From NCBI GenBank assembly GCA_965207065.1, contig OZ242260.1, positions 1,408,001 to 1,472,000 of the forward strand: a stretch of DNA of 64,000 nucleotides, in the 5' to 3' direction. The stretch comes from a bacterium (GTDB taxonomy: Bacteria; UBA8248). Positions 1-64,000 of the stretch are shown piece after piece. The notes beneath the pieces are model-generated. The model made no database searches, was not told where the DNA came from, and saw only the letters and a program-made list of their open reading frames with translations. The first letter of the stretch is position 1. Each line of letters starts with the position of its first letter. The translations under genes were made by a program, and so were the position numbers.

Positions 1-58
1 TTTCATCGTTTCTCCTCCTTTTTCTGGGTGACCGGATGATGCGAATTCCAAGGAGCGG

Positions 59-1444
59 TTACACGACCGCTCCATCCTGGCGAAGCTTCTCCCGCAGGGG
101 CTCGACCGGCAGCTCGCGCGGGGTCGTCCTGCGCTCCACGCACATGGCCGCCGCCGTACCCGCCGCCTGCCCGATGGTCATGATGTGGGCCTGGTTGCGG
201 ACGGAGCCGTTCGCGAAGCGATCACTCGAGACGGGCCGGCCCGCCACGAGGCAGTTCTCGATTTTCTGCGGGAGCATGATGCCGTAGGGGATGCCGTAGG
301 ACTCGCCGTCCCGGATGTGCTTGTGCTCGATCACGCCGGTGGGCTGGTGGACGTCCAGGCAGTAGGCCCCCTGGCCGATGTCGCGCGGCCCCTTCCGCGC
401 CTCGACGCAGTCCTCGGTGGTGAGGGTCTCCTCGCCGATGATGCGGCGCGTCTCGCGCACCCCGATGGCCGAGGCCGAGTCCATCACGTAGCAATCCTCG
501 AAGCCGGGCGCGTATTTGCGGTAGAAATCGCGCACCTTGAATACCTGCTCGCGGCCCTCGATGGCGACCTGGTTCAGGTCATCGTTGTCGACGCCGCTGT
601 AGCCCAGCATGCTCGTCGAGTTGATGGTGACCACGCCGGGGATGTTGGTGATGGAGAACACCACCCGCTGTCTGTTCGGGTGAAACTCCCCGCGCGACTG
701 GGCGAGCTTGACCGACTCGTAATAGCCGGTCACGAGGGGGTAGTCCTTGTGGGTGCGGAGACCTGCGGCGATCTCCTCGCGGCTCTTCCCGATGTAGGGG
801 TCCTCGCCGAGCATGAAATTCGTCGGGTTGGCCTTCACGTGCTGGAGGTGGCGGTCGAGGTCCACGTTCCCCATCCGGGAGAAGAGGCTGATGGACATCA
901 TCTTCCCCTCTTCGTCACCGAGGTGGAAGGGCGCGCCCGCCTGCGCTGCGATGTCCGCGTCCCCGCTCGCGTCGATGACGACCTGCGCGCGGATCTCGCT
1001 CTCCCCGCTCTTGTTCACGATGCGCGCGCCGGCCACCCGGTCGCCGTCCATGACGGGGCCGATGGTGTAGGTGTTCAGCACGAGGTCGACGCCCGCCTCC
1101 AGGCAGAGCTTCTGGTTCACGAGCTTGAGCACCTCGCCGTCCTGGGGCGTCACGGAGTAGGAGTTGCCATAAGCGTTGTGGAGGTGGCCCTCGGGAAAGG
1201 CGCCGCCCAGCCGGATGAGTTCGTCCACGATCTCCTGGGGGATGCCGTTGCAGATCTGCTCCCCCTTCATGTTGTGGAAGGTGAGGAAGTTGCCGAGAAG
1301 GCCCGCAGTGGCGTTGCCCCCGAGGAAGGCGTAGCGATCCGTGAGGACGGTTCGCGCTCCACCCCGCGCCGCGGCGACCGCGGCGCATACCCCGGCCATG
1401 CCCGCTCCGACTACGAGAACGTCGACGTTGCTCCTGTCCGCCAT
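59..1444 (-). CDS. FAD-dependent oxidoreductase (FAD_oxidored/HI0933-like superfamily)
   Basis: N-terminal dinucleotide motif DVLVVGAGMAG, LGGNAT, VIDASGDAD, GVRETRRIIG, C-terminal GQAAGTAAA; GGAG RBS upstream. A further minus-strand gene starts at bases 6-1 (ATGAAA behind AAGGAGGAG). Confidence 0.85.
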   Translation of the reverse strand: MADRSNVDVLVVGAGMAGVCAAVAAARGGARTVLTDRYAFLGGNATAGLLGNFLTFHNMKGEQICNGIPQEIVDELIRLGGAFPEGHLHNAYGNSYSVTPQDGEVLKLVNQKLCLEAGVDLVLNTYTIGPVMDGDRVAGARIVNKSGESEIRAQVVIDASGDADIAAQAGAPFHLGDEEGKMMSISLFSRMGNVDLDRHLQHVKANPTNFMLGEDPYIGKSREEIAAGLRTHKDYPLVTGYYESVKLAQSRGEFHPNRQRVVFSITNIPGVVTINSTSMLGYSGVDNDDLNQVAIEGREQVFKVRDFYRKYAPGFEDCYVMDSASAIGVRETRRIIGEETLTTEDCVEARKGPRDIGQGAYCLDVHQPTGVIEHKHIRDGESYGIPYGIMLPQKIENCLVAGRPVSSDRFANGSVRNQAHIMTIGQAAGTAAAMCVERRTTPRELPVEPLREKLRQDGAVV

Positions 1445-1531
1445 GGGTGTCTCCTATATGCCGGTCAATTCATGAAGAATCTACCAGTTGAATTGATAAT
1501 TCCCCTCCGGAACCACTCCCTTGGGCTTCTC

Positions 1532-1749
1532 TCACTCCTCCTTTGGGGTTGTTGAAAAAGAACCTGTTGGGCCGGGTTGCCAACTGGCGTGTAGGTCGGA
1601 CATATATGTCCGACATATATGCGGCCCACATGCCGCGTACAAACCGGGTCGCATATATACGACCCCTACAAAATCAACTCCATTCGCCAGACCCTTCTCG
1701 TCAAACGCAATCACAGGGGGGTCTTCAACAACCCCCTCAAGAGGAGTGA
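1532..1749. mobile_element. MITE-like non-coding element with imperfect terminal inverted repeats and internal palindromes
   Basis: TCACTCCTC(1532-1540)...GGGGTTGTTGAA(1545-1556) mirrors TTCAACAACCCC(1724-1735)...GAGGAGTGA(1741-1749); perfect 20-bp palindrome GTCGGACATATATGTCCGAC at 1595-1614; near-palindrome at 1646-1665. Confidence 0.5.
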
Positions 1750-1837
1750 TGACTTCTCTCCTTTTCGAACCCGGAGACCGGAATCCCGCTTCCGGGTCAC
1801 GCATGCAATTCCCTTTTCTCTCGCCCGTATTGTTCAT

Positions 1838-2872
1838 CTAGTCGCGTACCGGCTTCGTTACCGCCCGGGTCTCGCCGTAGGTGGGGAAGAACAGCGTGTG
1901 GCTCCCCGGCCCCCCGGCCACGGCGATGAGAATGTTTTCCGGCCCGTCCGCTACCGGAACGGCCTCAGGCTCGGCGTCCGCGAAAAGCCCCGGACGCCTG
2001 CCGCGTACGCGCTCGGCGATCTCGGGAGAAAAACTCTTCATGGGCACGCGCCCCCCCTCGAAGAGCGCTTGCTGCACGTCTTCCCGGCCCATGCCGCCCG
2101 AGGCGAGCAGACCCAGGTGCTGGGGGCTGATGACGAGGAGCACCTCCCCGCCGCCCTGGGCGTTGTTCGAGCCGGGGTAGGCCATCGTGCCGGCGATCAT
2201 GCGCAGCACGCTCTCCGCACTCCCGCTCGCGTAATCGTTCACGTTCACCGGCGCGTCCGCCGCCACCACCGTCACCGCGCTCTGTTCCGCGCGGAATCCC
2301 CGCGTCGCGTGGAGCGGCTCCCAGCCGCAGGCCGCCTCGGCGAAACACGCGGCGTACTTGCCCCCGTGGCCGAAGGTGGCCATGTCTGTCTCGCCGGGCG
2401 CTGCCATTCCCAGCCGCACGGCGGCCAGGCGGACGGCGCGGCCGATTGTGGCGTTCGCCCGGAAGCCAGGCCCGATGCATCCGCTCCCCGAATGAACGCC
2501 TAACCGCTCGGCGATAGGCCCGTGGACGATTACCAAAGGCGAGGCGAGCTCGGTGGTCGCCTGAATGGCCAGAAAATTGAACTCGGGCTCCATGACGGCT
2601 TCGAGCGCCGCCAGGACCACAGGGAAATAAGCCGGCTTGCACCCGGCAGCCACAGCGCAGACGGACGCCTCTTCGACCGTCACCTCTTCCATGGCGGGCG
2701 CCATGATTCCCAATACGTGGCCGGAACCCTCCTGCACCGTAGAGAGGGTGGCGTCGACCGCCCTGCGCGTGGGCGGGATGAGGGGAAGGCCGTCGCCCGG
2801 CCCGTCCTCCATCATGGCTTCGAGCGTGGCCTGAGCGCCCGGCGAAAGTTCGCTCAAAAGCGCCTCTGGCAT
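1838..2872 (-). CDS. UGSC-associated 'DGLPxIPPT' domain protein, function unknown (paralogue 1 of 6)
   Basis: GDGLPLIPPT, AGCKPAYFPV, GPGFRANATIGRA, final VAGGPG; same motifs as the five other paralogues in the window; starts 3 nt after the stop of the upstream gene. Confidence 0.8.
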   Translation of the reverse strand: MPEALLSELSPGAQATLEAMMEDGPGDGLPLIPPTRRAVDATLSTVQEGSGHVLGIMAPAMEEVTVEEASVCAVAAGCKPAYFPVVLAALEAVMEPEFNFLAIQATTELASPLVIVHGPIAERLGVHSGSGCIGPGFRANATIGRAVRLAAVRLGMAAPGETDMATFGHGGKYAACFAEAACGWEPLHATRGFRAEQSAVTVVAADAPVNVNDYASGSAESVLRMIAGTMAYPGSNNAQGGGEVLLVISPQHLGLLASGGMGREDVQQALFEGGRVPMKSFSPEIAERVRGRRPGLFADAEPEAVPVADGPENILIAVAGGPGSHTLFFPTYGETRAVTKPVRD

Positions 2873-2875
2873 GGC

Positions 2876-4486
2876 CTAGTCGATCTTCCGCGTCACGGAA
2901 CGGTGGTTCAGCGCGCCGGGCGCCATGAGGGAGTTCGGCCCCGCGCCGCCGTGCACCAGGATGGTGATGTCCTCCCGCTCCTCCACGATGGGAAGGGTGG
3001 CGTTCTCCATCGTGTTCACCCCGTAGAGCATCTGCTTCCAGTCGCTCCAGCGCTCCCGCGATTCGGGGGGGTAGGTATTGACCGGAATCCGGTGGACCTC
3101 GCAGAGGTAATCGCGGACGAGCTTCTTGTCGAACCCGGCTTCTGCGACCTTGTTCGCGTGGGTGGGGCCGAAGATGAGCATGATCTCGCAGCGGCCGAAC
3201 TGCGGCCGGGTGCCGGAGCAGGCGGCCACGGTGCCGAATGTGCCCAGGATGCCCTGCGCGGTGAGCGCGCTGTGGTCGTCCACCATGTGGAGGGGTTCTG
3301 CGGTGAACACCGTCACCACGCTGTCGGACTCTGAAAATCCCTTCTCCACGTGGAGCGGCTCCCAGGGGCTCTGCTCGACGTTCTCGGTGATGGCGTCGAA
3401 ATACTTTGCGAAATGGCCCTGGCAGGTGGCGCCGCGGTTTCCGAGGTCGCCGATGCAGTTGAACATGATGAGCTTGACGGCGCGGCCGACCGAGGCGTTC
3501 ACCCCCCAGCCCTGCGAACTCAAATCGCGTCCGTCGCTCATCCCGATCTCTTTAGCGATGGGGCCGCTCACCACGACGATGGGGAAAAGCGTGTGCGCCG
3601 TGGTGATGACGTGGTTGACGTGGAACTCCTCCGCCCCCATGGCCTGCACCGCCGTAACGAGGATGGGCATGGCGCCCGGCGCGCAGCCTGCCATGATGGC
3701 GTTGGCGGCGATGCGCTCCACGGTGATGTCCGCCAGCCTCGGCATGAGGCGGGCGATTATTTCATCCCCCTTGCGGCCCGAGGCCGCCACGAACCGCTCC
3801 ACCATCTCCAGTGTGGGGGGGATGACGGGAAGCCCGTCCGTCGCCCCCAGATCGAAGAGCGCCCCGTTCGCGCCGATGGGGTCTCCTGCAATCGAAAGGA
3901 CCCGCTCGATGGGATCCTCCTCGGCGACCGCATCGGCTCCCCCGTTCGCAGTGTTCATCCACTCGGCGGCGACCGAATCCACGCCGTTTTGCGCGATGTG
4001 CATCAGGGCGTCGCCGCCCTGGTGGGCCACGGTGTCATCCACCAGGAGAAGGCGGAGGTGGGGGGATTTATAGGCCTTGGCGAAGCTGCGCGCCGCCGTC
4101 TCGAACCCGTTTCCCACCACCACGACGGTGGGGACGCCGCGTTTTTCAAGCTCTGCCGAGTCGTGGACACTCCACGACGTGCAGCCCCCTCAGACCCCGA
4201 AGCCGGTTACCGCCACGTCGCAGTTGGACGCTATCTCATCGAGCGTCTCCTGCCCGGCGCCCTGGGCGGCCCAGCCCTTCTTGTGAACCAGGAGCTTCGC
4301 GTCGTGGCGCTCGGCGAAAACTTCGCCGACGTGGCTCAGAAAGTCGCCCGCGTGGGGCATGCTGTTGTCGAGGAGCGCGATGCGGAGCCCGTCCAGGCCC
4401 GTTACTGCGGCCCCTTCGGCGGGGCCGTCGTCCTGCGCTACGGCTGCGACGGGATTGATGATTTCAATTCGACTGTTTGCGTCCAT
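2876..4486 (-). CDS. Predicted selenoprotein: UGSC-type (UGGC) domain fused to a DGLP domain, 536 aa, Sec UGA at 4190-4192
   Basis: ORFs 4190-4486 and 2876-4123 are in the same frame, separated only by TGA; readthrough gives TGFGV-U-GGCTSWSVHDSAELEKRGVPTV; SECIS-like hairpin 11 nt downstream; GGGAG RBS before ATG at 4486. Confidence 0.88.
4160..4178 (-). promoter_or_regulatory. Bacterial SECIS-like hairpin
   Basis: Minus strand UGA + 11 nt + GUCGUGGA-GUG-UCCACGAC (perfect 8-bp stem, G-first loop). Confidence 0.75.
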
Positions 4487-4753
4487 ACCCGAACTCCCTC
4501 CAATCTACGGGGAACACGCACTCCGCGCCATGGGGTTTAGCCGCGGTCTTCAAATCTGTTTAGATGAATCATTTATAAACGGGAATTGGTTCGGATGTCA
4601 ATGATTCAGGAGGTTCGGTGGAGTAGCGCGCCCGGCCGCGGTCAGAACTCGATCCTGAAGCCGTGGACGGGATCATGAATTGCGGCATTTACCGGTAACA
4701 TCGAAAAGACAACGGGATTGCAGGGCCGATGAAAACGGCTTGGAATATCGAAG

Positions 4754-4839
4754 TGGCGGAGGGAGAGGGATTCGAACCCCCGGAGCTTTCGCTCAGTGGT
4801 TTTCAAGACCACCGCCTTCGGCCGCTCGGCCATCCCTCC
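4754..4839 (-). tRNA. tRNA-Ser (anticodon UGA)
   Basis: GGAGGGA/TCCCTCC acceptor stem, G discriminator plus encoded CCA, anticodon arm GTGGT-CTTGAAA-ACCAC, long variable arm, GGTTCGAATCC T-loop; 86 nt. Confidence 0.96.
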
Positions 4840-5956
4840 GCGAACCCTCGCTCAGGGAAGGCTCTCACGGCATTCTAGCACGGCTTGGAGCAATTTTTCA
4901 GGATGGAGGCGGGACGCGGCGTAGTAACGGGCGGACCACTGTCTCCACCCGATTTTCGTTGTTTCTCCACCAGAAGTGTAGATTCTGGGTTCCAATTTTC
5001 AAGGAAACGACGAACAAGGACCGCAGGCATTTCTCCCGTCGTGGTCTAATGGCTCTCTTCTTCATCAGCCCCTGGGAGTGAGGGTTTGCCGCGAGAGGGC
5101 TTTGCGCCCGCCCGCCAGGGGCGGAAGGGGTCAATTCCGATCGAAGAATGAGGAATGGCCTCATTCGGGGTGCGCAAAAGGCCGCGCGGGGCGACCCCGC
5201 TCGGGACTTCCCGTCTCCGGAGGCCCCGGCCATGGTCTTCTGAGCCAAGAAGACAGAAAAACGACCGAGTTGGGTGCGCATCCGCGCGACGGAATGACGC
5301 TCCCGCTTCCGGGGCAGACAGCCCCGCATGTGGGGCCGTTGGCCCCCGCGCGGCGTATCCGGCCCGCCGCCGCCTCGTCCACGAGAGCGAGGCGACCAGC
5401 GTCCCCCGCCGGATTCGCCCGATGCTTCCAAACACCCTGAGGAAGCTCGCAACTCGAGGATGGTACCAGCGAAGGCGGCGCATTGGGGTAAAGATTGGGT
5501 AAAGAATCCGCTCCAGGCCGTCCCTAAGAGTTCCCGGGCCGGGAACCGGCCGGCTTCGGGGTGTGCGTCCACGCTACGGAGCGCTGGTCATCGCGCGAAA
5601 TGGAAAAGGATGGACGAGAGGAAGAAGTACGGGAAATCAGCCGCGCTATCTCCGGAATCGCTCCAGAATTGGCCGGCAGACCGGCAAAAATCGTTTCACG
5701 GAATTTGCTTCTCCCGGCCGGGAGCCCCCGAACGAATGGCCGACTACGCGCCTTCCGTCATCCGGCCGAAGCGCTCACCGACAGGAGGTTCATCGACAGG
5801 GTGGACGAAAAAAAACGGGCAGGAGGGTCGATTTATCCACGACGCCCATGGAACAATATTGACGGCAGCTGTAATTATACCTGATATTATTTTATATATA
5901 GTAATATCAATACTTTACATGCTAATAAAACAATCTAAATTATGAACAAAAAATAA

Positions 5957-5986
5957 TTGACATTGTGAATTGGAGAAGAATAAAAT
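5957..5986 (+). promoter_or_regulatory. sigma70-type promoter for the RiPP precursor
   Basis: TTGACA (5957-5962), 18-nt spacer, TAAAAT (5981-5986), preceded by a very AT-rich UP-like tract; AAGGGG RBS before ATG at 6044. Confidence 0.65.
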
Positions 5987-6043
5987 CAAAATCGTTACAT
6001 AAGAGGTTGTGTTGAACATCTAACAATTCAAAGGGGTGTAGTC

Positions 6044-6295
6044 ATGAGAAGTGGCGATGAAATGTTGAAACAGATTGTCGATAAGTCCGCCTTGGACGCA
6101 GATTTCAGGCAACAGCTGCTCGCAGACCCGAAATCGACCATCAGTCAGGAATTGGGCATCACGATCCCTGATTCGATGAATGTCGTGGTCCATGAGAGCG
6201 ACATGGAGACGGTGCATCTTGCGTTGCCCCCGGATCCGCATATCACCGAGGAGCAACTCGAAGCCGTCTCGGCCGGGCTTTGCTGCTGCTGGTAA
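6044..6295 (+). CDS. srpE: Proteusin (NHLP-leader) RiPP precursor, core LCCCW
   Basis: NHLP hallmarks DADFRQQLLADPK, HLALPP, TEEQLEAVSAG (double-Gly-type site), then core LCCCW-stop, the core known for sponge-microbiome srp precursors. Confidence 0.92.
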   Translation: MRSGDEMLKQIVDKSALDADFRQQLLADPKSTISQELGITIPDSMNVVVHESDMETVHLALPPDPHITEEQLEAVSAGLCCCW

Positions 6296-6359
6296 ACCCG
6301 ATTTCCGGAGAGTAGCGGGGTCAAGACGCGGAACAATTCAAATCCGCGTAGTAAAAACG

Positions 6360-6400
6360 TAAACAACTCCTCGTCCCTATCGGGATGAGGGGTTTGTTTA
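6360..6400. terminator. Bidirectional intrinsic terminator
   Basis: AAACAACTCCTCGTCCC-TATC-GGGATGAGGGGTTTGTTT hairpin between convergent genes. Confidence 0.75.
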
Positions 6401-6418
6401 TGCCCGCTTGAGACTGAT

Positions 6419-7537
6419 TTATATGGAGACCGCTCCGGAAAGCACCATGAACACATAGGCCTTGGCCTGCTTCAACTGATTTTCGGATATGACCAGCTTG
6501 ATGTGGTGAATGCCCCGCAGCAGTACGAATTGTCCGGTTTTGGCGAACAGCGTCGTCGGTTTCGATACCCAGTCGGCAAGCGCCTCGATCTTCTCCGGAA
6601 CGACAAGTTCCTCATGTCCCAGGGCTTCCAGAAACGGGTCCCAATCGGTCAGGCCGTCGAGCCAGTAACGTGAATCTTTCGTATATCTCTGCTTGACGAT
6701 GAGCGTCAGGCCGAGCGTCGGACCGACACCCTCTTCGCGCACGTCGAGGTTCGCTCCGGTTCTCACAATTTCCGCGCGTTCCTGGAAGCGTGAAATCAAA
6801 GCGTCTACGGCCGAGAGCCGACCCGGCCAGCCGATGTTCTCGAGATACGAACAGATTTCCCCCTGCGATTTGAAGCCCATGATCGCCAGGCGGATTGTGC
6901 GTTCACGGGACGGGAATACCCCGAACGAATCCAGGCGCGTGTCTTCGGGCTGCGCCAGGTAAACCCGTTCGGCGTTTTTCCGTTCAGCGGCGCTCTTTTC
7001 CCAGCCGACGGCGGAGACGAGGGCGTCAACCACGATCCCGACATCATTCTGGAGGCCGTCGCCACCGGACAGCGTGCGCTCACCGGGCCGCAGGAAGATT
7101 CCCGGCAGCGAATTATCACTGCCCGGCGCCGAACCTACGTCATACTCCAGCATCAATTTACGTCCCACGATCTCTCGCAGAGGCGAGTCCTGGGCTTCCA
7201 TTTCCCTGAACAGCCGCCTGACCGCTCTCGCGGTCTCATCCGTCTCGTCGGTCCGCGCCAGTTCTTCGAAAAAATCGCCCGAGCGGTTTCCGCTCGCCAG
7301 CGAGACGCCGAAATCCGCCACCGGCCGGCCCTCATGCAGAGGCAGCTCGAAACCGAACGGCTGGGCGCCCATGGTGATGGGAAGCCCGCTCGCGAGTTCG
7401 AGTATGCGTCCCCATTCCCGCTCTCCGATAAGAGTCGGAGAAATCCTGCTTCGAAATTGCCCGAGCAAATCTCCCATGGTGCCGCCCTCTTCGGCGAGGC
7501 GGTCCTGGGTAAGCGCGACTGCTTCGTCGATATCCAT
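6419..7537 (-). CDS. Uncharacterised RiPP cluster protein, possible ABBA/PT-barrel prenyltransferase-like fold
   Basis: 372 aa, GGAGG RBS, directly after YcaO; periodic short beta-strand motifs FGFEL, ADFGV, MLEYD, GIFL, RLAI, HHIKLV, AKAY. Gene is solid, function is inference. Confidence 0.7.
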   Translation of the reverse strand: MDIDEAVALTQDRLAEEGGTMGDLLGQFRSRISPTLIGEREWGRILELASGLPITMGAQPFGFELPLHEGRPVADFGVSLASGNRSGDFFEELARTDETDETARAVRRLFREMEAQDSPLREIVGRKLMLEYDVGSAPGSDNSLPGIFLRPGERTLSGGDGLQNDVGIVVDALVSAVGWEKSAAERKNAERVYLAQPEDTRLDSFGVFPSRERTIRLAIMGFKSQGEICSYLENIGWPGRLSAVDALISRFQERAEIVRTGANLDVREEGVGPTLGLTLIVKQRYTKDSRYWLDGLTDWDPFLEALGHEELVVPEKIEALADWVSKPTTLFAKTGQFVLLRGIHHIKLVISENQLKQAKAYVFMVLSGAVSI

Positions 7538-7546
7538 GTTGCCTCC

Positions 7547-9865
7547 TTACGCGATTACAGGCGCGGGGTTCAAATCGGCTTCGGCCAGGGGGTGCTTGCG
7601 GCGGCCCATGTCGAGGGGTGCGTCGTACAGGCGCCCGGGCGCGAATCTCGCCCAGAAATGGCGCATGCCCGGTACGATGACCCGCGCAACCGGCATGCCG
7701 ATGTCCGGCCGGGTCTGGTCCAGCACGAGGAACTCCATGCCCTTGGCTTCCACCAGCGCCCGGCAATGTTCCACATCCTCAAGAGTGTCCGCAGTTTCGA
7801 TCTCCGGATACTCCGGGCCTTGCCTGAGCGGCGCGTCCGGCGTCGGCGACAGCCAGGAACAATCGGCGATTCGAGCCGTCTTCCACCAGTTGAGCGCCAG
7901 CGGATCGTCGATCATGGGCCGGCCGTCGCCCCCTCCGGGACGCGGCAGCCAGGTAAGGCACTGGTTCAACTCGCAAACCGCGCGCAGGGCCGCCAGCCGC
8001 GGGTCGGCATGCGCGCCGGCGCCGTATATGATGTCCTCGGTTTCCGCGTCTAGTCTGCGCGAGAGCGCGACGAACGCGGGAATGCCGATGTCGGAAGTAA
8101 CGTCGAGCATCCACACTTCCCGCTCGTAGCGGGCGTAATAATCCGCGGCCGACGCAAGGAATTCGTCGTCGAAGCTGAGAAGATCAACCCCGGGCGCTCT
8201 CAGTTCGTTGTACCACCAGATGGCGAACGCATCGCGCTCGACCAGTTCATAGAAGCCTTGCAGGATGGCCTCCTCCAGGGTGTTCCCTGCGGCGCAGCCG
8301 TTGGAGTCGGCGATCAGTTCGGCGTCTCCGCGCTGTTCGGCGGACATGCTGTAGAGCATCGACGTCGGCAGATAGCGGTGCCGCCGCTGCGTGAACGACC
8401 ACACCGGGGTCCAGTCGATTTCGGCACCGGGTTCGAGACGCGGCGGGACGATGTTGTACGGGTGGCCTTTCGCGTTGATGCTTTCCGCGTTGTCTAGCTG
8501 GTCCTCGCTGAACAGCTGCGCATCGTTGGGATGGATCGCCCCGTCTTCCGCGGCGAAGTCGATGAACCGCTTGCGGATGCGGATCTCGTCTCCGCAACAG
8601 GCGCCCGAATAACGCTCGATCGCCTCGCAGAGGGCGCTGGCCTCGGATTGCGCCCGCGTGCTGCCCTTGCCGGCGCTCTTGCTGCGGAGGCTGCGCCTGA
8701 GCGAACTCAGGCTCCGGCTTCTCATGGCGGGATTGCTTCCGGCCCAGTAGACGTGCAGCCAGGAGTCGCTCTCATCGGTCGTGCGCGCCAGCCAGGTGAC
8801 GACGCCGCTGATCGGGCTTACCAGGTGGCGGTATTTCGCCAGTGTGGCTTCCGGCGTCACGGCCCGCGCGCCGCCGCTGTTGCGATGGACTTTGGGGCTC
8901 GCACTCAGACTCAGCGGCGCCGGCGGTCGATCCGGCCGGTAGAGCGCCTCGTCGCCACAGGCCGCACACTGCGGGCGGCGCATCACCGAATGATGCGAGC
9001 TTGCGAACGTGGCGACATTCATCGCAATCGCCTTATCGTGAATCGGGGCCGCATCGTCCAGCACCAGCCATTTGACGATCTCCGCCGCGACCAGGCCGTA
9101 CAGCGCCTCCAGCACCGCGGGCTCGGCGGCGAACGGCTTGAAGGCGGCTTCCTCACCGACAAAGCTGCGCAGGAAGTTGTGGGTCTCCTTATGGCAGCGC
9201 AGGCGGTAGGCCAGGCACTCCCGGCAGGGTCCTTGCTCATCCGCGCGGAAGACGGGGCCGAACAGCGCCTCCATGCCGCGCGGCCGCACCAGCATCCACG
9301 GCGCTCCCGCCTCGAGCCGGCGCCGATTCACGTCGGCAAGCCGTGCGTCGAGATAGTCGTCGCAGACGACAACCGTGAGCCGGGGGTCGCCGCTCGCCAC
9401 ACCGGCGCCGATTTCTGCCAGGCGCCGGGCGAGGCGGCCGTCGTCGCCTTCGACCGCGACCCGCGACTCCGCCAGCCGCCCTTCGGCCCAGCGGGGCGAT
9501 GCGCCGAGCGAGGCCCAGTAGGCCGCCCGGGGTCGGTCCATGCCGTGATCGGCGGAGACGACATAGCCCCTGGCGGAGAGCGAAACCACGGCCGCGAGAA
9601 CGTCGGCGGCGGCATGGCGGCCCTCGAGGGCGGCGGCAATCCCGGCCAGCGGGCGCCGGCCGCCCAGAAGCGGCAGCAGAGCGGGATACAGGCCGCCGTG
9701 CAGCAGCGTATCGAACGACTCGGACACCAGCAGGGTCTGCCCTTCGCCGATTTCGTGGAACTGCAGGTGCGGGGTGAGCGCGGGGAACTCGACGAGGCCC
9801 TGGTCCGCCGGGGTCGTTTTGGTCAATATCCCGCGTCGGGGAGTCGTCTTGGTCTGTGGTGACAT
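7547..9865 (-). CDS. srpC: Fused TOMM cyclodehydratase (RRE/E1-like + YcaO)
   Basis: GPCRECL and RRPQCAAC in the E1-like part; YcaO motifs SAGKG, EAIERY, DSNGCAAG, ELVERDA, RAVCEL; Pro-rich C-terminus NPAPVIA. Confidence 0.93.
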   Translation of the reverse strand: MSPQTKTTPRRGILTKTTPADQGLVEFPALTPHLQFHEIGEGQTLLVSESFDTLLHGGLYPALLPLLGGRRPLAGIAAALEGRHAAADVLAAVVSLSARGYVVSADHGMDRPRAAYWASLGASPRWAEGRLAESRVAVEGDDGRLARRLAEIGAGVASGDPRLTVVVCDDYLDARLADVNRRRLEAGAPWMLVRPRGMEALFGPVFRADEQGPCRECLAYRLRCHKETHNFLRSFVGEEAAFKPFAAEPAVLEALYGLVAAEIVKWLVLDDAAPIHDKAIAMNVATFASSHHSVMRRPQCAACGDEALYRPDRPPAPLSLSASPKVHRNSGGARAVTPEATLAKYRHLVSPISGVVTWLARTTDESDSWLHVYWAGSNPAMRSRSLSSLRRSLRSKSAGKGSTRAQSEASALCEAIERYSGACCGDEIRIRKRFIDFAAEDGAIHPNDAQLFSEDQLDNAESINAKGHPYNIVPPRLEPGAEIDWTPVWSFTQRRHRYLPTSMLYSMSAEQRGDAELIADSNGCAAGNTLEEAILQGFYELVERDAFAIWWYNELRAPGVDLLSFDDEFLASAADYYARYEREVWMLDVTSDIGIPAFVALSRRLDAETEDIIYGAGAHADPRLAALRAVCELNQCLTWLPRPGGGDGRPMIDDPLALNWWKTARIADCSWLSPTPDAPLRQGPEYPEIETADTLEDVEHCRALVEAKGMEFLVLDQTRPDIGMPVARVIVPGMRHFWARFAPGRLYDAPLDMGRRKHPLAEADLNPAPVIA

Positions 9866-12261
9866 GCGGGAATCCTGCGTCTGCCCGGTCGGCGCTTTTT
9901 ATGCGCGCGAAACGAGCGTATCGATCCGGGCGGCGGCGCTGGATGCGGTCTCGGCGACCGCCGACGCCAGCGCATCGAAATCCTCCTGACCGCAAGCGTC
10001 CGCAAGGAGTGATTTGACCTTCGGCCCTGCCGCCGCCGCGTCGAATCCCTCTTCGCCGACAAGACGCATGACCCCCTGTAAGTCCCGCCACATGGCCGCG
10101 GCTTGCGCCAGCGGCTCGGCGCCGGATCGTCGAGGCCGTTTCCGGCGCGCGTCAACTGCAGGTAGCGCGCGGCCCTCTCGACATCGTCCAGCCCGCCGCG
10201 CATCCGGGCGTATGCGGGCACGCCCGTTTCGGCGGGGTCTTCGGTCCGCTCGCTCAACCGGGCGAGCAAGGATTCGTCCGCGGCGCATTCGGCCAGTATC
10301 CGGCGCCGCGCCTCCTCGTAGCGGCCGGCGACATCGGAACCGCCATACTCGAAGGCGCAACGCGCCCTGGTGAGAGCGGGAACCTCACCTGAAGTCGAAT
10401 TTCCGGAATGCCCGGCCAGCTCGGAAAGCGGCAGCGCAAGAATGGTATTCGAGCCGGGCGGGACCGGGGAGAACAACAGGCTGTCCTGCGACAGGTCGGA
10501 CAGAGCCTCTTGGAAACTACGGCACACCTGCTCGTTTTTGCCGGACCGCAGGCCGTCGTGGAGGATCAGCATATCGATTCCGACGCCGGGATATGCTTCG
10601 CGGCTGGCCAGATCGCCCAGGAGAACGGCGGCGACTCCATCCACGCTCAGCATCCCGAAGCGGTCGACATAATCCGCGACCACGGAGGCGAGCACGGTCG
10701 AGATCGACGCTTCGGCGAGATTCGAGAGCGCCGTTCTCGCTTCCGCCGGCAACAGGTTACCGCGCATCACGTGCATACCGATCTGAAACGCCTTGTCGTT
10801 CGACCAGTTTCGCACGATTTCAGCGGTTTCCCTCGCATCGGCCACCGGCAGTTCGGCGACCAGACCCTTCAATTCCCCAACGTCCATCTCGTAAGTCCAG
10901 TAGACTCTCGCCAGCCCGCGCCGCGCTATCGATTCGTATTCCTCATCCGGCCCGAACCCTTTCGGCAGGTCGAGGTCGAGGAATTCCTGGTCCTGCAGGT
11001 TGTCCAGAAGTTCCGGGTTCCGCTCAATCCGTTTCGCAAGCCTCGGGGCGGCGCCGAAGATTTCGAGTATCGCGTCGAATGCGTCGGGCCGCGCCGCGGC
11101 GATCGGGCTGTCGTAGGGGCCCCAGTCGTCAATCTCCGGATAGAAATGCTTGCGCCACTGGTCCACCAGCGGGTCCATCTTCTCGAACCAGCGCTTGGGC
11201 CGCAGCACGATGTTCATCATGTCGGCGTAGGTTCCCGGCAACTCCGGCGACTCATCGAGGCCGCTGACCTGCAGCAGCGGATACTGGCGCGACGCCACCG
11301 CATGATGGTCCGCATGGCGCTGCATATTGAAAAACATCCAGTTGCTGAACTTCCAGTCGGCGCTCCAGGAATGGCGCGGCATCGCCTTTTCCCAGCGGCC
11401 GTTGTCCAGACGGACCCGGCGCAGGCCGTAGTGTTGAAAGTAGTTGCTCATCTTCATCGAAAAGACGCAGGACAGACCGAGGAAGACGAAGACGGGAACG
11501 GCCCAGATTCCGCCCATCCAGTAAACCAGTCCGTACCAGAACGCGACGCCGACGCCGTAGCGCCAGAACGGATTGTCGTAATGCCACATGGGCAAACGCC
11601 GCCGCGCCAGGCGTTCTCTTGCGACTTCCCAGGAATGGACGAGGTTGCTGACGACTTCCTTGGGGAAATATTTCCAGAAACTTTCCCCCTTCGGAGCGGA
11701 ACCCACGTCATACGGCGTGCCGACCAGGGCATGGTGAATATAGACGTGTTCCGTGGCGTATTGCGGATAGGAGACGGTGGCGAGCAGGAATTCGCCCACC
11801 CGGCGCTCCCAGGTCGTGCGCCGGTGAATCATTTCGTGGCCGACTACGAATACGGCTTGCGCTTCCATCGTCAGGATGATCGCCAGGAGCACGCCTTCCC
11901 AGATGGAGAATTGATCCGCCGCCAGGATTTGCCACATACCGAAAATGAGCGTCGGCGGCCACAGAAACGACCACGACCAGACCGGCAGATTGTGCCAGAA
12001 CAGGCGGTGCTCCGACGTATTCGCCGGGTCCATGTTTTGTCCGTCCCGACCCAGCGCCCTATCGAGCGACCCCGCAACACTCATAAAGACGAGCGGCGGC
12101 AGCAACCACCAGCCTCCATTGTACACGCCGAGAAGAATCAGCGGAAAAACAACCAGTGGCAGATAATGCGGAAGGGCGGTCAGAATGGAAGGCTCGATAG
12201 GCCGAGTGGCGTCAGCGTTGCCTGGGCCGGAGCCACCACTTGCAACCGGACTTTGTGGCAT
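9823..12261 (-). CDS. AlkB-type membrane di-iron hydroxylase/desaturase fused to a degenerate GlnE-like domain; frameshifted near the 3' end (ancestral stop probably 9899)
   Basis: His boxes GHEMIH, EHVYIHH, NYFQHYG, QRHADHH plus TM helices; C-half resembles GlnE (LSNLAEA, LGDLASRE, RGGLDDVE..RYLQL); the last ~70 plausible residues lie in another frame ending at 9899. Confidence 0.8.
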   Translation of the reverse strand: MPQSPVASGGSGPGNADATRPIEPSILTALPHYLPLVVFPLILLGVYNGGWWLLPPLVFMSVAGSLDRALGRDGQNMDPANTSEHRLFWHNLPVWSWSFLWPPTLIFGMWQILAADQFSIWEGVLLAIILTMEAQAVFVVGHEMIHRRTTWERRVGEFLLATVSYPQYATEHVYIHHALVGTPYDVGSAPKGESFWKYFPKEVVSNLVHSWEVARERLARRRLPMWHYDNPFWRYGVGVAFWYGLVYWMGGIWAVPVFVFLGLSCVFSMKMSNYFQHYGLRRVRLDNGRWEKAMPRHSWSADWKFSNWMFFNMQRHADHHAVASRQYPLLQVSGLDESPELPGTYADMMNIVLRPKRWFEKMDPLVDQWRKHFYPEIDDWGPYDSPIAAARPDAFDAILEIFGAAPRLAKRIERNPELLDNLQDQEFLDLDLPKGFGPDEEYESIARRGLARVYWTYEMDVGELKGLVAELPVADARETAEIVRNWSNDKAFQIGMHVMRGNLLPAEARTALSNLAEASISTVLASVVADYVDRFGMLSVDGVAAVLLGDLASREAYPGVGIDMLILHDGLRSGKNEQVCRSFQEALSDLSQDSLLFSPVPPGSNTILALPLSELAGHSGNSTSGEVPALTRARCAFEYGGSDVAGRYEEARRRILAECAADESLLARLSERTEDPAETGVPAYARMRGGLDDVERAARYLQLTRAGNGLDDPAPSRWRKPRPCGGTYRGSCVLSAKRDSTRRRQGRRSNHSLRTLAVRRISMRWRRRSPRPHPAPPPGSIRSFRAHKKRRPGRRRIPACHHRPRRLPDAGY

Positions 12262-12343
12262 GTCAGCTCCTCAACAGTGGGCATATTGAAACCCTTGAAC
12301 CGGAGGCAATTTTATCCTCGAATCCATGAACCTGCAAGGATTT

Positions 12344-13645
12344 TCAGGCTTTCAGGATTGCGAGGAGACGCTCGAGGGCTTCGATGCAGAACGCGGTTGT
12401 CACGGCTTCGGAGCCATGTCCAATCCGCCCTACCGTGCCCCACTTCAGGGTTTGGTCGCCGAACGCGAGGAGTTCGGGCCAGCTGCCGTCCTCGCGTTGC
12501 GAACCCGTGAACCTTTCCACCTCGCGTTTCGCGTCGATTCTATCGAGGCATCCGACATGGTGGAGCGCCGAGGCGGCCTGAGCCGATTGAAGGATGTTGC
12601 CGAACCCCCCCTCCTCGTCCCGCAAGCCCAGGATGCGCTCCGCAAGTACCGGGCGCAGCCGGTCGAGGGCGGGCCGTGCGCGATTCACGGCGCGGGCGGT
12701 CGCATAGCAGATAGCGACCTCGTCGGGATACCATTTCGACGACCCCTCGAGATTGCCTTCGGTTATCAAGGCTTCCAGCCATCGCCGGGCATCCCTGGTT
12801 TCTGGGCAGTCGCCGAGATAGGCGATGACGTTCGCATTGACCACGGGGTCGGCTTCGATACGGAAGCGCGATACGACATCGGGTTCGTCGTCTTCGAGAA
12901 CCCAGGTCATGAAGCGGCCTTCCTCGTCGCGATTCGCCAGTATCTGCGGAACGTTCCGCCCCATCAGAATCCAGGGGTGGCCTCCAATCACGAGTGAACA
13001 CAGCGCGGTGCTGTCGAGATCCTGGGGCAGATGGCGGTAATAGCGCCACAATCCGGGATATTCGATGGTTTCGGCGAGATACGCCTCGGTCGCGGCGCAG
13101 ATGGCCCTGGCGCGCGCTTCCTCGCAACATTCCAGGGCGAGGACGCAGAAAGCCGATACGAAAGGAGGTTTCTCGAAATGCCGCGGTATGTCCGGGTCGC
13201 CTACGTTGAACCGGATGCAGCGCCAGGCGCCGTTTTCGTCTATGGCGGATTCCAGGAAATCGAGACCGCGGCGGATGCTTTCCCTGCCCGCTTTCGCAAG
13301 CGCTTCGGTGGTCGCCGCGCTCTTCGGGACTCTCTCCCCTTGAAGTTTTGGAGGACGAAGGGGCGGCGCGGGGTCGTGCATCGTTTTGCGAAGAAACTCG
13401 ATCGATGCCGCGCCGGTTTTCGCCTCCTCCCGTTCCGCCTCGGTGAATTTGCTGCGCGGCGGGAGGACGAGGTGCGTCGCGGTGTAGGTTTCTTCGTGCA
13501 CGTGAATCTCATGGTCTTCGGCCATCGTAACGCCCAATTCCGCTTCGATGGTCTCTTTGGGCCTGGCGAGAAGACGTTCTCTAAAGTCGTAGTCGCCGCC
13601 GGCTCGCGATATCAGGAAATCGGCAGCGTCAAAGGGCTTCTTCAT
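12344..13645 (-). CDS. NHLP-leader-like domain fused to a prenyltransferase/squalene-hopene-cyclase-repeat (class II terpene cyclase-like) domain
   Basis: N-term DYDFRERLLARPK..HLVLPP..TEAEREEAKTG parallels the precursor leader; C-term PQDLDSTA (DxDD-like), DPVVNANV, QREDGSW and DENGAW QW-type repeats; GGAG RBS before ATG at 13645. Confidence 0.85.
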   Translation of the reverse strand: MKKPFDAADFLISRAGGDYDFRERLLARPKETIEAELGVTMAEDHEIHVHEETYTATHLVLPPRSKFTEAEREEAKTGAASIEFLRKTMHDPAPPLRPPKLQGERVPKSAATTEALAKAGRESIRRGLDFLESAIDENGAWRCIRFNVGDPDIPRHFEKPPFVSAFCVLALECCEEARARAICAATEAYLAETIEYPGLWRYYRHLPQDLDSTALCSLVIGGHPWILMGRNVPQILANRDEEGRFMTWVLEDDEPDVVSRFRIEADPVVNANVIAYLGDCPETRDARRWLEALITEGNLEGSSKWYPDEVAICYATARAVNRARPALDRLRPVLAERILGLRDEEGGFGNILQSAQAASALHHVGCLDRIDAKREVERFTGSQREDGSWPELLAFGDQTLKWGTVGRIGHGSEAVTTAFCIEALERLLAILKA

Positions 13646-13719
13646 GGATGTCTTCTCCATTTTCGCGGGCCTTGGCCGAACGTGCATTTTACCGCCGGGC
13701 TGCTGTCTGCATATTCTGG

Positions 13720-16662
13720 TCAGGCGATTTGCCTTTTGATCAACTCCTTGAATACCCCGTCGACCTCCTTGAGTTCGTTGAAGGTACCGCTTTGAACGAC
13801 TTTTCCGCCTTGCAGCACGTAGATGCGGTCGGCCTGTTCCAGCGTGGACAGGCGGTGGGCGATGATGAGCCGGGTGGAAGTCAGGTCGGCAAGGTTCCGC
13901 ATTACCTTGGCCTGGCTTTCGTTGTCCAGCCAGTTCGTCGCCTCGTCAAGCAGCATGATTCGCGGGCTGCCGATCACCGAGCGGGCGATCGTGATGCGCT
14001 GACTCTCGCCGCCCGAGAGGACGGACCCGCTGGCGCCCACCATCGTCATCATGCCCATGGGCATGTCCCTGATTTGGGCTTCGACTTCGGCGGTCCGGGT
14101 CGCCGCCCACACTTCCTCGGTCCCCACCGCATCATGGTGGCTGACCAGATTGTCCCAGAGATCTTGTGGATGGAGTCCAACGGATTGCGGCACCGCTCCA
14201 ATTTTCCGGCGCACCTGTTTCAGATTCAGGTGCCTCAGGTCGCGTCCGTCGTAATACACCGCACCGGCGGCCGGCCAGTCGATGCCGAGCGCGAGCCGGA
14301 ACAGGGTGCTCTTGCCGGCGCCGGACTCACCGGCAATCGCGATGAATTCGCCGGGACGGGCGTGAATCGTGACGTCGTCGAGGATCAACGGACCGTCGGG
14401 ATCGTAGCGGAAGGAAATGCGGTCGAACAGTATTTCACCGCCCAGGAATTCAACCGGCTCTCCTTCCGTCACGGTTTCAGGAACGGCGGAGAGAAGCGGG
14501 CGCATCTGCTCGAACGCCGGCCGCATGGCGGCAATGGCGCCGAAGGACTCGCCGAGCCGGGCGATGGCGGACTGGAAAACGATAAAGACCGTGTAAACGA
14601 CGAGAAAATCGCCGACCGGTATGTCCCGGTCTCCCGTCGCCGCCACCGCGAAAAGCAGAACCCCGCCGGCAAAAAAGGGAAGCGCGGCGCCGAATGCCCG
14701 CGAATGTCCCTCAAGCGCGCCCAGTTCAATCTCTGCGCGTTTCTGCTCGCGATAATCCCTCGCCCAGATGGCATAGGCCGACCCTTCCGCATTATCCATT
14801 CGCAGCTTGGAGATGCCTCCCACGAGCTGGAACAGCCGACCGGCTACACGCCGCGCCGCGCTGATCATCCGCCCATAAGGTGAAATCTGGCGCAACCCGA
14901 GGACTACGGCGACCAGCAGCGAAGCCAGGCTGAAGACGAGGGTGATGAGGCCGAGGGTGGCGTCGTAGAAGAAAATGACGCCAAAAACCGGAAGCAGAAA
15001 AATAATCGACAAAAAGCTGTTGGCGACGATTCCCCGCAAGCCGTCGCGAAGGTTCTGGAACGTCATCCCCGACATTGCCAGATCTCCGGCGGGATGGCGG
15101 TGCAGAATGCTTGACGGAAGGCGCATGAGACGGTCCCAGAAGGCGGCTTCGACCCGGGAAGCCGAGCGCCCCTCGAGCCGCATCATCGCCGTGCTTTGGA
15201 ACAGTTGCAGGAGAGCGCCGAGCAGACCGAACGCCGCTAACGCCACGGCGACGGTATAGAGCGTTCCTGTGCTTCCGCCCGCTAAAATTTCATTCGCAAC
15301 GAATCCGAGCGCGAGCGCCGGCAGCAGCTTGATCATGCCGTATGGAAGCCCGGCAATGACCAGACGCGCCAAATCCGCGGCCGACCCGCGCAGGGCGATT
15401 CTTAGCAGGTCTGCCAGTTTCACGTTCTCCGGCGGCAATGGCCGATAGAACATCCAGGCTTCTCCCTCCAGCGCGCCCGCGCGGTCCGCCGTGACCCGGC
15501 GGCTGCGTTTGCTGACCGGGTCGATTTCCCGGTATCGCCCGAACATTCCCGGCAACAGCGCCACTGGCTGGCCGTCCTCGGCGCGGAACGCCAGCATCGC
15601 GTTGCTGTCGCCGCGCCACCAGCTGCCCTCGGCTTTGAACCGCACGCGCCGGGCGCGTAAGCCCGACGCATCGAGAACCTCGACGAGGCCGACCGGAGAA
15701 TCGGAAAGTCCCGCACGCGCCGGAATCTTGAAATCGATTCCTTCATGGCGGCCGATGAGTTGCAGGGCATCCGCCAGCGCCGTGTCCTCGACACTGGCGT
15801 CCCGGTCGATCGGAAGGTCATAGATGTTGAACAGCCGCTGCCGCGCGGCTTTTTCCGCCGTGCGGCGGCTGGTAGTCCGCGCGCGTTCGAGATTGACGTC
15901 ATCGACCACGACCAGTCGGCGGTTCAGGCGTTCCAGGGAAAAAGCAACCGCGTGAAAAGAGGCGAGCGCCGGCAGCAGCGTGCCTTGCTCCGCCAGGGTT
16001 TCGGTTGATAAGCCCGTCAGCGTCGCTTCGTCGAACAAGGCGAGCCAGCTTGTGCGCGTCAGCGGAATAACGGCGTCGTGCGGGCCGCTCGCCTCCGCCA
16101 GTTCCGCCGGGTCGACGATACCCATGAACAGGCTCGCGCCGCGCGGCGGTTCGGATACCCATACCACGCCGCGCCGTACGGATAGCGTACAAGGGGCCAG
16201 GGTCTGCGTCCGACCGGGTTCGGCCAGCGCGGTCGGGCGCGGAAGGGGGCTTGCGAAACGGGACAGTGTTTCAGCAATGGCGATCAGCCAGGTATCGGTC
16301 TGTTCCGCCAGTTCCGCCGGATGGACCCGGGACAGCAGGGAAGCCGGCAGACGTTTCAAAATGGTGCCCGGCAGTCCTTTGGCGATGATGCTGAGCGTAT
16401 TGTCTTCGTCACCCTCTCGCTGGTCCGGCGACACGCCCGGCAGCAGCCAGCCCGACTCCCGGCGCAGCAGATGCTGCGGCGCCGCCTGCTCCACCCCGTC
16501 CTTGAGTTCGGCGAGGAACAGATTGACGGCGCCCTGATCGATGAACCAGACGCTGTCCGGGTCGTCGAGCTTGACCGGCAGGTTGCCGGCGCAGGGTACG
16601 GACGCGCCGAAGCGAGCGGCGAGTTCGGCGATGGACGTGTATTCCGGCTTTGTGTGCTGCAT
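13720..16662 (-). CDS. NHLP-system export ABC transporter, permease/ATPase subunit
   Basis: Long N-terminal extension, TM domain, Walker A GESGAGKS, signature LSGGESQR, LLDEAT, IAHRLST; coupled to the upstream gene. Confidence 0.92.
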   Translation of the reverse strand: MQHTKPEYTSIAELAARFGASVPCAGNLPVKLDDPDSVWFIDQGAVNLFLAELKDGVEQAAPQHLLRRESGWLLPGVSPDQREGDEDNTLSIIAKGLPGTILKRLPASLLSRVHPAELAEQTDTWLIAIAETLSRFASPLPRPTALAEPGRTQTLAPCTLSVRRGVVWVSEPPRGASLFMGIVDPAELAEASGPHDAVIPLTRTSWLALFDEATLTGLSTETLAEQGTLLPALASFHAVAFSLERLNRRLVVVDDVNLERARTTSRRTAEKAARQRLFNIYDLPIDRDASVEDTALADALQLIGRHEGIDFKIPARAGLSDSPVGLVEVLDASGLRARRVRFKAEGSWWRGDSNAMLAFRAEDGQPVALLPGMFGRYREIDPVSKRSRRVTADRAGALEGEAWMFYRPLPPENVKLADLLRIALRGSAADLARLVIAGLPYGMIKLLPALALGFVANEILAGGSTGTLYTVAVALAAFGLLGALLQLFQSTAMMRLEGRSASRVEAAFWDRLMRLPSSILHRHPAGDLAMSGMTFQNLRDGLRGIVANSFLSIIFLLPVFGVIFFYDATLGLITLVFSLASLLVAVVLGLRQISPYGRMISAARRVAGRLFQLVGGISKLRMDNAEGSAYAIWARDYREQKRAEIELGALEGHSRAFGAALPFFAGGVLLFAVAATGDRDIPVGDFLVVYTVFIVFQSAIARLGESFGAIAAMRPAFEQMRPLLSAVPETVTEGEPVEFLGGEILFDRISFRYDPDGPLILDDVTIHARPGEFIAIAGESGAGKSTLFRLALGIDWPAAGAVYYDGRDLRHLNLKQVRRKIGAVPQSVGLHPQDLWDNLVSHHDAVGTEEVWAATRTAEVEAQIRDMPMGMMTMVGASGSVLSGGESQRITIARSVIGSPRIMLLDEATNWLDNESQAKVMRNLADLTSTRLIIAHRLSTLEQADRIYVLQGGKVVQSGTFNELKEVDGVFKELIKRQIA

Positions 16663-18872
16663 CAGCCCGACCTGACCAGCTTGTAGTACGCACCGTCCCG
16701 ATCCGCGATCAACTCGTCGTGGGTGCCGCGTTGCACGGTGACGCCTTTGTCGAGCACGATAATTTCATCGCAATCCCGCACGGTGCTCAGCCGGTGCGCC
16801 ACGATCAGGCAGGTGACGCCGCGCCGCCGCAGGGCTTCATCGACTAGTTCCTCCGTTACGGCATCGAGTGCGCTGGTGGCCTCGTCCAGAATGAGCACCG
16901 TCGGATTGCCCACCAGCGCACGGGCGATTTCCAGGCGTTGCTGCTGGCCGCCGCTGAAATTCGCGCCGCCTTCTTCGACGAGGGTCGAGTACCCTTGCGT
17001 TCGAAGCAGGATTTCGTCATGGATTTGGGCATCCCGTGTGGCGGCGAAGAGGACTTCATCCGGGACGGCCGGGTTCCACAACGTGATGTTGTCGCGCAGG
17101 GACGCGGAAAAGAGCACGATCTCCTGGTCCACCATGGATATGGACTGCCGCAGCACTTCCTCTGGAATCTGATCCCGCAGATGATCATCAAACAGGATTT
17201 CGCCCGACCAGGGCGGATAGACACCCGATACCAGCCGCGCCAGTGTCGACTTGCCGGAACCGCTTGGACCGACCACGGCAACGCGCTGCCCCGGCTTGAT
17301 CACGAGGTTGAAGTCCTTTATCAAAGGTGGCCGGCTCTTGTTGAAACCGAAGGTGAGGTTTCGCAGTTCGAGCTGGCCTGCAAGCTGGAGCCGACCGTTG
17401 AACGTGGGGATTGACTCCGGTTCCGGATTTCGGCGACTGAAAACGGGGTCTTCATCGGTTTTGGAGATGTCCTCGAGACGTTGCATATCGGTTTCGAGCG
17501 CCTGGCGGTTTTCGGCAAACTCCAAAAAACGCCTGACGGGGGCCAGAAACATCTCGGCCAGGATGTAGAACCCGACCAGCGTCCCCAGGGTCATTTCTCC
17601 GGTCATGACCAAACCGCCCCCGATGCCGAGAATCGCCGCGCTGCGGAGCGCGTCGACCAGCCCCGGAAGCGAGGTGCTGATGGAGCCCAGTTCGGAATAG
17701 AGCTGGCGCGCACGCAACTCACGCGCCTGTTGACCGCTCCAGCGCGAAAAGAAACGGTCATCCGATCCCGTCATGCGCAGATTGTCGGAATGACTCAGCA
17801 TCTGCATGCCGAGGCCGATCAGCAGTCCCTGCTCGCGCCTCATCGCCTGGCTTCGGACAGCCCGAAGGGCGTTGAGAAAGTGGGCTAGCATTCCGTGCAG
17901 AAGGGCCAGCAAAAGCACGATCAGCGTGAGCAGGATATCGTAGGCGAACATCGCCATGAGCAACACCACGCTCATCGCCATGTCGATAATGAGAACCAGA
18001 AACTGGTCCGCCAGATTCCTGGCGATTCTGTCGGTGGACGAGACCCGGTCGGTCAGGTCGCCCGCCAGTCTGTGTTCGAAAAACTCCACCGGCAACCGCA
18101 GCAGACGTGACACGCTGCGACTGAAGCCAATCACCGATACCCGGACGGCGAGCCGCTTGAGGAATCGGTGCTTGAACAGGGACAGGACGTATACCAGGAG
18201 GCCGCCGCCGAGCAAGGCGGTCACCAATCCGCCCCAGGATCCGTGTTTTTCGATGACATCGTCGACGAAAACACCGAGAGATGCGGGAATAATCAACGTC
18301 AATAGCGTCAGCATGAGTCCGCAGGCAATCACCCCGGTAAGCAAATTCCATGATCCGGCGAGCAGGGCGCCCAATTGCCTGAACAAGTCGGGCCGCTCGC
18401 CCCCGGGCTTGAAATCAGCGCCGCGCTTGAAGCGAAGCGCAATGCCGCTGTAGTCCTTGTAGAACTCTTCGGCGGAAATCCTGCGCCGCCCCGTGGAAGG
18501 GTCATTGAGATGGAAATGACGGCCATCGAATCCATCGAGGACGACGAAATGGCTGAATTGCCAGAACAGAATCAAAGGCAACTGCAGCATTTTCAGTTGA
18601 TCGGCGCGTGCGCTGAGCCCGCTGCATTCGAGGCCATAGTGTCGGGAGGCGCGCAAGATGCTTGCGGCGCTGCTGCCGTCCCGGCTCACCTCGCATTTTT
18701 CGCGCAATTCGGTAAGCGGCACCCATCGCCCGAAGTAGGCCAGTACGATGCCGAGACAGGCGGCGCCGCATTCCGACGCGTGCATCTGCAACAGAATCGG
18801 TGTGGTCACCTTCCGTTTCGATACGTCCGAAGAGGCCTTGTCCCCGGCGTCTTTGGAAGCGGCCGTCGGCAT
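16662..18872 (-). CDS. NHLP-system ABC transporter with N-terminal C39 peptidase
   Basis: QMHASECGAACL, HFVV, LNDP (C39 triad), GPSGSGKS, FSGGQQQR, LDEATS. Confidence 0.94.
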   Translation of the reverse strand: MPTAASKDAGDKASSDVSKRKVTTPILLQMHASECGAACLGIVLAYFGRWVPLTELREKCEVSRDGSSAASILRASRHYGLECSGLSARADQLKMLQLPLILFWQFSHFVVLDGFDGRHFHLNDPSTGRRRISAEEFYKDYSGIALRFKRGADFKPGGERPDLFRQLGALLAGSWNLLTGVIACGLMLTLLTLIIPASLGVFVDDVIEKHGSWGGLVTALLGGGLLVYVLSLFKHRFLKRLAVRVSVIGFSRSVSRLLRLPVEFFEHRLAGDLTDRVSSTDRIARNLADQFLVLIIDMAMSVVLLMAMFAYDILLTLIVLLLALLHGMLAHFLNALRAVRSQAMRREQGLLIGLGMQMLSHSDNLRMTGSDDRFFSRWSGQQARELRARQLYSELGSISTSLPGLVDALRSAAILGIGGGLVMTGEMTLGTLVGFYILAEMFLAPVRRFLEFAENRQALETDMQRLEDISKTDEDPVFSRRNPEPESIPTFNGRLQLAGQLELRNLTFGFNKSRPPLIKDFNLVIKPGQRVAVVGPSGSGKSTLARLVSGVYPPWSGEILFDDHLRDQIPEEVLRQSISMVDQEIVLFSASLRDNITLWNPAVPDEVLFAATRDAQIHDEILLRTQGYSTLVEEGGANFSGGQQQRLEIARALVGNPTVLILDEATSALDAVTEELVDEALRRRGVTCLIVAHRLSTVRDCDEIIVLDKGVTVQRGTHDELIADRDGAYYKLVRSG

Positions 18873-18873
18873 C

Positions 18874-19425
18874 TTATGATCGCCTCATTCGAAACAGCGT
18901 GATCGGAGATTGCCTGCCGAGCTCGATGACGAACCGGCATTTCCTGCCCTTCAGGGAATCCGAATCCACACTTTCTTCGAGCGCGATATCGACGCGGAGC
19001 AGGGACACCGGCGCCGCGGACTCAAACGCCGCCTGCCCCCCGGAGAAAGGCACGGCGGAAATCGCCCTGACCTTTCCGGCAAGCGCGCCTGTTTTTCCGT
19101 CCGCCGTATCCGGCTCTATCACCACCGGCATCCCGGCCTCGATACGTGGAGCGATATCGCTGTCGACCCAGACGAGGGCCCGCACGGACCGGCCGCCCCC
19201 GGGCGAGTTTTCGCCTTGCTCGACCACTACGCCGTCCACCGCGAGACTACGGGCCACGCTGCCAAAGAAGAGCCATGCACAGAGGATGCACAGAACAAGA
19301 GCGATTGCGGCGACAAGCAGACGCTCCCGCGGCGTTGAAATCGTCAGCAACCGGTCGAGTTGCTCGCGTTCTTCCTTCGCTTCGGCGACAATATTATGAA
19401 AAGAATCGAATGGATTATTGAACAC
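18874..19425 (-). CDS. Short NHLP-system secretion adaptor (HlyD/MFP-like)
   Basis: EQLDRLLTISTPR followed by a TM helix and a barrel part (GMPVVIEP, GKVRAIS, QSPI); directly upstream of the two ABC genes. Confidence 0.8.
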   Translation of the reverse strand: MFNNPFDSFHNIVAEAKEEREQLDRLLTISTPRERLLVAAIALVLCILCAWLFFGSVARSLAVDGVVVEQGENSPGGGRSVRALVWVDSDIAPRIEAGMPVVIEPDTADGKTGALAGKVRAISAVPFSGGQAAFESAAPVSLLRVDIALEESVDSDSLKGRKCRFVIELGRQSPITLFRMRRS

Positions 19426-19857
19426 GACGGCAGGGCAACCCTCTCGTTGTAATCAAGCAAGGTAAAAAAACATCATACCATCCGGTAAAAAGAAATGTAA
19501 TTCCACACAATCCGGCTCAAGAATCGTCGGCGTTTGGGAAGCAGTGGATTTCCGATGGGCGGAACAGGCCGTTCGTTTACTCGTTTTCGGAATCAGTTGC
19601 TCCGGGGAGCCGGCCACGAACCGCCCGCGCCTCTCGCGCCGCAACATTTCTCGAGGTCGCCCTCACGGCGACTGACATACAAAATCACAGGGCGGGGAAT
19701 TTTTCAACGGCCTTGTTTGGACGCCCTGCGCAGCAGGCAGACGATCTTCTCCGGTTTGCAGAACTTTCCCGTCATCCTCGGTCCAGCATTTGCGAACCCG
19801 GGGGAACCGATCCTACGGCGCGGAATCAACCTTCGTGAAACTTTACGGACCCGGCGC

Positions 19858-21150
19858 CTAGCAGCTCAGCCCCTGGGACATCTGGCAATAACTGGAGAGA
19901 GGGAAAAACGCCAACGTCCGATTCCAGTCCGATTTGTCAATGACCGACTGGTTCATCAGTTCGATCATTTCGTCGAATTTGCGGAGCGCGTCGCAATCCA
20001 CCACCTCGGGATCCACCACCTTGCGGTGTCGAGGCCAGGCGTTGTCTCGAGCGTGGCGCCAGAATCCGCTGTCGTATCTGGAGCCACAGGAATAGTGCCA
20101 ACCGACGAATAAGCCGAAGCAGAGCATGGTATTGGTGAGGAATCGATTGACCACCAGAGCATCGCGTTCGAGATATTCTACCGAACGGTTAAGGCGTAAA
20201 TGGAGAACCATCCCGACCTCTACCTGTGCGGATACGATCGCCGTTGCTTCGAGGGGTTCCATGAAGGCGGCTGCGTTGCCGATGCGAGCCACCGCGCCAT
20301 CGTACATGTGACGATGGATAAAATTGGGAAACGGAATGACGGCGCGCTGCTCGAACTCCGATACGCCATCGGTCTCGAGGAAAGCGTCGAAATCCGATTC
20401 GACTTCGTCGAGGCCGGATACGTCGCGGTTGAAGATGTACCCGTAGGATGTGTGCGCTGTAAGCGGAATAACGACTATCCAACCGTGCGGACGCGCAACC
20501 GCGCGGGTATAGGTAGGTTGCAGAAACGGGCCGTCCTGCTCTTTTTTGACGATTGCAGGGCAGCGGCGGATGACGGCCGTATTCGTGGGGATGAAAGAGA
20601 GGTCGATGTGCCGGTCCGGGTCTAGTTCTGCGGGAAAGCCCCGGGCATCAAAGACCAAATCGTAGCGTTCCGCCGGCCGGCCCTCGAATTCCACTTGCGC
20701 GCCGCCTTCCACCCTGGTGATACCGGTTACTTTCGCGTCGATGCGGCTCGCGCGCGTGCTTTCATGCAGCAGGTCCGCCATCAAGTCGACGGACAGATGG
20801 TAGGCGTAGGACACCTGTTGCGGCGTGAAATAGTGGGTGAAGTCGCGATTGCGCCGACCCCATCCCTCGAATGTTACACCGTACTTGCGCGTTCCTTTCA
20901 GGCGCTGCTGGACTGTTTCATGGGGAAGATTCGTAAGTTGACACAAATCCTGCACGAGACTCGGCCAGCTGCCTTCGCCTACTCCGAGGGCCGGGATGCG
21001 CGAATCATAGATGTGATGCAGCTCGTGGTCGCTCTCGGGTAGAAGACGAGTCACATTGGCGGCCGCAAGGGACCCTGCGGTTCCCCGCCCGACAACCGCG
21101 ATCTTCCGTAATGATTTAGCGCCCGGCTGTATCATCCTACTCACTTTCAC
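19858..21150 (-). CDS. srpI: Flavin-dependent tryptophan halogenase family, SrpI-like peptidyl brominase
   Basis: VVGRGTAG, GVGEGS, catalytic Lys region GTRKYG, GWIVVIP, IGNAAAFMEPLEAT; within an LCCCW cluster; start may be the ATG at 21135. Confidence 0.85.
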   Translation of the reverse strand: MKVSRMIQPGAKSLRKIAVVGRGTAGSLAAANVTRLLPESDHELHHIYDSRIPALGVGEGSWPSLVQDLCQLTNLPHETVQQRLKGTRKYGVTFEGWGRRNRDFTHYFTPQQVSYAYHLSVDLMADLLHESTRASRIDAKVTGITRVEGGAQVEFEGRPAERYDLVFDARGFPAELDPDRHIDLSFIPTNTAVIRRCPAIVKKEQDGPFLQPTYTRAVARPHGWIVVIPLTAHTSYGYIFNRDVSGLDEVESDFDAFLETDGVSEFEQRAVIPFPNFIHRHMYDGAVARIGNAAAFMEPLEATAIVSAQVEVGMVLHLRLNRSVEYLERDALVVNRFLTNTMLCFGLFVGWHYSCGSRYDSGFWRHARDNAWPRHRKVVDPEVVDCDALRKFDEMIELMNQSVIDKSDWNRTLAFFPLSSYCQMSQGLSC

Positions 21151-21508
21151 AAGTATCGGTGCATCGCAGGTAAAGTACCATATCCTTTTGAATATAGATG
21201 AAATTGCGGATATGAGCCATTATTAAATCCGGCGCATGGCCGTCGGTAATCAGGCATGGATGGGCAAAGATGGATGCCCGCTAGAATGCTAGCGGTTTCA
21301 CCGGAGAGTTCGGCGCAATGCGATCCGGTTCTTTCGGACGTGGACGGACCGTTTCATGCAGGCATGTCTTCGAACGATTCGGAGTCCGTGGTTACGTGTT
21401 TCCCGGTTCCTGGATAATTCGGTAAATATCGATAAATTCACGGGGTATTCCGATAAAAAAGTGCAAATTTATCTTATTGTTATTTAACAGATTATGCCAT
21501 TTTACGGC

Positions 21509-21895
21509 TTATTCGGGGCGCAGCAGGCTTTTGGCCTTATCCCCTTCCGGCGTCACGGCCAGCACCTCGAGACTCGGCCGCGCGGGGCTCCTCGTGAGGA
21601 GGAGTTCCACGGGCTCGTCGAGCGCCATGATCTCGTGCACCTCGCCGGGGCGGAACTGCACCAGATCCCCCGGCGCGGCTTCCAGAATCTCTCCTTCCAC
21701 GGCGATGCGGAGCCCGCCCTTCAGGAGATAGAGGAACTGCTCGTCATGGTGATAATGCGGGTTGGAATGGCCCCTCGCCTCCATGCGGAAATATCCGATG
21801 GTGGTGTGAGCGCCATCGACCCACGCGGCGTCTGCGGTCACGTAGTCGGCGGCCTTTCCCTGGTTCTGAGCGGCGAGATTTCTGTAAATCGGCAT
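21509..21895 (-). CDS. Cupin domain protein
   Basis: PHYHHDEQFLYLLKG...PGEVH; AGGAG RBS. Confidence 0.85.
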   Translation of the reverse strand: MPIYRNLAAQNQGKAADYVTADAAWVDGAHTTIGYFRMEARGHSNPHYHHDEQFLYLLKGGLRIAVEGEILEAAPGDLVQFRPGEVHEIMALDEPVELLLTRSPARPSLEVLAVTPEGDKAKSLLRPE

Positions 21896-22046
21896 GGAAT
21901 GAACTCCTGTAGATGAGGTGATGACCGAAGATGGAACCTCAGGCGTATTCTAACGGCATGGACTCGCAATCTGTCCAGCCCCCATGTATATTTGTGCGGC
22001 AAAACAGGCGTTTCCCTCACTTCAAAAAGTTATTCGGAGGCATTTC

Positions 22047-23081
22047 GTGAGCGCCCCATCGGTGGATGAATTCGAGTATTTCTTCGATAAACCCTGGTCG
22101 GACGGCCTGCCGGTCATCCCCCCGACGGAAGAGCGTCTGGGCCAAATGCTTGCAGGAACGAGCCGTGATCCGGACGAAGTAATCGGCGACGTACCTCCGT
22201 TACTGGCGCAGGCGGACGTTCGGACCATTGCCGTTCATGCCATTATGGCAGGGTGCAAGCCGGCGTATATGCCCGTTCTCATCGGGGCCGTGGAAGCCAT
22301 TCTGGAGGAAAAGTTCAACGTGGGCGGCGTGCAGGCGACGCTCTCTTGCGCTGCTCCACTTTTGATAGTTAACGGCCCTTACGCCAGGGAAATCGGTTTA
22401 CACGGCGGGCTGGGCTGTTTCGGCCCCGGGAATCGCGCCAACGCGACGATTGGCCGCGCCATCAGGCTTTTGCTCCTCAATATCGGCGGCGGAATTCCGG
22501 GTATCACCTCGATGAGCACGTTCTCGCAACCGGGGAGGTTCACGTACTGTATCGCCGAAAATGAAGCGGAAAGCCCCTGGGAGTCTCTCGCTCAGACGAA
22601 TGGTTTTGATGCGGAGGATAACGTTGTCACCGCCGTGCATGTGGAAGGTCCCGTCATGTCCTGGGATGACGTGAGCGACGACCCCGAGCGGATGTTGCCC
22701 TCCATCGCGGACACCATGTCGCATCTGGGTTCGTGGAATTGTTGGGCCAGCACCGATTTGGTGGTCGCGATGAGCCCGCAGCAGGCCGCGATTTGCGCAA
22801 AGAGGGGGTATTCAAAGGCGGATGTCCATGGACGCCTTTGCGAAATCGCAGGCCGTTCGGTGGGCGAACTCAAAACGGGAGGTCATTTCCGGGAAAATCG
22901 TATTCAGGATTTTCCGATCCCCGTCGATCTGGATGATGACGATGCGTTTGTTCCGACGATTAAAGAAGCCCGGAGACTGCTCTTGATCGTGGCGGGCGGG
23001 GTTCCGGGGCCGATAACGGCCGTGATGCACGGCTGGAACGGCAGCAGCCGTTCGGTTTCTCGCGCATTTGAATCGTCATGA
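22047..23081 (+). CDS. UGSC-associated DGLP domain protein (array copy 1)
   Basis: DEFEYFFDKPWSDGLPVIPPT, AGCKPAY, GPGNRANATIGRA; GTG start behind GGAGG. Confidence 0.85.
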   Translation: MSAPSVDEFEYFFDKPWSDGLPVIPPTEERLGQMLAGTSRDPDEVIGDVPPLLAQADVRTIAVHAIMAGCKPAYMPVLIGAVEAILEEKFNVGGVQATLSCAAPLLIVNGPYAREIGLHGGLGCFGPGNRANATIGRAIRLLLLNIGGGIPGITSMSTFSQPGRFTYCIAENEAESPWESLAQTNGFDAEDNVVTAVHVEGPVMSWDDVSDDPERMLPSIADTMSHLGSWNCWASTDLVVAMSPQQAAICAKRGYSKADVHGRLCEIAGRSVGELKTGGHFRENRIQDFPIPVDLDDDDAFVPTIKEARRLLLIVAGGVPGPITAVMHGWNGSSRSVSRAFESS

Positions 23082-23104
23082 TATCCACTTCTTTCAATGG
23101 GTGA

Positions 23105-24139
23105 ATGGCTTTGAGCGAACCTCTGGATGAATTCGAGTTTTTTCTGGAAAAACCCTGGTCGGACGGCTTGCCCGTCGTTACCCCGACCGAAGAGCGCATT
23201 GAGCGCATGCTCTCGGGCACGAAGAGAAGTCCAAGCGAGTTCATAGGTCTCGTTCCTCCGGCCATGGGCGAGGCCACGGTCCATAGTGTGGCGGTCCATG
23301 CGGTAATGGCCGGCTGCAAGCCCGAGTATTTGCCGATCGTTCTCGGCGCCACCTCCCTTATGCTTCGCGATGAGTTCAACACGAACGGCGTGCAGGGCAC
23401 GATGCACGGCGTAGCGCCCCTCATGATCGTTAACGGCCCCTATTCCGAGCAAATCGGGGTTCACGGAGGAAATGGCTGCTTTGGCCCCGGCTTCAGATCC
23501 AACGCTTCCATCGGCCGCGCCATTCGCCTGATTCTGATGAACCTGGGCGGGGGCATTCCGGGTGTTTCTTCCATGACGATTTTCGGCACGCCGCTGCGCT
23601 ATACCGCGTGCGTAACGGAGAACCTTCAGTTTCATCCCTGGGAGACGCTCGCTGAATCCAGAGGATACGGATCGGATGAAAATGTGATCACCATGGCCAT
23701 GGTGGAAAGTCCGCGCCTGACCTTCGATGACGTAAGCGAGGAGCCCGAAAGGCTGCTCCGGGGAATCGCCGATGCGATGACGGGCCTGGGCTCATGGAAC
23801 ATGCACGCGCCCAGGACCGATATGGTCGTCGCCATGAATCCCCAGCATGCGAAAATTTGTTCCGAGGGCGGTTTTACTCGCTCGGACGTGCATCGGCGTC
23901 TTTGCGAATTGGCGGGCCACAAGGTGAAGGATCTGAAGCGGGGCGGCAACTGGCGGCGCGAGCGCGCGCTGGATATGTATATTCACGTAGACCCCGATGA
24001 CGATGAATTTTTCGTTCCCGTCATCAAGGACCCCCGTGATCTCCACTTGATCGTTGCGGGCGGCTGGGGATCGGGGAGTGCGGTCTGCCACGGCTGGAGC
24101 GGTGGCAGCCGCGCCGTTCATGGGGCCTATGAAGTGTAG
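23105..24139 (+). CDS. UGSC-associated DGLP domain protein (array copy 2)
   Basis: DEFEFFLEKPWSDGLPVVTPT, AGCKPEY, GPGFRSNASIGRA. Confidence 0.85.
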   Translation: MALSEPLDEFEFFLEKPWSDGLPVVTPTEERIERMLSGTKRSPSEFIGLVPPAMGEATVHSVAVHAVMAGCKPEYLPIVLGATSLMLRDEFNTNGVQGTMHGVAPLMIVNGPYSEQIGVHGGNGCFGPGFRSNASIGRAIRLILMNLGGGIPGVSSMTIFGTPLRYTACVTENLQFHPWETLAESRGYGSDENVITMAMVESPRLTFDDVSEEPERLLRGIADAMTGLGSWNMHAPRTDMVVAMNPQHAKICSEGGFTRSDVHRRLCELAGHKVKDLKRGGNWRRERALDMYIHVDPDDDEFFVPVIKDPRDLHLIVAGGWGSGSAVCHGWSGGSRAVHGAYEV

Positions 24140-24180
24140 CGCCGGAATCTCCACGACAGTCAGAGTGGTATCAGATTTCT

Positions 24181-25197
24181 ATGGATGAATTCGAATTTTT
24201 CTTTCAAAAATCCTGGTCGGACGGCCTGCCGGTAATCCCACCAACCCAGGAACGGATGGCCGCCATGCTCTCGGGCACGAGACTCGGGGCTTCCGAAATC
24301 ATTGGCCTGGTGCCGCCCCTCATGGGGGAGGCCGGCGTCGAAGCGGTTGCCGCGCACGCCGTGATGGCGGGGTGTGAACCTTCGTATATGCCTGTCGTCA
24401 TTGCTGGGCTTAGAGCGCTTCTTGCGCCGGAACTCAACTTGAACGGCGTACAGGGCACCATGCACAGCGCAGCCCCTCTAATCATCGTGAATGGTCCATA
24501 TGCGAAAATAATCGGACTGCATGGCGGAACGGGATGCTTTGGTCCGGGATTTCGGGCGAATGCGACAATCGGCCGCGCCATCCGGCTTATTCTCATGAAC
24601 CTGGGCGGCGGTGTGCCGGTTTTCGCCTCGATGAGCACGTTCGGTTCACCTGCCAGATATACGTTTTGTATCACCGAGAATGAAGCGGAAAGTCCCTGGG
24701 AGCCGTTGTCCGTCGCGCGAGGGTTTCATCGGGATGACGATGTTGTAACCGCCGTGATGACGGAAGCGCCTCAAGGATATATCGATGATTATTCCAAGGA
24801 CCCGGAATCTTTTTTTGTGGGCTTGGCGGATAAAGTATCCACCCTGGGCTCGCTGAACATCTGGCTGAAAACCCAGGTGGTCGTTGCTTTGGGTCCGGAT
24901 CATGCGCGCATGTGCGCAGCGGCTGGTTTGAGCAAGGAAGATGTTCATCGCCGGATTATGGAACTTGCGTGTAGACCCCTGGGAGAGCTGAAAAAATCGG
25001 GCTATTGGCGAGAGGAGATGATAGCCAAGTGGCCATTTCACGTGGCCCTGCAGGATGATTCTTTTATGGTACCGGCGATCAAGGATGAAGACGATTTGAT
25101 ACTTCTCGTCGCAGGGGGTACGCCCGGACCGGTTACGTTCGTCATGCCCGGCTGGGTGGACGGCAGCGAGGCGGTATCGGCGGACTATCAACCATAA
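24181..25197 (+). CDS. UGSC-associated DGLP domain protein (array copy 3)
   Basis: MDEFEFFFQKSWSDGLPVIPPT, AGCEPSY, GPGFRANATIGRA. Confidence 0.85.
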   Translation: MDEFEFFFQKSWSDGLPVIPPTQERMAAMLSGTRLGASEIIGLVPPLMGEAGVEAVAAHAVMAGCEPSYMPVVIAGLRALLAPELNLNGVQGTMHSAAPLIIVNGPYAKIIGLHGGTGCFGPGFRANATIGRAIRLILMNLGGGVPVFASMSTFGSPARYTFCITENEAESPWEPLSVARGFHRDDDVVTAVMTEAPQGYIDDYSKDPESFFVGLADKVSTLGSLNIWLKTQVVVALGPDHARMCAAAGLSKEDVHRRIMELACRPLGELKKSGYWREEMIAKWPFHVALQDDSFMVPAIKDEDDLILLVAGGTPGPVTFVMPGWVDGSEAVSADYQP

Positions 25198-25232
25198 GCC
25201 TTCCTGCCAGGCTTGCTTTTGAGGATGAACGC

Positions 25233-26252
25233 ATGGATGAGTTTGAGTTTTTCTTTGATAAAGAATGGTCGGACGGCCTGCCTGTCGTGACCCCGACGGA
25301 AGAGAGGATTGGTCCGATGCTCTCGGGCACGAGGAGGGAGCCGGGCGAAGTACTCGGCCACGTGGCTCCGGCGGGCGGGGAACTCAGTATACAAGGGGTG
25401 GCGGCCCACGCCGTGATGGCGGGTTGTAAGCCTGAATACATGCCGGTGCTGATAGCCGGCCTGGAAGCGCTTCTCGATGAGCGTTTTAACGTAAATCTGA
25501 TTCAGGCCACGACGAGCGCGGGCGCTCCTTTTCTGTTGGTGAATGGTCCTTATGCAAGGGAAATCGGGCTGCACGGGGGCGTAGGCTGCATGGGACCCGG
25601 CTACCGCGCGAACCTGACCATCGGCCGCGCCGTCAGGCTCATCATGATGAATGTGGGAGGAGGCATTCCCGGAATCACCTGTCTCGGCGGTTTCGGAGGT
25701 CCCTGGCGAAGCACTTTTTGCATCATGGAGAACGAGGAGGAATCCCCTTGGGAGTCGTATGCGGAATCGAAAGGGTATTCCAGGAGCGATAACGTGGTGA
25801 CCATGATTCCTCTCGAAGGTCCGGTGCAGGTATGGGACGATGCGAGTCTGACTCCTGACCGGCTCCTGACGACGGTTGCCGATATGATGTCGGCATTGGG
25901 CGGTCCCAATATGTATCGGCAAGCGGATATGGCGGTTGTCCTGGGTGCGCAACATGCGCATCTGTGCGCCGACGCCGGGCTGACCCGCAGCGATGTCCAT
26001 CAAAAATTATTGGAAACGGGTGGGCGTACTATCGGGGATATCAAGCGCGGCGGCATCTGGCGAGGCGAGAAAGGCGCGGATCGCTGGCCATTTCCCGTGG
26101 ATGTGAATGATGATGATTTTTTTGTGCCTTCGGTCGGGGAGCCCGACGATCTTCATTTGATCGTCGCGGGGAGCAGGGGTTCACCTTCCAGCATGGTCAT
26201 GCACGGAATTACCGTGGCGTGTCGGGCTGTGACTAAAAAATTTGACGTGTGA
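25233..26252 (+). CDS. UGSC-associated DGLP domain protein (array copy 4)
   Basis: MDEFEFFFDKEWSDGLPVVTPT, AGCKPEY, GPGYRANLTIGRA. Confidence 0.85.
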   Translation: MDEFEFFFDKEWSDGLPVVTPTEERIGPMLSGTRREPGEVLGHVAPAGGELSIQGVAAHAVMAGCKPEYMPVLIAGLEALLDERFNVNLIQATTSAGAPFLLVNGPYAREIGLHGGVGCMGPGYRANLTIGRAVRLIMMNVGGGIPGITCLGGFGGPWRSTFCIMENEEESPWESYAESKGYSRSDNVVTMIPLEGPVQVWDDASLTPDRLLTTVADMMSALGGPNMYRQADMAVVLGAQHAHLCADAGLTRSDVHQKLLETGGRTIGDIKRGGIWRGEKGADRWPFPVDVNDDDFFVPSVGEPDDLHLIVAGSRGSPSSMVMHGITVACRAVTKKFDV

Positions 26253-26373
26253 AAAATTTCTTTTCCGGGTGGGTTCGGAGCGTAGGCTGGATTTTGCATT
26301 CAGTATCAAATTCGAAGGCAGAATCTATCTCATCTTAATTTGTTAAAGTTGGAATGTTTTAGTGCGCTTCTTT

Positions 26374-26411
26374 ACAAAAGAGCCCCGGCATTATTGCCGG
26401 GGCTCTTTTGT
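26374..26411. terminator. Bidirectional intrinsic terminator
   Basis: ACAAAAGAGCCCCGGCA-TTAT-TGCCGGGGCTCTTTTGT perfect inverted repeat between convergent genes. Confidence 0.9.
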
Positions 26412-26423
26412 GATCGACGCTTG

Positions 26424-28685
26424 TTAATGGCCGTTGCTATTGCCGTTTTTCTTCATGACCGCCCGGCAAACACGCTCGGGCGTAATGGGCAAATCGTAGA
26501 CTTCCGTGCCTATCGCATCATTGATGGCGAGGGCGACGGCGGCAGGCGCATTATTGCATGGAGGTTCTCCGACGCCGCGTGCGCCATATGGGCCTGCGCC
26601 CTCTCCACATTCAAGAACAACAGACTCAAACTCACCGATATCCGAGGAAGTGGGAATCAGATACTCGTGAAAGCTTTGTGATCGGCAGTCTCCTTCCACC
26701 ATGGTGATTTCCTCGTGCAGCGCATAGCCAATCCCCATCACCGCGCCGCCTTCGAATTGCCCCTCCACGCTTTGAGGATTCAGCGCGCGCCCGACGTCAT
26801 GGGAGGCGATGTGCTTCAAGAGATTCACTTCGCCGGTTTCGATATCGACTTCCACTTCGCTCGCATGAACGCCAAAAGTGTAGTCCGACCATCCGCCCAT
26901 GCCGTTCATATATCGCTCCGGATTCTCGTATTCATGGCCCGGCATGTTGTAGCCATGTGTGCAATGTAGCGCCTCACCCATTTTTTTGGCTTCGCCGGCC
27001 GCTGCACCGACGCCGACCCTTCTCTCGGGAGCGGAGGCCACCCACGCCTCGCCGCCTCCCACGCGAATGTCCTCTGCTGCAGCTTCGAGCAACGAGGCAG
27101 CGCCTTTGGTCACGGCTTTTCGAACCTCATCAGCGGCAAGTTGAACGGCGTGCCCCGCCATGAGTGTCTGGCGGGAACCCGCAGTGATGCCCGAGAGTGG
27201 CGTAGTAGCTGAATCGGACAAACGGGTGGAAACCTGATCGAGCCTGAGCCCCAGGGTTTCAGCCGTGATGCTTTGAAGGGTAGCGCCCTGGCCGGCGCCT
27301 ATATCCGGCGCGCTCACACGTACCACGGCGCTGCCATCCGGCTCGAGGTGTACCGCCGCATTCGCGTCGTCATTCGGCCTTCCGTAGCCGGTAATGTTCG
27401 CGGCCGCCGCCCGGCCGATACGTTTTCCCGGAGCTGGTTCTGTGGGTTTACCCAGGGCCTGTAGCGCGCTGTCGAGGCATCCTTCCAGGTTCGGTTCGTA
27501 AGGTATCTTCTGTCCGGTCGGCAGTTCCTGTCCTTTCTGGATGAAATTTTTCCGCCTGAATTCGTACTTGTCCAACCCGAGGGCATCTGCAACCAGGTTC
27601 ATTTGAGTCTCATATGCGAAGCAGACCTGGTTTGATCCAACGCCGCGCATCGCGTTGGTGATGGGATTGTTCGTGAGATAGCCGTGCGCACGAATTTTTA
27701 CGTTGGGTACATCATAAGGGCCCGCGGCGATGCACATCGCGCCCAGGAGGAACAAATTGGATTTATACGGATAGGCGCCAGCATCTCCTACGATATCCGC
27801 CTGAACGGCCAGGATTTTCCCGTCCCTGGTCGCTCCTGTTTTGTACTTCATATAGAAAGGATGTTTTTTCGAGGTGTTTCTAATGCCGTGCTCGCGGCCC
27901 AATACCATGACGGCGGGCCTTTGCGTATGCCAGGTGAGCAGCGCCAGGTAAGGTTCTACGGTCAGCATGCCCTTGGCGCCGAACCCGCCGCCGACGTAAG
28001 TGCCGAGGTGCCGGACGCGGCTATGCGAGATTCCTAAAATCGCCGCAATGGCGCGGTAGTATTCGATAAGCTGTGTGCCGACGCGGATGGTGATGACGCC
28101 GTCTTCTTCCATCCAGGAAGTACCGGAGGCCGGTTCCAGGAAGGCGTGTTCGGCAAGTTGCGTGGTGTATGTTTTCTCAATCACCACGTCGGCTTCGTCA
28201 AATGCTGTCTTCAAGTCTCCGCGAGTAACCTCAAAATCACATGCTTGTCGTTTTTCGGCGCTTGTTTCATCGTGACGCGTTGTCCACACGCCCTCTTCCG
28301 CCTCGATTTCCACTTCAATGGCCGCTATCGCGGCATCAAGCGCTTCTCTGTTTTCGGCTCCTACGATGGCGAGAGCGTCTCCGGTGAATTCAATTTTATC
28401 TTCCACCAGAACAGGCTGATGGGGCAGGCCCGGTGTGCCGGAGCCGAATCGCGCGTTTGTGCCCGGAATATCCTTTGCAGTCAGAATGGCGGCTACGCCC
28501 GGGATTTTTTCGGCTTTTGAAGTGTCGATTTTTTTCAGGCGGCCGACCGGGATGGGTGTAAACAATACGCCGCACTGCAGAGCCCCTGCAGGAACTGCAT
28601 CTTCTCCGTAGGGCATAGAGCCATCCGCTTTCGGAATCGCGTCGTATCGAACATTCGACTTGCCGATGATATCGTAATCGGCCAT
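26424..28685 (-). CDS. Xanthine dehydrogenase-family molybdopterin-binding (large) subunit
   Basis: EHAFLEP, VGGGFGAK, AMRGVG, DIGAGQG, AGSRQT, EGQFEGG, GARGVGEP; AAGGAG RBS before ATG at 28685. Confidence 0.92.
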   Translation of the reverse strand: MADYDIIGKSNVRYDAIPKADGSMPYGEDAVPAGALQCGVLFTPIPVGRLKKIDTSKAEKIPGVAAILTAKDIPGTNARFGSGTPGLPHQPVLVEDKIEFTGDALAIVGAENREALDAAIAAIEVEIEAEEGVWTTRHDETSAEKRQACDFEVTRGDLKTAFDEADVVIEKTYTTQLAEHAFLEPASGTSWMEEDGVITIRVGTQLIEYYRAIAAILGISHSRVRHLGTYVGGGFGAKGMLTVEPYLALLTWHTQRPAVMVLGREHGIRNTSKKHPFYMKYKTGATRDGKILAVQADIVGDAGAYPYKSNLFLLGAMCIAAGPYDVPNVKIRAHGYLTNNPITNAMRGVGSNQVCFAYETQMNLVADALGLDKYEFRRKNFIQKGQELPTGQKIPYEPNLEGCLDSALQALGKPTEPAPGKRIGRAAAANITGYGRPNDDANAAVHLEPDGSAVVRVSAPDIGAGQGATLQSITAETLGLRLDQVSTRLSDSATTPLSGITAGSRQTLMAGHAVQLAADEVRKAVTKGAASLLEAAAEDIRVGGGEAWVASAPERRVGVGAAAGEAKKMGEALHCTHGYNMPGHEYENPERYMNGMGGWSDYTFGVHASEVEVDIETGEVNLLKHIASHDVGRALNPQSVEGQFEGGAVMGIGYALHEEITMVEGDCRSQSFHEYLIPTSSDIGEFESVVLECGEGAGPYGARGVGEPPCNNAPAAVALAINDAIGTEVYDLPITPERVCRAVMKKNGNSNGH

Positions 28686-28879
28686 TTGTCTGCTCCTTAA
28701 GGTAAGAGGATATCCGTGAATTAGATTTGATTCTGCCAAATTTCGGCGAAACTGAGAAGCGGATAAAACATCATTTGTTTTTTTCATATAAAATTGATTG
28801 GGCTGATATCGTAGACAAGGAATAAATTGCGGGATATGATTTGACTTCGGTTGAATTCACATATCAATTGGAGAAAACC

Positions 28880-29410
28880 ATGGCGAACGGAATGGGATTC
28901 ATTGATCCGACGGCGGGAGGGTCGGCCGCGCGAATCGAGCTTGCGCAAAGGCCCGGCGATCTTTCGGGTAAGGTGGTGGGGCTCCTCGACAACACCAAAG
29001 AACAAGCGGATATCATTTTGGAAACCTTGGGGAATGCCCTCCGCGAGCAATACGACGTGGCCAGAGTCATTTCGATGCGAAAAGAGCATTACTCGAAGCC
29101 TGCCACTGATGAAATGATCGAAGAAATGGCCCAGGAGGTGGATGTGGCGATAGCCGCATTGGGAGGCTGAGGCTCCTGCACGTTGTGCAGTGTGCACGAC
29201 ACGGTTGAATTTGAAAAACGGGGCATTCCTTCAACGACCATCATCACCGAGGCGTTCAAGAACGCGGCGGACTTTCAATTCCGTGGCAAGGGCATGGAAG
29301 GGCATCCTTATATTCAGTTGCCTCATCCGGTCAGCAATTTGCAGCCTGATGAAATGAGAGACACGACGCTGAAGTTTGTTGAAGAAGTGGCCGGCCACCT
29401 GAAAAGCTGA
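28880..29410 (+). CDS. UGSC family selenoprotein, 176 aa, Sec UGA at 29168-29170
   Basis: ORFs ending 29170 and starting 29183 are in frame; readthrough gives AALGG-U-GSCTLCSVHDTVEFEKRGIP; homologous to the N-terminal part of 2876-4486; SECIS-like hairpin. Confidence 0.9.
29182..29200 (+). promoter_or_regulatory. Bacterial SECIS-like hairpin
   Basis: UGA + 11 nt + GUUGUGCA-GUG-UGCACGAC (8-bp stem with one U-G pair). Confidence 0.75.
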
Positions 29411-29452
29411 TCCGAATTATAGAGAAAAAGTATTTTCCAGGAGGAAGGGTAC

Positions 29453-30235
29453 GTGCGCGAATTTGAAACAATTTCCTATACGGAAGAAAATGGATTGGCG
29501 GTAGTGAAGTTTAACCGCCCGGAGAGTCTGAACGCGATCAGTTTCAAGATGGCGGAAGAATTCGTGGAATTGGCGCGAACCCTGGCCGACGCGGGGAATG
29601 TGCGTGTGGTCATTCTTACTGGAGAGGGACGTGGTTTCAGCACGGGCCGCGACCTGAAAGAAAGCACCACGCATACGAAGGAGATGGCCGATCAATACCA
29701 GCGCTATGTGATGACGGCGACGTCTCTATGGGCACGCTTGCCAATGCCTACCATCGCTGCGATCAACGGCCATACGTTCGGCTGGGGCGTCGAAATTACA
29801 TTAGTATGCGATATCAGACTGGCCGCTGAAGAAGCCACTCTTTGTTTTCCGGAATGCAGCCTTGGTATTTTCCCGGGGGCCGGCGGCGTAGTCTGGCTTC
29901 AAAGGATCATGCCGGCCGGTCAGGCGAAGGAATTGGTTTACACGAGCAAGCGTATCGATGGAAATGAAGCCGAGCGCATCGGCTTGGTGAATAAGGCGCA
30001 TCCGCTGGATGTGCTGATGGATGAAGCGACAGCCATCGCTGAGAAAATCAGGGACAATGGCCCCTTGGGTGTTCGTGGCGCGAAAAAAGCAATTGATCAG
30101 ACGCTCGATATGCCGCTCTCTCAGGCTATCGAATTTTCAAATGCCCTCAGGTTGCCGTTGAATCACACCAAGGATTTCGCCGAGGCGCTGCAGGCGTTCA
30201 AAGAGAAGAGGAAACCCGTATTTACCGGAGAATAA
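29453..30235 (+). CDS. Enoyl-CoA hydratase/isomerase family protein
   Basis: FNRPESLNA, FSTGRDLK, PTIAAING..GWGVE, FPECSLG, KRKPVFTGE. Confidence 0.92.
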   Translation: MREFETISYTEENGLAVVKFNRPESLNAISFKMAEEFVELARTLADAGNVRVVILTGEGRGFSTGRDLKESTTHTKEMADQYQRYVMTATSLWARLPMPTIAAINGHTFGWGVEITLVCDIRLAAEEATLCFPECSLGIFPGAGGVVWLQRIMPAGQAKELVYTSKRIDGNEAERIGLVNKAHPLDVLMDEATAIAEKIRDNGPLGVRGAKKAIDQTLDMPLSQAIEFSNALRLPLNHTKDFAEALQAFKEKRKPVFTGE

Positions 30236-30260
30236 AGAAGTTGGAATTTCCATGAAACAT

Positions 30261-30293
30261 AGAGCCTGTCCCATTTAGAGGACGGGCTTTTTG
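30261..30293 (+). terminator. Intrinsic terminator
   Basis: AGCCTGTCC / GGACGGGCT stem followed by a T-tract. Confidence 0.6.
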
Positions 30294-30309
30294 TTCATTG
30301 TGGCGGGAT

Positions 30310-31011
30310 ATGAACAGAAACCTCCTCATCACAGATAACGAATCCCAAGTCGCGAGCATTACCGTGAATCGGCCGGAAGCGCGAAATGCGTTCAATACGC
30401 CATTGATGGAAGCCATGTGTCTGGAGATGGGTGAAATTGAAATATCGCCTGATATTAAAGTCCTTATCGTGACGGGTGCGGGAAGCTCTTTTTCTTCGGG
30501 ACGCGACCTCAAGGAAAGCGCCACCCATACGAAAAAACAGGCGAAACGATTCATGATGTTGGGCGAACGGTGGAGTACGGCCCTTCGTGAACTACCCATC
30601 CCGACAATAGCAGCGGTGAATGGCCCCGCCTTCGGGTGGGGGATGGTGTTGATGCTCTCTTGCGATATTCGTGTTGCGGTGGACGACGCCGTTTTGGGTT
30701 ATCCGGAGACTGCGTTGGGAGTATTTCCTGGAGGAGACGCCACAGTTCGTCTGACGCGTCAGATTTTTGTTCCATCCGTGAAAGATCTAGTGCTCACGGG
30801 CAGAAGATTTGATGCGAAAGAGGGATATCGCTTAGGATTGGTGAATCGCATCACATCGCAAAGAGACCTGATGAGGGAAACTCGCGCTCTGGCGAATAAA
30901 ATTGCGCAACACCCGCCGGAGAGATTAAAAGCGATGAAGTCAAAGTTTTTGAAAATCGAAGCGATGCCGCGCTTTGGCCATTTGTCGGTAGCCGAGAAAG
31001 TCGATCGATGA
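30310..31011 (+). CDS. Enoyl-CoA hydratase/isomerase family protein (paralogue of the preceding gene)
   Basis: VNRPEARNA, FSSGRDLKES, PTIAAVNG, YPETALG. Confidence 0.88.
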   Translation: MNRNLLITDNESQVASITVNRPEARNAFNTPLMEAMCLEMGEIEISPDIKVLIVTGAGSSFSSGRDLKESATHTKKQAKRFMMLGERWSTALRELPIPTIAAVNGPAFGWGMVLMLSCDIRVAVDDAVLGYPETALGVFPGGDATVRLTRQIFVPSVKDLVLTGRRFDAKEGYRLGLVNRITSQRDLMRETRALANKIAQHPPERLKAMKSKFLKIEAMPRFGHLSVAEKVDR

Positions 31012-31391
31012 AAGTCAGGGAGTGCTTTTTGCAGGCGGTAGCGATTGTTGGAGTGGAAGAAGAAGCCAGAGAAACCTGGGCGGCCATGAACAGGATAAAC
31101 GCGCCTTGGGCGGCGATTTTTCATGGTACGCACTTGGTTGGCGTCGTAAACAAAAAAGACCTCGATTCGTTTCTTCGTGTGCCCGAGGTATTTCAAAGAG
31201 TGGGAGAGGTCGCCAAAACGGATATGCCTTCGAGACGAGGAATATCGCTGTCCCCGGACACGGATTTGAACGAGGCTGTTCTTCGGCTTGAAATGGCGGG
31301 AGCGGATGCCGCTTTTGTCGAGGGCGACGGCAGACCGCATGGCGTCATGGAGATGGGAGCAGCCAATCGCGCATTGTCTCGTTCTTCATGA
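31008..31391 (+). CDS. CBS-domain-like protein
   Basis: MKVRE start, LVGVV, LSPDTDLNEAV, PHGVM pattern; ATGA overlap with the upstream gene. Confidence 0.6.
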   Translation: MKVRECFLQAVAIVGVEEEARETWAAMNRINAPWAAIFHGTHLVGVVNKKDLDSFLRVPEVFQRVGEVAKTDMPSRRGISLSPDTDLNEAVLRLEMAGADAAFVEGDGRPHGVMEMGAANRALSRSS

Positions 31392-31466
31392 TGCGTATTT
31401 GTTTTCCCTTAGGGTAACCGAATCATTCGCCTCTCTTTCATGGGGTGATTGACGGGAGGAGCGTCC

Positions 31467-32663
31467 ATGGAATTCACTTTGAATGATGAGCAAAAACGGA
31501 TTCAGGGAATAGCCAGGAAATTTTCCTATGAAGAACTTGCTCCGGTGGCTCCCGAGCGTGACCGCATTCAGAACTGGGAAGAGCGCATGCCGTGGGATCT
31601 GACCGAAAAAGCAAGCGCTTTGGGCTTGAGGCAACTTCCATACCCAAAAGAATATGGTGGAATGGGTGCCGATGTGCTTTCGTGTTGTTTGGCGGGCGAG
31701 GAACTTGCCGCGGGTGATCTGGGTTTTGCGGTGAACCTGGATCAGACATGGAAGCTGTCCCATATCCTGGAAAAAGTAGAGCCTGAAGTCAGAGACCCCT
31801 GGTTAAAACGCTTGTGCGAAGAACCAAGATTCCTGGCTGCGATTTCCATGACGGAAGAAGGAGCAGGGACAGACCATCAGGGCTATTACGATGATCCCTC
31901 CATTGCGCTTTATGCGCATGCGGAGAAAGAAGGTGGTAAATGGATCATCAATGGCAAGAAGCGCTATGTCAGCAATGGTCCTATCGCGTCGTTATACGTA
32001 TTAGCGGCGAGAACCGACCTCAGTAAAAACTTGAGGGAGGGCTTAACCGGCTTTCTGGTTCCAAGAGAGACTCCCGGCATATCGATAGGCGAGGTGCATG
32101 AAAAAATTGGCCAGCGCCTTTCGATGAATTCAGAAATTTTCTATGAAGACATCGAGATCCCCGAAAACCATATTATCTTAGGTGAAGGAAACATGTTCGA
32201 GATCAGGGGCAATCTCCTGTCGATGGGGAAACCGGAAGCAGCCGCTACAGCCTTGGGAGTTGGACGAGCCGCGTTCGAGAAAGCGCTGGCTTACAGCCGC
32301 GAACGTGTCCAGGGCGGTAAGCCTATCGGCCAGCATCAGGCGATAGAAACCATACTCGCCGATATGGCGATGAATCTGGACATTGCGCGCACATATATCT
32401 GGCGCACCGCCTGGGCGGTGGACCATCAAAAGCCATATGATTTCACGCAAGGATGGAAATGCAAAGTTTTCGCTTCGGAGGTCGCCTTTGATTGCGCGCG
32501 CCTGGGCATGGAGGTATTCGGTGGCGCAGGCATCATGCACGACGCTCCCATGGAGAAATACCTTCGGGACGCCAGTACGTTCCTGCATTCAGACGGTACG
32601 AATCAGATCTTGCGGTTAAGGACCGGGCAAGCCTATGTGAAAGGAGTGGCCACGGCGTTTTAG
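31467..32663 (+). CDS. Acyl-CoA dehydrogenase
   Basis: PKEYGG, MTEEGAGTD, INGKKRYVSNG, KIGQR, RVQGGKPI, FGGAG, DGTNQILR. Confidence 0.93.
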   Translation: MEFTLNDEQKRIQGIARKFSYEELAPVAPERDRIQNWEERMPWDLTEKASALGLRQLPYPKEYGGMGADVLSCCLAGEELAAGDLGFAVNLDQTWKLSHILEKVEPEVRDPWLKRLCEEPRFLAAISMTEEGAGTDHQGYYDDPSIALYAHAEKEGGKWIINGKKRYVSNGPIASLYVLAARTDLSKNLREGLTGFLVPRETPGISIGEVHEKIGQRLSMNSEIFYEDIEIPENHIILGEGNMFEIRGNLLSMGKPEAAATALGVGRAAFEKALAYSRERVQGGKPIGQHQAIETILADMAMNLDIARTYIWRTAWAVDHQKPYDFTQGWKCKVFASEVAFDCARLGMEVFGGAGIMHDAPMEKYLRDASTFLHSDGTNQILRLRTGQAYVKGVATAF

Positions 32664-32686
32664 CGGTATGAAAAGGAGAATTTGAG

Positions 32687-33238
32687 ATGACGCGCCGGGT
32701 GGATAAATGGCGGCAGGGTGAATTGTTCCAGAAAGACGGGGAATCGCTGGAAAATCATGTTGCCGAGTGGCTCCAGAAAGTGCGTGCGGAATTCTCCGTG
32801 TTTGTATCGGATGAAGGTATTGCGGAAATCAGGATGCTGGATGGTGTGGAAAAGCCTCTCGTGGCGGATCATGCGAGGGAGCAATCAACGCCGTTGAGTC
32901 GTCAAGCTTCAAAAGAGATAGAAGAGTATCTGAGGGGCACGCGAAAAAGTTTCAAGTTGAAGGCGGACCTCTCCTCTCTCACGCCTTTCATGATCAAAGT
33001 ACTAAATGAGACGGAAAATATTCCTTATGGCGAGACGCGTTCCTACGGTTGGGTGGCGAATCAGATAGGAAACCCGAAAGCTTCGCGCGCTGTAGGCCAG
33101 GCGTTACATAGAAATCCCGTTCCTCTTGTAATACCATGACACCGCGTCATCGCGGGCTCGGGTGAGCTCGGCGGATTCGCAAGCAGCGTTTCTTTGAAGT
33201 TGGCGCTCCTGTTCCATGAGATGAACCACAAAAGTTAG
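32687..33238 (+). CDS. ogt: Methylated-DNA-protein-cysteine S-methyltransferase with predicted Sec at the active site (PUHRV), 183 aa
   Basis: IPYGETRSY, ASRAVG, NPVPLVIP-TGA-HRVIAGSGELGGF...KLALLFHE; the UGA (33137-33139) sits exactly at the Cys of PCHRV; hairpin 11 nt downstream. Confidence 0.9.
33151..33173 (+). promoter_or_regulatory. Bacterial SECIS-like hairpin
   Basis: UGA + 11 nt + CGCGGGCUC-GGGU-GAGCUC(G)GCG, 9-bp stem with one bulge, G-rich loop. Confidence 0.7.
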
Positions 33239-33287
33239 GACGTGCGGATTTCGCTTGGGCGCATTCTAAAATCTTGGGGGATGGAAG

Positions 33288-33863
33288 ATGTCTGAAAAGA
33301 TGAATGATTTTATCAACCAGGTTCGCGAAATTGTAAAAACAGGCGGTACCGAAGAAGAAGTAACTGCTCGAGTAGCGGTGGTTCTTGAACCGATTTTGGA
33401 TGAGCCGAACCTCTTGAGTGCCGACCAACTGTTAGTGAAAAAAGAAGGATTTACGCTCAACCGGATTCATGTCGAACCGGATGAGAGTTTCTCTATAGGC
33501 GCCGGCATATGGGATGTGGGTCAGACCACCCCGATTCATGATCATGGCACATGGGGGGTAATAGGCATATACCGTGGAATGGAGAACGAAGAGAGTTTTT
33601 TGCGTGAAGGTCCGCGCGAAGAGGGCGCTCGCGTAAATCTCAAGCCGCAGGGGAAACGCCTGGCAGGGCCTGGGGATGTTTTCGTCTGCTGTACGAAGGA
33701 CCAGGATGTGCACCGTGTTAGCTGTGCTTCGCCTGAGCCTGTTGTGGGCATTCATGTCTATGGTGATGATCTCGCCAAGCTAACGCGCTATAAATATGAG
33801 GAATCAACCGGCGAGGTGAACTTGTTTGTCACAGGTTGGGATTACGCGAAACAATCCGTTTGA
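33288..33863 (+). CDS. Cysteine dioxygenase-like thiol dioxygenase (cupin)
   Basis: TPIHDHGTWG, DVHRV, GIHVYG. Confidence 0.85.
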   Translation: MSEKMNDFINQVREIVKTGGTEEEVTARVAVVLEPILDEPNLLSADQLLVKKEGFTLNRIHVEPDESFSIGAGIWDVGQTTPIHDHGTWGVIGIYRGMENEESFLREGPREEGARVNLKPQGKRLAGPGDVFVCCTKDQDVHRVSCASPEPVVGIHVYGDDLAKLTRYKYEESTGEVNLFVTGWDYAKQSV

Positions 33864-33976
33864 TTTCTAAAACCAGGCGTGCGGATCACTGAAGTCACTC
33901 GATGATTTTTTCTGGAAAATCATCAACGAACGACTGCCCTGCAAAGATCAGCGTTTAGTTGAAACTATCACCCTAT

Positions 33977-34681
33977 CTACCAAGGCATGGGATTTCTGTC
34001 CTGGAAGTACCCACCGGTAGGCCCGTCCTTCGGCAATAAAGCGAGCCATACGGGCGTATCCGCTCCCTCGTCTATTGATTTTGAGGCGCCCCGACCGCCC
34101 ATGTCGGTTCTCACCCATCCTGGATGGCAACAATTGACCAACACGCCGGTTCCCTGGAATTCACTGGCCAGTACTTTCGTCATCGCATTCAGTGCGGTTT
34201 TTGTGATTCTGTATGCGGGAGAGCCTCCTCCCATGCTGGCGAGAGAGCCCATGCCGCTTGAGACGTTCACGATTCTACCTGCTGAGCTTTTTTTCAGAAG
34301 AGGGGCCAGGGCCTGGCACAGCATGAGAGGGCCATAGAGGTTGGTTTCCATCATTTCGCGGACTATTTCGACGGGAACGTCCAACCCCATCATACCGGCA
34401 TCTTTTCTGATAGCCGCGTTGTTGATCAGGATATCCAGATGACCGAATTCATTGGTCAAAAAGCTGGCTAGCGAATCAATGCTGTTCCGGTCGGTGACAT
34501 CTAGGGGATGGAATATTACTTCCAGCCCTTCTTTTTTCAGCTGTTCTTCAGCGGTTTCACCCTTGGAGGCATCTCGCGCTGTCAGGATAGTTTTGACCCC
34601 TTGCTCTGTCAGCGCCCGGCAAATCCCGAAACCAATGCCCTTGTTGCCGCCTGTTACGACGGCGATTTTCTCGTCAGGCAA
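33977..34681 (-). CDS. Short-chain dehydrogenase/reductase (carbonyl reductase-like)
   Basis: TGGNKGIG, NNAA, VSS, YRITK, HPGWVRTDMGG. Confidence 0.93.
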   Translation of the reverse strand: MPDEKIAVVTGGNKGIGFGICRALTEQGVKTILTARDASKGETAEEQLKKEGLEVIFHPLDVTDRNSIDSLASFLTNEFGHLDILINNAAIRKDAGMMGLDVPVEIVREMMETNLYGPLMLCQALAPLLKKSSAGRIVNVSSGMGSLASMGGGSPAYRITKTALNAMTKVLASEFQGTGVLVNCCHPGWVRTDMGGRGASKSIDEGADTPVWLALLPKDGPTGGYFQDRNPMPW

Positions 34682-34773
34682 CTTTCATCTCCCTTGTCTG
34701 TATGGATCACTGGTTCATTTCCACTGCGTGTTATAACATACAGGTAAGTAGTCTCACCCGGACATATCCAAGA

Positions 34774-35499
34774 ATGCGTGTTGGAAAGAAACCGTTGAAT
34801 TCAATTCACCTGATCCTGTTCGACGTAGATGGCACCTTGCTTCTAAGCGGAGGCGCAGGGGCAGGAGCGTTGAATTTCGCTTTCGAGCGCATATACGGGA
34901 TCCCAAAAGCAATGCGTCATATTCATCCGCACGGGAAGACAGATGAACTCATCGTTCAAGAGATGTTTACCTCTCACATTGAACGTTGCGGGAGCGAACC
35001 CGAGGTGAAGGCTCTTCTGGAGAAATATGTAGAAATCCTGCCCCGCACAGTCCGGGATTCCAGGAATTTTCACCTGATGCCGGGGATTCCAGATTTGCTT
35101 TCATGTCTTAAGGGCCGAAATGACGTGTTCATGGGATTGGGAACGGGCAATATCGAAGCGGGTGCGCGAATCAAACTCTCTCGCGGCGGGTTAAATAGTT
35201 TCTTTTCGTTCGGGGGTTTTGGCTCTGATGCTGGAGACAGAACGGAGTTGCTGGAAGCAGGATTTCAGAGAGGCGAGCAAATCATTCAAAAACAATTTCC
35301 ATGTAAATCTATTACTCGTTGGGTGATAGGTGATACATGGCGTGACGTCGCGGCGGGTCGCGCATGTGGCGCGAAGACGATGGCCGTGGCCACGGGCGGC
35401 GATTCTCTTTATGAGTTGGCGAGTGCTTCTCCGGATTTTCTTTTTGCTACCCTGGAGGACACGGAGAGATTTTGTGAAATCCTGGACGCGGGTGATTAA
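34774..35499 (+). CDS. HAD-superfamily hydrolase
   Basis: LFDVDGTL, GTGN, VIGDT..DV; start uncertain (34774 or 34795). Confidence 0.88.
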   Translation: MRVGKKPLNSIHLILFDVDGTLLLSGGAGAGALNFAFERIYGIPKAMRHIHPHGKTDELIVQEMFTSHIERCGSEPEVKALLEKYVEILPRTVRDSRNFHLMPGIPDLLSCLKGRNDVFMGLGTGNIEAGARIKLSRGGLNSFFSFGGFGSDAGDRTELLEAGFQRGEQIIQKQFPCKSITRWVIGDTWRDVAAGRACGAKTMAVATGGDSLYELASASPDFLFATLEDTERFCEILDAGD

Positions 35500-35502
35500 G
35501 GG

Positions 35503-36186
35503 ATGAGTGAATCCTTATATCCGGTTGCGCCATGTGAAATCGCCCATGTCTACCGGCAAATTCCCGAGTGGACCATGGGCGAACTCGCCGATTTATCCGA
35601 GGTGCAATTGGATAGGACAGGTGCGGATAATTGGGCGCGTTGGTCCCCAAGAAGACAGCTCAGCCATATGGCCTACATTACGACGAGATGGTTCATGGTT
35701 CTCTACGGCGCTACCCGCCTGCCCTGGCCGGTTGTGGATATGAGCCAATTCAGCACGTTCATCAATACGCGAGATGATGATCGTCGTTTTTCCTCTGAGC
35801 GATATGGGGATATCGAGTGGCTGCATCTGCGTTTATCCGAAGTCTGTGAGGCGGCGGCGATCCAAGTTGAACAGCCGGAAATAAAGCCTTCGGCTGACAA
35901 ATCGCTTTTGTTTGTTTTCACGGACTCATCGGTCGTAGGTGTGAGCGAGGAGCGTGCCGTTGATTTGTGGAATCGGTGCATGAAATGCCACCCGGATGGA
36001 TTTACGATCGACGCTGACTACGCGCATGGATTTCGAGTGACGCCCCTGGCGACTTTGCGTCATGTACTTTGGGATGATTTGATTCACTTGCGCTCCATCA
36101 GGCTCCATCGTGAAGCCTTGGGTTTGTCTCCCGTCTATCCTGATGCACCCGTGGGCGGTTACGCTTCCGCCTATCCGGTTTCTTGA
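35503..36186 (+). CDS. DinB-like protein
   Basis: WSPRRQLSH and LRHVLWDDLIH His pattern. Confidence 0.65.
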   Translation: MSESLYPVAPCEIAHVYRQIPEWTMGELADLSEVQLDRTGADNWARWSPRRQLSHMAYITTRWFMVLYGATRLPWPVVDMSQFSTFINTRDDDRRFSSERYGDIEWLHLRLSEVCEAAAIQVEQPEIKPSADKSLLFVFTDSSVVGVSEERAVDLWNRCMKCHPDGFTIDADYAHGFRVTPLATLRHVLWDDLIHLRSIRLHREALGLSPVYPDAPVGGYASAYPVS

Positions 36187-36689
36187 TGAGTTTCCCGCTC
36201 CCATCTCGAGCGAATTTCCTTTTTTGGGTTTTTTTTATCTCATTTGCTTCTTTGGCAGGAGCGCTATTGTTTTTCTCGAAACCTCTATTTCTTGATAAAA
36301 TAGGTGTTAAAGCATCCTTGGCGGCAGAAGCAAAGAAGTTAAGAGGAATGCCTCCAGAGGCCATCGCAAAAAACGTAGGCCAAATACTCAAGAAATACCT
36401 GGACGCTTCAAAGCACACCAGCCGTGCGGATATTCAGGTTTCCGAGATAACACCTGAAAGGTTGTCTGTTGACATTTTGTTGCCATGGGCGGAAGTGAGC
36501 GCAAAAAAAAGAAGACAAAGAGCGGAATTAGTTTGTCGGCTCGGAAGCGATATGCTGGAACATGCGGGAGCAAAGGACACCATTTTCTTGGTGAATCTTT
36601 TACGCATGAGGAGAGACTCGACGACCAGCGAGTCTGTGGGTGCGATGATGTATTCTTCCAAAGACGAAAAATGCACGTGGAAAGAATAG
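36186..36689 (+). CDS. Hypothetical membrane-anchored protein
   Basis: Single N-terminal hydrophobic helix; translationally coupled to the upstream gene. Confidence 0.6.
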   Translation: MSFPLPSRANFLFWVFFISFASLAGALLFFSKPLFLDKIGVKASLAAEAKKLRGMPPEAIAKNVGQILKKYLDASKHTSRADIQVSEITPERLSVDILLPWAEVSAKKRRQRAELVCRLGSDMLEHAGAKDTIFLVNLLRMRRDSTTSESVGAMMYSSKDEKCTWKE

Positions 36690-36821
36690 CTTTTTCAGAT
36701 AGCAGGACTTACAAGAAGCCAAATCCATCAAATGCCGACGCCTTTTCTATGCAGAACTCCATTTCTGCTAGACTGGGCAAACATTTTTTTTATTTCTAAA
36801 GTTGAACTAAGGGAGGTGGTT

Positions 36822-37721
36822 ATGGCCCTGAAAACCGTTGCCATCATCAGCCCGGGAGATATGGGACATGCGGTTGGGCGAATGCTGGGTTTGCATGGGT
36901 ATGAGGTGATAACTTGTCTCGCAAACAGAAGCGAGCAGACGAAGCGCTTGGCCGCTGAAGGGGGAATTCGGGATTGCCCGACAATGGCCGAAATGCTGGA
37001 GCGCGCGGATATTGTTTTATCCATCGTGCCTCCGGGTTTCGCCACCCAGGCGGCGGACGAAGTGGCGGAATCCATGTCAGAATCTGGCCATTGCCCCCCA
37101 TACGCCGACTGCAACGCAGTGTCGCCGGAAACGGCGAAAGCTATCGCTAAGCAAATCTCAGATGCCGGAGCGGATTTCATCGATGGTGGGATATTAGGCC
37201 CCCCTCCGAGCGAGACGAGGAGCAACACCAGATTTTACTTCAGCGGCGAGCGGGCGGAGTTGCTTGCGGTATTGGATGGCAAGGGGATTGTGGTTCGCTT
37301 GCTCGGAACGGAAATTGGTCGCGCATCTGGAATCAAGATGTGTTACGCAGCCCTTACAAAGGGAACCCATGCTCTTCAAACTGCCGTAATTACTCTGGCC
37401 GAAGCGCTTGGCCTCACCGAAGAAGTAAGTCATGAGTTTCAAACAAGCCAGGAGGCTTCTTATAAACAGATAGCGTCAAGCGCCCCCCGTCTTCCTGTCG
37501 TGGCGTGGCGGTATATCGACGAGATGAAACAAATTGCGCAGACTTTTGAGGCAGCCGGCGTCACGCCGAAGTTTCATGAAGGAGCGGTTGACATCTATAC
37601 CCACCTCGCGACGACTCCTTTGGCGGAGCAAACCCTGGAGAAGAGGGACAAGAGCTTATCTCCACAACAAGCGGCGGCGGTGTACGCAAAACACTTGCCG
37701 ATGAAAATAGACGACAATTGA
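36822..37721 (+). CDS. NAD(P)-dependent oxidoreductase, 6PGD/HIBADH-like
   Basis: ISPGDMG, DCNAVSP, FIDGGILGPPP, ASGIKMCYA; GGAGG RBS. Confidence 0.88.
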   Translation: MALKTVAIISPGDMGHAVGRMLGLHGYEVITCLANRSEQTKRLAAEGGIRDCPTMAEMLERADIVLSIVPPGFATQAADEVAESMSESGHCPPYADCNAVSPETAKAIAKQISDAGADFIDGGILGPPPSETRSNTRFYFSGERAELLAVLDGKGIVVRLLGTEIGRASGIKMCYAALTKGTHALQTAVITLAEALGLTEEVSHEFQTSQEASYKQIASSAPRLPVVAWRYIDEMKQIAQTFEAAGVTPKFHEGAVDIYTHLATTPLAEQTLEKRDKSLSPQQAAAVYAKHLPMKIDDN

Positions 37722-37738
37722 TGTCTTGAGGGAGCGAT

Positions 37739-38410
37739 ATGCCAGAAGACTTATCCACACAAGGACTGGATGTTTTTCCGGAATACAGAAATATGGCGGA
37801 TTTGTTTCGAGAAGAAACGGACGGGCTTCCGCAGGATTTATGGGAATGGAAGCTGCCAGAGAAGAGTTGGGGAGCTTGGTCGATTAAAGAACAAATCAGT
37901 CACACAGCATGGATCCCGTATCTTTTTTTCCTGGAATTCTGGCCCCCCGTTTTGTATCCGGATTCCTTGCCGCGAGATAAATCTCTGGCGGATCAAGGTG
38001 GAGCGGACAGAATGCTCGATCCCGTCCGGTTTCCTGGTGCGTCCGATGTGCTGGCAGCGCTTGATGACGCGTGCGCCTTGTGTCGGGAGGTTTTATCAAG
38101 CGAGACGCTTGCTACGCTAAGAGATAAGGAATTGCCCAGAAAATATTCGCCGGACAGAACGTGGGCAAACGGAGAGCGAGTGATTGATTATTTTCAAAAT
38201 CTTGTTCTGCCTGCTCATGAGACGGGCTTTCGTAAAGACGAAAACGATCCTTATTTGTATTACCAGACGCTTGAGTGCTCTTTCCGCCACATTTTGTGGG
38301 AATCCTATGTGCACCTGATCACCATTCAGGAGTTCAAGCGAATCAAAGGCTTGCCGATTCATTCAACCGTTCCTAGAGACGGATATGCCGCAATGCTCAT
38401 CTGGGAATAA
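37739..38410 (+). CDS. DinB-like protein (paralogue of 35503-36186)
   Basis: WSIKEQISH and FRHILWESYVH. Confidence 0.7.
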   Translation: MPEDLSTQGLDVFPEYRNMADLFREETDGLPQDLWEWKLPEKSWGAWSIKEQISHTAWIPYLFFLEFWPPVLYPDSLPRDKSLADQGGADRMLDPVRFPGASDVLAALDDACALCREVLSSETLATLRDKELPRKYSPDRTWANGERVIDYFQNLVLPAHETGFRKDENDPYLYYQTLECSFRHILWESYVHLITIQEFKRIKGLPIHSTVPRDGYAAMLIWE

Positions 38411-38480
38411 ATGAGTTCATTCCCTCATATTATTTTGTATTCGTAGTTCTGAATCTTCTTTTCCGAAAAGGAGGTTATTC

Positions 38481-40346
38481 ATGACAACTCCTAGCCGGGG
38501 AATAGGTGCGCTGCGTGAGTATTTATATGGTGAAGATATTGGGCAGGCAAAGATAGAGCCTGAAGGCCCGATCATAGTGGGCAGATTGGGGAAGTGGCGC
38601 ATCATCTACGAAGTTGGCCCGCGCGGAATCAAACGCGACGGGGGTCTTCGCTTCACACCGCCGAATGGGTTCACTACGCCCCAATTCAAGGAAATGACAG
38701 ATCCGGGATATTGCAAATTCCGATGTTCGAATGAAGATGTTGTTTTAGTTCCATCATTGGTTGAACCTGTGCTCGGCTATACTTTCCTTCCGGCCAGCCT
38801 GGAATTGAAGGTTCAGAATTCCTCATTGGTGGAAGGTGATTCCATTGAAATCGAATATGGCTGGACGCCATCCGGCATCCCCGGCGTGCAGGCGCAAGCC
38901 TTGTCCATGTCCGTGGAGTTTACTTTATCCATAGATTCGGCTGGAGAAGGAAACTGGGAACTTCTTTCAAATCCTACGATCTTTGATGTACTGCCCGAGG
39001 AGCCATCCTTCCTTTGGGTTACGGGTCCTGCGCAGGTAGTCACAGGAGGGGGCTTTTCCGTCCGGGCGGTAGTTCGAGATTGCTTTCATAACGTTGCGCC
39101 AAAGGGAGCACCAATCCCGAAACTTCAAATGCCTGATGGGAAAACGGAGTCTTTTCGTCAGGAGTCGCCCGGGGTTTTTATCTGTGAAAATGTGGTTTTG
39201 GGAGCGCGGGGCGTTCATCGGCTGAAGGTCTCGGCGGATAGTTTGCCGGCCGTTCATACGCCACCGATCAAGGTGTTGGATGAAACCCCGGAGCGCATGC
39301 TTCTTTTTGGCGACCCGCATTGCATGAGCGGGTTGTGCGTGGGGGAGTACCCGAGACCATCAACCGCGCGTGAAATCGTGGAGTATGTCCACGCCTATGC
39401 GCGGGATTGCGCGGGTGTGGATTTCGCCGCCTGCACTTCTTTGGCCATGCGGATGGATGAAGCGCAATGGAAAGAAGTCACCGAGGCGGCGAATCGTTTT
39501 TCTGAATCTGGGAATTACGTAGCTCTGCCTGCGTATGAATGGTTTGGCATGCTCGAGCAAGACGGGAACAAGAATGTCTATTTCCTGGATGATCAGGATA
39601 TCCCGAAGCTGGACTCCCGCAGTTCCGACTCCGATCATCCGGAAAAGCTCTGGAAACAACTCGAAAAATTCGAGGGCCGCGTGATGACGATTCCCCATCA
39701 CTCGGTGAGTGCTGTGATTGGTACCCGCTGGCGCTGGCACGACCCGAGGTTTCAGCGCCTCGTTGAAATATATTCCTGTTGGGGGAACTCAGAAGCCAAG
39801 GATTGTGAGAGACCATTAGTTAATCCGGCGCGCTATGAAGGACAAAGCGTGCAGGATGCGCTTGAGAAAGGATATCGATTGGGCATCATCGCCGGATCGG
39901 ATACGCATACCTCTCAGCCTGGGTTCTCGAACCGCTTGCGCCTCAAGAATGCCTGGAGAGGCGGATTGGCTTGTGTCTGGGCGGAGACCTTCGATCGGGA
40001 AGGGATATTCAAGGCCCTTTGGGAGCGGCGTTGCTACGGCACGACAGGCGCGCGGATTATTCTTGAATTTTTCCTGAACGATGCGCCAATGGGTTCAGAG
40101 AATAAATTGGATGAATCTGCCAAGAGAAAACTCATGATTCAGGCTGAAGCTTGCTCCCCCGTTCATAAGGTCGTCATCATCAAGAATGCGAGAGAAATTC
40201 ATGTGGCTGAACCGGGGCGGGAGTCGGTCTCTGTTGAGTGGATCGATCCGAGCGGCAGGGAACGAGAATCGGATTATTATTATGTGCGTCTGATACAGGA
40301 CGATGGAGAAATGGCTTGGTCGAGTCCTATCTGGGTGGATGGCTAA
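38481..40346 (+). CDS. PHP-fold metallohydrolase (DUF3604/CehA-McbA-like)
   Basis: FGDPHC, AYEW, IPHH, LVEIYSCWG, GSDTH, RRCYGTTG, YYYVR...AWSSPIW. Confidence 0.82.
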   Translation: MTTPSRGIGALREYLYGEDIGQAKIEPEGPIIVGRLGKWRIIYEVGPRGIKRDGGLRFTPPNGFTTPQFKEMTDPGYCKFRCSNEDVVLVPSLVEPVLGYTFLPASLELKVQNSSLVEGDSIEIEYGWTPSGIPGVQAQALSMSVEFTLSIDSAGEGNWELLSNPTIFDVLPEEPSFLWVTGPAQVVTGGGFSVRAVVRDCFHNVAPKGAPIPKLQMPDGKTESFRQESPGVFICENVVLGARGVHRLKVSADSLPAVHTPPIKVLDETPERMLLFGDPHCMSGLCVGEYPRPSTAREIVEYVHAYARDCAGVDFAACTSLAMRMDEAQWKEVTEAANRFSESGNYVALPAYEWFGMLEQDGNKNVYFLDDQDIPKLDSRSSDSDHPEKLWKQLEKFEGRVMTIPHHSVSAVIGTRWRWHDPRFQRLVEIYSCWGNSEAKDCERPLVNPARYEGQSVQDALEKGYRLGIIAGSDTHTSQPGFSNRLRLKNAWRGGLACVWAETFDREGIFKALWERRCYGTTGARIILEFFLNDAPMGSENKLDESAKRKLMIQAEACSPVHKVVIIKNAREIHVAEPGRESVSVEWIDPSGRERESDYYYVRLIQDDGEMAWSSPIWVDG

Positions 40347-40358
40347 GAGGGAGCGGTT

Positions 40359-41540
40359 GTGGCGCAAGAAACGGCGGATGCCGTCGTCATAGGTGGTGGT
40401 GTGATGGGATGTTCCATCGCCTATCAGTTGGCGAAACGAGGATTTGGAAAAATTATCCTTTGTGAACGTGATGGCATTGCGTCTGGTTCCACGGGCGGAT
40501 CCTCGGCGCTGATTCGCATGCACTATTCCAATAAAAGCACCATTCAGATGGCTTGGCGGTCCCTGTTGGCGTTTGAGGAATTCGAGGAATATTCCGAGGG
40601 CGGCCAGGCGGGTTTCATGCAAACCGGATACTTGGTGCTGGCGGATGATTCTCTTCGTGATGGTGTGAAAAAGAACGTGGAGCTTGCGCAATCCCTCGGG
40701 ATAGAGACCCGCTGGATAGAAAGAGAGGATATCTCTCGATACGCCCCATGGGCCCAACTGGGTGATGTTGTTGGGGCGGCATACGAACCGAGAAGCGGGT
40801 ATGCGGATCCACATGGAGTGACTTCTGGATTTGCAGAGGGCGCTAAAAAATATGGTGCGCGAATTCGACAGAATTGTCCCGTGATAGGAGTGAATTTCGA
40901 TAACCGTGGACAGGCGCGAGTAGAGACATCTCGGGATGTCATTGAGACCCCGGTAGTTGTAAACGCTTCCGGGGCTTGGGTGAATAAGGTGGCCGCTCTA
41001 AGCGGACACCGATTTCCGGCGGAGGCCATCAGAGAGCAAGATACTGTTTTTGATGCCGTAGGTAGAGATGGCGAGAGGGTTGAAATTGTAGTCTATGATG
41101 GTCCGACACGCTTGTACTTCCGACCGGAAGGGCGAGATTTACTCCTCATAGGCCGCGACAACATAGAACCCGAGTATGTCGACCCGGATGATTTCAACAA
41201 AAAAGAAGACATGGAATTCGTTCTCGATGTTCTGGAGAGGATGCAAAGGCGTTGGCCGGATTTTGAAAATGCGAAACTTTTCCGCGGCTGGGGTTGCTTG
41301 TACTGCATTACGCCTGACTGGATGCCCATTCTTGATTGTCACCCCGAGATTCCGGGCTACTTCATTTGCACTGGTATGAGCGGCCATGGCTTCAAGTTGG
41401 CGCCCGCAGTGGGAGAGATGATGGCGGAGTTGATCATGACCGGAAGTTGCGAGGAGCCTGATATCAGCGACTATCGCCTGACGCGTTTTGATGAAGGCGA
41501 TTTGATGCAAAGTGTTTTCGGAACTGGCTTTCAGGGCTGA
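40359..41540 (+). CDS. FAD-dependent oxidoreductase, DAO/sarcosine oxidase beta family
   Basis: VIGGGVMG, VNASGAW, TPDWMPI, GMSGHGFK. Confidence 0.92.
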   Translation: MAQETADAVVIGGGVMGCSIAYQLAKRGFGKIILCERDGIASGSTGGSSALIRMHYSNKSTIQMAWRSLLAFEEFEEYSEGGQAGFMQTGYLVLADDSLRDGVKKNVELAQSLGIETRWIEREDISRYAPWAQLGDVVGAAYEPRSGYADPHGVTSGFAEGAKKYGARIRQNCPVIGVNFDNRGQARVETSRDVIETPVVVNASGAWVNKVAALSGHRFPAEAIREQDTVFDAVGRDGERVEIVVYDGPTRLYFRPEGRDLLLIGRDNIEPEYVDPDDFNKKEDMEFVLDVLERMQRRWPDFENAKLFRGWGCLYCITPDWMPILDCHPEIPGYFICTGMSGHGFKLAPAVGEMMAELIMTGSCEEPDISDYRLTRFDEGDLMQSVFGTGFQG

Positions 41541-41543
41541 GAT

Positions 41544-42323
41544 CTAGGATTTGGGTCTGGGGTACACTTCGATAAGAGGGAATATCTTTTCCGCATTTTC
41601 TTTTAGGCCAAAGAAGACAGGGCCTTCGGCTTTTTCGCCATTCGCCAGTTTCTGGAGATCCAGAGAATGGCCGTCTGGGTGATATGCGCCTCCCCCCACT
41701 TCCTGTAATACGGCGAGGGGGCCCAAGATATCCCAAATTTGGGGTCTATCGACCAGAGCGGCGATGACGCCTCCGGTAGCCGCGTACGCCACGTGTGCGG
41801 AAGCGCTTCCATAGGCAACGGATTTTCCTGGATAATCTATTTTGTAAAATCGTTTTCGGGACGAAGGCCCTAGCATGACGGTTTGATTGGTTATTTCCGT
41901 ATCCTTTAGATTCGGGAGTTTCTTCTTGTTTTTGGTGGCGCCATCTCCTTCGAGTGCAAGGAACATCTCATCCACGGCGGGCATATAGAACCCTCCGGCG
42001 AGAGGCTTCCCGTTTTCCATGACGCCGATGGATACGCCCCATGTGGGCAGACCGTTCAGAAACGGATTGGTGCCATCAATGGGGTCAATCGCCCAAAGTC
42101 GGGGGTGCTTCTGGTTTTGCGCTTCTCCGCTTCCGAGTTCTTCTCCAATCACATTGTCGTTCGGGAAAGATGTTTTTAGGCAGGAAAGAATGAATTTTTC
42201 AACTTCGAGATCGGCCTCACTGACCAAGCTCCTGTCTTGTTTCAGAATACCTTTCACATTATGCGTGAACGACAAAGCCAGTTTGCCCGCATCTTTGAGT
42301 GTTTTTTCTATGAATTCGATCAT
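41544..42323 (-). CDS. Inositol monophosphatase family protein
   Basis: VSEAD, IGEE, WAIDPIDGT, IWDI. Confidence 0.92.
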   Translation of the reverse strand: MIEFIEKTLKDAGKLALSFTHNVKGILKQDRSLVSEADLEVEKFILSCLKTSFPNDNVIGEELGSGEAQNQKHPRLWAIDPIDGTNPFLNGLPTWGVSIGVMENGKPLAGGFYMPAVDEMFLALEGDGATKNKKKLPNLKDTEITNQTVMLGPSSRKRFYKIDYPGKSVAYGSASAHVAYAATGGVIAALVDRPQIWDILGPLAVLQEVGGGAYHPDGHSLDLQKLANGEKAEGPVFFGLKENAEKIFPLIEVYPRPKS

Positions 42324-42476
42324 TGGGCACCAAACATTCCGGTTGCACTGAGCGCGGATACTTCGCTATTGGGAGCAACCTATCTTGTGGCGTGAAAACT
42401 TTCCAGCCCTTTGGGGGAATCTCCCAAATCACTAAACCCAGCACCTATTTTGTTTTGATTAGGATAAGATTTGCGC

Positions 42477-43898
42477 ATGGCTCGTTTGCAAACGGAAACA
42501 AAACGATATGATTACACCAAAGGCCCTATCGGGCGAGGTTTGGTGGTTCTTTCCCTGCCGATTTTCGCGGAACTGATTTCCTGGAATATCGATACCATTG
42601 TTGAAATTTACTGGGTAGGCCGGTTGGGTTCAGACGCGCTCGGAGCTATGTCTTTGGCTTATATGATTCCCATGATGGTGAGAGCGGTGGGCATGGGAAT
42701 TCGAGTAGCCGGTCAAGCGCTGGTTGCGCAAAGAGTCGGAGCGAATGATGATGAGGGTGCTGCTCTTATCGCAGGCCAATGTATTTTGCTTCAAACGCTC
42801 TTCTTCATTCCCTTATGTTGCGCAGGATATATTTTCTCGCCTTATTTAATAGGATGGATGACGTCTGATCCGAGGCTTTTGTATTTGTCGACGATTTACC
42901 TAAGAGCCGGGTTTCTCATGCTTTTGTTCGTTGACGGAATATTCACCCTTGCAAATATATTTCGTGGCGCCGGCGAGCCAAAGTATTCGCTCTTCGGCAT
43001 GATTATCAATTCAGGCGTCGCATTCATCGCCATGCCCGCTTTCATCTTTGGTTTCGGGTTGATTCCCCCGTTGCATCTGGCCGGCGCGTATATCGGATTA
43101 GGCATCGGCAGGATGGCGGGTTGTGTCGTGATGCTGATCATTCTTTTCAAGGGGAATGCCAGAATACGCCTGAATTGGCGCCATCTGATTCCGCGGTCCT
43201 CTGAGATGAAGCGAATCCTGGGACTGGGTTGGCCCGCCTGGGGGCAAATGTTTTTTGAGAGAGGCGCTAACCTGGTATTGGTATGGATGCTTGCTCCTTT
43301 TGGCGCGCTGGCGCTTGCAGCGTGGGGTCTTGGCAGTCGTGTCAACAATATGGGGAGAATGCCCGGATTTTCACTTCAAGGAGCAGTTCGCACGATGGTG
43401 GGCCAAAACATCGGTGCGAGAAAGCCTGAGCGGGCGATTCGCAGCGCCTGGGTGACGGTGGGGGCGGTTGTTTCCATCATGGTTGCCGTTAGTACGGGAT
43501 TGGTTGTTTGGAGCAAAGAAGTCGTTACTTTTTTCGGGGTGAAAGGCGCCGCTTTGCCCCATGCGGTGATTTGCCTGCAAATTTTGTGTGTAGGTCTTGG
43601 ATTTGAGGCTACGAGGCGTGTAGTAGCGGGGATATTTGAAGGAGCTTCATCCACAAGGCCCCCCATGGTAGTTGAAGCAATCGTTCGCTGGGTCGTGCAG
43701 TTGCCGGGCGCCTATATGCTGGCGGTTTGGATGGGATTTCGGGAGTTGGGAATTTGGTGGGCGGTGGCTGGGAGTCAGCTAATCGGTGGTTTGGCGTTGT
43801 TCTTGTGGTTTGCGTTCGGCTGGCGGCGACGGATAGAAAATATGGCGCCAAAGGCTAAGTCATCTGCATCATCAATGGTTAAGTTCCCCTCCTCATGA
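42477..43898 (+). CDS. MATE family efflux transporter
   Basis: About 12 TM helices, VGRLG, FRGAG, VGQNIGA. Confidence 0.9.
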   Translation: MARLQTETKRYDYTKGPIGRGLVVLSLPIFAELISWNIDTIVEIYWVGRLGSDALGAMSLAYMIPMMVRAVGMGIRVAGQALVAQRVGANDDEGAALIAGQCILLQTLFFIPLCCAGYIFSPYLIGWMTSDPRLLYLSTIYLRAGFLMLLFVDGIFTLANIFRGAGEPKYSLFGMIINSGVAFIAMPAFIFGFGLIPPLHLAGAYIGLGIGRMAGCVVMLIILFKGNARIRLNWRHLIPRSSEMKRILGLGWPAWGQMFFERGANLVLVWMLAPFGALALAAWGLGSRVNNMGRMPGFSLQGAVRTMVGQNIGARKPERAIRSAWVTVGAVVSIMVAVSTGLVVWSKEVVTFFGVKGAALPHAVICLQILCVGLGFEATRRVVAGIFEGASSTRPPMVVEAIVRWVVQLPGAYMLAVWMGFRELGIWWAVAGSQLIGGLALFLWFAFGWRRRIENMAPKAKSSASSMVKFPSS

Positions 43899-45265
43899 CA
43901 TCAGAGAAGCGCTATGACTATACAAAAGGCTCCATTGGTTTTGGGTTGTTTCGCTTGGCTGTTCCCTCATGCCTGGAGCCGATAGCCTGGAACGCCGACA
44001 TACTGGTCGAAATTTTTTGGGTGGGGCGTTTAGGGCCCGAATATCTGGCTGCGATGTCTTTGAGTTTTATGATCATCTTCTTTTTTCGTGCGATTGGTTT
44101 TGGCATCAGAATCGCGGGCAGCGCTTTGGTGGCTCAGAGAATCGGAGCGAAAGAACCTGAACAAGCAAGCCACGCGGCGGGCCAGGCGTTTGTGCTGGCA
44201 GGAGTCTATTACGTTGCAATCAGCATTCTTGGGTATGTGTTGTCGTCGCACTTGCTTGGTCTGTTAACTTCTGATGCGAATGTGATGCGAGTAGGCGTCG
44301 GATATTTGCAGGCATCTTTTCTCACTATTGCGTTCGTGGATGGTATTTTCACGGTCTCGCATAAGTTGAAAGCGGCCGGCGAACCTGGAAAATCTTTGAT
44401 TGGCCTTGGAATTTCGACGCTTTTGTCGATCACGTTCATTCCTCTCCTGATTTTTGGTCTGGGGCCGTTCTCGGGGTTTGGACTTCCGGGTTCCGCCGTT
44501 GGTATTGGAATAGGTCGTGTCATAGGAATTTTGGTCGTCCTGTGGATTTTGACATCGGGACGTTCTCGAATCCGTATCAGGTGGATTCATCTCAAGCCCC
44601 ATGCGCAAACCATGCGGCGCATCATTCATTTGGGCTGGCCTGCAGCGGCACAGAACATGCTTGAGCGCGGCGCCCTTCTCATATTGCTGAAGGTTTTGGC
44701 ATTGTTTGGGCCAGTGGTGTTAGCTGCATGGTCGATTGGGAATCGGCTCGGGACATTTTCGCGATTGCCCGGTTTCGGGATTCAGTCTGCCGTCCGGACG
44801 ATGGTGGGCCAAAACATAGGCGCTAACCGGCCGGATCGGGCGCTGAAAAGCGTCTATCTCGCTACGGTCGGCTTGTTCGTCTTGATGTGTGGCGTGACGT
44901 TTCTTTTGTATTTTTATGCAAGGGAAATTGTCTTGATCTTCGGAATGAAAAACGAGGGAATCGATGTTGGCGTCACTTGTGTTCGAATACTCAGCATTGG
45001 CACATTGTTTGAAGCTATCCGGCGAATGTTGGCGGGTGCCTTTCAAGGTGCGGCGAACACGAAGCCTCCAATGGTTGTGGAAGCCTTCATCAGGTGGGGT
45101 TTTCAAATCCCTCTTGCGTATTTTGCCGCTTTGCCGTTTGGATTCGAAGCCTCTGGTGTCTGGGCCGCGATGACAATAAGCCATTTAATGGGTTGCGCAT
45201 GCCTCTTGGTTTGGTTCTTAGTTTGGAGCCGGAGAAGGGGAATAGGCTCACATGCGGAAACTTGA
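43895..45265 (+). CDS. MATE family efflux transporter (tandem paralogue)
   Basis: RYDYTKG, VGRLG, VRTMVGQNIGA, PPMVVEA shared with the preceding gene; ATGA overlap. Confidence 0.9.
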   Translation: MTSEKRYDYTKGSIGFGLFRLAVPSCLEPIAWNADILVEIFWVGRLGPEYLAAMSLSFMIIFFFRAIGFGIRIAGSALVAQRIGAKEPEQASHAAGQAFVLAGVYYVAISILGYVLSSHLLGLLTSDANVMRVGVGYLQASFLTIAFVDGIFTVSHKLKAAGEPGKSLIGLGISTLLSITFIPLLIFGLGPFSGFGLPGSAVGIGIGRVIGILVVLWILTSGRSRIRIRWIHLKPHAQTMRRIIHLGWPAAAQNMLERGALLILLKVLALFGPVVLAAWSIGNRLGTFSRLPGFGIQSAVRTMVGQNIGANRPDRALKSVYLATVGLFVLMCGVTFLLYFYAREIVLIFGMKNEGIDVGVTCVRILSIGTLFEAIRRMLAGAFQGAANTKPPMVVEAFIRWGFQIPLAYFAALPFGFEASGVWAAMTISHLMGCACLLVWFLVWSRRRGIGSHAET

Positions 45266-45552
45266 TGTTGATGATAATCAAAACAGTTGTTTCGTGTGAT
45301 GCCAAAGCACAACGGTAACTGCGGAAGTGCAACGATGGAGCGGGTCGGAGCCATGAAACGCCATGAATCAACCGTCATGGCTCAGTAGCTCACAGGCGCT
45401 TTGGCCGTCAGAATCATTGGTGGCTGCGTCGAAGCATGTTCGCGTAGGGCTGAAATTCAGTAGTATATGTATATAAGGTGAGGTTGGTTGATATCGTATC
45501 TGTTTTTCACCTCAAAATGGCTGGCGTAAAAGATGTTGAAAGCGAGAGACTC

Positions 45553-47922
45553 ATGAGTCGCAAAATGGTTTGTCTTTATTTTGTTTTTATGTTTTCGTTT
45601 TTTCTCTCCCCTGTAACGCATGCGGCGGATGTTGCCTCAAGTGAAACAACAGAATCAAAAGATTGGGCGATCGTTTTACAAGATGCGACCCGATATCTTC
45701 GAAGTGATGGAAAAACACAGGCTCTAACCCAAGGATATTTATCCTTGGTGCGTCAGATTCGCTCACGCGCGTATGATATAAAAACAAGATTCCAGCAAGA
45801 ACTCGACCAATCTGAAAAGTTGCTCAAAGCTATTGGTCCTCCACCCGCGAAGGACGGCCCGCCGGAAGCGACAGAGATAGCCGACAAAAGAGAGCAATAT
45901 AATCGTCAAATCACTGCTGCCCGAGCGCGGATCTCTGAGGCTGACTTGGCCATTGTTCGTGCTACGGGGTTGGAAGAAACCTTCTCTCGGCAGAGGTTCG
46001 ATCGGTTACTGGAAGAGGTGTACCGCCGAACGCCGATACCCGTTTCACCGGGCGTGATAGTAAAAGGCGTTCCGGAAATTGCGGCCGAAGTTCGGAGCAT
46101 TCTCTATTCTCCCTTAGATTGGCTCGCGATACTCCCCCCCAGCGTGGGTGTTCAATCCGTCTTGCTGCCGGGAGTCTTGGTTTTGATTCTCGGTGCCTTT
46201 TTGGGATGGGGAATTCGGAGGAGCGTTTCGAGTACATTCGGTAAAGACGCCGGAATGACGGACCCCTCATACGCGCGTCGTTTCGGCTTCGCCATCGTAG
46301 AAGGCATTGGTAACACTATTTTACCGGTAGCCGTTCTGGCGACTCTTTATTTATGGCTGACCCGGCCGGGCGCATTGGTGAGTGGGCTGTTTGCCGGCGC
46401 TCTCACGTCTTTTCTTTTGGTCATGTTGTTCTTTTGCCTGGTGGTTTCATTCGCAAGGTCTTTTCTTTCTCCCGATCAACCGGCTTGGCGGCTCACAGGA
46501 CAATCTTCAGAACATGCGCAACGTGCATATCGTTTGATTCTCATGCTGGCGGTTGTTTTCTCAATTGACATGTTTTTTTCGAATCTTTGGGGCGATCGGG
46601 CAGTTTCCGCAGAGGCACTTTCTATCTATTCAGCGGTGTTTGGCAGTCTCGAGGGCTGGTTTGTTCTGAAGCTGGGGAGAGAAGAGCTCTGGCGATCTGA
46701 AGCGGCTCAAGAAGGTGCAACCCAGCAGGGTGGACAGGCGTGGAGATTGATCCGTCGCACTACAAGAGTACTCGCGGTAATTGGTATTGCAGCGTTGTTT
46801 GTTGGATATGGCGCTTTTGGCAAGCGCCTGCTCACCAACCTGGTTTGGACGGGTCTTCTCCTGTGGATAGTGGTTATGTTGCGTGGTTTCATCCATGAAC
46901 TGGTATCTTGGGCAACCAAATCCGAGTCCATACAAGACAAGCTCCACATTCCCGCCCACGTGAGCGAAAGGCTCAGCTCTTGGGAGCGAGTCATTGTCGA
47001 TCCTGTTGTATTTCTTTGCGGCATCCTTATTATCGTGCCCGTTTGGGGAGTGCCGCCGGGTGATCTGATTGGCTGGACGCTGCAAGCCCTGTCCGGTTTT
47101 CAAATAGGCAGCATTCGTATATCTATCATCGATATTTTCATGGCGATTGCTGTTTTTTTAATAGCGATGGCCGGAGCAAGGTTCTTGCAAAGGCAGTTGT
47201 CCGAGCGTTTACTCGATCAGACGAATTTGCCTGCAGGCATCCGGCACTCCCTGAACGCAGGATTCGGTTATGCGGGTGTAATCGTTGCGGCGTTATTGAG
47301 CATTTCGGTGACGGGTATCGATCTCTCGAACCTTGCGCTGGTTGTCAGCGCGCTCTCGGTGGGGATCGGTTTCGGGCTGCAGAATGTAGTGAACAACTTT
47401 ATTTCGGGACTGATACTTCTGGTTGAAAGACCCATCAAGGTAGGCGATTGGGTGCGCGTAGGCAGCGATGAGGGAATAGTGAAAAGAATACAGTTTCGCG
47501 CAACAGAGCTTGAAACATGGCAGCGCGCTTCTGTGATTATCCCGAACGCGGAAATTATTTCTTCATCGGTCATCAACCTGACGCACAGGGATCAGTATGG
47601 TCGTGTTGAGATAGGGATAGGCGTGGCTTACGGCTCCGATGTGGAAAAGGTTCGGGCGATTCTTCTGGATATCGCCGAGAAGAACGAGCGGGTAAGTGAT
47701 GATCCCGCACCTGCCGTCGTGTTTCGCGATTTTGGCGCAAGCAGCCTGGATTTCGAATTACGGTGCTTTACTTCGGATGTGATGAGACGATTGGGAGTCG
47801 CAAGTGATTTGAGGTTTGAGATCGATCGCCGGCTTCGAGAGGAGGGTATCGAGATACCTTTCCCGCAAAGAGTCGTTCACCTCATGAACCCACAATCAAG
47901 CGACCAGGAACAAGAATCGTAA
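45553..47922 (+). CDS. Large MscS/MscK-like mechanosensitive channel
   Basis: Signal peptide, coiled coil, many TMs, LSVGIGFGLQNVVNNFISG, PIKVGDWV, IPFPQR. Confidence 0.92.
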   Translation: MSRKMVCLYFVFMFSFFLSPVTHAADVASSETTESKDWAIVLQDATRYLRSDGKTQALTQGYLSLVRQIRSRAYDIKTRFQQELDQSEKLLKAIGPPPAKDGPPEATEIADKREQYNRQITAARARISEADLAIVRATGLEETFSRQRFDRLLEEVYRRTPIPVSPGVIVKGVPEIAAEVRSILYSPLDWLAILPPSVGVQSVLLPGVLVLILGAFLGWGIRRSVSSTFGKDAGMTDPSYARRFGFAIVEGIGNTILPVAVLATLYLWLTRPGALVSGLFAGALTSFLLVMLFFCLVVSFARSFLSPDQPAWRLTGQSSEHAQRAYRLILMLAVVFSIDMFFSNLWGDRAVSAEALSIYSAVFGSLEGWFVLKLGREELWRSEAAQEGATQQGGQAWRLIRRTTRVLAVIGIAALFVGYGAFGKRLLTNLVWTGLLLWIVVMLRGFIHELVSWATKSESIQDKLHIPAHVSERLSSWERVIVDPVVFLCGILIIVPVWGVPPGDLIGWTLQALSGFQIGSIRISIIDIFMAIAVFLIAMAGARFLQRQLSERLLDQTNLPAGIRHSLNAGFGYAGVIVAALLSISVTGIDLSNLALVVSALSVGIGFGLQNVVNNFISGLILLVERPIKVGDWVRVGSDEGIVKRIQFRATELETWQRASVIIPNAEIISSSVINLTHRDQYGRVEIGIGVAYGSDVEKVRAILLDIAEKNERVSDDPAPAVVFRDFGASSLDFELRCFTSDVMRRLGVASDLRFEIDRRLREEGIEIPFPQRVVHLMNPQSSDQEQES

Positions 47923-47924
47923 GG

Positions 47925-48941
47925 TTATTTGTACGTGTAGGGTTTAGGCTCCGGCTTTAGACTGACCTTATTTCTCATAACTCCCAGCGGCCCCATGTCA
48001 ATTTCCACGATATCCCCCGGCTGAATCCAGCGATCCATCTCCATGCCGCATCCTCCAGGAACGGTGCCTGACCCCATGAGGTCCCCCGTCAGGAGATTCT
48101 CATCCCTGGCGGTATAGGCGATTATTTGAGAGAAAGTCCAATACATTTCTCCGGGCGTGGTTTCCACCCAGGTTTCCCCATTGACTCTCGCTGCCATGGG
48201 AATGTTTTTGGGATCTCCAACCTCATCGGGTGTGGCTATCCATGGGCCCAGGCTCCAGCACCAGTCCTTGCTCTTGTATGGTCCGGTTCCCATCGCCATT
48301 TCGCCCCCTTGTGCATCCCGGGCGCTCCAGTCGTTCAATATCGCGTAACCGAAAATATGCTCATGCGCATCTTCTTCAGAGATATCCCTTCCCGGCACGC
48401 CGATCACGCAGCAGAATTCGAGCTCGAAATCCATTTTCTCTGTGAAGCTCGGCCAGGGAACTTCCTCCTCGGGACCGGCCATATGACCACAACTCGCCTT
48501 GAAGGCAAGCGGACGTTCGTACCAGGTTTTGGGGATTTCAAGGTTCATCACTTCGAATGTTTTTTTGAGATGACGCTCGAATCCGGCGAAGCCACGAATG
48601 AGCGGAGGTTGTTTGATGGGCGCGAGCAGCCGGGCTTCGCTCGGCGCATAAATGATTTGCTCTCCACGAGGTCCGGAAATGTCTTCATGTTCAAGTGCAA
48701 ATTCGAGCGCTTCTTCCGCGGCTTCGATGCCACCTTTGCCAGAAGCAGCAATGGCCAGCATGTCGGATGGAATGAGAGCGTCCGCCATGGCTTGGGGTCT
48801 TGAGGAGCCACGCTGTTTGAACTCCGCCGCCGCTGCGAAATTGAGATCGACGTATCGGAGGTCATCGCCTTCGGCTACAACGGCGCCCAAACGCTCGAAT
48901 GGGCCTACTGGTGTACGCACTTCAAATGTGCAAAATTTCAT
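47925..48941 (-). CDS. Fumarylacetoacetate hydrolase family protein
   Basis: DFELE, NDWSARD, KSKD, GSGT. Confidence 0.92.
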   Translation of the reverse strand: MKFCTFEVRTPVGPFERLGAVVAEGDDLRYVDLNFAAAAEFKQRGSSRPQAMADALIPSDMLAIAASGKGGIEAAEEALEFALEHEDISGPRGEQIIYAPSEARLLAPIKQPPLIRGFAGFERHLKKTFEVMNLEIPKTWYERPLAFKASCGHMAGPEEEVPWPSFTEKMDFELEFCCVIGVPGRDISEEDAHEHIFGYAILNDWSARDAQGGEMAMGTGPYKSKDWCWSLGPWIATPDEVGDPKNIPMAARVNGETWVETTPGEMYWTFSQIIAYTARDENLLTGDLMGSGTVPGGCGMEMDRWIQPGDIVEIDMGPLGVMRNKVSLKPEPKPYTYK

Positions 48942-48987
48942 GGCTTCTCTCCGGGTTGGCTAATTGGAAGGTGTCCATATCTTCTTA

Positions 48988-49509
48988 TTACAAATCGACT
49001 TTGTCGCGCTCATCTGTTTCCGGGAAAGGACCTTCTTTGATTTCGATGAGTTTTGAATCATCTTCCAGGAATTCAACTTCATGCCCCTCGTACATCAGTA
49101 TGAGATCATCGCGATGCAAAATCGCATCGCCCAGATTTTCTCCTTCCCTGGTGAATACGCCGACTCGAACCTTCCCGCGTTGACACAAGAGAATCTGGTG
49201 CCGTGTGGTATTCGTGGTTCTCTCTTCCACAACGTGATAATGCGCTTTCGTGATCGCGCCTTTGGGTCTGTTCAAGACGATGATTTGCAGGGGCACGTCA
49301 TCGTCTGTCATATGTGCCTTGGTGTTTCGCTCCGCTTCGATGTCCTGGCCGGCGTATGAGGTGCGAATGTGTTCTTTCGCCTCCTCGGTGTCCAGATAAG
49401 GAGGAAACTTGGCGTAATCGTTGAAATCACCTTTGATGTGGATGGCAATGATGCGCCCATCAGAAGCTTTGTAGTAGTTCACATTTTTAGAATCGACTTC
49501 TAAAGACAT
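48988..49509 (-). CDS. Cupin-fold hypothetical protein
   Basis: AHYH, GH, IEIKEGPF; GAGG RBS. Confidence 0.65.
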   Translation of the reverse strand: MSLEVDSKNVNYYKASDGRIIAIHIKGDFNDYAKFPPYLDTEEAKEHIRTSYAGQDIEAERNTKAHMTDDDVPLQIIVLNRPKGAITKAHYHVVEERTTNTTRHQILLCQRGKVRVGVFTREGENLGDAILHRDDLILMYEGHEVEFLEDDSKLIEIKEGPFPETDERDKVDL

Positions 49510-49584
49510 AATATTCCTCGGAAGTGAATAAAATCAGAGAAACAGTTATTTAGCACGGAACAAAAAAATGGTTTCCCAAGGATA

Positions 49585-50469
49585 TCATAATTCCACTTTT
49601 GTGATCTTCATGTGAAAGTCAAGTGGAGGGGCGGAGCGGACGAGCGAACTGGTGGAGATGAAGTCCACTCCAGTCTCTGCGATGCTCCTGATGTTGGCAT
49701 CAGCAATGCCGGAGGCCTCAAGTTCATAGGGTTTTTGTGTTTTTAAGGTGATTCCGACTTTCCGGGTACGCGCAACGGCTTTTCGGAGTGTTTCTATATC
49801 CATGTTGTCGAGCAGAATCATGTGCACTCGACCATCTTCGAGCACTTCTTCCAGTTGAACCAGATCCTGCACTTCGATTTGAGTTTCCGTCATGTATCGG
49901 TTGCCGAATTGCCTGTCGATGGCGGTGGGGATGGAGCCGGCGGCTACGATGTCGTTGTCCTTTATCATCTCCCCGTCGAAAAAACCGAGGCGGTGATTCC
50001 GCCCGCCACCCGCTCGAACTGCGTATTTTTCAAAATTACGCAAGCCTGGCCGATTCTTTCTTGTATCAATGATGCCTTTGAGAGTTTCCGGGAAGTCCCC
50101 GAAACGAGCCAATGTATTAGCCGTGTGCGTGGCGATCTCTGAGATATGCGATAGTAGATTGAGTGCTGTGCGTTCCGCCTTCAAAATTGTCTGGGTATGG
50201 CCGGATACGCGCGCTAAAAGTTCACCCCTGGAAATACTGGCGCCTTCGCTTTTGCTCCATATGACTTCAGGCGGGCTGCTTTTTCCGAGGGCTAGTATGT
50301 TTTGGGTTTCTTCTAAGACAAGAAGGATAAACGGGGAACCCGCGAGAATGGCATCGCTTTTCGAGCGCAATTCCGCCACGCACAAGGGTTCTTTCTCAGC
50401 GTCGTAATGAAGGGGAGCGCTCCCAAAATCCTCCAGGAGCCATTCGCGGATTCTAGAGCGGATGTCCAT
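49585..50469 (-). CDS. nadC: Nicotinate-nucleotide pyrophosphorylase (quinolinate phosphoribosyltransferase)
   Basis: AERTALN, DTRK, NHRLG, IKDN, LLDNM, LEASG; next to nadA. Confidence 0.93.
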   Translation of the reverse strand: MDIRSRIREWLLEDFGSAPLHYDAEKEPLCVAELRSKSDAILAGSPFILLVLEETQNILALGKSSPPEVIWSKSEGASISRGELLARVSGHTQTILKAERTALNLLSHISEIATHTANTLARFGDFPETLKGIIDTRKNRPGLRNFEKYAVRAGGGRNHRLGFFDGEMIKDNDIVAAGSIPTAIDRQFGNRYMTETQIEVQDLVQLEEVLEDGRVHMILLDNMDIETLRKAVARTRKVGITLKTQKPYELEASGIADANIRSIAETGVDFISTSSLVRSAPPLDFHMKITKVEL

Positions 50470-50487
50470 ATCTAGTGGAAATTGGTG

Positions 50488-51612
50488 TTATACGATTTCG
50501 AGCATACGTTCGATGGGCATTCGCGCGCGCCGAGCCAGTTCCGGATCCACGGTAATTTCATGTTTCAGATCCCGTAAGCATTCATACAGGTTTTGCAGCG
50601 TGTTTTGTTTCATGTAGGCGCATAGCGCTTCACGACTCGCGGGAATCAAGGTTTTGTCTGGAACCGCTTTGGACATTGGGTGGAGGTTTCCGACCTCGGT
50701 CGCCACGATGACTTCCGAGTGCGGGATTTCCTCTACCAACTTGATCATGCCCTGAGTCGATCGGAACTGAAGCATGTCTTCAGGCACGATGCCGTCGTTC
50801 ACTTGTCGCATGCAGGCGCTGGTGCATCCGCACTCGGGGTGAACCACGGTGATGGCTTCGGGGTGTAGTTGTTGCTGCTCCATGACGTGATGGGGGCGAA
50901 TCCTTTCATGCACGTGACACGCGCCCATCATGAGATGGAGGCGGTCCAAAGAATGACCTTTGCTCTCCAGTAGCTTGGCTGCGTAGAAGCCCAGGAATAC
51001 GTCGGGCAAAAACAGTATCGGCTGCTCAGGCTTTGAGTTTTCGAGAATATGGAGGGTGACTTTACCCGCGTTGGCCGACGCGCAACAGTAATCGCTCTCG
51101 GCTTTTACTTCCAGATAAGTGTTTACGTAACTGATGACGATTCCGTCTGGATGCTCTTTCTTCCAATCTCGAATTTTTTCGACATCGGCATGAGCGGCCA
51201 AAGAGCAGAGCGCCTTGAGACTGGGGGCCAGAACGGTTTGATGGGGTTTTTTGAGAGCAGCCAAAATCTGATTCATGAACAAGACGGATGGCTCAACGAG
51301 ATAATCCGCATCCGAGGCGGCGCCTTGCTGGGCCAAGAATAATGAATCCCCGATAATATCGGAGACGTCCTGAATATCTTGGGGCACATAATTATGCGCC
51401 AGGATAAGAGCGTTTCTTTCTTTCTTGAGACGCCGGACCTCACCTTGCAGGAATTCTCTTTCCTCTTCCGTGATGTTCTCGGGATGAGCGTTTTCTGGGA
51501 TTTCAGGAACATCGATGGAAGGCCCGAGGTCAGCTTGGTCCATCAAAGCGATGGCATCTTTTGCTGGAAGGATGTCACCTGCCTCAACATCTAAAATCAT
51601 TTCAAGCTCCAC
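50488..51612 (-). CDS. nadA: Quinolinate synthase
   Basis: ILAHNY, GDSL, CSLA, SYVNT, CHVH, HPEC, CAYMK. Confidence 0.94.
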   Translation of the reverse strand: MELEMILDVEAGDILPAKDAIALMDQADLGPSIDVPEIPENAHPENITEEEREFLQGEVRRLKKERNALILAHNYVPQDIQDVSDIIGDSLFLAQQGAASDADYLVEPSVLFMNQILAALKKPHQTVLAPSLKALCSLAAHADVEKIRDWKKEHPDGIVISYVNTYLEVKAESDYCCASANAGKVTLHILENSKPEQPILFLPDVFLGFYAAKLLESKGHSLDRLHLMMGACHVHERIRPHHVMEQQQLHPEAITVVHPECGCTSACMRQVNDGIVPEDMLQFRSTQGMIKLVEEIPHSEVIVATEVGNLHPMSKAVPDKTLIPASREALCAYMKQNTLQNLYECLRDLKHEITVDPELARRARMPIERMLEIV

Positions 51613-52058
51613 TTGTTTGGATGTCGTAAAGATACGCTTTATCTTTCAGTAAAGTTGCTTGTTTTGCTTGCGCATAAAATCACAAGCTAAAGCAAAAAAT
51701 AATGAGCCCGATTAAACGCTCAGTTCCACTCCTGACAAATAAAACATGATACGGGACATGGACTCTCCTACCCCTTTCTGCTCTTATTATTCCAGTCTTG
51801 AGAAGATATGTAAAATGGAAATAGAGAAAAAAGTGGTTTTATCTTGCCGAGCTGTATGGTTTTTGTTACGTTTCGTTCTTGTGATTTTTGCCATCGGTTA
51901 TTGAAGACGCAGGGGAAGAGTACCAACTCCCTCTACAGTGATTCGAATCGCGGGTCGCCGGGCGAGACGACTCGTTTTTTTTATTAACCGATATTCGTCG
52001 CGCATCCTTCATCTGAATTCGTTTTCCTTTAGAAGCTGGGGGTATTGGAGAATCCATC

Positions 52059-52253
52059 ATGTCCCGTGGTGTGATTTGGTTGTTGGGCACATTGTTTTTG
52101 TCAGGGCTTTTCATTTTCGCGCTGAATGGGATTTGTACGAAAACGTTGATTTTCCCGAGATTAACTGGATATTTTTGTCCTAAACCCAGGATGAAATTGA
52201 TAACGGTTCCACAGAATCCTGCGCCCGAAGGCGCGGAACGGAAAAAAAACTGA
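52059..52253 (+). CDS. Small hypothetical membrane protein
   Basis: GGAG RBS, one hydrophobic helix, ends 33 nt before the next co-oriented gene. Confidence 0.4.
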   Translation: MSRGVIWLLGTLFLSGLFIFALNGICTKTLIFPRLTGYFCPKPRMKLITVPQNPAPEGAERKKN

Positions 52254-52286
52254 TCAATTACAAGGCTTTTTCAGAAAGGTGAGGTT

Positions 52287-53693
52287 ATGAACGATTCAGA
52301 TTCGCTCATCACAGATGCCATCGTCAAATTTGTCTTGGAGACCGAATACGATAACATTCCTGAAGATGTACGAATAATCATGCGTCGCTGTTTCGTGGAT
52401 GGAATCGGTCTGATGGTTGCGGGTTCCACGGAAGAAAGTGGCCATATCATCCAAAACTACCTTAAGGAAATCGGAGGAGAGCCTGAGGCTCGGGTAATCG
52501 GGACAAGCATGATGGTGCCTGCGCATCTCGCCGCTTTGGCCAATGGCATCGCGGGCCACGCAATGGATTATGACGATACGCAGTTGAGCAGCTATCCGGA
52601 TCGCGTGTATGGCTTGTTGACTCACCCCACGTGTCCTGTGATGCCCGCTGCTCTGGCTCTTGCCGAGGCGCTTGGCGCAACGGGGCAGGAATTGCTCACC
52701 GCATTCGCGCTGGGATTCGAAGTGGAATGCAAGGTGGCGGAGGCGATTCGGCCGGATCATTACGTAAAAGGATTTCACTCCACGGGAACGATCGGCGCCA
52801 TCGGAGCGGCGACTGCAGCGGCGAAATTGATGGGATTGGATGAGCATCAATTGCGCATGTGCTACGGAATCGTTTGCTCGGAAAGCGCCGGTCTTCGTGC
52901 GAATTTTGGAACGATGACGAAGCCTTATCACTGCGGTCGCGCGGCGGAAAACGGCGTTGTGGCGGCGAGACTGGCGTCGGGTGGATACACTTCGGACCCC
53001 ACGGTTTTTGACGGACAATGGGGATTCTTCCAGATCATGGGTGGCGGCTGCGATAGAGATTATATTGTCGGGAAACTCGGCAACGCCTGGTCGGCGGTGG
53101 ATCCGGGCGTGTCGATTAAACCCTACCCTTGCGGTTCCCTAGCGCACCCCGCCATGGATGCCGCCAGGGATCTGATTTTGGAAAACGACATCAAACCCGA
53201 CCAGGTGAAAGAGTTGCGTTTCGGCACCACCTCGCGCGTACTCGAGCCTCTACGCTACAAGGAACCACAGAACGAGCTGGAGGCGAAATTCTCTTTACAG
53301 TTCGGCTTCGGCATCTTGCTACTCGAGCGCGCGGCCGGCATCACTCAATATAAAGACGAAGTCGTAAGTCGCCCCGATGTCGTAGAGATGATGAAAAAGA
53401 TAAATCCCTTTATGGACGATGAAATCGAAGCCCAGGGCTACGCGCTGATTCGCGGCAAGGTGGCGATAGAACTTGAAGACGGGACGGTGTACGAGAAAAT
53501 GTCGGAAATCTCTCGCGGCACTCCTCAGCGCCCCATGGATCGTGAGGAACTTTACGAGAAATTCACGGAATGCACTAGTTTAGTGTACGAGGGCGATCAG
53601 ATCGCCTTGATTGAAGCGATGCTCTATAAAATCGATACGCTCGAAAATATCCATGGTCTTATCGATCTTTTGGGCGAGAAAGTGGAAGTCTAA
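52287..53693 (+). CDS. MmgE/PrpD family protein
   Basis: HAMDYDD, HP, GFHSTGT, KPYPCG, AKFS. Confidence 0.92.
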   Translation: MNDSDSLITDAIVKFVLETEYDNIPEDVRIIMRRCFVDGIGLMVAGSTEESGHIIQNYLKEIGGEPEARVIGTSMMVPAHLAALANGIAGHAMDYDDTQLSSYPDRVYGLLTHPTCPVMPAALALAEALGATGQELLTAFALGFEVECKVAEAIRPDHYVKGFHSTGTIGAIGAATAAAKLMGLDEHQLRMCYGIVCSESAGLRANFGTMTKPYHCGRAAENGVVAARLASGGYTSDPTVFDGQWGFFQIMGGGCDRDYIVGKLGNAWSAVDPGVSIKPYPCGSLAHPAMDAARDLILENDIKPDQVKELRFGTTSRVLEPLRYKEPQNELEAKFSLQFGFGILLLERAAGITQYKDEVVSRPDVVEMMKKINPFMDDEIEAQGYALIRGKVAIELEDGTVYEKMSEISRGTPQRPMDREELYEKFTECTSLVYEGDQIALIEAMLYKIDTLENIHGLIDLLGEKVEV

Positions 53694-53761
53694 ATTTTTC
53701 CCTCACCAGATGTGTATCGTTCGCCCAAGGGCCAGACTGACGAAATGCAAGGGACAAGAAA

Positions 53762-54157
53762 TTGGGTTTTCACCGTTGGGAAGACGTTCCGCAAACACAG
53801 AATCTTCGTAAGGGAACCATGCGCCGTGCAGCCGCGTTGGATGGGTTGACGATGCAGCGCGGCGAGATAGCTCCCGACACGCTGTTCGATGAGAGCACGA
53901 TTCATCGCCACCCCGAAGATCAGTTTATCGTCGTGCTTGAGGGTAAACTGAAAATGCACATCGATGGTGTCGAGGAATGGCTCGAGTCCGGTGGTTTCGC
54001 CTCCATCCCGGGCGGTGTGTTCCATAGCGCAACGGGCGTGGGGCCTGAGGGTGCGAAATACATTGAAGTATTGTCCTCGGGACGCATCGACTACTTGCCA
54101 GGCTATTTGGGTGAGCCGAAAAACGAATTCTTACATCAGAAGAAAGACGTTTCATGA
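53762..54157 (+). CDS. Cupin domain protein
   Basis: HRHPEDQ, IPGGVFH. Confidence 0.82.
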   Translation: MGFHRWEDVPQTQNLRKGTMRRAAALDGLTMQRGEIAPDTLFDESTIHRHPEDQFIVVLEGKLKMHIDGVEEWLESGGFASIPGGVFHSATGVGPEGAKYIEVLSSGRIDYLPGYLGEPKNEFLHQKKDVS

Positions 54158-54546
54158 TGACAGAAGATGCGAAAAGAATTTTTGTCGTTTGCTCTGATTT
54201 GATGTTCTCCGCCGGTATTCGGGAAGTTGGAATATCGCAGGGAGTCTCATTGGAGTTCATCGATTCAGAGGAGAAATTTGACGAGGCTCTCGATAAATTT
54301 CGCGCCTCATTATTCATGTCCGATTTGCATCACCACAAACTAGGTGGTGAAACGGCAGGTGAACTCGTCAAAAAGCTAAAAGCCAGTCAAAAAAACAAAG
54401 AAGCGTTTACCATCGCCTGGGGAAAGCATACCGAGCCGGAGTTGCTCAAGTCGGCGGTTCAAGCGGGCTTTGACAAGGTAGTGCCCCGGTCCTTGTTTGT
54501 GAAAGAAATGCCAGAGTTCATTCGACAGGCAGCAAGTCGAATTTAA
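54154..54546 (+). CDS. CheY-like/receiver-fold hypothetical protein
   Basis: DLMF, DL, WGKH, AGFDKVVPRS pattern of stand-alone receiver-like proteins. Confidence 0.6.
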   Translation: MMTEDAKRIFVVCSDLMFSAGIREVGISQGVSLEFIDSEEKFDEALDKFRASLFMSDLHHHKLGGETAGELVKKLKASQKNKEAFTIAWGKHTEPELLKSAVQAGFDKVVPRSLFVKEMPEFIRQAASRI

Positions 54547-54554
54547 CTGACCGC

Positions 54555-54884
54555 ATGACCTCCCTTCGCCTTCGCATCGAAAAGAGACTCAACCCAGAAT
54601 CATTCGATGGTTCCCTCATCTGGTGGTTGCAAGTGCCAACGTCACGGCAAAATTACTTGCAAGCGATATTGGAAGGTTATGACGATTTAGGGTACTACCA
54701 AACTTTTCATGCTTGCGCCGAGAAAAACGAATATGGCGAACCTATGTCTCTTGCACGGCTGACTTCAACCATTGACGCGGAAGTCCAGATGAAGATGCTC
54801 CTCCGGGCGCTCTCTCGCGAAATTAACCTCAAAATTCTGGATGGCGCGCCTCCGTTCAAACCTTCAGAACAACCAAGAGTATAA
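54555..54884 (+). CDS. Hypothetical protein (DUF4911-like)
   Basis: YLQAILEGYDDLG motif; in the operon with tupABC. Confidence 0.55.
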   Translation: MTSLRLRIEKRLNPESFDGSLIWWLQVPTSRQNYLQAILEGYDDLGYYQTFHACAEKNEYGEPMSLARLTSTIDAEVQMKMLLRALSREINLKILDGAPPFKPSEQPRV

Positions 54885-54894
54885 AGGCATCCCG

Positions 54895-55722
54895 ATGACG
54901 CGGTGTTTTCTCTCGCGCTTGTTCCTGGCTTTATTGTTGGTTTTGGGATTTTGGACCCATGCTTCTGCGCTGGATCGCCTGAAAATTGCGACTACGACGA
55001 GTACAGAGAATTCCGGATTGCTCAAGCAATTACATCCGGTATTCGAGAAGAAATATCTTGTTTCCGTACACACCATATCCGTAGGCACGGGGAAAGCATT
55101 GCGCTTGGGGCAAAATGGCGATGTGGATGTTGTGCTCGTCCATGCGAAAAAGGCGGAAGATTTGTTCATGGCCAGCGGCTACGGTGCTCGCAGAAGAGCC
55201 GTCATGTATAACGATTTTGTGATCGTGGGCCCGCCGTCGGACCCTGCCGGAGTATTCAAGACATTCGATGTATCCGAAGCTCTGCTCCAGATAGAGAATT
55301 CGAAAAGCCTTTGGTTCAGCAGGGGCGATGATTCCGGAACACACAAGAAGGAAATGGAACTTTGGAGAGATGCCGGCGTCGGCGTGTTTGGTTCCTGGTA
55401 TCGCGCTTTGGGCCAAGGAATGGGCAGAACGCTGATGGCGGCGGATGAGAAAAGCGGATACACGCTTACGGACAGAGGCACGTATATCGCTCTCGTTGCG
55501 AACAGAAAAGTTTCTCTCAAGATTCAAGGTCCGAGAGGAGAGCGTCTGCACAACCCCTATAGCGTGATTGCCGTGAACCCAAAGCGCCATCCGCACGTGA
55601 AAATCGATTTGGCGGTGAAATACATCGATTTTCTTACATCCGGCGAGGGGCAAGACATCATCCGTGATTTTCGGCTCATGGGAAAGCAACTCTTTTATCC
55701 AAACGCGAAAACCCCCCGTTGA
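54895..55722 (+). CDS. tupA: Tungstate ABC transporter substrate-binding protein
   Basis: Signal peptide, ATTTSTENSGLL (TTTS motif), GTGKAL, SRGDDSGTH, YTLTDRGT. Confidence 0.92.
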   Translation: MTRCFLSRLFLALLLVLGFWTHASALDRLKIATTTSTENSGLLKQLHPVFEKKYLVSVHTISVGTGKALRLGQNGDVDVVLVHAKKAEDLFMASGYGARRRAVMYNDFVIVGPPSDPAGVFKTFDVSEALLQIENSKSLWFSRGDDSGTHKKEMELWRDAGVGVFGSWYRALGQGMGRTLMAADEKSGYTLTDRGTYIALVANRKVSLKIQGPRGERLHNPYSVIAVNPKRHPHVKIDLAVKYIDFLTSGEGQDIIRDFRLMGKQLFYPNAKTPR

Positions 55723-55743
55723 TGGGCTTGGAGGAGGAGCGTC

Positions 55744-56430
55744 TTGGAGTTCTTGCTTGATGGGTTTGCCGATGGGTTGATGCGTGTGCTTCGGGCGGAC
55801 CCGCATGTCATGCTCGCCGCCTGGGTGACCATCAAGGTAGGTATTTGGGCTACGATACTAGCGTCTCTTATCGGCTTGCCGGTTGGGTTTTTACTGGCGA
55901 TGGGCCGCTTTAGAGGACGCGGGTTTGCTATCACACTCCTCCAGACATCACTGGGCTTGCCGACCGTCGTTATCGGGCTGCTCGCGTATGGTTTCCTCTC
56001 CAGGCGAGGTCCTTTGGGATTCGCCGACTTGTTGTTCACTCCCTCGGCCATAGTTGTTGGTTTGGTTGTCCTGGCGGTTCCACTCGTGGCGGTTTTCTCT
56101 ATGACGTCTGTCGCATCCGTGGACGGAAGGGTACGGGAAACAGCCCTGACATTGGGCGCGTCGAACGGGCTTGTGGCATGGACGGTGCTGCGCGAAGCAC
56201 GCTTCGGGATGATAGCGGCGGTGCTGGCGGCATTTGGCCGTGTATCCTCGGAAGTGGGAATCGCCATGATGCTCGGAGGGAATATAGAAGGATATACACG
56301 AACCCTGACCACAGCCATTGCGCTTGAAAGCATGAAAGGTGAATTCGGTTTCGGGATCGCGCTGGGCGTTGTGCTTTTGGCGATCATTTTCGTGACGAAT
56401 CTTCTTTCTCGCTATATTCAAAGGTCCTGA
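55744..56430 (+). CDS. tupB: Tungstate ABC transporter permease
   Basis: LPTVVIGL, LSRRGPLG, SEVG..MMLGGNI, TRTLTTAI. Confidence 0.9.
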   Translation: MEFLLDGFADGLMRVLRADPHVMLAAWVTIKVGIWATILASLIGLPVGFLLAMGRFRGRGFAITLLQTSLGLPTVVIGLLAYGFLSRRGPLGFADLLFTPSAIVVGLVVLAVPLVAVFSMTSVASVDGRVRETALTLGASNGLVAWTVLREARFGMIAAVLAAFGRVSSEVGIAMMLGGNIEGYTRTLTTAIALESMKGEFGFGIALGVVLLAIIFVTNLLSRYIQRS

Positions 56431-56431
56431 T

Positions 56432-57076
56432 ATGGAAGTGTTTTTTCTGGAAAACGTGAAATTTCGGTTTGAGGCCGAATTGGTTCTGGATATCGATAAG
56501 GTGACGGTCTCGTCCGGAGAGGTGGTACTGCTCACTGGAGCGAATGGTTCCGGTAAAACAACGCTCTTGCGCGTGATGGCGGGTTTGCTTACGCCTGAGG
56601 ATGGTGTCATCAAATATAAGAGTGAACCCATCATTTACGGCAAAGCAGGACTCGAACACAGGAGAAGGGTCACGCTCCTTGCCCAGGAACCGTATCTTTT
56701 CCGGGGAAACGTTTTGCTGAATGTTTCTTATGGGCCCCGTGCGCGTGGGATGAGCAAATCGCAAGCGAATGAATTAGCTGAAGAGGCCATTCTCAATACG
56801 CGATGCGAAGGTTTGATTGACCGAGACGCTGCAAAACTCTCTGGAGGGGAGAAAAAGCGCGTTGCCCTCGCGAGGGCATTAGCGGCGGGAGCGGAAACCC
56901 TTCTCCTGGATGAGCCCATCTCTCATTTGGACGAGGAAAACAGCAAACTGATTGTCGAAATCATCAAAGAGTTAGCCGCCTCTGGAATTACTTTGGTCGT
57001 GAGCACTCACATACCGGAATGGGCAAGTTCTCTTTCATTGAAGAATGTGCGGCTTGCATATGGCAAAGTTGTGTAA
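56432..57076 (+). CDS. tupC: Tungstate ABC transporter ATPase
   Basis: GANGSGKT, LSGGE, LLDEP. Confidence 0.88.
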   Translation: MEVFFLENVKFRFEAELVLDIDKVTVSSGEVVLLTGANGSGKTTLLRVMAGLLTPEDGVIKYKSEPIIYGKAGLEHRRRVTLLAQEPYLFRGNVLLNVSYGPRARGMSKSQANELAEEAILNTRCEGLIDRDAAKLSGGEKKRVALARALAAGAETLLLDEPISHLDEENSKLIVEIIKELAASGITLVVSTHIPEWASSLSLKNVRLAYGKVV

Positions 57077-57077
57077 T

Positions 57078-57830
57078 TCAGGGCAAATTGGCTTCATCGA
57101 CATGGTGTGAATCCCCGAACAGATCGGCTTCAAGTGGACCTCCGCGCCAAACGGGAAACTTCCTGACATAATAATCTACCAACCCTGCCTCGAACACTTT
57201 AGATTGTGTGTAATCGGTGGCTTGTTTTTGGGAACGGTGGCATGCGTGCGCATTTAACCTCGCATGTGGATATCTCCTACCATCGACTATGGTTGTGTAG
57301 TCGTCCCGATATATGAGGTCGGAGCGATTGTATATATTGCGCCTTTTCACTGGCGATATCCGGTGGTAAAGGCGTTTGGACGCAGCATTTGGATTTGTCC
57401 TCACAAGCCGATGGAAAGCCTTTGTGACCCAGCCTCCCAGGGCGATATGGTCTGGGTGTCCGGTAACGCCGTCTTCCCCATATGTCACGACCACGTCGGG
57501 AGTGAAATTTCGAATGAATTCTTCGATGCGGGGAAGAATTTCTTGTTCCTCGATAAATTTCAATCCGCGATCCGGGTAGTTCCAGAGTGTCATGTCTTTG
57601 ATACCTAGCACATGGCAGGCGTCTTTCAGTTCCGCTTCCCGGACATCGCCCAATTCATCAGGCTTGCATACACCGTTCGTGAGGCCTGCTTCTCCACGTG
57701 TGAAGGTAAGCAGGCCCATTCGTACGCCCTGGTTTGCGTAAAGCGTGATTGTGGCCGGGTTTCCGAAGGATTCATCATCCGGATGTGCGTAAATGTGGAG
57801 AATGGAACGCTGGGAGATAGCTTTATTCAT
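57078..57830 (-). CDS. PIG-L family deacetylase (BshB/MshB-like)
   Basis: AHPDDE, TRGE, GHPDH, HRSQ. Confidence 0.9.
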   Translation of the reverse strand: MNKAISQRSILHIYAHPDDESFGNPATITLYANQGVRMGLLTFTRGEAGLTNGVCKPDELGDVREAELKDACHVLGIKDMTLWNYPDRGLKFIEEQEILPRIEEFIRNFTPDVVVTYGEDGVTGHPDHIALGGWVTKAFHRLVRTNPNAASKRLYHRISPVKRRNIYNRSDLIYRDDYTTIVDGRRYPHARLNAHACHRSQKQATDYTQSKVFEAGLVDYYVRKFPVWRGGPLEADLFGDSHHVDEANLP

Positions 57831-58159
57831 AACGAAGAATGAGTTGGGGAGCCTCCAAACAAATAAGGCTTGCATATTACCATTTCAAATCATTAGTTCA
57901 AGATTTACGCCTTCCGTTTTTCTTTTTTTATGGGCTTCCTCGTGAGCAAAATAACAGATTGCGCCATCAATTCATGGAATCAGATGTCACCCAGCGACAA
58001 ATGGTTTTTCCAAATTCCGTCCTCTTGCCCTGTATCTCTCTTTGGTTTATATGAAACATACGACCACGAGACCCTGAAATTTGTTATCATCAAACCAATA
58101 TTGAGTTGATGCTGATCAGTGATTCGTAAAACCCTGTTCCATAACAAGGAGTCGGTATT

Positions 58160-59317
58160 GTGGAGTTAGTCATTTCAAGGGATACGTTGCTCAGAGCCCT
58201 GCAGACAATACAAGGTGTTGTCGAAAACAGAAGCAGCGCAATGCCCATATTGCAAAATGTGCTTGTCGAGACCGAAGGCAACAAGAATATCCGCTTGTTG
58301 GGCACGAACCTTGATATCAGCATGCGCGGAATTTTCGAGGCTGAAGTAGAGAAAGCAGGGCAAGTTACGCTGAATGCAAGGAAATTGTTCGATATTGTCC
58401 GAGAACTTCCTGAAGCGGAAGTCCATTTCACGGAAGAAGACGGACAGTGGATTGAAATGCGCTGTGAGCGCTCGAAATTCCGTTTTCCGGGATTGCCGCC
58501 TGCAGAATTCCCCGCACTCCCAGAGTCGAAAGAATCAGACGCACATACTATTTCTGCTTCGGTATTATCGGAAATGATTCGAAAGACGATGTTTGCGATT
58601 TCTCAGGACGAGACGCGCTATACATACAATGGCGTTTTCATGGAAACCGAAGCCGATATCCTGCGCCTCGTCGCTACCGATGGCCATCGGTTGGCTATGA
58701 TTGAGCGCCCGAGCGAAGGGTTGGTGCTTCATGAAGGAGTAATTGTCCACAAAAAAGCTTTGGGAGAACTCGTGAAGCTCTTGCAAGGCATTGAGGGTGA
58801 AGTATCCGTCTCTCTTACTCACGTCTCAAGCGGTCAGGGCTTGTCTCTTTCTGGAGATGAAGCGTCAGCCTCCCTCACTCCGAATCACATCATTTTTCAA
58901 ATGGAAAATATTGCGCTATCGGCCCGGCTGATAGACGGTGAATTTCCGAAATACAGACAAGTGATTCCGGATAACAATGAGCACTCCATTTTGATGAACC
59001 GGGAAAGTTTAACACAAGCACTCAGGCGGGTTGCGCTTTTCACGAACGAAACGCGCATGGTGAAGTTCGCGTTTACCCCGGGCCAGTTGAAGTTGACGAC
59101 GAACGGTTCAGAGGCGGGAGAGGCTGAGGAAATCATAGAATCGAACGCGCAGACCGACATTACGATTGGATTTAATTCAAGGTATTGTCTGGATGCGCTA
59201 TCCATATTGGAAGAAGAGCAAATCTGCATGGATTTAAAGGATTCGCTGAGTCCCGGGGTACTCTCTCCCAAGGACTCGGATGGTTATACATATGTTGTAA
59301 TGCCGATGCGTGTCTAA
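58160..59317 (+). CDS. dnaN: DNA polymerase III beta sliding clamp
   Basis: PILQNVL, VATDGHRL, RLIDGEFPKY, IGFNSRY, VVMPMRV; AAGGAG RBS. Confidence 0.96.
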   Translation: MELVISRDTLLRALQTIQGVVENRSSAMPILQNVLVETEGNKNIRLLGTNLDISMRGIFEAEVEKAGQVTLNARKLFDIVRELPEAEVHFTEEDGQWIEMRCERSKFRFPGLPPAEFPALPESKESDAHTISASVLSEMIRKTMFAISQDETRYTYNGVFMETEADILRLVATDGHRLAMIERPSEGLVLHEGVIVHKKALGELVKLLQGIEGEVSVSLTHVSSGQGLSLSGDEASASLTPNHIIFQMENIALSARLIDGEFPKYRQVIPDNNEHSILMNRESLTQALRRVALFTNETRMVKFAFTPGQLKLTTNGSEAGEAEEIIESNAQTDITIGFNSRYCLDALSILEEEQICMDLKDSLSPGVLSPKDSDGYTYVVMPMRV

Positions 59318-59398
59318 ACAGCTGTTCGGTTTGCCAAGGGTTGAATTGATGCAGCAAGTTTCCCCCTAAATGAGATAATTGGGGGATGGTGATCTCTT

Positions 59399-59432
59399 AG
59401 GCGCCTCTTTAGTGGGGCGCCTGTATTTTTTC
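59399..59432 (+). terminator. Intrinsic terminator after dnaN
   Basis: AGGCGCCTC-TTTAGT-GGGGCGCCT followed by GTATTTTTT. Confidence 0.7.
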
Positions 59433-59450
59433 TGTCGTGGATTCGGTTAG

Positions 59451-60686
59451 ATGAAGTTCTATTATTCAGAAAACGCGAGTGAGAATTCGAGCCGCTATTA
59501 TGGCTGGGTGATAGTGGGTCTCACTTTTTTCACCATGGCTGTCGGTGGCTCCATTGTCGGAACGTTTCCTGTTTTTTATGTGGCTTTTCTCGATGAATTC
59601 GGTTGGTCCCGTGCGGACACCGCCTTGGCGTTTTCCTTTTCGATGGCTACGTTTGCGATATCCGCAGGCTTTATTGGGGCTATGGTAGACCGATGGGGCC
59701 CAAGAGTCATAATCCCCACGGGAATCACGATTCTGGGCGTCGGCCTTGTGTTGATGTCAAAAGTTTCGAGTTTATCCACCTTGTATTTTTTCTATGGGGG
59801 CGTCGTAGCACTAGGCGTTACCATGTTTGGGTTTATTCCTACGAGCACGGTAGTTAGTCAATGGTTTGCGCAACGCCGCTCCGTGGCGATGGGGATATCG
59901 TTATCGGGAAGGAGTTGTGGCGGCATCCTCATGGTTCCGTTTTCCGCCTATCTAATCGCGACTTTCGGATGGCGCGCGGCGTATGTTTTGTTGGCGATTG
60001 GCATCATCGTCTTGTTGGTTCCCCTGAATGTGCTTTTACACCGCAGCCGCGCCGACGTAACGGAAAGAAAATCAGGGGCTGCCTCCGGGTCGAACTGGAC
60101 CTTGAAGGAAGCTCTGTCTGATTCGGTTTTTTGGCTGTTGTTTCTGGCGGGGATGTTTAATGGCGTTGGCTTCAGCGTCGTCGGCGTGCACCAGGCCGCT
60201 CACATGGTTGATGTGGGAATGAGCACCATAAAAGCCGCCTCTCTGATAGGAGGCCTGGCTGTTGTCAGAGCCTTGGGAGGTATTTTGGGAGGATGGGTAG
60301 GAGACAAGATCGGGCGGACCCGAACTTTTTATCTGCTCAGCTTGGTCGCCATGTCGGGCGTAATTCTGTTGATGAATTTATCTGAACGTCTTGTTTGGCT
60401 GGGATATGCATATGTTCTGGTGTATGGCATTGGCGCCGGTGCTCGTGGTGCGATTTTCGTATCGCTCAAGGCGGATATTTTTGGCGGCAAGAATTTTGGT
60501 CGAATCTTGGGATTCAGCCAAACGGGAGGGGGATTGGCCTCTGCCGTTGGGCCTTGGGCCGCGGGATATATTTTTGACTTGTGGGGAAGTTATTACTGGG
60601 CTTTCATTCTCGTGCTGGTTGTTCAAGTCTTGTCGCTTATCGCAGTAGCGGCGGCGTCATCGAAAGCAAAGAGAAGAAAAGGATGA
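59451..60686 (+). CDS. MFS transporter (OFA/MCT-like)
   Basis: YYGWVIV, GAMVDRWGPR, GWVGDKIGR; about 12 TMs. Confidence 0.92.
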   Translation: MKFYYSENASENSSRYYGWVIVGLTFFTMAVGGSIVGTFPVFYVAFLDEFGWSRADTALAFSFSMATFAISAGFIGAMVDRWGPRVIIPTGITILGVGLVLMSKVSSLSTLYFFYGGVVALGVTMFGFIPTSTVVSQWFAQRRSVAMGISLSGRSCGGILMVPFSAYLIATFGWRAAYVLLAIGIIVLLVPLNVLLHRSRADVTERKSGAASGSNWTLKEALSDSVFWLLFLAGMFNGVGFSVVGVHQAAHMVDVGMSTIKAASLIGGLAVVRALGGILGGWVGDKIGRTRTFYLLSLVAMSGVILLMNLSERLVWLGYAYVLVYGIGAGARGAIFVSLKADIFGGKNFGRILGFSQTGGGLASAVGPWAAGYIFDLWGSYYWAFILVLVVQVLSLIAVAAASSKAKRRKG

Positions 60687-60701
60687 ATATCGAGACAGTA
60701 T

Positions 60702-61274
60702 TCAGGAAGCCGCTTTCTCTTTTTCTGCAATCATCGATTCGATGAAGGAAATCATGCTTTCGGGTGCTGTTTGTTCAATATTCAATGTGCCGTGATAAAG
60801 AGTTGAATCGGCGAAATCGACATTGAAGAAATATTGGGAAAACAAACCCTGATCCCGGTCTGATCTCTTGATGGTTTCTTCCGCCGCAGTTCTCGTTACA
60901 CCTGATGATTCCATGAAGTGGCGGATACGGGCTTCCAGGCTGCCGACGATTCGAAGATGCAGGGCGTCGGTCCGATCCTTCAAGAGTACTTGACCACCCC
61001 ATCCGCCGATAACCACATTCCCTTTGTCCGCCGCTTCATTCATGCAATCAGACAAAACGTCTCGCAAGCTGTCTCTTCCGACGCCAAAGGTACGTTCCAG
61101 GATTGTTGGAGCGCGGCCTTCTATTTTCTCCAAATCCAGGGTCAAACCTCTTTGCTCGCAAATTTCAACGAGCTCGTCGCGCCCGAGAAACGCATGGCCC
61201 AGTTTGTCCGCGAGCTGGTGCGCAATGAAAATTCCACCGGTACCGTATTGACGTGAAATGGTGACGACGGCCAT
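60702..61274 (-). CDS. Cytidylate kinase-like family protein
   Basis: VVTISRQYGTGG, GNVVIGG; AAGGAG RBS. Confidence 0.85.
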   Translation of the reverse strand: MAVVTISRQYGTGGIFIAHQLADKLGHAFLGRDELVEICEQRGLTLDLEKIEGRAPTILERTFGVGRDSLRDVLSDCMNEAADKGNVVIGGWGGQVLLKDRTDALHLRIVGSLEARIRHFMESSGVTRTAAEETIKRSDRDQGLFSQYFFNVDFADSTLYHGTLNIEQTAPESMISFIESMIAEKEKAAS

Positions 61275-61454
61275 GTGAAATCTCCTTTTTAGCAATCTCC
61301 GATATGGTGAATACTTATTCGAATGATCTTATCAAAAATTATCATGACACACGAGCTTGATGAAAAGCGCGTTGTTCCATTTCACTTGGCGAGATAGAGG
61401 TGAAAGGTGTCTTCGGGTATTCTTCTGCTGACAGATTCTGAGTAACCCGTTTCG

Positions 61455-62048
61455 ATGATCACTAATGGAGAGTTCGTTTTTGTGACGATTCCACCCGAAG
61501 AACTTCTTGAACGTCTTGGTGTGCATACTTCGCTGTATTCCGCTGATGAAGATGGGATTTTCGCCGTCCTGAATGATCAGCAAAAAGGCCATTTTTTTGC
61601 AGTCGATCGCGCAAGCGGCAACTTCCGCTGGCGAGTGGAGAACACAGCGGGCTGGGTGATAGCGCCTCCTCTCATCTGGGAGGATATCTACATCGTGGGT
61701 ACGAGCAGCGCGGAAATGAAAAGGGAAGAAAAAGGAGGAACGTTTGCGACTGTAGACTGGAAGCGAGGAGGTTCCGTTTATGCTTTCGGAGCAATTGATG
61801 GCGCCGTGCGGTTTTGGGATGAAAGAACAGGTGTGGTTAGAAATACCCCCGTTGCCGAAGATGGCGTCTTGGTGGTGGAAGGAGAAGTTCGGGTGGGCGG
61901 GTTTCAGGATGAAGAGCCGTGGTCTTCATCCTGCGAGGTGGAAAGCCGGTTTTCTTTAACCACAAAACGCCTGATCGCCCGCCGCGTGCGAGGGGATGTT
62001 CCCTCCGGATATTTTGAGGGAGAAGCGCCGCCAACCGAGTGGGTGTGA
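61455..62048 (+). CDS. PQQ-like beta-propeller repeat protein
   Basis: FAVDRASGNFRW and YAFGAIDGAVRFW repeats. Confidence 0.6.
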   Translation: MITNGEFVFVTIPPEELLERLGVHTSLYSADEDGIFAVLNDQQKGHFFAVDRASGNFRWRVENTAGWVIAPPLIWEDIYIVGTSSAEMKREEKGGTFATVDWKRGGSVYAFGAIDGAVRFWDERTGVVRNTPVAEDGVLVVEGEVRVGGFQDEEPWSSSCEVESRFSLTTKRLIARRVRGDVPSGYFEGEAPPTEWV

Positions 62049-62053
62049 GGTTC

Positions 62054-62932
62054 TCACCTTCTTTTTCTTATTTCCTTTGCCATTAACGTCGCGTTTTGCG
62101 GAACCAGGTTTGGGCGAAACCAATTCCGGTATTCATCCATGTGAACGCTCGGAACCGCTTTTGCGAGCGTCCGGTGTTTTTTCAGGGCTGAGGCGGTGCG
62201 CGACCGTAATTTCGTCATGTAGCCCCTGAATTCATCCCATACCTTTGAGGCGGGCTGAGTGGGAACCGGCCCATGGCCGGGGATGAGGAACTTGGCGGGA
62301 AATTTCTTTAGTTTTGGGATCGCATCTATCCAGTTGCCGAAATTCCCTAGCCTTGCCACCGGGTGGGTTCGATAATCGAGCAGGTCTCCCGTGAAGAGAA
62401 TTCTCTCCTCCGGCATCCAGACAACTGTGTCGCCTTTAGTATGGCAATGACCGATGTGGACCATCTCGAATAGCCGCCCGCCGTAGCGGACGGAAATCTC
62501 ATCTCCGAACGTCACCATGGGCGTGGCGATGTGAAGTTTGCCGATCAGGTGCTCCACTTTTTGCGGTCTGCCCGCCATTTGCTTTACCCAGATGCCCTCG
62601 TTCTCCTCTCGCTCCATCTCGATAACCACGTTTTCCTGGCCGACGGAAACAGCCCCTCGCTTGTGGTAGTAACCGTTGTCGGATGTATGGTCGAAATTGT
62701 GGTGGGTATTGAGCACCAGCCCGGGCGATTTCCGGGTGACTTCTTTCATGCCGGACACGAAAGCCTTTCGTATACGGATGTCGTTATCAACGATGACCGG
62801 TTTTTCGTCCGTAAGAATGAGGCCGAAATTCGTGCCGCCGTCTCCGCCGATGAAAACATGCACTCCCTCTGCGATTTCGACGAATCCTTGGGTTTTTGCC
62901 GGGCCAGGCATTGCCTTTACACTGCGTGCCAT
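62054..62932 (-). CDS. MBL-fold metallo-hydrolase
   Basis: NTHHNFDH, HTKGD, FTGDL, IPGHG; AAGGAG RBS. Confidence 0.92.
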   Translation of the reverse strand: MARSVKAMPGPAKTQGFVEIAEGVHVFIGGDGGTNFGLILTDEKPVIVDNDIRIRKAFVSGMKEVTRKSPGLVLNTHHNFDHTSDNGYYHKRGAVSVGQENVVIEMEREENEGIWVKQMAGRPQKVEHLIGKLHIATPMVTFGDEISVRYGGRLFEMVHIGHCHTKGDTVVWMPEERILFTGDLLDYRTHPVARLGNFGNWIDAIPKLKKFPAKFLIPGHGPVPTQPASKVWDEFRGYMTKLRSRTASALKKHRTLAKAVPSVHMDEYRNWFRPNLVPQNATLMAKEIRKRR

Positions 62933-63053
62933 TGGTTTCTCCTTGCGGGGGCAGCGATGATAACGATATCGTAAAGGGAATCTAAGTAAAGGTATCAAAG
63001 TGCTATTGAAGCAACAATATCGAAAATGAAAATTTCATAAATGAGATTACAAA

Positions 63054-64000
63054 ATGAATTCTTACTCTGCATTCATAGGACTTGAGTGTTCAAAAACCGG
63101 AGAGCAGTTTCAACCCGGCGGCTTGATGAATCTAAGCCCCTGCGGTGCTCCGTTGCTGGCGCTGTATGACACCGAAGCCGCGGCGCGGACTTTGGACTTC
63201 AAGAATTTGGCGGGCCGCGCTCATTCCATGTGGCGCTATCATGAAATGCTCCCGGCCCCCGATGAAAGCGCCATCGTAACGCTGGGTGAAGGCATGACGC
63301 CCTTATTAAGGGCGCCTCGTCTTGAAAAGGTTATGGGGCTTTCCCATCTGTACGTGAAGGATGAGGGTCTAAATCCGACGGGAAGTTTCAAGTCCAGGGG
63401 ATTGTCCGTGGCGGTCACGATGGCGCGGCATCTGGGAGCGAAAAAGATAGCCATTCCTACAGCAGGCAACGCAGGCGGCGCGGCGGCAGCTTACGCTTCG
63501 CGAGCGGGAATCGATGCGTCTGTGTTTGTCCCGGAAAAAGCGCCAAGTGTGCACAAAGTGGAATGTGCTCTGGCAGGAGCCGATGTGACCGTTGTTCGCG
63601 GCTATATACATCATTGCGCGGAAATCGTGGCGCAAAGAACTCCGGCTGAAGGTTGGTTCGAATTGTCCACGTTCAAGGAGCCTTATCGGGCCGAAGGGAA
63701 GAAAACGATGGCTTATGAACTCGTCGAACAACTCGGCGGCGATATCCCCGACGTGATTCTCTACCCCACAGGCGGCGGAACGGGGTTGGTGGCGATGTGG
63801 CGCGCCTTTGGCGAGCTTGAGGCATTGGGATGGATAGGCGAAAAAAGACCGCGCATGATATGCGTTCAAGCCGAGGGCTGCGCACCACTCGTGCGGGCGT
63901 ATGAGAACAACGATGAAGTTTCGGCCCAGTGGGACAACCCGACGACGATGGTATCCGGCCTGCGCGCGCCAAAGGTTCTGGCGGATTTTTTGTGTCTGCA
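63054..64000 (+). CDS. thrC: Threonine synthase (runs off the window end)
   Basis: Own translation: SMWRYHEMLP, VTLGEGMTPL, YVKDEGLNPTGSFKSRG (PLP Lys), AGNAG, EGKKTMAYE, YPTGGGTG. Confidence 0.9.
   Translation, partial: MNSYSAFIGLECSKTGEQFQPGGLMNLSPCGAPLLALYDTEAAARTLDFKNLAGRAHSMWRYHEMLPAPDESAIVTLGEGMTPLLRAPRLEKVMGLSHLYVKDEGLNPTGSFKSRGLSVAVTMARHLGAKKIAIPTAGNAGGAAAAYASRAGIDASVFVPEKAPSVHKVECALAGADVTVVRGYIHHCAEIVAQRTPAEGWFELSTFKEPYRAEGKKTMAYELVEQLGGDIPDVILYPTGGGTGLVAMWRAFGELEALGWIGEKRPRMICVQAEGCAPLVRAYENNDEVSAQWDNPTTMVSGLRAPKVLADFLCL

Follow-up and report, generated by a model that had tools for sequence, protein, structure and literature searches.

Sponge-derived RiPP proteusin (srp) clusters are said to have been introduced by Nguyen et al. 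(JACS 2021), a paper that reportedly described the SrpE precursor, the SrpC YcaO and the SrpI brominase. In the accessible portions of published reports the canonical srp core is LCCCW (PMC10286304, PMC10858898, bioRxiv 10.1101/2023.06.09.544420), carried on 252-bp precursor genes with an ITEEQL consensus (bioRxiv 10.1101/2023.06.09.544420); an SrpC-type YcaO converts the three Cys residues of this core to thiazolines, and an SrpI-type halogenase, whose substrate is treated as the thiazoline form, brominates C6 of the C-terminal Trp in a leader-dependent manner (PMC10286304, PMC10858898). Cyclodehydration and bromination are, in the same portions of these papers, the only steps demonstrated (PMC10286304, PMC10858898), and a further source mentions "several genes of unknown function" in srp clusters (PMC11832590). 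No role for the three additional conserved genes is given in the srp reports accessible to us. The mpp cluster of Moorena producens, as described in the accessible part of its report (PMC11791876), can be likened to the locus studied here by gene content alone: in this RiPP cluster an SrpI-like Trp brominase is encoded together with prenyltransferase, terpene synthase and oxygenase genes, but the cluster differs from srp in its Nif11 leader, lanthipeptide synthetase, arginases and core ACWRWSG, and has no YcaO.

We analysed a 64,000-nt stretch of bacterial DNA (the window) by comparison with loci encoding relatives of its YcaO protein, of which there are 345 in GTDB species genomes. The best 80 of the 345 are 73-90% identical and, going by record titles, belong to Nitrospinota, Alpha- and Gammaproteobacteria, Binatia, Acidobacteriota, Gemmatimonadota, Latescibacterota, Nitrospirota and Syntrophobacterales; the full-flank set consists of the 53 YcaO-anchored loci whose 10-kb flanks are complete, and it represents at least 8 phyla. 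Blastn of the whole window against the 80 loci reveals a homology block at ~5927-21300 with sharp edges, and no sequence common to any of the 80 outside it; given these sharp edges, the coordinates in a preliminary description of the locus were accurate. The block is a discrete island of ~15.4 kb, a canonical srp biosynthetic island and one more copy of a widespread sponge-symbiont peptide gene cluster whose family is already known. The preliminary description had named it an srp-type proteusin cluster, which its canonical LCCCW core bears out, and the precursor, YcaO, halogenase, C39/ABC export and three extra genes that it listed are all found where it had placed them (Table 1). The window shares with srp clusters the 252-bp NHLP precursor, the LCCCW core and ITEEQL motif, the fused E1-like/YcaO protein, PCAT export, the lack of an azoline oxidase, halogenase residues K84, Y102 and Y110, and a distribution over many phyla of sponge symbionts, and differs from them in nothing essential, the window copy having a 34-bp frameshifting deletion in its oxygenase gene. 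Because of this frameshift near the 3' end of the gene, the cluster is not "complete", as it had been called.

Table 1. Features of the srp island, numbered by position in the 64,000-nt window.
Feature	Position	Strand	Basis
Sigma-70-like promoter of precursor gene, TTGACA-18-TAAAAT, within AT-rich stretch	5957..5986	+	consensus match only, 11/12
srpE-type precursor, 83 aa, NHLP leader	6044..6295	+	TIGR03793 E 2e-19
Terminator-like hairpin and T-run 3' of precursor gene	6365..6394	+	13-pair stem, 7 GC pairs; pattern match only
ABBA-fold (PT-barrel) aromatic prenyltransferase-like protein, 372 aa	6419..7537	-	structure model; no Pfam/NCBIfam family
srpC-type fused E1-like leader-binding domain and YcaO cyclodehydratase, 772 aa	7547..9865	-	PF02624, TIGR03882, TIGR03604
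AlkB-type membrane di-iron monooxygenase (aa ~50-377) and degenerate GlnE-like domain, 812-aa ORF	9823..12261	-	PF00487 E 4.4e-26; PF03710 E 7.6e-06
AlkB-like C-terminal coding remnant, now another frame	9899..10113	-	match to L001 C-terminus
12-nt repeat at 34-bp deletion junction	10114..10125	-	alignment with L001-L004; sequence
Fusion of NHLP-leader-like domain (aa ~11-85) and (alpha/alpha)6 toroid, 433 aa	12344..13645	-	TIGR03793 below cut-off; PF13243/PF00432; fold matches
NHLM-type ABC exporter subunit without peptidase, 980 aa	13720..16662	-	TIGR03797 E 4.5e-198; ABC_tran, ABC_membrane
C39 peptidase-ABC exporter (PCAT), 736 aa	16662..18872	-	Peptidase_C39 E 8.1e-34; TIGR03796 E 4.7e-254
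Short HlyD-like membrane protein, 183 aa	18874..19425	-	TIGR03794 E 1e-09, aa 21-72
SrpI-type flavin-dependent Trp halogenase, 425 aa from ATG at 21135	19858..21135	-	PF04820 E 6.5e-44

The precursor matches the NHLP leader family with 69.2 bits (cut-off 50.9) and the NHLP leader of 8tb1 with E 1.1e-10; its I(X)4L motif is ITEEQL, and its C-terminal end (...ITEEQLEAVSAGLCCCW, stop) comprises ITEEQLEAVSAG followed by LCCCW, as fits an srp core. A close precursor is found in 67 of the 80 related loci, and every one (67/67) ends in SAGLCCCW. Cleavage is predicted after SAG, leaving the core LCCCW, and the C39-ABC exporter is predicted both to make this cut and to export. That exporter scores slightly below the TIGR03796 cut-off (844.9 against 853.3 bits), and the second exporter subunit scores below that of TIGR03797 (660 against 709.4 bits); the HlyD-like protein matches the 421-position NHLM HlyD model through its N-terminal ~50 aa alone, and its short length is kept in 61/80 loci. 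Promoter-like sites number four, against a shuffle mean of 1.2.

The modifying enzymes of the described srp chemistry are likewise recognizable. The YcaO protein matches PF02624 (E 4.7e-91), the leader-binding domain TIGR03882 (E 9.1e-40) and TIGR03604 (E 6.1e-81). For the halogenase the listed ORF runs from a GTG at 21150 (19858-21150, minus strand), and the ATG at 21135 is most likely the true start; among solved structures its best relatives are Trp halogenases (E 1.7e-24), whose conserved Lys is matched by that of ...GTRKYG... in the alignment. With Met6 of the ORF counted as residue 1, this Lys becomes K84 and two Tyr become Y102 and Y110, the same numbers as given for SrpI in the accessible part of its report (PMC10286304). 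A Pfam/NCBIfam family search finds no FMN/SagB-type azoline dehydrogenase in the cluster, in agreement with the preliminary description, and no SagB-type dehydrogenase was found in the 4.48-Mb, 96%-complete genome either.

All three extra genes belong to the srp core and are not peculiar to the window copy. Among the best 80 loci, 77 have the 433-aa cyclase-like gene, 72 the 372-aa gene, 66 the AlkB-like gene and 41 the halogenase gene; in the full-flank set the corresponding counts are 53/53, 49/53, 43/53 and 31/53. Median amino-acid identity of the extra proteins is 73-74%, against 78% for the YcaO. The preliminary description would have been contradicted by extra genes that vary among LCCCW clusters; all three are conserved in both sets, and the enzyme classes guessed for them hold as far as an ABBA prenyltransferase fold, a class-II-terpene-cyclase-like protein and an AlkB-type oxygenase.

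The 372-aa protein is proposed to be an aromatic prenyltransferase-like enzyme for peptide Trp, principally from its structure model (AF2, pLDDT 95.8, pTM 0.93). All top Foldseek PDB matches listed are ABBA prenyltransferases with probability 1.00; the model aligns with the indole prenyltransferase MpnD over 303 residues (Z 17.6, rmsd 4.3), reaches Z 15-16 with FgaPT2, CymD, 6-DMATS and others, and has 131 chains at Z >= 8 (VIA). Across MpnD, TleC, FgaPT2, CymD, 5-/6-DMATS and NphB/Orf2 the likeness extends over the whole protein (Z 17.6 to 13.4, 260-311 residues aligned) and includes conserved basic and Tyr residues on the barrel strands, the near-invariant R211, R216, K316, H345, K347, K359 and Y361 of the 372-aa family lying on or beside these strands in the model. 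Sequence argues the other way: identity to the structural matches is 8-13%, the protein and 94 aligned relatives have no Pfam/NCBIfam family, none of the 94 matches a prenyltransferase model (PF11991, PF11468), and the family profile finds no solved structure. The ABBA enzymes just named act on a free small molecule, whereas the presumed substrate here is a leader-bound peptide, and the 372-aa protein is, unlike them, encoded beside NHLP precursors; where other ABBA enzymes prenylate peptides, their targets are Tyr, Ser/Thr or the peptide termini. An NHLP-type ORF lies <=1.5 kb away in 28/30 loci of the 372-aa family, all from one genus, and in 30/30 such ORFs a Trp follows the predicted cleavage site. 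The cores are of four distinct types, all with Trp (LCCCW/LSCCW, ..NAWN.., ..TPWV and ..DMDWC..); since all four come from one genus, these Trp observations are mutually related.

For the 433-aa protein a monodomain class-II-terpene-cyclase-like identity has moderate support from sequence and model. The listed ORF is 447 aa (12344-13687, minus strand), and the start is most likely at 13645, giving 433 aa as in the homologues. Its NHLP-like domain (TIGR03793 E 6.5e-11, below cut-off) ties the protein to the leader system. PF13243 (SQHop_cyclase_C) is matched at E <= 1 in 19/19 family members (best 1.9e-06) and PF00432 (Prenyltrans) in 9, and a QW-type hairpin can be aligned both to squalene-hopene cyclase and to an oxidosqualene-cyclase-like protein encoded in the same genome. 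The top fold matches of the low-confidence model (pLDDT 53) are drimenol/drimenyl-diphosphate synthases, MstE and squalene-hopene cyclases; the best are MstE (Scytonema, merosterolic acid) and AsDMS/SsDMS (Z 13-14.3; Foldseek E 4e-4 to 5e-2), which have a toroid domain of similar size (~330 aa) and a DxD(S/T)T-like motif in roughly the corresponding place. The invariant DLDST of the family begins at D209, and arithmetic on the aligned ranges puts AsDMS D333 and MstE D109 within ~10 residues of D209/D211. Against a cyclase are a Pfam score under the cut-off (17.8 against 26.1 bits), an hhalign match to the oxidosqualene-cyclase-like protein of only 43 columns at 21% probability, and model Z-scores (12-14) not clear of unrelated alpha/alpha barrels (epimerases, GH76) at Z ~12; moreover, DLDST differs from DxDD or DxDTT, and the protein differs from MstE and AsDMS/SsDMS in its fusion to an NHLP-leader-like domain, the likeness to them coming from a pLDDT 53 model with a Pfam score below cut-off.

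The third extra gene, judged by sequence, is that of an AlkB-type di-iron monooxygenase fused to a degenerate GlnE-like domain. Residues 50-377 match solved AlkB structures (8f6t, E 1e-45; 8sbb, E 1.1e-33), and the motifs HEMIHR, EHxxxHH, NYxQHYG and QRHADHH are invariant among 25 adjacent-type and 12 divergent-type homologues; all His boxes and the NYxxHYG of AlkB alkane 1-monooxygenases are kept. It differs from those enzymes in carrying the GlnE-like domain of ~420 aa in place of rubredoxin and in being encoded in a RiPP cluster, in a genome in which no rubredoxin was found. In the homologue alignment the C-terminal domain is weakly conserved and does not retain the Asp motif of nucleotidyltransferases.

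That the three extra genes resemble those for prenyltransferase, terpene cyclase and alkane-hydroxylase-type oxygenase enzymes suggests a peptide-terpenoid hybrid, and we infer, from fold and family resemblance only, that the product is prenylated, cyclised and oxidised. On this reading the 372-aa enzyme would probably prenylate the core Trp at its indole, after which the 433-aa protein would catalyze protonation-driven cyclisation of a polyprenyl chain, and the AlkB-type enzyme would add a hydroxyl group at an aliphatic C-H, the terpenoid part being the most plausible site; cleavage after SAG would fall to the C39-ABC exporter, which would export the product jointly with the second ABC subunit and the short HlyD-like protein. 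The analogy proposed for the 433-aa protein is with MstE, whose substrate is an aromatic ring bearing a polyprenyl chain; terpene cyclisation requires a chain of C10 or longer. On balance we lean toward the srp product being a small brominated tris-thiazoline peptide-terpenoid hybrid.

We consider it unlikely that the known chemistry is the whole of it, giving a tris-thiazoline 6-bromo-Trp pentapeptide while the extra genes serve, for example, self-protection, product binding or chaperoning, membrane lipid modification or leader handling. Such a product would need no step beyond the two demonstrated in the accessible srp literature (PMC10286304, PMC10858898), and it would accord with an AlkB-like C-terminal domain that looks non-catalytic, a genome in which no rubredoxin partner was found, a 433-aa toroid that structure alone does not distinguish from other alpha/alpha barrels, and an AlkB-like gene that is disrupted here and that 10/53 full-flank loci lack within 10 kb. 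However, linkage to the YcaO gene is tighter for the 372-aa and 433-aa genes than for the halogenase gene (49/53 and 53/53 against 31/53), the 372-aa gene comes immediately after the YcaO gene in 67 of its 72 loci, and in the genome that holds the window a 372-aa paralogue (32% identity) is paired with another NHLP precursor in a two-gene cassette. The ABBA barrel is, to our knowledge, almost exclusively a prenyltransferase fold, and the NHLP-like domain of the 433-aa protein also speaks against roles apart from the peptide.

That same domain admits a highly improbable reading, in which the 433-aa protein is a second, protein-sized "precursor" whose true leader is cut by the C39 peptidase, the toroid being exported to act or bind outside the cell. 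Its gene lies directly upstream of the exporter genes, and its N-terminus aligns with the precursor leader through ...HLVLPP...TEAEREEAKTG/A, with Gly at the position of the precursor's cleavage Gly; yet the hydrophobic positions of the precursor (I-TEEQ-L and V at -4) are F-TEAE-R and A in the 433-aa protein. Both Leu of L(X)4L are needed for YcaO and SrpI binding (PMC12455567, PMC11791876), and these positions also contact a LahT-type protease (PMC10858898), as stated in the accessible parts of these reports. The -2 position is Thr and not Gly, Ala or Ser. It is also very unlikely that the AlkB-like enzyme, acting elsewhere than on a terpenoid, stands in for the FMN azoline dehydrogenase (thiazoline to thiazole) or hydroxylates or desaturates the Leu side chain. 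The desaturase/AlkB superfamily carries out both hydroxylation and dehydrogenation, no SagB-type dehydrogenase was found in cluster or genome, and srp products are written "azol(in)e" in the literature; against this, we know of no precedent for azoline oxidation by the superfamily, and literature searches aimed at other questions found no report of it. The AlkB-like gene is, moreover, not within 10 kb in 10/53 clusters, and the SrpI substrate is treated as the thiazoline form in the accessible published work (PMC10858898, PMC10286304).

Terpenoid hydroxylation, as proposed for the hybrid product, may be impaired in this genome because of the frameshift towards the 3' end of the oxygenase gene. 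Alignment with the closest relatives (L001-L004) shows a 34-bp deletion that shifts the reading frame of the final ~100 codons; in L001 the intact protein has 798 aa. The coding remnant (frame 1: ...AEPLAQAAAMWRDLQGVMRLVGEEGFD...TLVSRA, stop) fits the C-terminus of the L001 protein, with 9899-9901 as the stop codon that the intact form uses. An X1 contig spans 8859-10807 with 0 differences and has the deleted form, and X3 and X8 contigs, with 22 extra letters plus the 12-nt overlap at the deletion, have the intact form.

The window carries a canonical srp cluster; it is typical of a known family, and one of its genes is damaged. The preliminary description had recognised an srp-type proteusin cluster here, and that assignment is confirmed by the precursor with its LCCCW core, by the YcaO domains and by a homology block spanning roughly 5927-21300, seen when the whole window was compared by blastn with 80 related loci found through their YcaO. 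The precursor is of the NHLP type with LCCCW as its C-terminal core (TIGR03793, 69.2 bits against a cut-off of 50.9), the core that defines srp clusters in passages of PMC10286304 and bioRxiv 10.1101/2023.06.09.544420; its gene is 252 bp long and encodes ITEEQL, a leader motif of the L(X)4L type before the cleavage site, and section 10 of the same preprint reports precursor genes of 252 bp that are strongly transcribed and share the consensus ITEEQL. Domain matches indicate a SrpC-type YcaO cyclodehydratase with a fused leader-binding domain; according to passages of PMC10286304, PMC10858898 and PMC12615548, SrpC forms three thiazolines and the C-terminal Trp is brominated by SrpI. Pfam and NCBIfam scans found no nitroreductase/SagB domain among the cluster proteins, and TIGR03605 has no match in the window's own genome (4.48 Mb, single contig, 96% complete), which bears out the earlier statement that no FMN azoline dehydrogenase is encoded.

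Features of the srp cluster and its surroundings (window positions unless a locus is named)
Feature	Position	Strand	Remark
tRNA-Ser(tga) gene	4754-4839	-	about 1.1 kb left of the block edge at 5927
Promoter of precursor gene, TTGACA-18-TAAAAT	5957-5986		near-consensus; consensus match
83-aa precursor	6044-6295	+	C-terminal end ...HLALPPDPHITEEQLEAVSAGLCCCW
Terminator-like hairpin of precursor gene	6365-6394		pattern match
372-aa protein	6419-7537	-	no Pfam or NCBIfam family
772-aa YcaO	7547-9865	-	fused leader-binding domain
812-aa ORF (AlkB-like)	9823-12261	-	fatty-acid-desaturase/AlkB domain and GlnE-like domain
433-aa protein	12344-13645	-	NHLP-leader-like N-terminus; weak squalene-hopene-cyclase match
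980-aa ABC exporter	13720-16662	-
C39 peptidase-ABC exporter	16662-18872	-
183-aa HlyD-like protein	18874-19425	-
Trp halogenase	19858-21135	-
Four tandem paralogous genes, 338-365 aa	21984-23081, 23105-24139, 24181-25197, 25233-26252	+
Molybdopterin xanthine-dehydrogenase-family gene	26424-28787	-	next after the four paralogues
Second minimal RiPP cassette, same genome: NHLP precursor and 372-aa paralogue	L081 8192-8551, 8749-9843 (G000:C1:726191-727842)

The three genes that accompany those for precursor, YcaO, halogenase and exporters, encoding the 372-aa, 433-aa and AlkB-like proteins, are core srp genes. A scan with the YcaO across one genome per GTDB species matched 380 stretches, 345 of which encode a relative; the conservation counts use the best 80 of these 345 (73-90% identical), with gene presence called by tblastn of the window proteins at no less than 45% identity and 70% coverage. 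Many of the 80 loci end at contig edges, and 53 have full 10-kb flanks. The 433-aa gene is present in 77 of the 80 loci (53 of the 53 with full flanks), the 372-aa gene in 72 (49 of 53), the precursor in 67 (49 of 53), the AlkB-like gene in 66 (46 at 65% identity or more, 20 at 45-65%; 43 of 53) and the halogenase in 41 (31 of 53). The preliminary description had held that absence of the extra genes from other LCCCW clusters would count against its reading; they are conserved instead (77, 72 and 66 of 80), and so that objection falls away. Their median identity is 73-74%, against 78% for the YcaO, and SAGLCCCW ends all 67 close precursors (58 as ISAG, 9 as VSAG). Where the 372-aa gene is present (72 loci), it follows immediately downstream of the YcaO gene in 67; several loci below the thresholds show it cut at the flank edge, and in L008, an alphaproteobacterial MAG, it is split by an insert of about 1.9 kb (about 12329-15600, G051:C3:4199243-4202414). 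AlkB-like copies with at least 65% identity mostly sit directly upstream of the YcaO gene, and the divergent copies mostly on the opposite strand elsewhere in the locus.

The 372-aa protein belongs to a large family that is unnamed throughout (about 1000 close homologues, every one unnamed; 662 relatives, counted as representatives at 50% clustering, at E ≤ 0.001 in a HMMER scan of 1.84 billion representatives). Pfam, including Trp_DMAT (PF11991) and PTase_Orf2 (PF11468), matches 0 of 94 family members, the family profile finds no match among PDB sequences at E ≤ 10, and a language-model Atlas offers Trp_DMAT and PTase_Orf2 clusters as leads only (0.88-0.90). The AlphaFold model, built from a 94-row alignment (A2), has a pLDDT of 95.8 and a pTM of 0.93 and shows a repeated pattern of helices and strand pairs, in agreement with the ten-strand antiparallel barrel of alpha-beta-beta-alpha units that characterises the ABBA fold. 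The top matches listed by Foldseek against the PDB are all ABBA aromatic prenyltransferases (probability 1.00, TM 0.4-0.54), among them NphB, 5-/6-DMATS, AnaPT, AmbP1/3, EpzP, PriB, CymD and IptA. VIA-align superposes the model on the indole prenyltransferase MpnD with Z 17.6 (rmsd 4.3 Å, 303 of 372 residues), on FgaPT2, CdpNPT, CymD, DMATS1 and 6-DMATS with Z 15-16 and on NphB with Z 13.5, with 131 chains at Z ≥ 8. The modelled structure thus makes an ABBA prenyltransferase fold highly probable, and we are confident that the model represents this fold in a sequence family that has not been described. E64, D75, D133, R211, R216, K316, H345, K347, K359 and Y361 are nearly invariant, the last seven being conserved in at least 90% of the alignment; in the model the conserved residues lie on or beside barrel strands, several as i/i+2 pairs, an arrangement that would suit the lining of a diphosphate pocket. 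In ABBA prenyltransferases the prenyl diphosphate is bound by basic and Tyr residues of the barrel wall.

A candidate for the residue modified by this enzyme comes from other precursors near its relatives. At G000:C1:726275-727791 the window's own genome has a second minimal cassette in which an NHLP precursor (...LSEADLNAVVAG|SGSMLDLASAWNSLNQNS, with core SGSMLDLASAWNSLNQNS) directly precedes a paralogue 32% identical to the 372-aa protein; the 20-kb locus around it (L081) contains no other srp gene (YcaO, halogenase or exporter), and the cassette is kept, with an invariant NAWN motif, in 15 other genomes of the genus. Among 51 genomes of the phylum, only this genus has the 372-aa family, with 15 of its 22 other genomes carrying it. 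Of 30 loci, 28 have an NHLP-type ORF no more than 1.5 kb from a 372-aa family gene (L099 and L109 being the two without), and Trp follows the predicted cleavage site in 30 of 30 NHLP-type ORFs near such genes. These fall into four core types, LCCCW/LSCCW, ..(A/V/I)NAWN.., ..HEDGTPWV and ..DMDWCTSSGAV; because Trp is the only nucleophilic side chain common to all four, we propose it as the site of prenylation and somewhat favour this assignment. The genomes are related, so that the observations are best counted as four. The LSCCW core belongs to L110 (G027:C4:1531094-1535134), where one genome of this genus carries a further srp copy, and the additional core types appear limited to one genus, since in five genomes of other phyla only the srp-type copy of the family was found. 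In the srp core the Trp proposed for prenylation is the same residue that SrpI brominates.

The 433-aa protein combines two parts. Residues 11-85, approximately, resemble an NHLP leader (TIGR03793, E 6.5e-11), in the PDB this N-terminal domain matches 8tb1, an NHLP structure, and alpha chains of nitrile hydratases, and it aligns with the precursor leader through HLVLPP. That the domain is itself a processed leader seems doubtful, since the L(X)4L pair, which passages of PMC12455567 (section 4) and PMC11791876 describe as required for binding to YcaO and SrpI, is altered: the precursor has I-TEEQ-L and V at -4, and the 433-aa protein F-TEAE-R and A. A complex prediction of the YcaO (alignment A5) with residues 1-95 gave a score of 0.00 and a mark of 0.32 and has no bearing on docking.

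The remaining 330 or so residues probably form an (alpha/alpha)6 toroid, for which both a class II terpene cyclase and a LanC-like or protein-prenyltransferase-beta identity were considered. Every one of the 19 family members is matched by SQHop_cyclase_C (PF13243) at E ≤ 1, with 1.9e-06 as the best value; for the window protein the score is 17.8 bits, under the cut-off of 26.1. The Prenyltrans repeat matches 9 of the 19 and SQHop_cyclase_N 4, a QW-type hairpin (SQREDGSWPE) aligns with squalene-hopene cyclase, and the Atlas places the protein among 'prenyltransferase/squalene oxidase repeat' clusters (0.94). By hhalign the 19-row family alignment (A1) shares one hairpin of 43 columns with an oxidosqualene-cyclase-like protein of the same genome, at 21% probability. 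The structure model from this alignment is poor (pLDDT 53), and with that model the first 34 rows listed by Foldseek are class II terpene cyclases except for one untitled Actinoplanes protein: the drimenol synthase AsDMS leads (E 4e-4, about 20% identity), and drimenyl-diphosphate synthases, small myxobacterial squalene-hopene-cyclase-like proteins, MstE and squalene-hopene cyclase are also matched. Farnesyltransferase and GGTase beta chains rank only much lower (E 0.12-0.17); on this evidence, which is weak, the LanC-like or protein-prenyltransferase-beta identity was rejected. VIA on the same pLDDT 53 model ranks cyclases at Z 14.3-12.2, with unrelated barrels next at Z about 12. Class II terpene cyclases take their proton from an acidic motif of the DxDD or DxDTT type. 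In the 19 sequences D209-L-D211-S-T is invariant, and arithmetic on the VIA aligned ranges puts it some 10 residues or less from AsDMS D333 and MstE D109, which are the mutated positions of those structure entries. On balance, the chances are about even that the 433-aa protein joins a leader-like domain to a monodomain class II cyclase.

About 65 kb past the window's right end, the same genome encodes an 860-aa oxidosqualene-cyclase-like protein (L112 1372-3954, minus strand) with a PF13243 match of E 1.6e-53, the motif VSDCTAQ and an N-terminal extension; the adjoining ORF looks P450-like, as judged from sequence alone, and the two genes may belong to a sterol-type pathway.

The third extra gene very probably encodes an enzyme of the AlkB class. 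Its ORF scores 92.6 bits against PF00487 (cut-off 29.7), and a PDB comparison of the intact 798-aa homologue from the closest locus, L001, gives the AlkB structures 8f6t (E 1e-45, residues 52-377) and 8sbb (E 1.1e-33). The histidine boxes of the AlkB/desaturase superfamily are HExxH, EHxxxHH, NYxxHYG and xRHxDHH; HEMIHR, EHxxxHH, NYxQHYG and QRHADHH are invariant in 37 homologues (25 of the type adjacent to the YcaO gene and 12 divergent). The domain fused to the enzyme is GlnE-like rather than rubredoxin, the electron partner of AlkB enzymes: the C-terminal 420 or so residues match PF03710 weakly (25.9 bits, cut-off 24) and 3k7d only at E 0.28, and rubredoxin (PF00301) has no match in the 96%-complete, single-contig genome, against 7 of 14 control genomes in which it was found. 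Nucleotidyltransferases share an Asp motif. Because this part is poorly conserved and that motif is lost, the C-terminal domain is probably non-catalytic and perhaps recruits the substrate.

This is the damaged gene. Compared with L001-L004, 34 bp are missing from the window between two copies of a 12-nt repeat (10114-10125). Beyond ...DDPAPS the gene is read in a shifted frame, and some 70 conserved codons of the C-terminus persist in another frame, with the stop at 9899-9901. The AlkB domain itself is unaffected. Contigs in Logan from run X1, which contains sampled window words at a share of 0.98 and may be the source sample, cover 8859-10807 with 0 differences, so that the deletion recurs in the data closest to the window's own genome. 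The gene is intact in close relatives, and in runs X3 and X8, which belong to other studies, contigs show 22 additional letters and a 12-nt overlap exactly at the deletion site.

Together, these assignments suggest a continuation of the srp pathway. The steps shown in the literature, according to passages of PMC10286304 and PMC10858898, are two: the YcaO cyclodehydrates three Cys, and the terminal Trp is brominated at C6 in a reaction that depends on the leader. The 372-aa ABBA enzyme would then place a prenyl group on the core Trp, the toroid domain of the 433-aa protein would cyclise the polyprenyl chain by protonation, the AlkB-type enzyme would hydroxylate, and the C39-ABC system would cleave after SAG and export. 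For protonation-type cyclisation by the toroid domain the case is evenly balanced, and the terpenoid part is only a tentative target of the hydroxylation, with the odds against it. The preliminary description had read the extra enzymes as prenylating, cyclising and oxidising; this stands at the level of fold and family (ABBA fold, class-II-cyclase-like toroid, AlkB-type), while the whole product, a ribosomal peptide-meroterpenoid whose 6-bromo-Trp is polyprenylated by a leader-associated ABBA enzyme of a new family, with the chain cyclised on the peptide by a monodomain class II cyclase that has an NHLP-like domain of its own and hydroxylated by the AlkB-type enzyme, remains a speculative proposal, with the balance against it.

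The srp cluster family was reportedly first published in 2021. The literature found, with that founding study and its supplements outside its scope, assigns no function to the three extra genes, gives no mature srp product or role and draws no link from srp to prenylation or terpene cyclisation; nor did the literature search find a paper that combines a nitrile hydratase-like leader with a terpene cyclase. A passage of PMC11832590 states that such proteusin clusters hold 'several genes of unknown function'. The theme has a published parallel in the mpp cluster of Moorena, in which a SrpI-like brominase is accompanied by a prenyltransferase, a terpene synthase and an oxygenase (described in part of PMC11791876). 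If the proposal were true, it would, as far as the literature searched shows, set two precedents, class II terpene cyclisation on a RiPP and fusion of a leader-like NHLP domain to a biosynthetic enzyme; the hypothesis predicts a brominated thiazoline peptide that is also lipidated and cyclised, and a leader-guided peptide Trp prenyltransferase and an enzyme with a fused leader-like domain could serve as new biocatalysts. The window alone is an ordinary result, a further srp copy with a damaged oxygenase gene; what the comparison adds is that "unknown extra genes" become a concrete hypothesis testable by mass shift.

The halogenase forms a movable module of its own. Where it lies relative to the YcaO gene, and on which strand, differs from locus to locus, and DNA similarity falls on either side of it, at 19426-19857 and 21150-21300 (11 loci, against 41-42 over the halogenase gene). 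By family (PF04820) and residue numbering it appears to be of the SrpI type: counted from Met6 of the listed ORF it has Lys84, Tyr102 and Tyr110, the numbers given for SrpI in part of PMC10286304, and Lys84 falls on the Lys that is conserved among Trp halogenases of known structure. For the exporter proteins the NHLM models are by far the best matches and the domain content agrees with such a system, yet all fall under the NCBIfam curated cut-offs (in bits: TIGR03796, 844.9 against 853.3; TIGR03797, 660 against 709.4; TIGR03794, 37.8 against 156.2), pointing to a divergent NHLM/NHLP-like system with a truncated HlyD-like part. The 183-aa HlyD-like protein matches only the first 50 or so of 421 positions of the NHLM HlyD model; because this short form is kept in 61 of 80 loci, the srp exporter may lack a full periplasmic adaptor.

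Record titles place the 80 loci in MAGs from no fewer than 8 phyla, the taxa including Nitrospinota, Alpha- and Gammaproteobacteria, Binatia, Acidobacteriota, Gemmatimonadota, Latescibacterota, Nitrospirota and Syntrophobacterales. Sampled window words are present at a share of 0.64-0.65 in runs labelled 'sponge metagenome', and run X8 holds long pieces 95-99% alike to the window. In the RNA run X18, contigs of only 64-113 nt, 95-99% alike, fall on the YcaO and ABC genes, with 2 of 30 bins without cover; DNA or the srp copies of other organisms could explain these matches, which are no proof that this copy is transcribed. Passages of bioRxiv 10.1101/2023.06.09.544420 rank srp clusters among the most widespread and most transcribed natural-product loci of sponge microbiomes.

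The edges of the block are sharp. L001 is 88% identical in DNA over 13.9 kb, with similarity ending exactly at 5927, and blastn of the whole window found nothing beyond 5927-21300 common to any of the 80 loci. The G+C content is 0.59-0.68 over 1-20 kb (srp island and left flank) against about 0.50-0.52 beyond 28 kb; with the island standing out in G+C and a tRNA-Ser gene, a possible integration landmark, 1.1 kb away, the arrangement fits horizontal spread as reported for srp. Between them, 4840-5926 holds no convincing gene. Two neighbours were rejected as cluster members on the grounds that they lie outside the common block: the FAD oxidoreductase at 59-1444 (minus strand) and the four tandem paralogues, which are not common to any srp locus. 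Apart from that oxidoreductase, 1-4540 contains several long ORFs that match no Pfam family. The three paralogues scanned (all but 24181-25197) have no Pfam match, and the one at 21984-23081 no NCBIfam match; the N-termini of all four are of the type ...FEFFxxKPWSDGLPVxPPTEER.

Follow-up and report, generated by a model that had tools for sequence, protein, structure and literature searches.

The four tandem genes at positions 22047-26252 of the window, the whole stretch of 64,000 nucleotides analysed here, probably supply a single selenium-dependent redox enzyme with four fixed catalytic partners. They belong to a protein family, hereafter family D, that is a regular partner of the selenoprotein UGSC, adjacent or fused to it across many phyla. 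With a probability of roughly 0.6, we read the four old and conserved D copies as fixed alternative partners (isoenzymes) of UGSC, which they share in trans. The array itself is an old and stable arrangement, neither recently expanded nor homogenised by recombination.

Organization of the array and its neighbourhood

The array comprises four genes on the plus strand, each an open reading frame of its own with 338-344 codons: g1 (ARR1, 22047-23081), g2 (ARR2, 23105-24139), g3 (ARR3, 24181-25197) and g4 (ARR4, 25233-26252). Successive genes are separated by 23, 41 and 35 nt, so the reading of the open frames bears out the tandem layout with 23-41 nt spacing that the sequence-only reading had described. 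ARR1 starts with a GTG codon located 6 nt past a GGAGG at 22036-22040, in a frame that is already open from the ATG at 21984. The array ends at one terminator, also as described earlier: a hairpin with a 19-bp perfect stem (26372-26413), 120 nt past g4 and 11 nt beyond the end, at 26424, of the convergent gene, forming a bidirectional terminator common to both. Its predicted fold reaches -38.7 kcal/mol (z -9.7), and none of 200 shuffles was equally stable. RNA-library contigs, which cannot show transcription units, cover the array with only three short pieces in two of the four runs.

Upstream of the array lies a divergent cupin-domain gene (21509-21895, minus strand; PF07883 Cupin_2, 7.8e-13), conserved at 86-98% identity in all six related loci. 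A lone xanthine-dehydrogenase-like Mo-binding subunit (26424-28787, minus strand; MoCoBD_1, MoCoBD_2 and Ald_Xan_dh_C), which scores under the equivalog cut-offs, sits between the array and the UGSC gene; it occupies the same place in six relatives (95-98% identity) and in the Tectomicrobia loci L043 (72%) and L041. Downstream of UGSC is an enoyl-CoA hydratase gene (29453-30235, plus strand; PF00378, 1.8e-61), conserved in the six relatives (88-94% identity) and L043 (65%). The order of array, Mo subunit on the opposite strand, UGSC and enoyl-CoA hydratase is kept in the six relatives and L043, and the block from array to UGSC is conserved in two candidate phyla. More widely, the genes around D loci vary by lineage, and the orphan D gene of locus L050 has another, distant Mo-subunit gene at 3.6 kb.

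Family D corresponds to the Unknown_1 domain

Profile searches of Pfam-A and NCBIfam with the four array proteins returned no family at E 1 or better, and the precomputed Pfam field is empty for all 120 homologues among the matches listed. Judged by its conserved block, family D is the domain called 'Unknown_1', found fused to UGSC among the selenoproteins of the Global Ocean Sampling data (Zhang and Gladyshev, PLoS Genet 2008, PMC2398784). The supplementary Figure S1 of that study aligns the Unknown_1 block as AVNGVMAGCRPEYMP...NGP, which reads in all four array copies as AVHAVMAGCKPEY.P...VNGP; all four carry the block around the invariant cysteine (A-x-x-A/V-M-A-G-C-x-P-x-Y-x-P ... V/I-N-G-P). 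The array and the 2008 fusions have in common the block A-V-x-x-V-M-A-G-C-x-P-x-Y-x-P...N-G-P, the conserved cysteine and the association with UGSC, but differ in that the array consists of four stand-alone tandem copies and its UGSC gene is a separate one, 2.6 kb away. The passages compared give no function, neighbour analysis or arrays for Unknown_1.

Further analysis of the conserved positions revealed that all four copies retain the 15 residues that never vary in the family, among them its one invariant cysteine (Cys71 in ARR2, motif MAGC); A69, G70, C71, P73, P77, G111 and P112 (ARR2 numbering) are invariant across 87 sequences. At the 74 columns conserved at 80% or more, the copies deviate at only 2, 4, 7 and 9 positions. 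Among 61 relatives of 603 residues or more, 45 contain the UGSC domain (PF24696), five contain Pyr_redox-type (thioredoxin-reductase) domains, with the CxxC motifs CAVC, CADC and CATC in the three read, and one carries an AhpC/TSA domain (CPTC), a thioredoxin/peroxiredoxin-type fusion.

The AlphaFold2 model of ARR2 (pLDDT 92.8) is not clearly related to any solved structure: the top Foldseek match, 7xky_A, is weak (E 7.6e-4, TMq 0.25, RMSD 17.5), and the best VIA match has a Z of 5.0, none reaching Z 8. A sequence search of the PDB with family D gave no match either. The weak best structural matches include the folds of the Fe-S class I fumarate hydratase and L-serine dehydratase (7xky_A, together with 6mso, 4rqo and 2iqq at VIA Z 3.4-3.9; RMSD 5.9 over 182 residues at Z 3.9), with TM and Z values within the range of chance arrangements. 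Moreover, a three-cysteine cluster site is not conserved in family D, since D has one invariant cysteine and a second kept in at least 90% of the sequences. As there is neither a clear structural relative nor a PDB match, the chemistry and substrate of D are deduced only from its fusions and neighbours.

The UGSC selenoprotein

The UGSC gene (28880-29410, plus strand) encodes the motif GGUGSCTLC, its Sec codon being the TGA at 29168-29170. It exceeds the curated cut-offs of both family models, with 148.6 bits for NF041046 (cut-off 125) and 172.9 bits for PF24696 (cut-off 25). An in-frame TGA occupies the Sec position in 67 of 68 full-length homologues, the remaining one having a cysteine, and the genome encodes tRNA-Sec and SelA. 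RNA-library contigs extend over the TGA in 4/4 runs from three studies. An 8-bp hairpin 11 nt past the UGA (29182-29200, plus strand) is a candidate SECIS core; the whole 86-nt stretch is no stabler than shuffles (z -0.5), and 33-37 nt at 29167-29203 are common to other contigs at 90% or more. The array had been thought to be served by a single UGSC gene 2.6 kb away. The distance holds, but the gene is not single: the genome has eight UGSC genes and 15 D members, and a second UGSC in the window (about 3959-4462, minus strand) is fused to a D member in one open reading frame (2876-4486, minus strand). The gene at 28880-29410 is the only one in the genome of the type that accompanies the array clade.

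The predicted structure of UGSC (pLDDT 95.8) is a beta-alpha-beta sandwich in which Sec97 opens the helix of residues 98-113. The best matches of the model are flavodoxin-like alpha/beta redox domains, with a TM-score of up to 0.53, a likeness that amounts to a generic fold match only. The 'likely Trx-like fold' suggested in the 2008 paper (PMC2398784) is not borne out among the structural matches listed.

UGSC weakly resembles the Sec region of GrdB, GrdH, GrdF and PrdB, at E values from 5.7e-4 to 0.15, far under the cut-offs, and its alignment to these models covers only about 40-90 residues around Sec. The glycine/sarcosine/betaine reductases and the D-proline reductase employ substrate-specific 'protein B' selenoproteins (GrdB, GrdF, GrdH and PrdB) together with partner proproteins. 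UGSC itself was rejected as a member of these families (TIGR01917, TIGR01918, TIGR04483 and NF040794/5), scoring 11.5-18.9 bits against cut-offs of 65-800. The two systems are alike in pairing a U-x-x-C selenoprotein with a larger partner, and several partner paralogues could serve as substrate-specific modules; the link to a thioredoxin-type donor comes here through the D fusions. They differ in that UGSC reaches 18.9 bits against 602, far under the family cut-off, and that the D proteins match no Grd/Prd partner model in Pfam or NCBIfam; the data on D and UGSC give no sign of a pyruvoyl group or of a selenoprotein A.

Linkage between family D and UGSC

In the genome under study, seven of the eight UGSC genes either share an open reading frame with a D gene or are separated from one by 60-197 nt. 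A survey of 98 D genes from 77 fetched loci (44 outside and 54 inside the array clade) revealed a same-strand UGSC within 400 nt of 42 of the 44 non-array-clade genes. Inside the array clade, 20 genes are adjacent to UGSC and 28 lie at 1.1-7.6 kb from it, all of the latter being upstream members of D-D-UGSC units or arrays, whereas four have no UGSC in the locus and two are cut by a contig end. Among this genome and 20 relatives, D and UGSC are both present in the same 14 genomes and both absent from the same seven. The functional link to UGSC proposed in the sequence-only reading is thus supported by fusions and adjacency, by the common pattern of presence and absence among genomes, and by the match between D clade and UGSC type.

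A complex prediction for the natural Cys-form D-UGSC pair of Mycobacterium simulans (L090) points weakly in the same direction, with a score of 0.38 against 0.03 for the best control. At least 82% of the contacts are common across runs, and the partner pLDDT is at least 84. The prediction used our own alignments, so the benchmark counts apply to it only roughly: 116 of the 157 solved complexes reached the mark, as did 2 of the 215 mismatched pairs; at 0.60 or under there were only 18 of the 157 solved complexes, along with both mismatches.

The array and UGSC are not one transcript, since an opposite-strand gene and a terminator lie between them, and one could therefore suppose that the array works independently of UGSC, for example with the Mo hydroxylase and the CoA-ester enzymes, UGSC being a mere neighbour. 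This would also suit the seven array-clade genes or orthologues that stand apart from any nearby UGSC: this genome has three such paralogues (near 3.075, 4.402 and 4.430 Mb), and neither their orthologues L045, L048 and L050 nor L044 have one within 10 kb on each side (for L044, up to the contig end). The distant Mo-subunit gene 3.6 kb from the orphan D of L050 is in line with it as well. In view of such genes, D may function in the absence of UGSC or solely in trans. Nevertheless, we consider such independence improbable for the array: in the fetched loci the GGUGSCTLC motif occurs only beside array-clade D genes, and the UGSC at 28880-29410 is the sole one of this type in the genome; a UGSC of the same type comes directly after the D genes that are sisters of ARR2 in betaproteobacteria; and the array-Mo subunit-UGSC block persists in two candidate phyla. 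Although UGSC lies across an opposite-strand gene here, both the gene order and the UGSC type are conserved.

Age and stability of the four copies

The sequence-only reading saw a diversified substrate repertoire whose shared DNA blocks could support recombination; taken further, this would be a recent diversification in which recombination keeps the scaffolds alike while specificity loops diversify. The DNA words it cited are exact: the 12-mer TGGTCGGACGGC occurs exactly four times in the window, once per gene (a count reached in 0 of 100 shuffles), and the 16-mer ATGCTCTCGGGCACGA three times, in g2-g4. Both exceed the length expected from independent codon draws (p 0.004 and 0.006), and the copies use the same codon at 41-46% of identical residues against an expectation of 37.8%, all of which speaks for recombination. 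Against it, the identical runs between pairs of copies, 16-22 nt long, do not exceed what codon resampling yields (longest 22 nt, p 0.078), and third-position identity is only 0.37-0.43. The 12-mer is also present in the unlinked paralogue L002 and in family genes of Burkholderiales, Tectomicrobia and Alphaproteobacteria, and some of the array copies in relatives lack it. The 16-mer is common to three copies in this genome only, with flanking DNA that is unlike from the first base; among relatives, L018 and L021 have it in a single copy, and L017, L019, L020 and L049 lack it altogether. As far as the sequences tell, the shared words reflect preferred codons on conserved residues and no gene conversion, and they give no support to recombination among the copies. 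Concerted evolution finds no footing either, each copy being 91-96% identical to its positional orthologues and 51-57% to its neighbours.

The array copies are old, non-sister lineages, as indicated by their pairwise protein identity of 51-57% (337 ungapped columns), a dS of 1.6-2.5, at which synonymous sites are saturated (dN 0.37-0.46), and the rejection of their monophyly by the AU test (p 1.04e-43, delta lnL 178). In the tree, ARR1 (seven rows) and ARR3 form orthologue clades of their own, each with 100* support; ARR2 clusters with 14-24 betaproteobacterial D genes, sister to ones adjoining UGSC, and has homologues of 72-94% identity in other phyla; and ARR4 is sister to the betaproteobacterial L044 (100* support). 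Recent diversification is refuted by this ancestry, an outcome that the sequence-only reading had itself set against its proposal. The dN/dS comparison suggested with it reveals purifying selection on every copy, with an omega against orthologues of 0.06-0.09 for ARR1, 0.04-0.06 for ARR2, 0.08-0.11 for ARR3 and 0.05-0.06 for ARR4, and copy number, likewise put forward for comparison, does not vary: there are four copies in 12/12 congeneric genomes. This set of four genes, in unchanged order, recurs in 6/6 related loci and 12/12 congeners, two sets that may overlap.

The sequences of the three variable loops were quoted correctly (e.g. MSTFS / MTIFG / MSTFG / LGGFG). Single substitutions aside, they are identical among orthologues in 7/7 genomes. 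These frozen loops, like the constant copy number, speak against the diversifying repertoire, which on all the evidence is very improbable. The loops appear to be stable paralogue-specific signatures, which fits distinct specificities or distinct roles.

Proposed role of the four partners

Distinct roles could mean that the four D proteins are subunits of one hetero-oligomeric enzyme with UGSC, each in a fixed place, with the loops as subunit interfaces or divided-up active-site parts. The invariable set and order of the genes and the gaps of 23-41 nt, which fit coupled expression, are compatible with such an assembly, as are the single-chain D-D tandem fusions (P0125, which was read, and P0126-P0128 of the same length class) and the D-D-UGSC units in the Burkholderiales loci L023, L024 and L046. 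In many heteromers of paralogues, some subunits lose catalytic residues. By contrast, all four array copies retain the invariant cysteine and the other 14 invariant residues, and in the majority of betaproteobacterial loci an ARR2-like gene forms a simple pair with UGSC. We regard the hetero-oligomer as rather unlikely, though it is the most serious competitor to the isoenzyme reading.

For the isoenzymes, we propose that each D would be the catalytic or substrate-binding subunit, whose cysteine cooperates with the selenol/thiol pair (U-x-x-C) in UGSC. The cysteine and this pair might form, and then resolve, a selenenyl-sulfide or a substrate adduct, with electrons supplied by a thioredoxin-type system. 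The four copies would act on different substrates with one UGSC in trans, the paralogue-specific loops deciding what each copy binds.

Tentatively, D and UGSC may even constitute an undescribed class of selenium-dependent, thioredoxin-powered reductase in which a small Sec module is shared in trans, a suggestion we hold to be possible but doubtful. If true, it would be a reductase laid out like the Grd/Prd 'protein B' components yet built from unrelated parts. The array and the three unlinked clade members would then provide seven substrate channels on one selenoprotein, and the conservation of the Mo hydroxylase and the enoyl-CoA hydratase would suggest that reductive steps take part in degrading organic acids or heterocycles.

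Organization of the array

The array consists of four ORFs lying head to tail on the + strand, ARR1 (22047-23081), ARR2 (23105-24139), ARR3 (24181-25197) and ARR4 (25233-26252), all belonging to the UGSC-partner family D. The four tandem genes described in the sequence-only reading are present, with intergenic gaps of 23, 41 and 35 nt; the two shared DNA words, a 12-mer in all four copies and a 16-mer in three, occur exactly as given, and the sequences of the three variable loops, A at residues 97-102, B at 155-161 and C at 228-233, are read as given. The likeliest start of ARR1 is GTG 22047, 6 nt behind a GGAGG, in a frame that is open from ATG 21984. The four proteins share 51-57% identity over 337 ungapped columns. 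A perfect 19-bp hairpin (26372-26413, -38.7 kcal/mol, z -9.7) sits between ARR4 and the convergent gene at 26424-28787. In one relative (L049:10962-11345) copies 3 and 4 stand ~385 nt apart, as against 35 nt here, with a 92-aa ORF between them; the same ~385-nt spacing is seen at G010:C4:1231173-1231559, possibly in the same genome as L049.

The array copies are old and individually conserved

Phylogenetic analysis of 113 D sequences (quick tree, LG+G4) placed the four copies inside a single well-supported clade comprising 61 rows. Within it, every copy forms its own clade of seven positional orthologues with support 100, and ARR2 is sister to 24 betaproteobacterial genes (support 99), ARR4 to another betaproteobacterial gene (support 100). 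A quick tree of a chosen 44-row subset under a mixture model gave the same picture, and forcing its 16 array sequences together cost 178 log-likelihood units, with a p-AU of 1.04e-43. Between the array paralogues, dS is saturated at 1.6-2.5 and dN is 0.37-0.46. The array had been taken for a diversified repertoire; on these values its copies are instead the ancient non-sister lineages that the same reading had named as the contrary case.

The dN/dS analysis gave no sign of fast evolution, the omega of every copy against its six positional orthologues being 0.04-0.11. Loop A is identical for each copy in all seven genomes, and loops B and C show single substitutions at most. Moreover, the loops of ARR2 recur in betaproteobacterial proteins of 64-74% overall identity, and those of ARR4 recur in L044, a locus of another genome. 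Four consecutive array genes were found in 12 of the 12 congeneric genomes searched, a set that may overlap with the six loci of the relatives. Judged from their sequences, the array copies are best described as old, non-sister and individually conserved.

Shared DNA words show no sign of recombination

Third-position identity between copies is 0.37-0.43, and 41-46% of identical residues have the same codon, compared to 37.8% expected from pooled codon usage. The longest identical run per pair is 16-22 nt, the maximum of which falls within codon resampling (p 0.078). The 12-mer found in all four copies and the 16-mer found in three exceed the lengths given by independent draws (p 0.004 and 0.006, respectively). 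The 12-mer is placed on the invariant W-S-D-G; an unlinked paralogue in this genome carries it too, as do D genes from Burkholderiales, Tectomicrobia and an alphaproteobacterium, and it is disrupted in some of the relatives' array copies. The 16-mer is common to three copies in this genome only, with one copy carrying it in the related loci L018 and L021 and none in L017, L019, L020 and L049; it arises by one or two synonymous changes per copy, and its flanks diverge at once. Both words are explained by codon preference at conserved residues. At 12-16 nt, such words fall short of the 20-odd nt that RecA-type exchange usually requires. Altogether, the proposed recombination via shared DNA blocks left no sign here, and the reading of a diversifying, recombining repertoire does not hold; the array is neither fast-evolving nor recombining.

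Identity and predicted structure of D

No Pfam-A or NCBIfam model matches any of ARR1-ARR4 at E 1 or better. The D family is very large, with 5324 of 8000 scored candidates at E 0.001 or better; all 120 homologues listed lack a Pfam domain, and every named one is "hypothetical". Supplementary Figure S1A of Zhang and Gladyshev 2008 (PMC2398784) aligns a domain termed "Unknown_1", fused to UGSC in ocean reads, and its block AVNGVMAGCRPEYMP...NGP corresponds to the block AVHAVMAGCKPEY.P...VNGP of the array genes. An alignment of 87 D sequences, picked out of the 113 in hand, has 15 invariant columns, including D20-G21-x-P23, A69-G70-C71 and G111-P112, in which Cys71 is the sole invariant cysteine.

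A sequence-profile search of the PDB with D returned nothing better than E 0.16, and the ESM Atlas search gave unnamed clusters only. The predicted model of ARR2 is of high confidence (pLDDT 92.8, pTM 0.91). Its best Foldseek match is a class I fumarate hydratase subunit, with an E of 7.6e-4 and a TM of 0.25, and its best VIA Z is 5.0, no chain reaching Z 8; the matches among solved structures are weak and scattered, and neither search found a clear one. The lack of a structural match for this predicted model does not make the D fold new, and we make no such claim.

UGSC genes and their selenocysteine site

UGSC has featured since 2007-2008 in lists of the selenoprotein families that are most abundant in aquatic metagenomes, and reviews up to 2026 place it, in the sections available, among selenoproteins with largely uncharacterised biological functions. 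The corresponding parts of PMC1976440, PMC2398784, PMC9312934 and PMC13188914 give its function as unknown or uncharacterised. In the accessible text of the literature on UGSC and selenocysteine, we found neither a function for UGSC nor any description of a partner past the 2008 fusion figure; within these sources, the fusion with "Unknown_1" is shown only by the supplement of PMC2398784. A full-text literature search found no paper on the D partner family.

The UGSC gene at 28880-29410 (+), 2.6 kb downstream of the array, has an in-frame TGA (29168-29170) within GGUGSC. Read through, it scores 148.6 bits on NF041046 against a cut-off of 125, and also passes the cut-off of PF24696. Among the 68 full-length UGSC genes of the window and the fetched loci, exactly one TGA lies at the U site in 67, and a Cys replaces it in one, from Mycobacterium simulans. 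The genome encodes tRNA-Sec and SelA. The sequence-only reading had assumed a single UGSC gene, which is wrong: the genome has eight, with one TGA each. One of them is part of a UGSC-D fusion of ~536 residues at 2876-4486 (-), a single open frame with TGA 4190-4192 and the motif GVUGGCTSW, downstream of which lies a stand-alone D gene (1877-2827, -); this fusion is a natural instance of the 2008 "UGSC/Unknown_1" fusion. A 137-aa ORF at 28784-29197 (-), at first taken as a neighbour gene, runs antisense to the UGSC gene and matches no family.

RNA-library contigs cross the UGSC TGA in four of four runs from three studies, although such contigs cannot prove transcription, and they leave most of the array uncovered, which is no evidence of silence. 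Several of them match just 33-37 nt at 29167-29203, spanning the TGA, the GSCTLCSVHD codons and a hairpin, and then continue into unlike sequence, so that this core is common, in its DNA sequence, to other UGSC genes of the community, as would be expected of a SECIS overlapping conserved codons. The 86 nt that follow the UGA fold no more stably than shuffled versions (z -0.5); the short hairpin after the UGA and its conservation hint at a candidate SECIS. The predicted UGSC model is a flavodoxin-like alpha/beta domain (pLDDT 95.8) in which Sec97 begins a helix, the usual site of redox-active CxxC pairs. UGSC aligns weakly to the Sec region of GrdB, GrdH, GrdF and PrdB, with E-values of 5.7e-4 to 0.15 that are far below cut-offs.

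A further TGA-containing gene, at 32687-33238 (+), resembles methylated-DNA-protein-cysteine methyltransferase, and its ORF ends at TGA 33137-33139, precisely at the expected active-site Cys; translation past this codon yields ...VIPUHRV... and continues to a TAA. It is probably the Sec form of a selenoprotein family already in reviews, and the relative L019 keeps it downstream of an acyl-CoA dehydrogenase gene.

Linkage of D and UGSC across genomes

Seven of the eight UGSC genes of the genome either share an ORF with D or are separated from a D gene by 60-197 nt. Mapping of both families with custom HMMs on 77 loci of other genomes yielded 98 D genes, after dropping partial or low-scoring hits (score <=300 or <900 nt; for example L041:2-871, L042, L054, L057, L058, L087, L092, the L053 fragments and L029:18160). 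Outside the array clade, 42 of 44 D genes have a same-strand UGSC within 400 nt. Within this clade of 54 D genes, 20 adjoin UGSC and 28 lie 1.1-7.6 kb from it, all as upstream members of D-D-UGSC units or arrays; four have no UGSC in the locus and two are truncated at the edge of a contig. Of the 61 D relatives of at least 603 residues, 45 contain a UGSC domain, five a thioredoxin-reductase-type domain, one AhpC/TSA and ten no Pfam domain. The three reductase fusions examined (P0130, P0132 and P0146) have CxxC motifs, and P0125 is a D-D tandem fusion. In this genome and 20 relatives, which as kin are not independent, D and UGSC both occur in the same 14 and neither in the other seven.

Complex prediction gave weak support for the Cys-form D-UGSC pair of M. 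simulans, a pair other than that of the window, with a score of 0.38 against 0.03 for the best control. Of 157 solved complexes, 116 reached the mark applied, as did two of 215 mismatched pairs; at scores of 0.60 or lower it was attained by just 18 of the 157, along with both mismatches. At least 82% of contacts are common to the runs, and the partner has a pLDDT of at least 84. Overall, D is genetically coupled to UGSC and to thioredoxin-type reductase domains, D having one invariant Cys and UGSC a U-x-x-C.

Individual loci show further arrangements. In a Sulfitobacter contig (L077:6076-11602), SelA and SelB lie directly upstream of a D-UGSC pair, machinery and pair forming one block. The Cys-form pair of M. 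simulans (L090:8929-12985) is flanked by a divergent LysR-type regulator and by a family III CoA-transferase gene, the start of which overlaps the end of the UGSC gene; the loci L023 and L029 also have CoA-transferase III no more than a few kb from the pair.

The likely UGSC partner of the array and its neighbours

The motif GGUGSCTLC is found in the UGSC at 28880 and is absent from the other seven UGSC of the genome; in the fetched loci it occurs only beside array-clade D genes, and a UGSC of this type directly follows the betaproteobacterial sisters of ARR2. The order of array, molybdenum-subunit gene on the opposite strand, UGSC and enoyl-CoA hydratase is kept in six related genomes, and a Candidatus Tectomicrobia contig (L043) has the order from array to enoyl-CoA hydratase as well, while L041 holds a fragment that matches it. 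Because the motif is restricted to the array clade and the gene order is kept, the UGSC at 28880-29410 is likely the partner of the array, in trans. Three unlinked members of the clade, near 3.075, 4.402 and 4.430 Mb, lack a UGSC in their vicinity and may be served by this one too.

The intervening gene (26424-28787, -) encodes a xanthine-dehydrogenase-like molybdenum-binding subunit with no Fe-S or FAD subunit gene alongside. It is kept between array and UGSC in two candidate phyla, and has at least nine further paralogues in the genome at 28-44% identity. A Pfam survey of 142 ORFs in 15 loci found no single conserved third gene near D-UGSC; recurrent neighbours vary with lineage and comprise TctC, CoA-transferase III, TauD, MmgE/PrpD, enoyl-CoA hydratase and acyl-CoA dehydrogenase. 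The conserved molybdenum subunit and enoyl-CoA hydratase are the sole local hints at a substrate.

The UGSC gene lies at a compositional change at ~28000-30000, where G+C passes from ~0.57-0.68 over the first 28 kb to ~0.48-0.54 over the remainder and GC skew turns steadily positive. Upstream of the array, a RiPP-type cluster at 7547-19425 (-) contains a YcaO/TOMM cyclodehydratase, a 447-aa protein with an NHLP-leader-like N-terminus, a fatty-acid-desaturase/GlnE-like fusion, a short NHLP-system HlyD-like ORF and two ABC transporters, one with a C39 peptidase domain; it is followed by a tryptophan-halogenase-like gene at 19858-21150.

A putative reductase with possible alternative partners

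The locus is a variant of a known but uncharacterised D-UGSC kind. We propose that D would be the catalytic or substrate-binding part of one reductase and UGSC its selenol/thiol redox part, fed by a thioredoxin-type system. ARR1-ARR4 might then be fixed alternative partners of one shared UGSC, in which the frozen paralogue-specific loops would define what each ARR binds. The main rival is that ARR1-ARR4 form a hetero-oligomer, which is favoured by the existence of D-D fusions, the fixed four-gene order and the tight spacing of the array genes.

With its one invariant Cys and its thioredoxin-reductase fusions, D makes the question of UGSC function experimentally tractable. For this long-orphan selenoprotein, the locus provides a natural 4:1 partner arrangement (7:1 genome-wide), in which it can be tested whether a single UGSC works with several partners and which residues determine the choice of partner or substrate.
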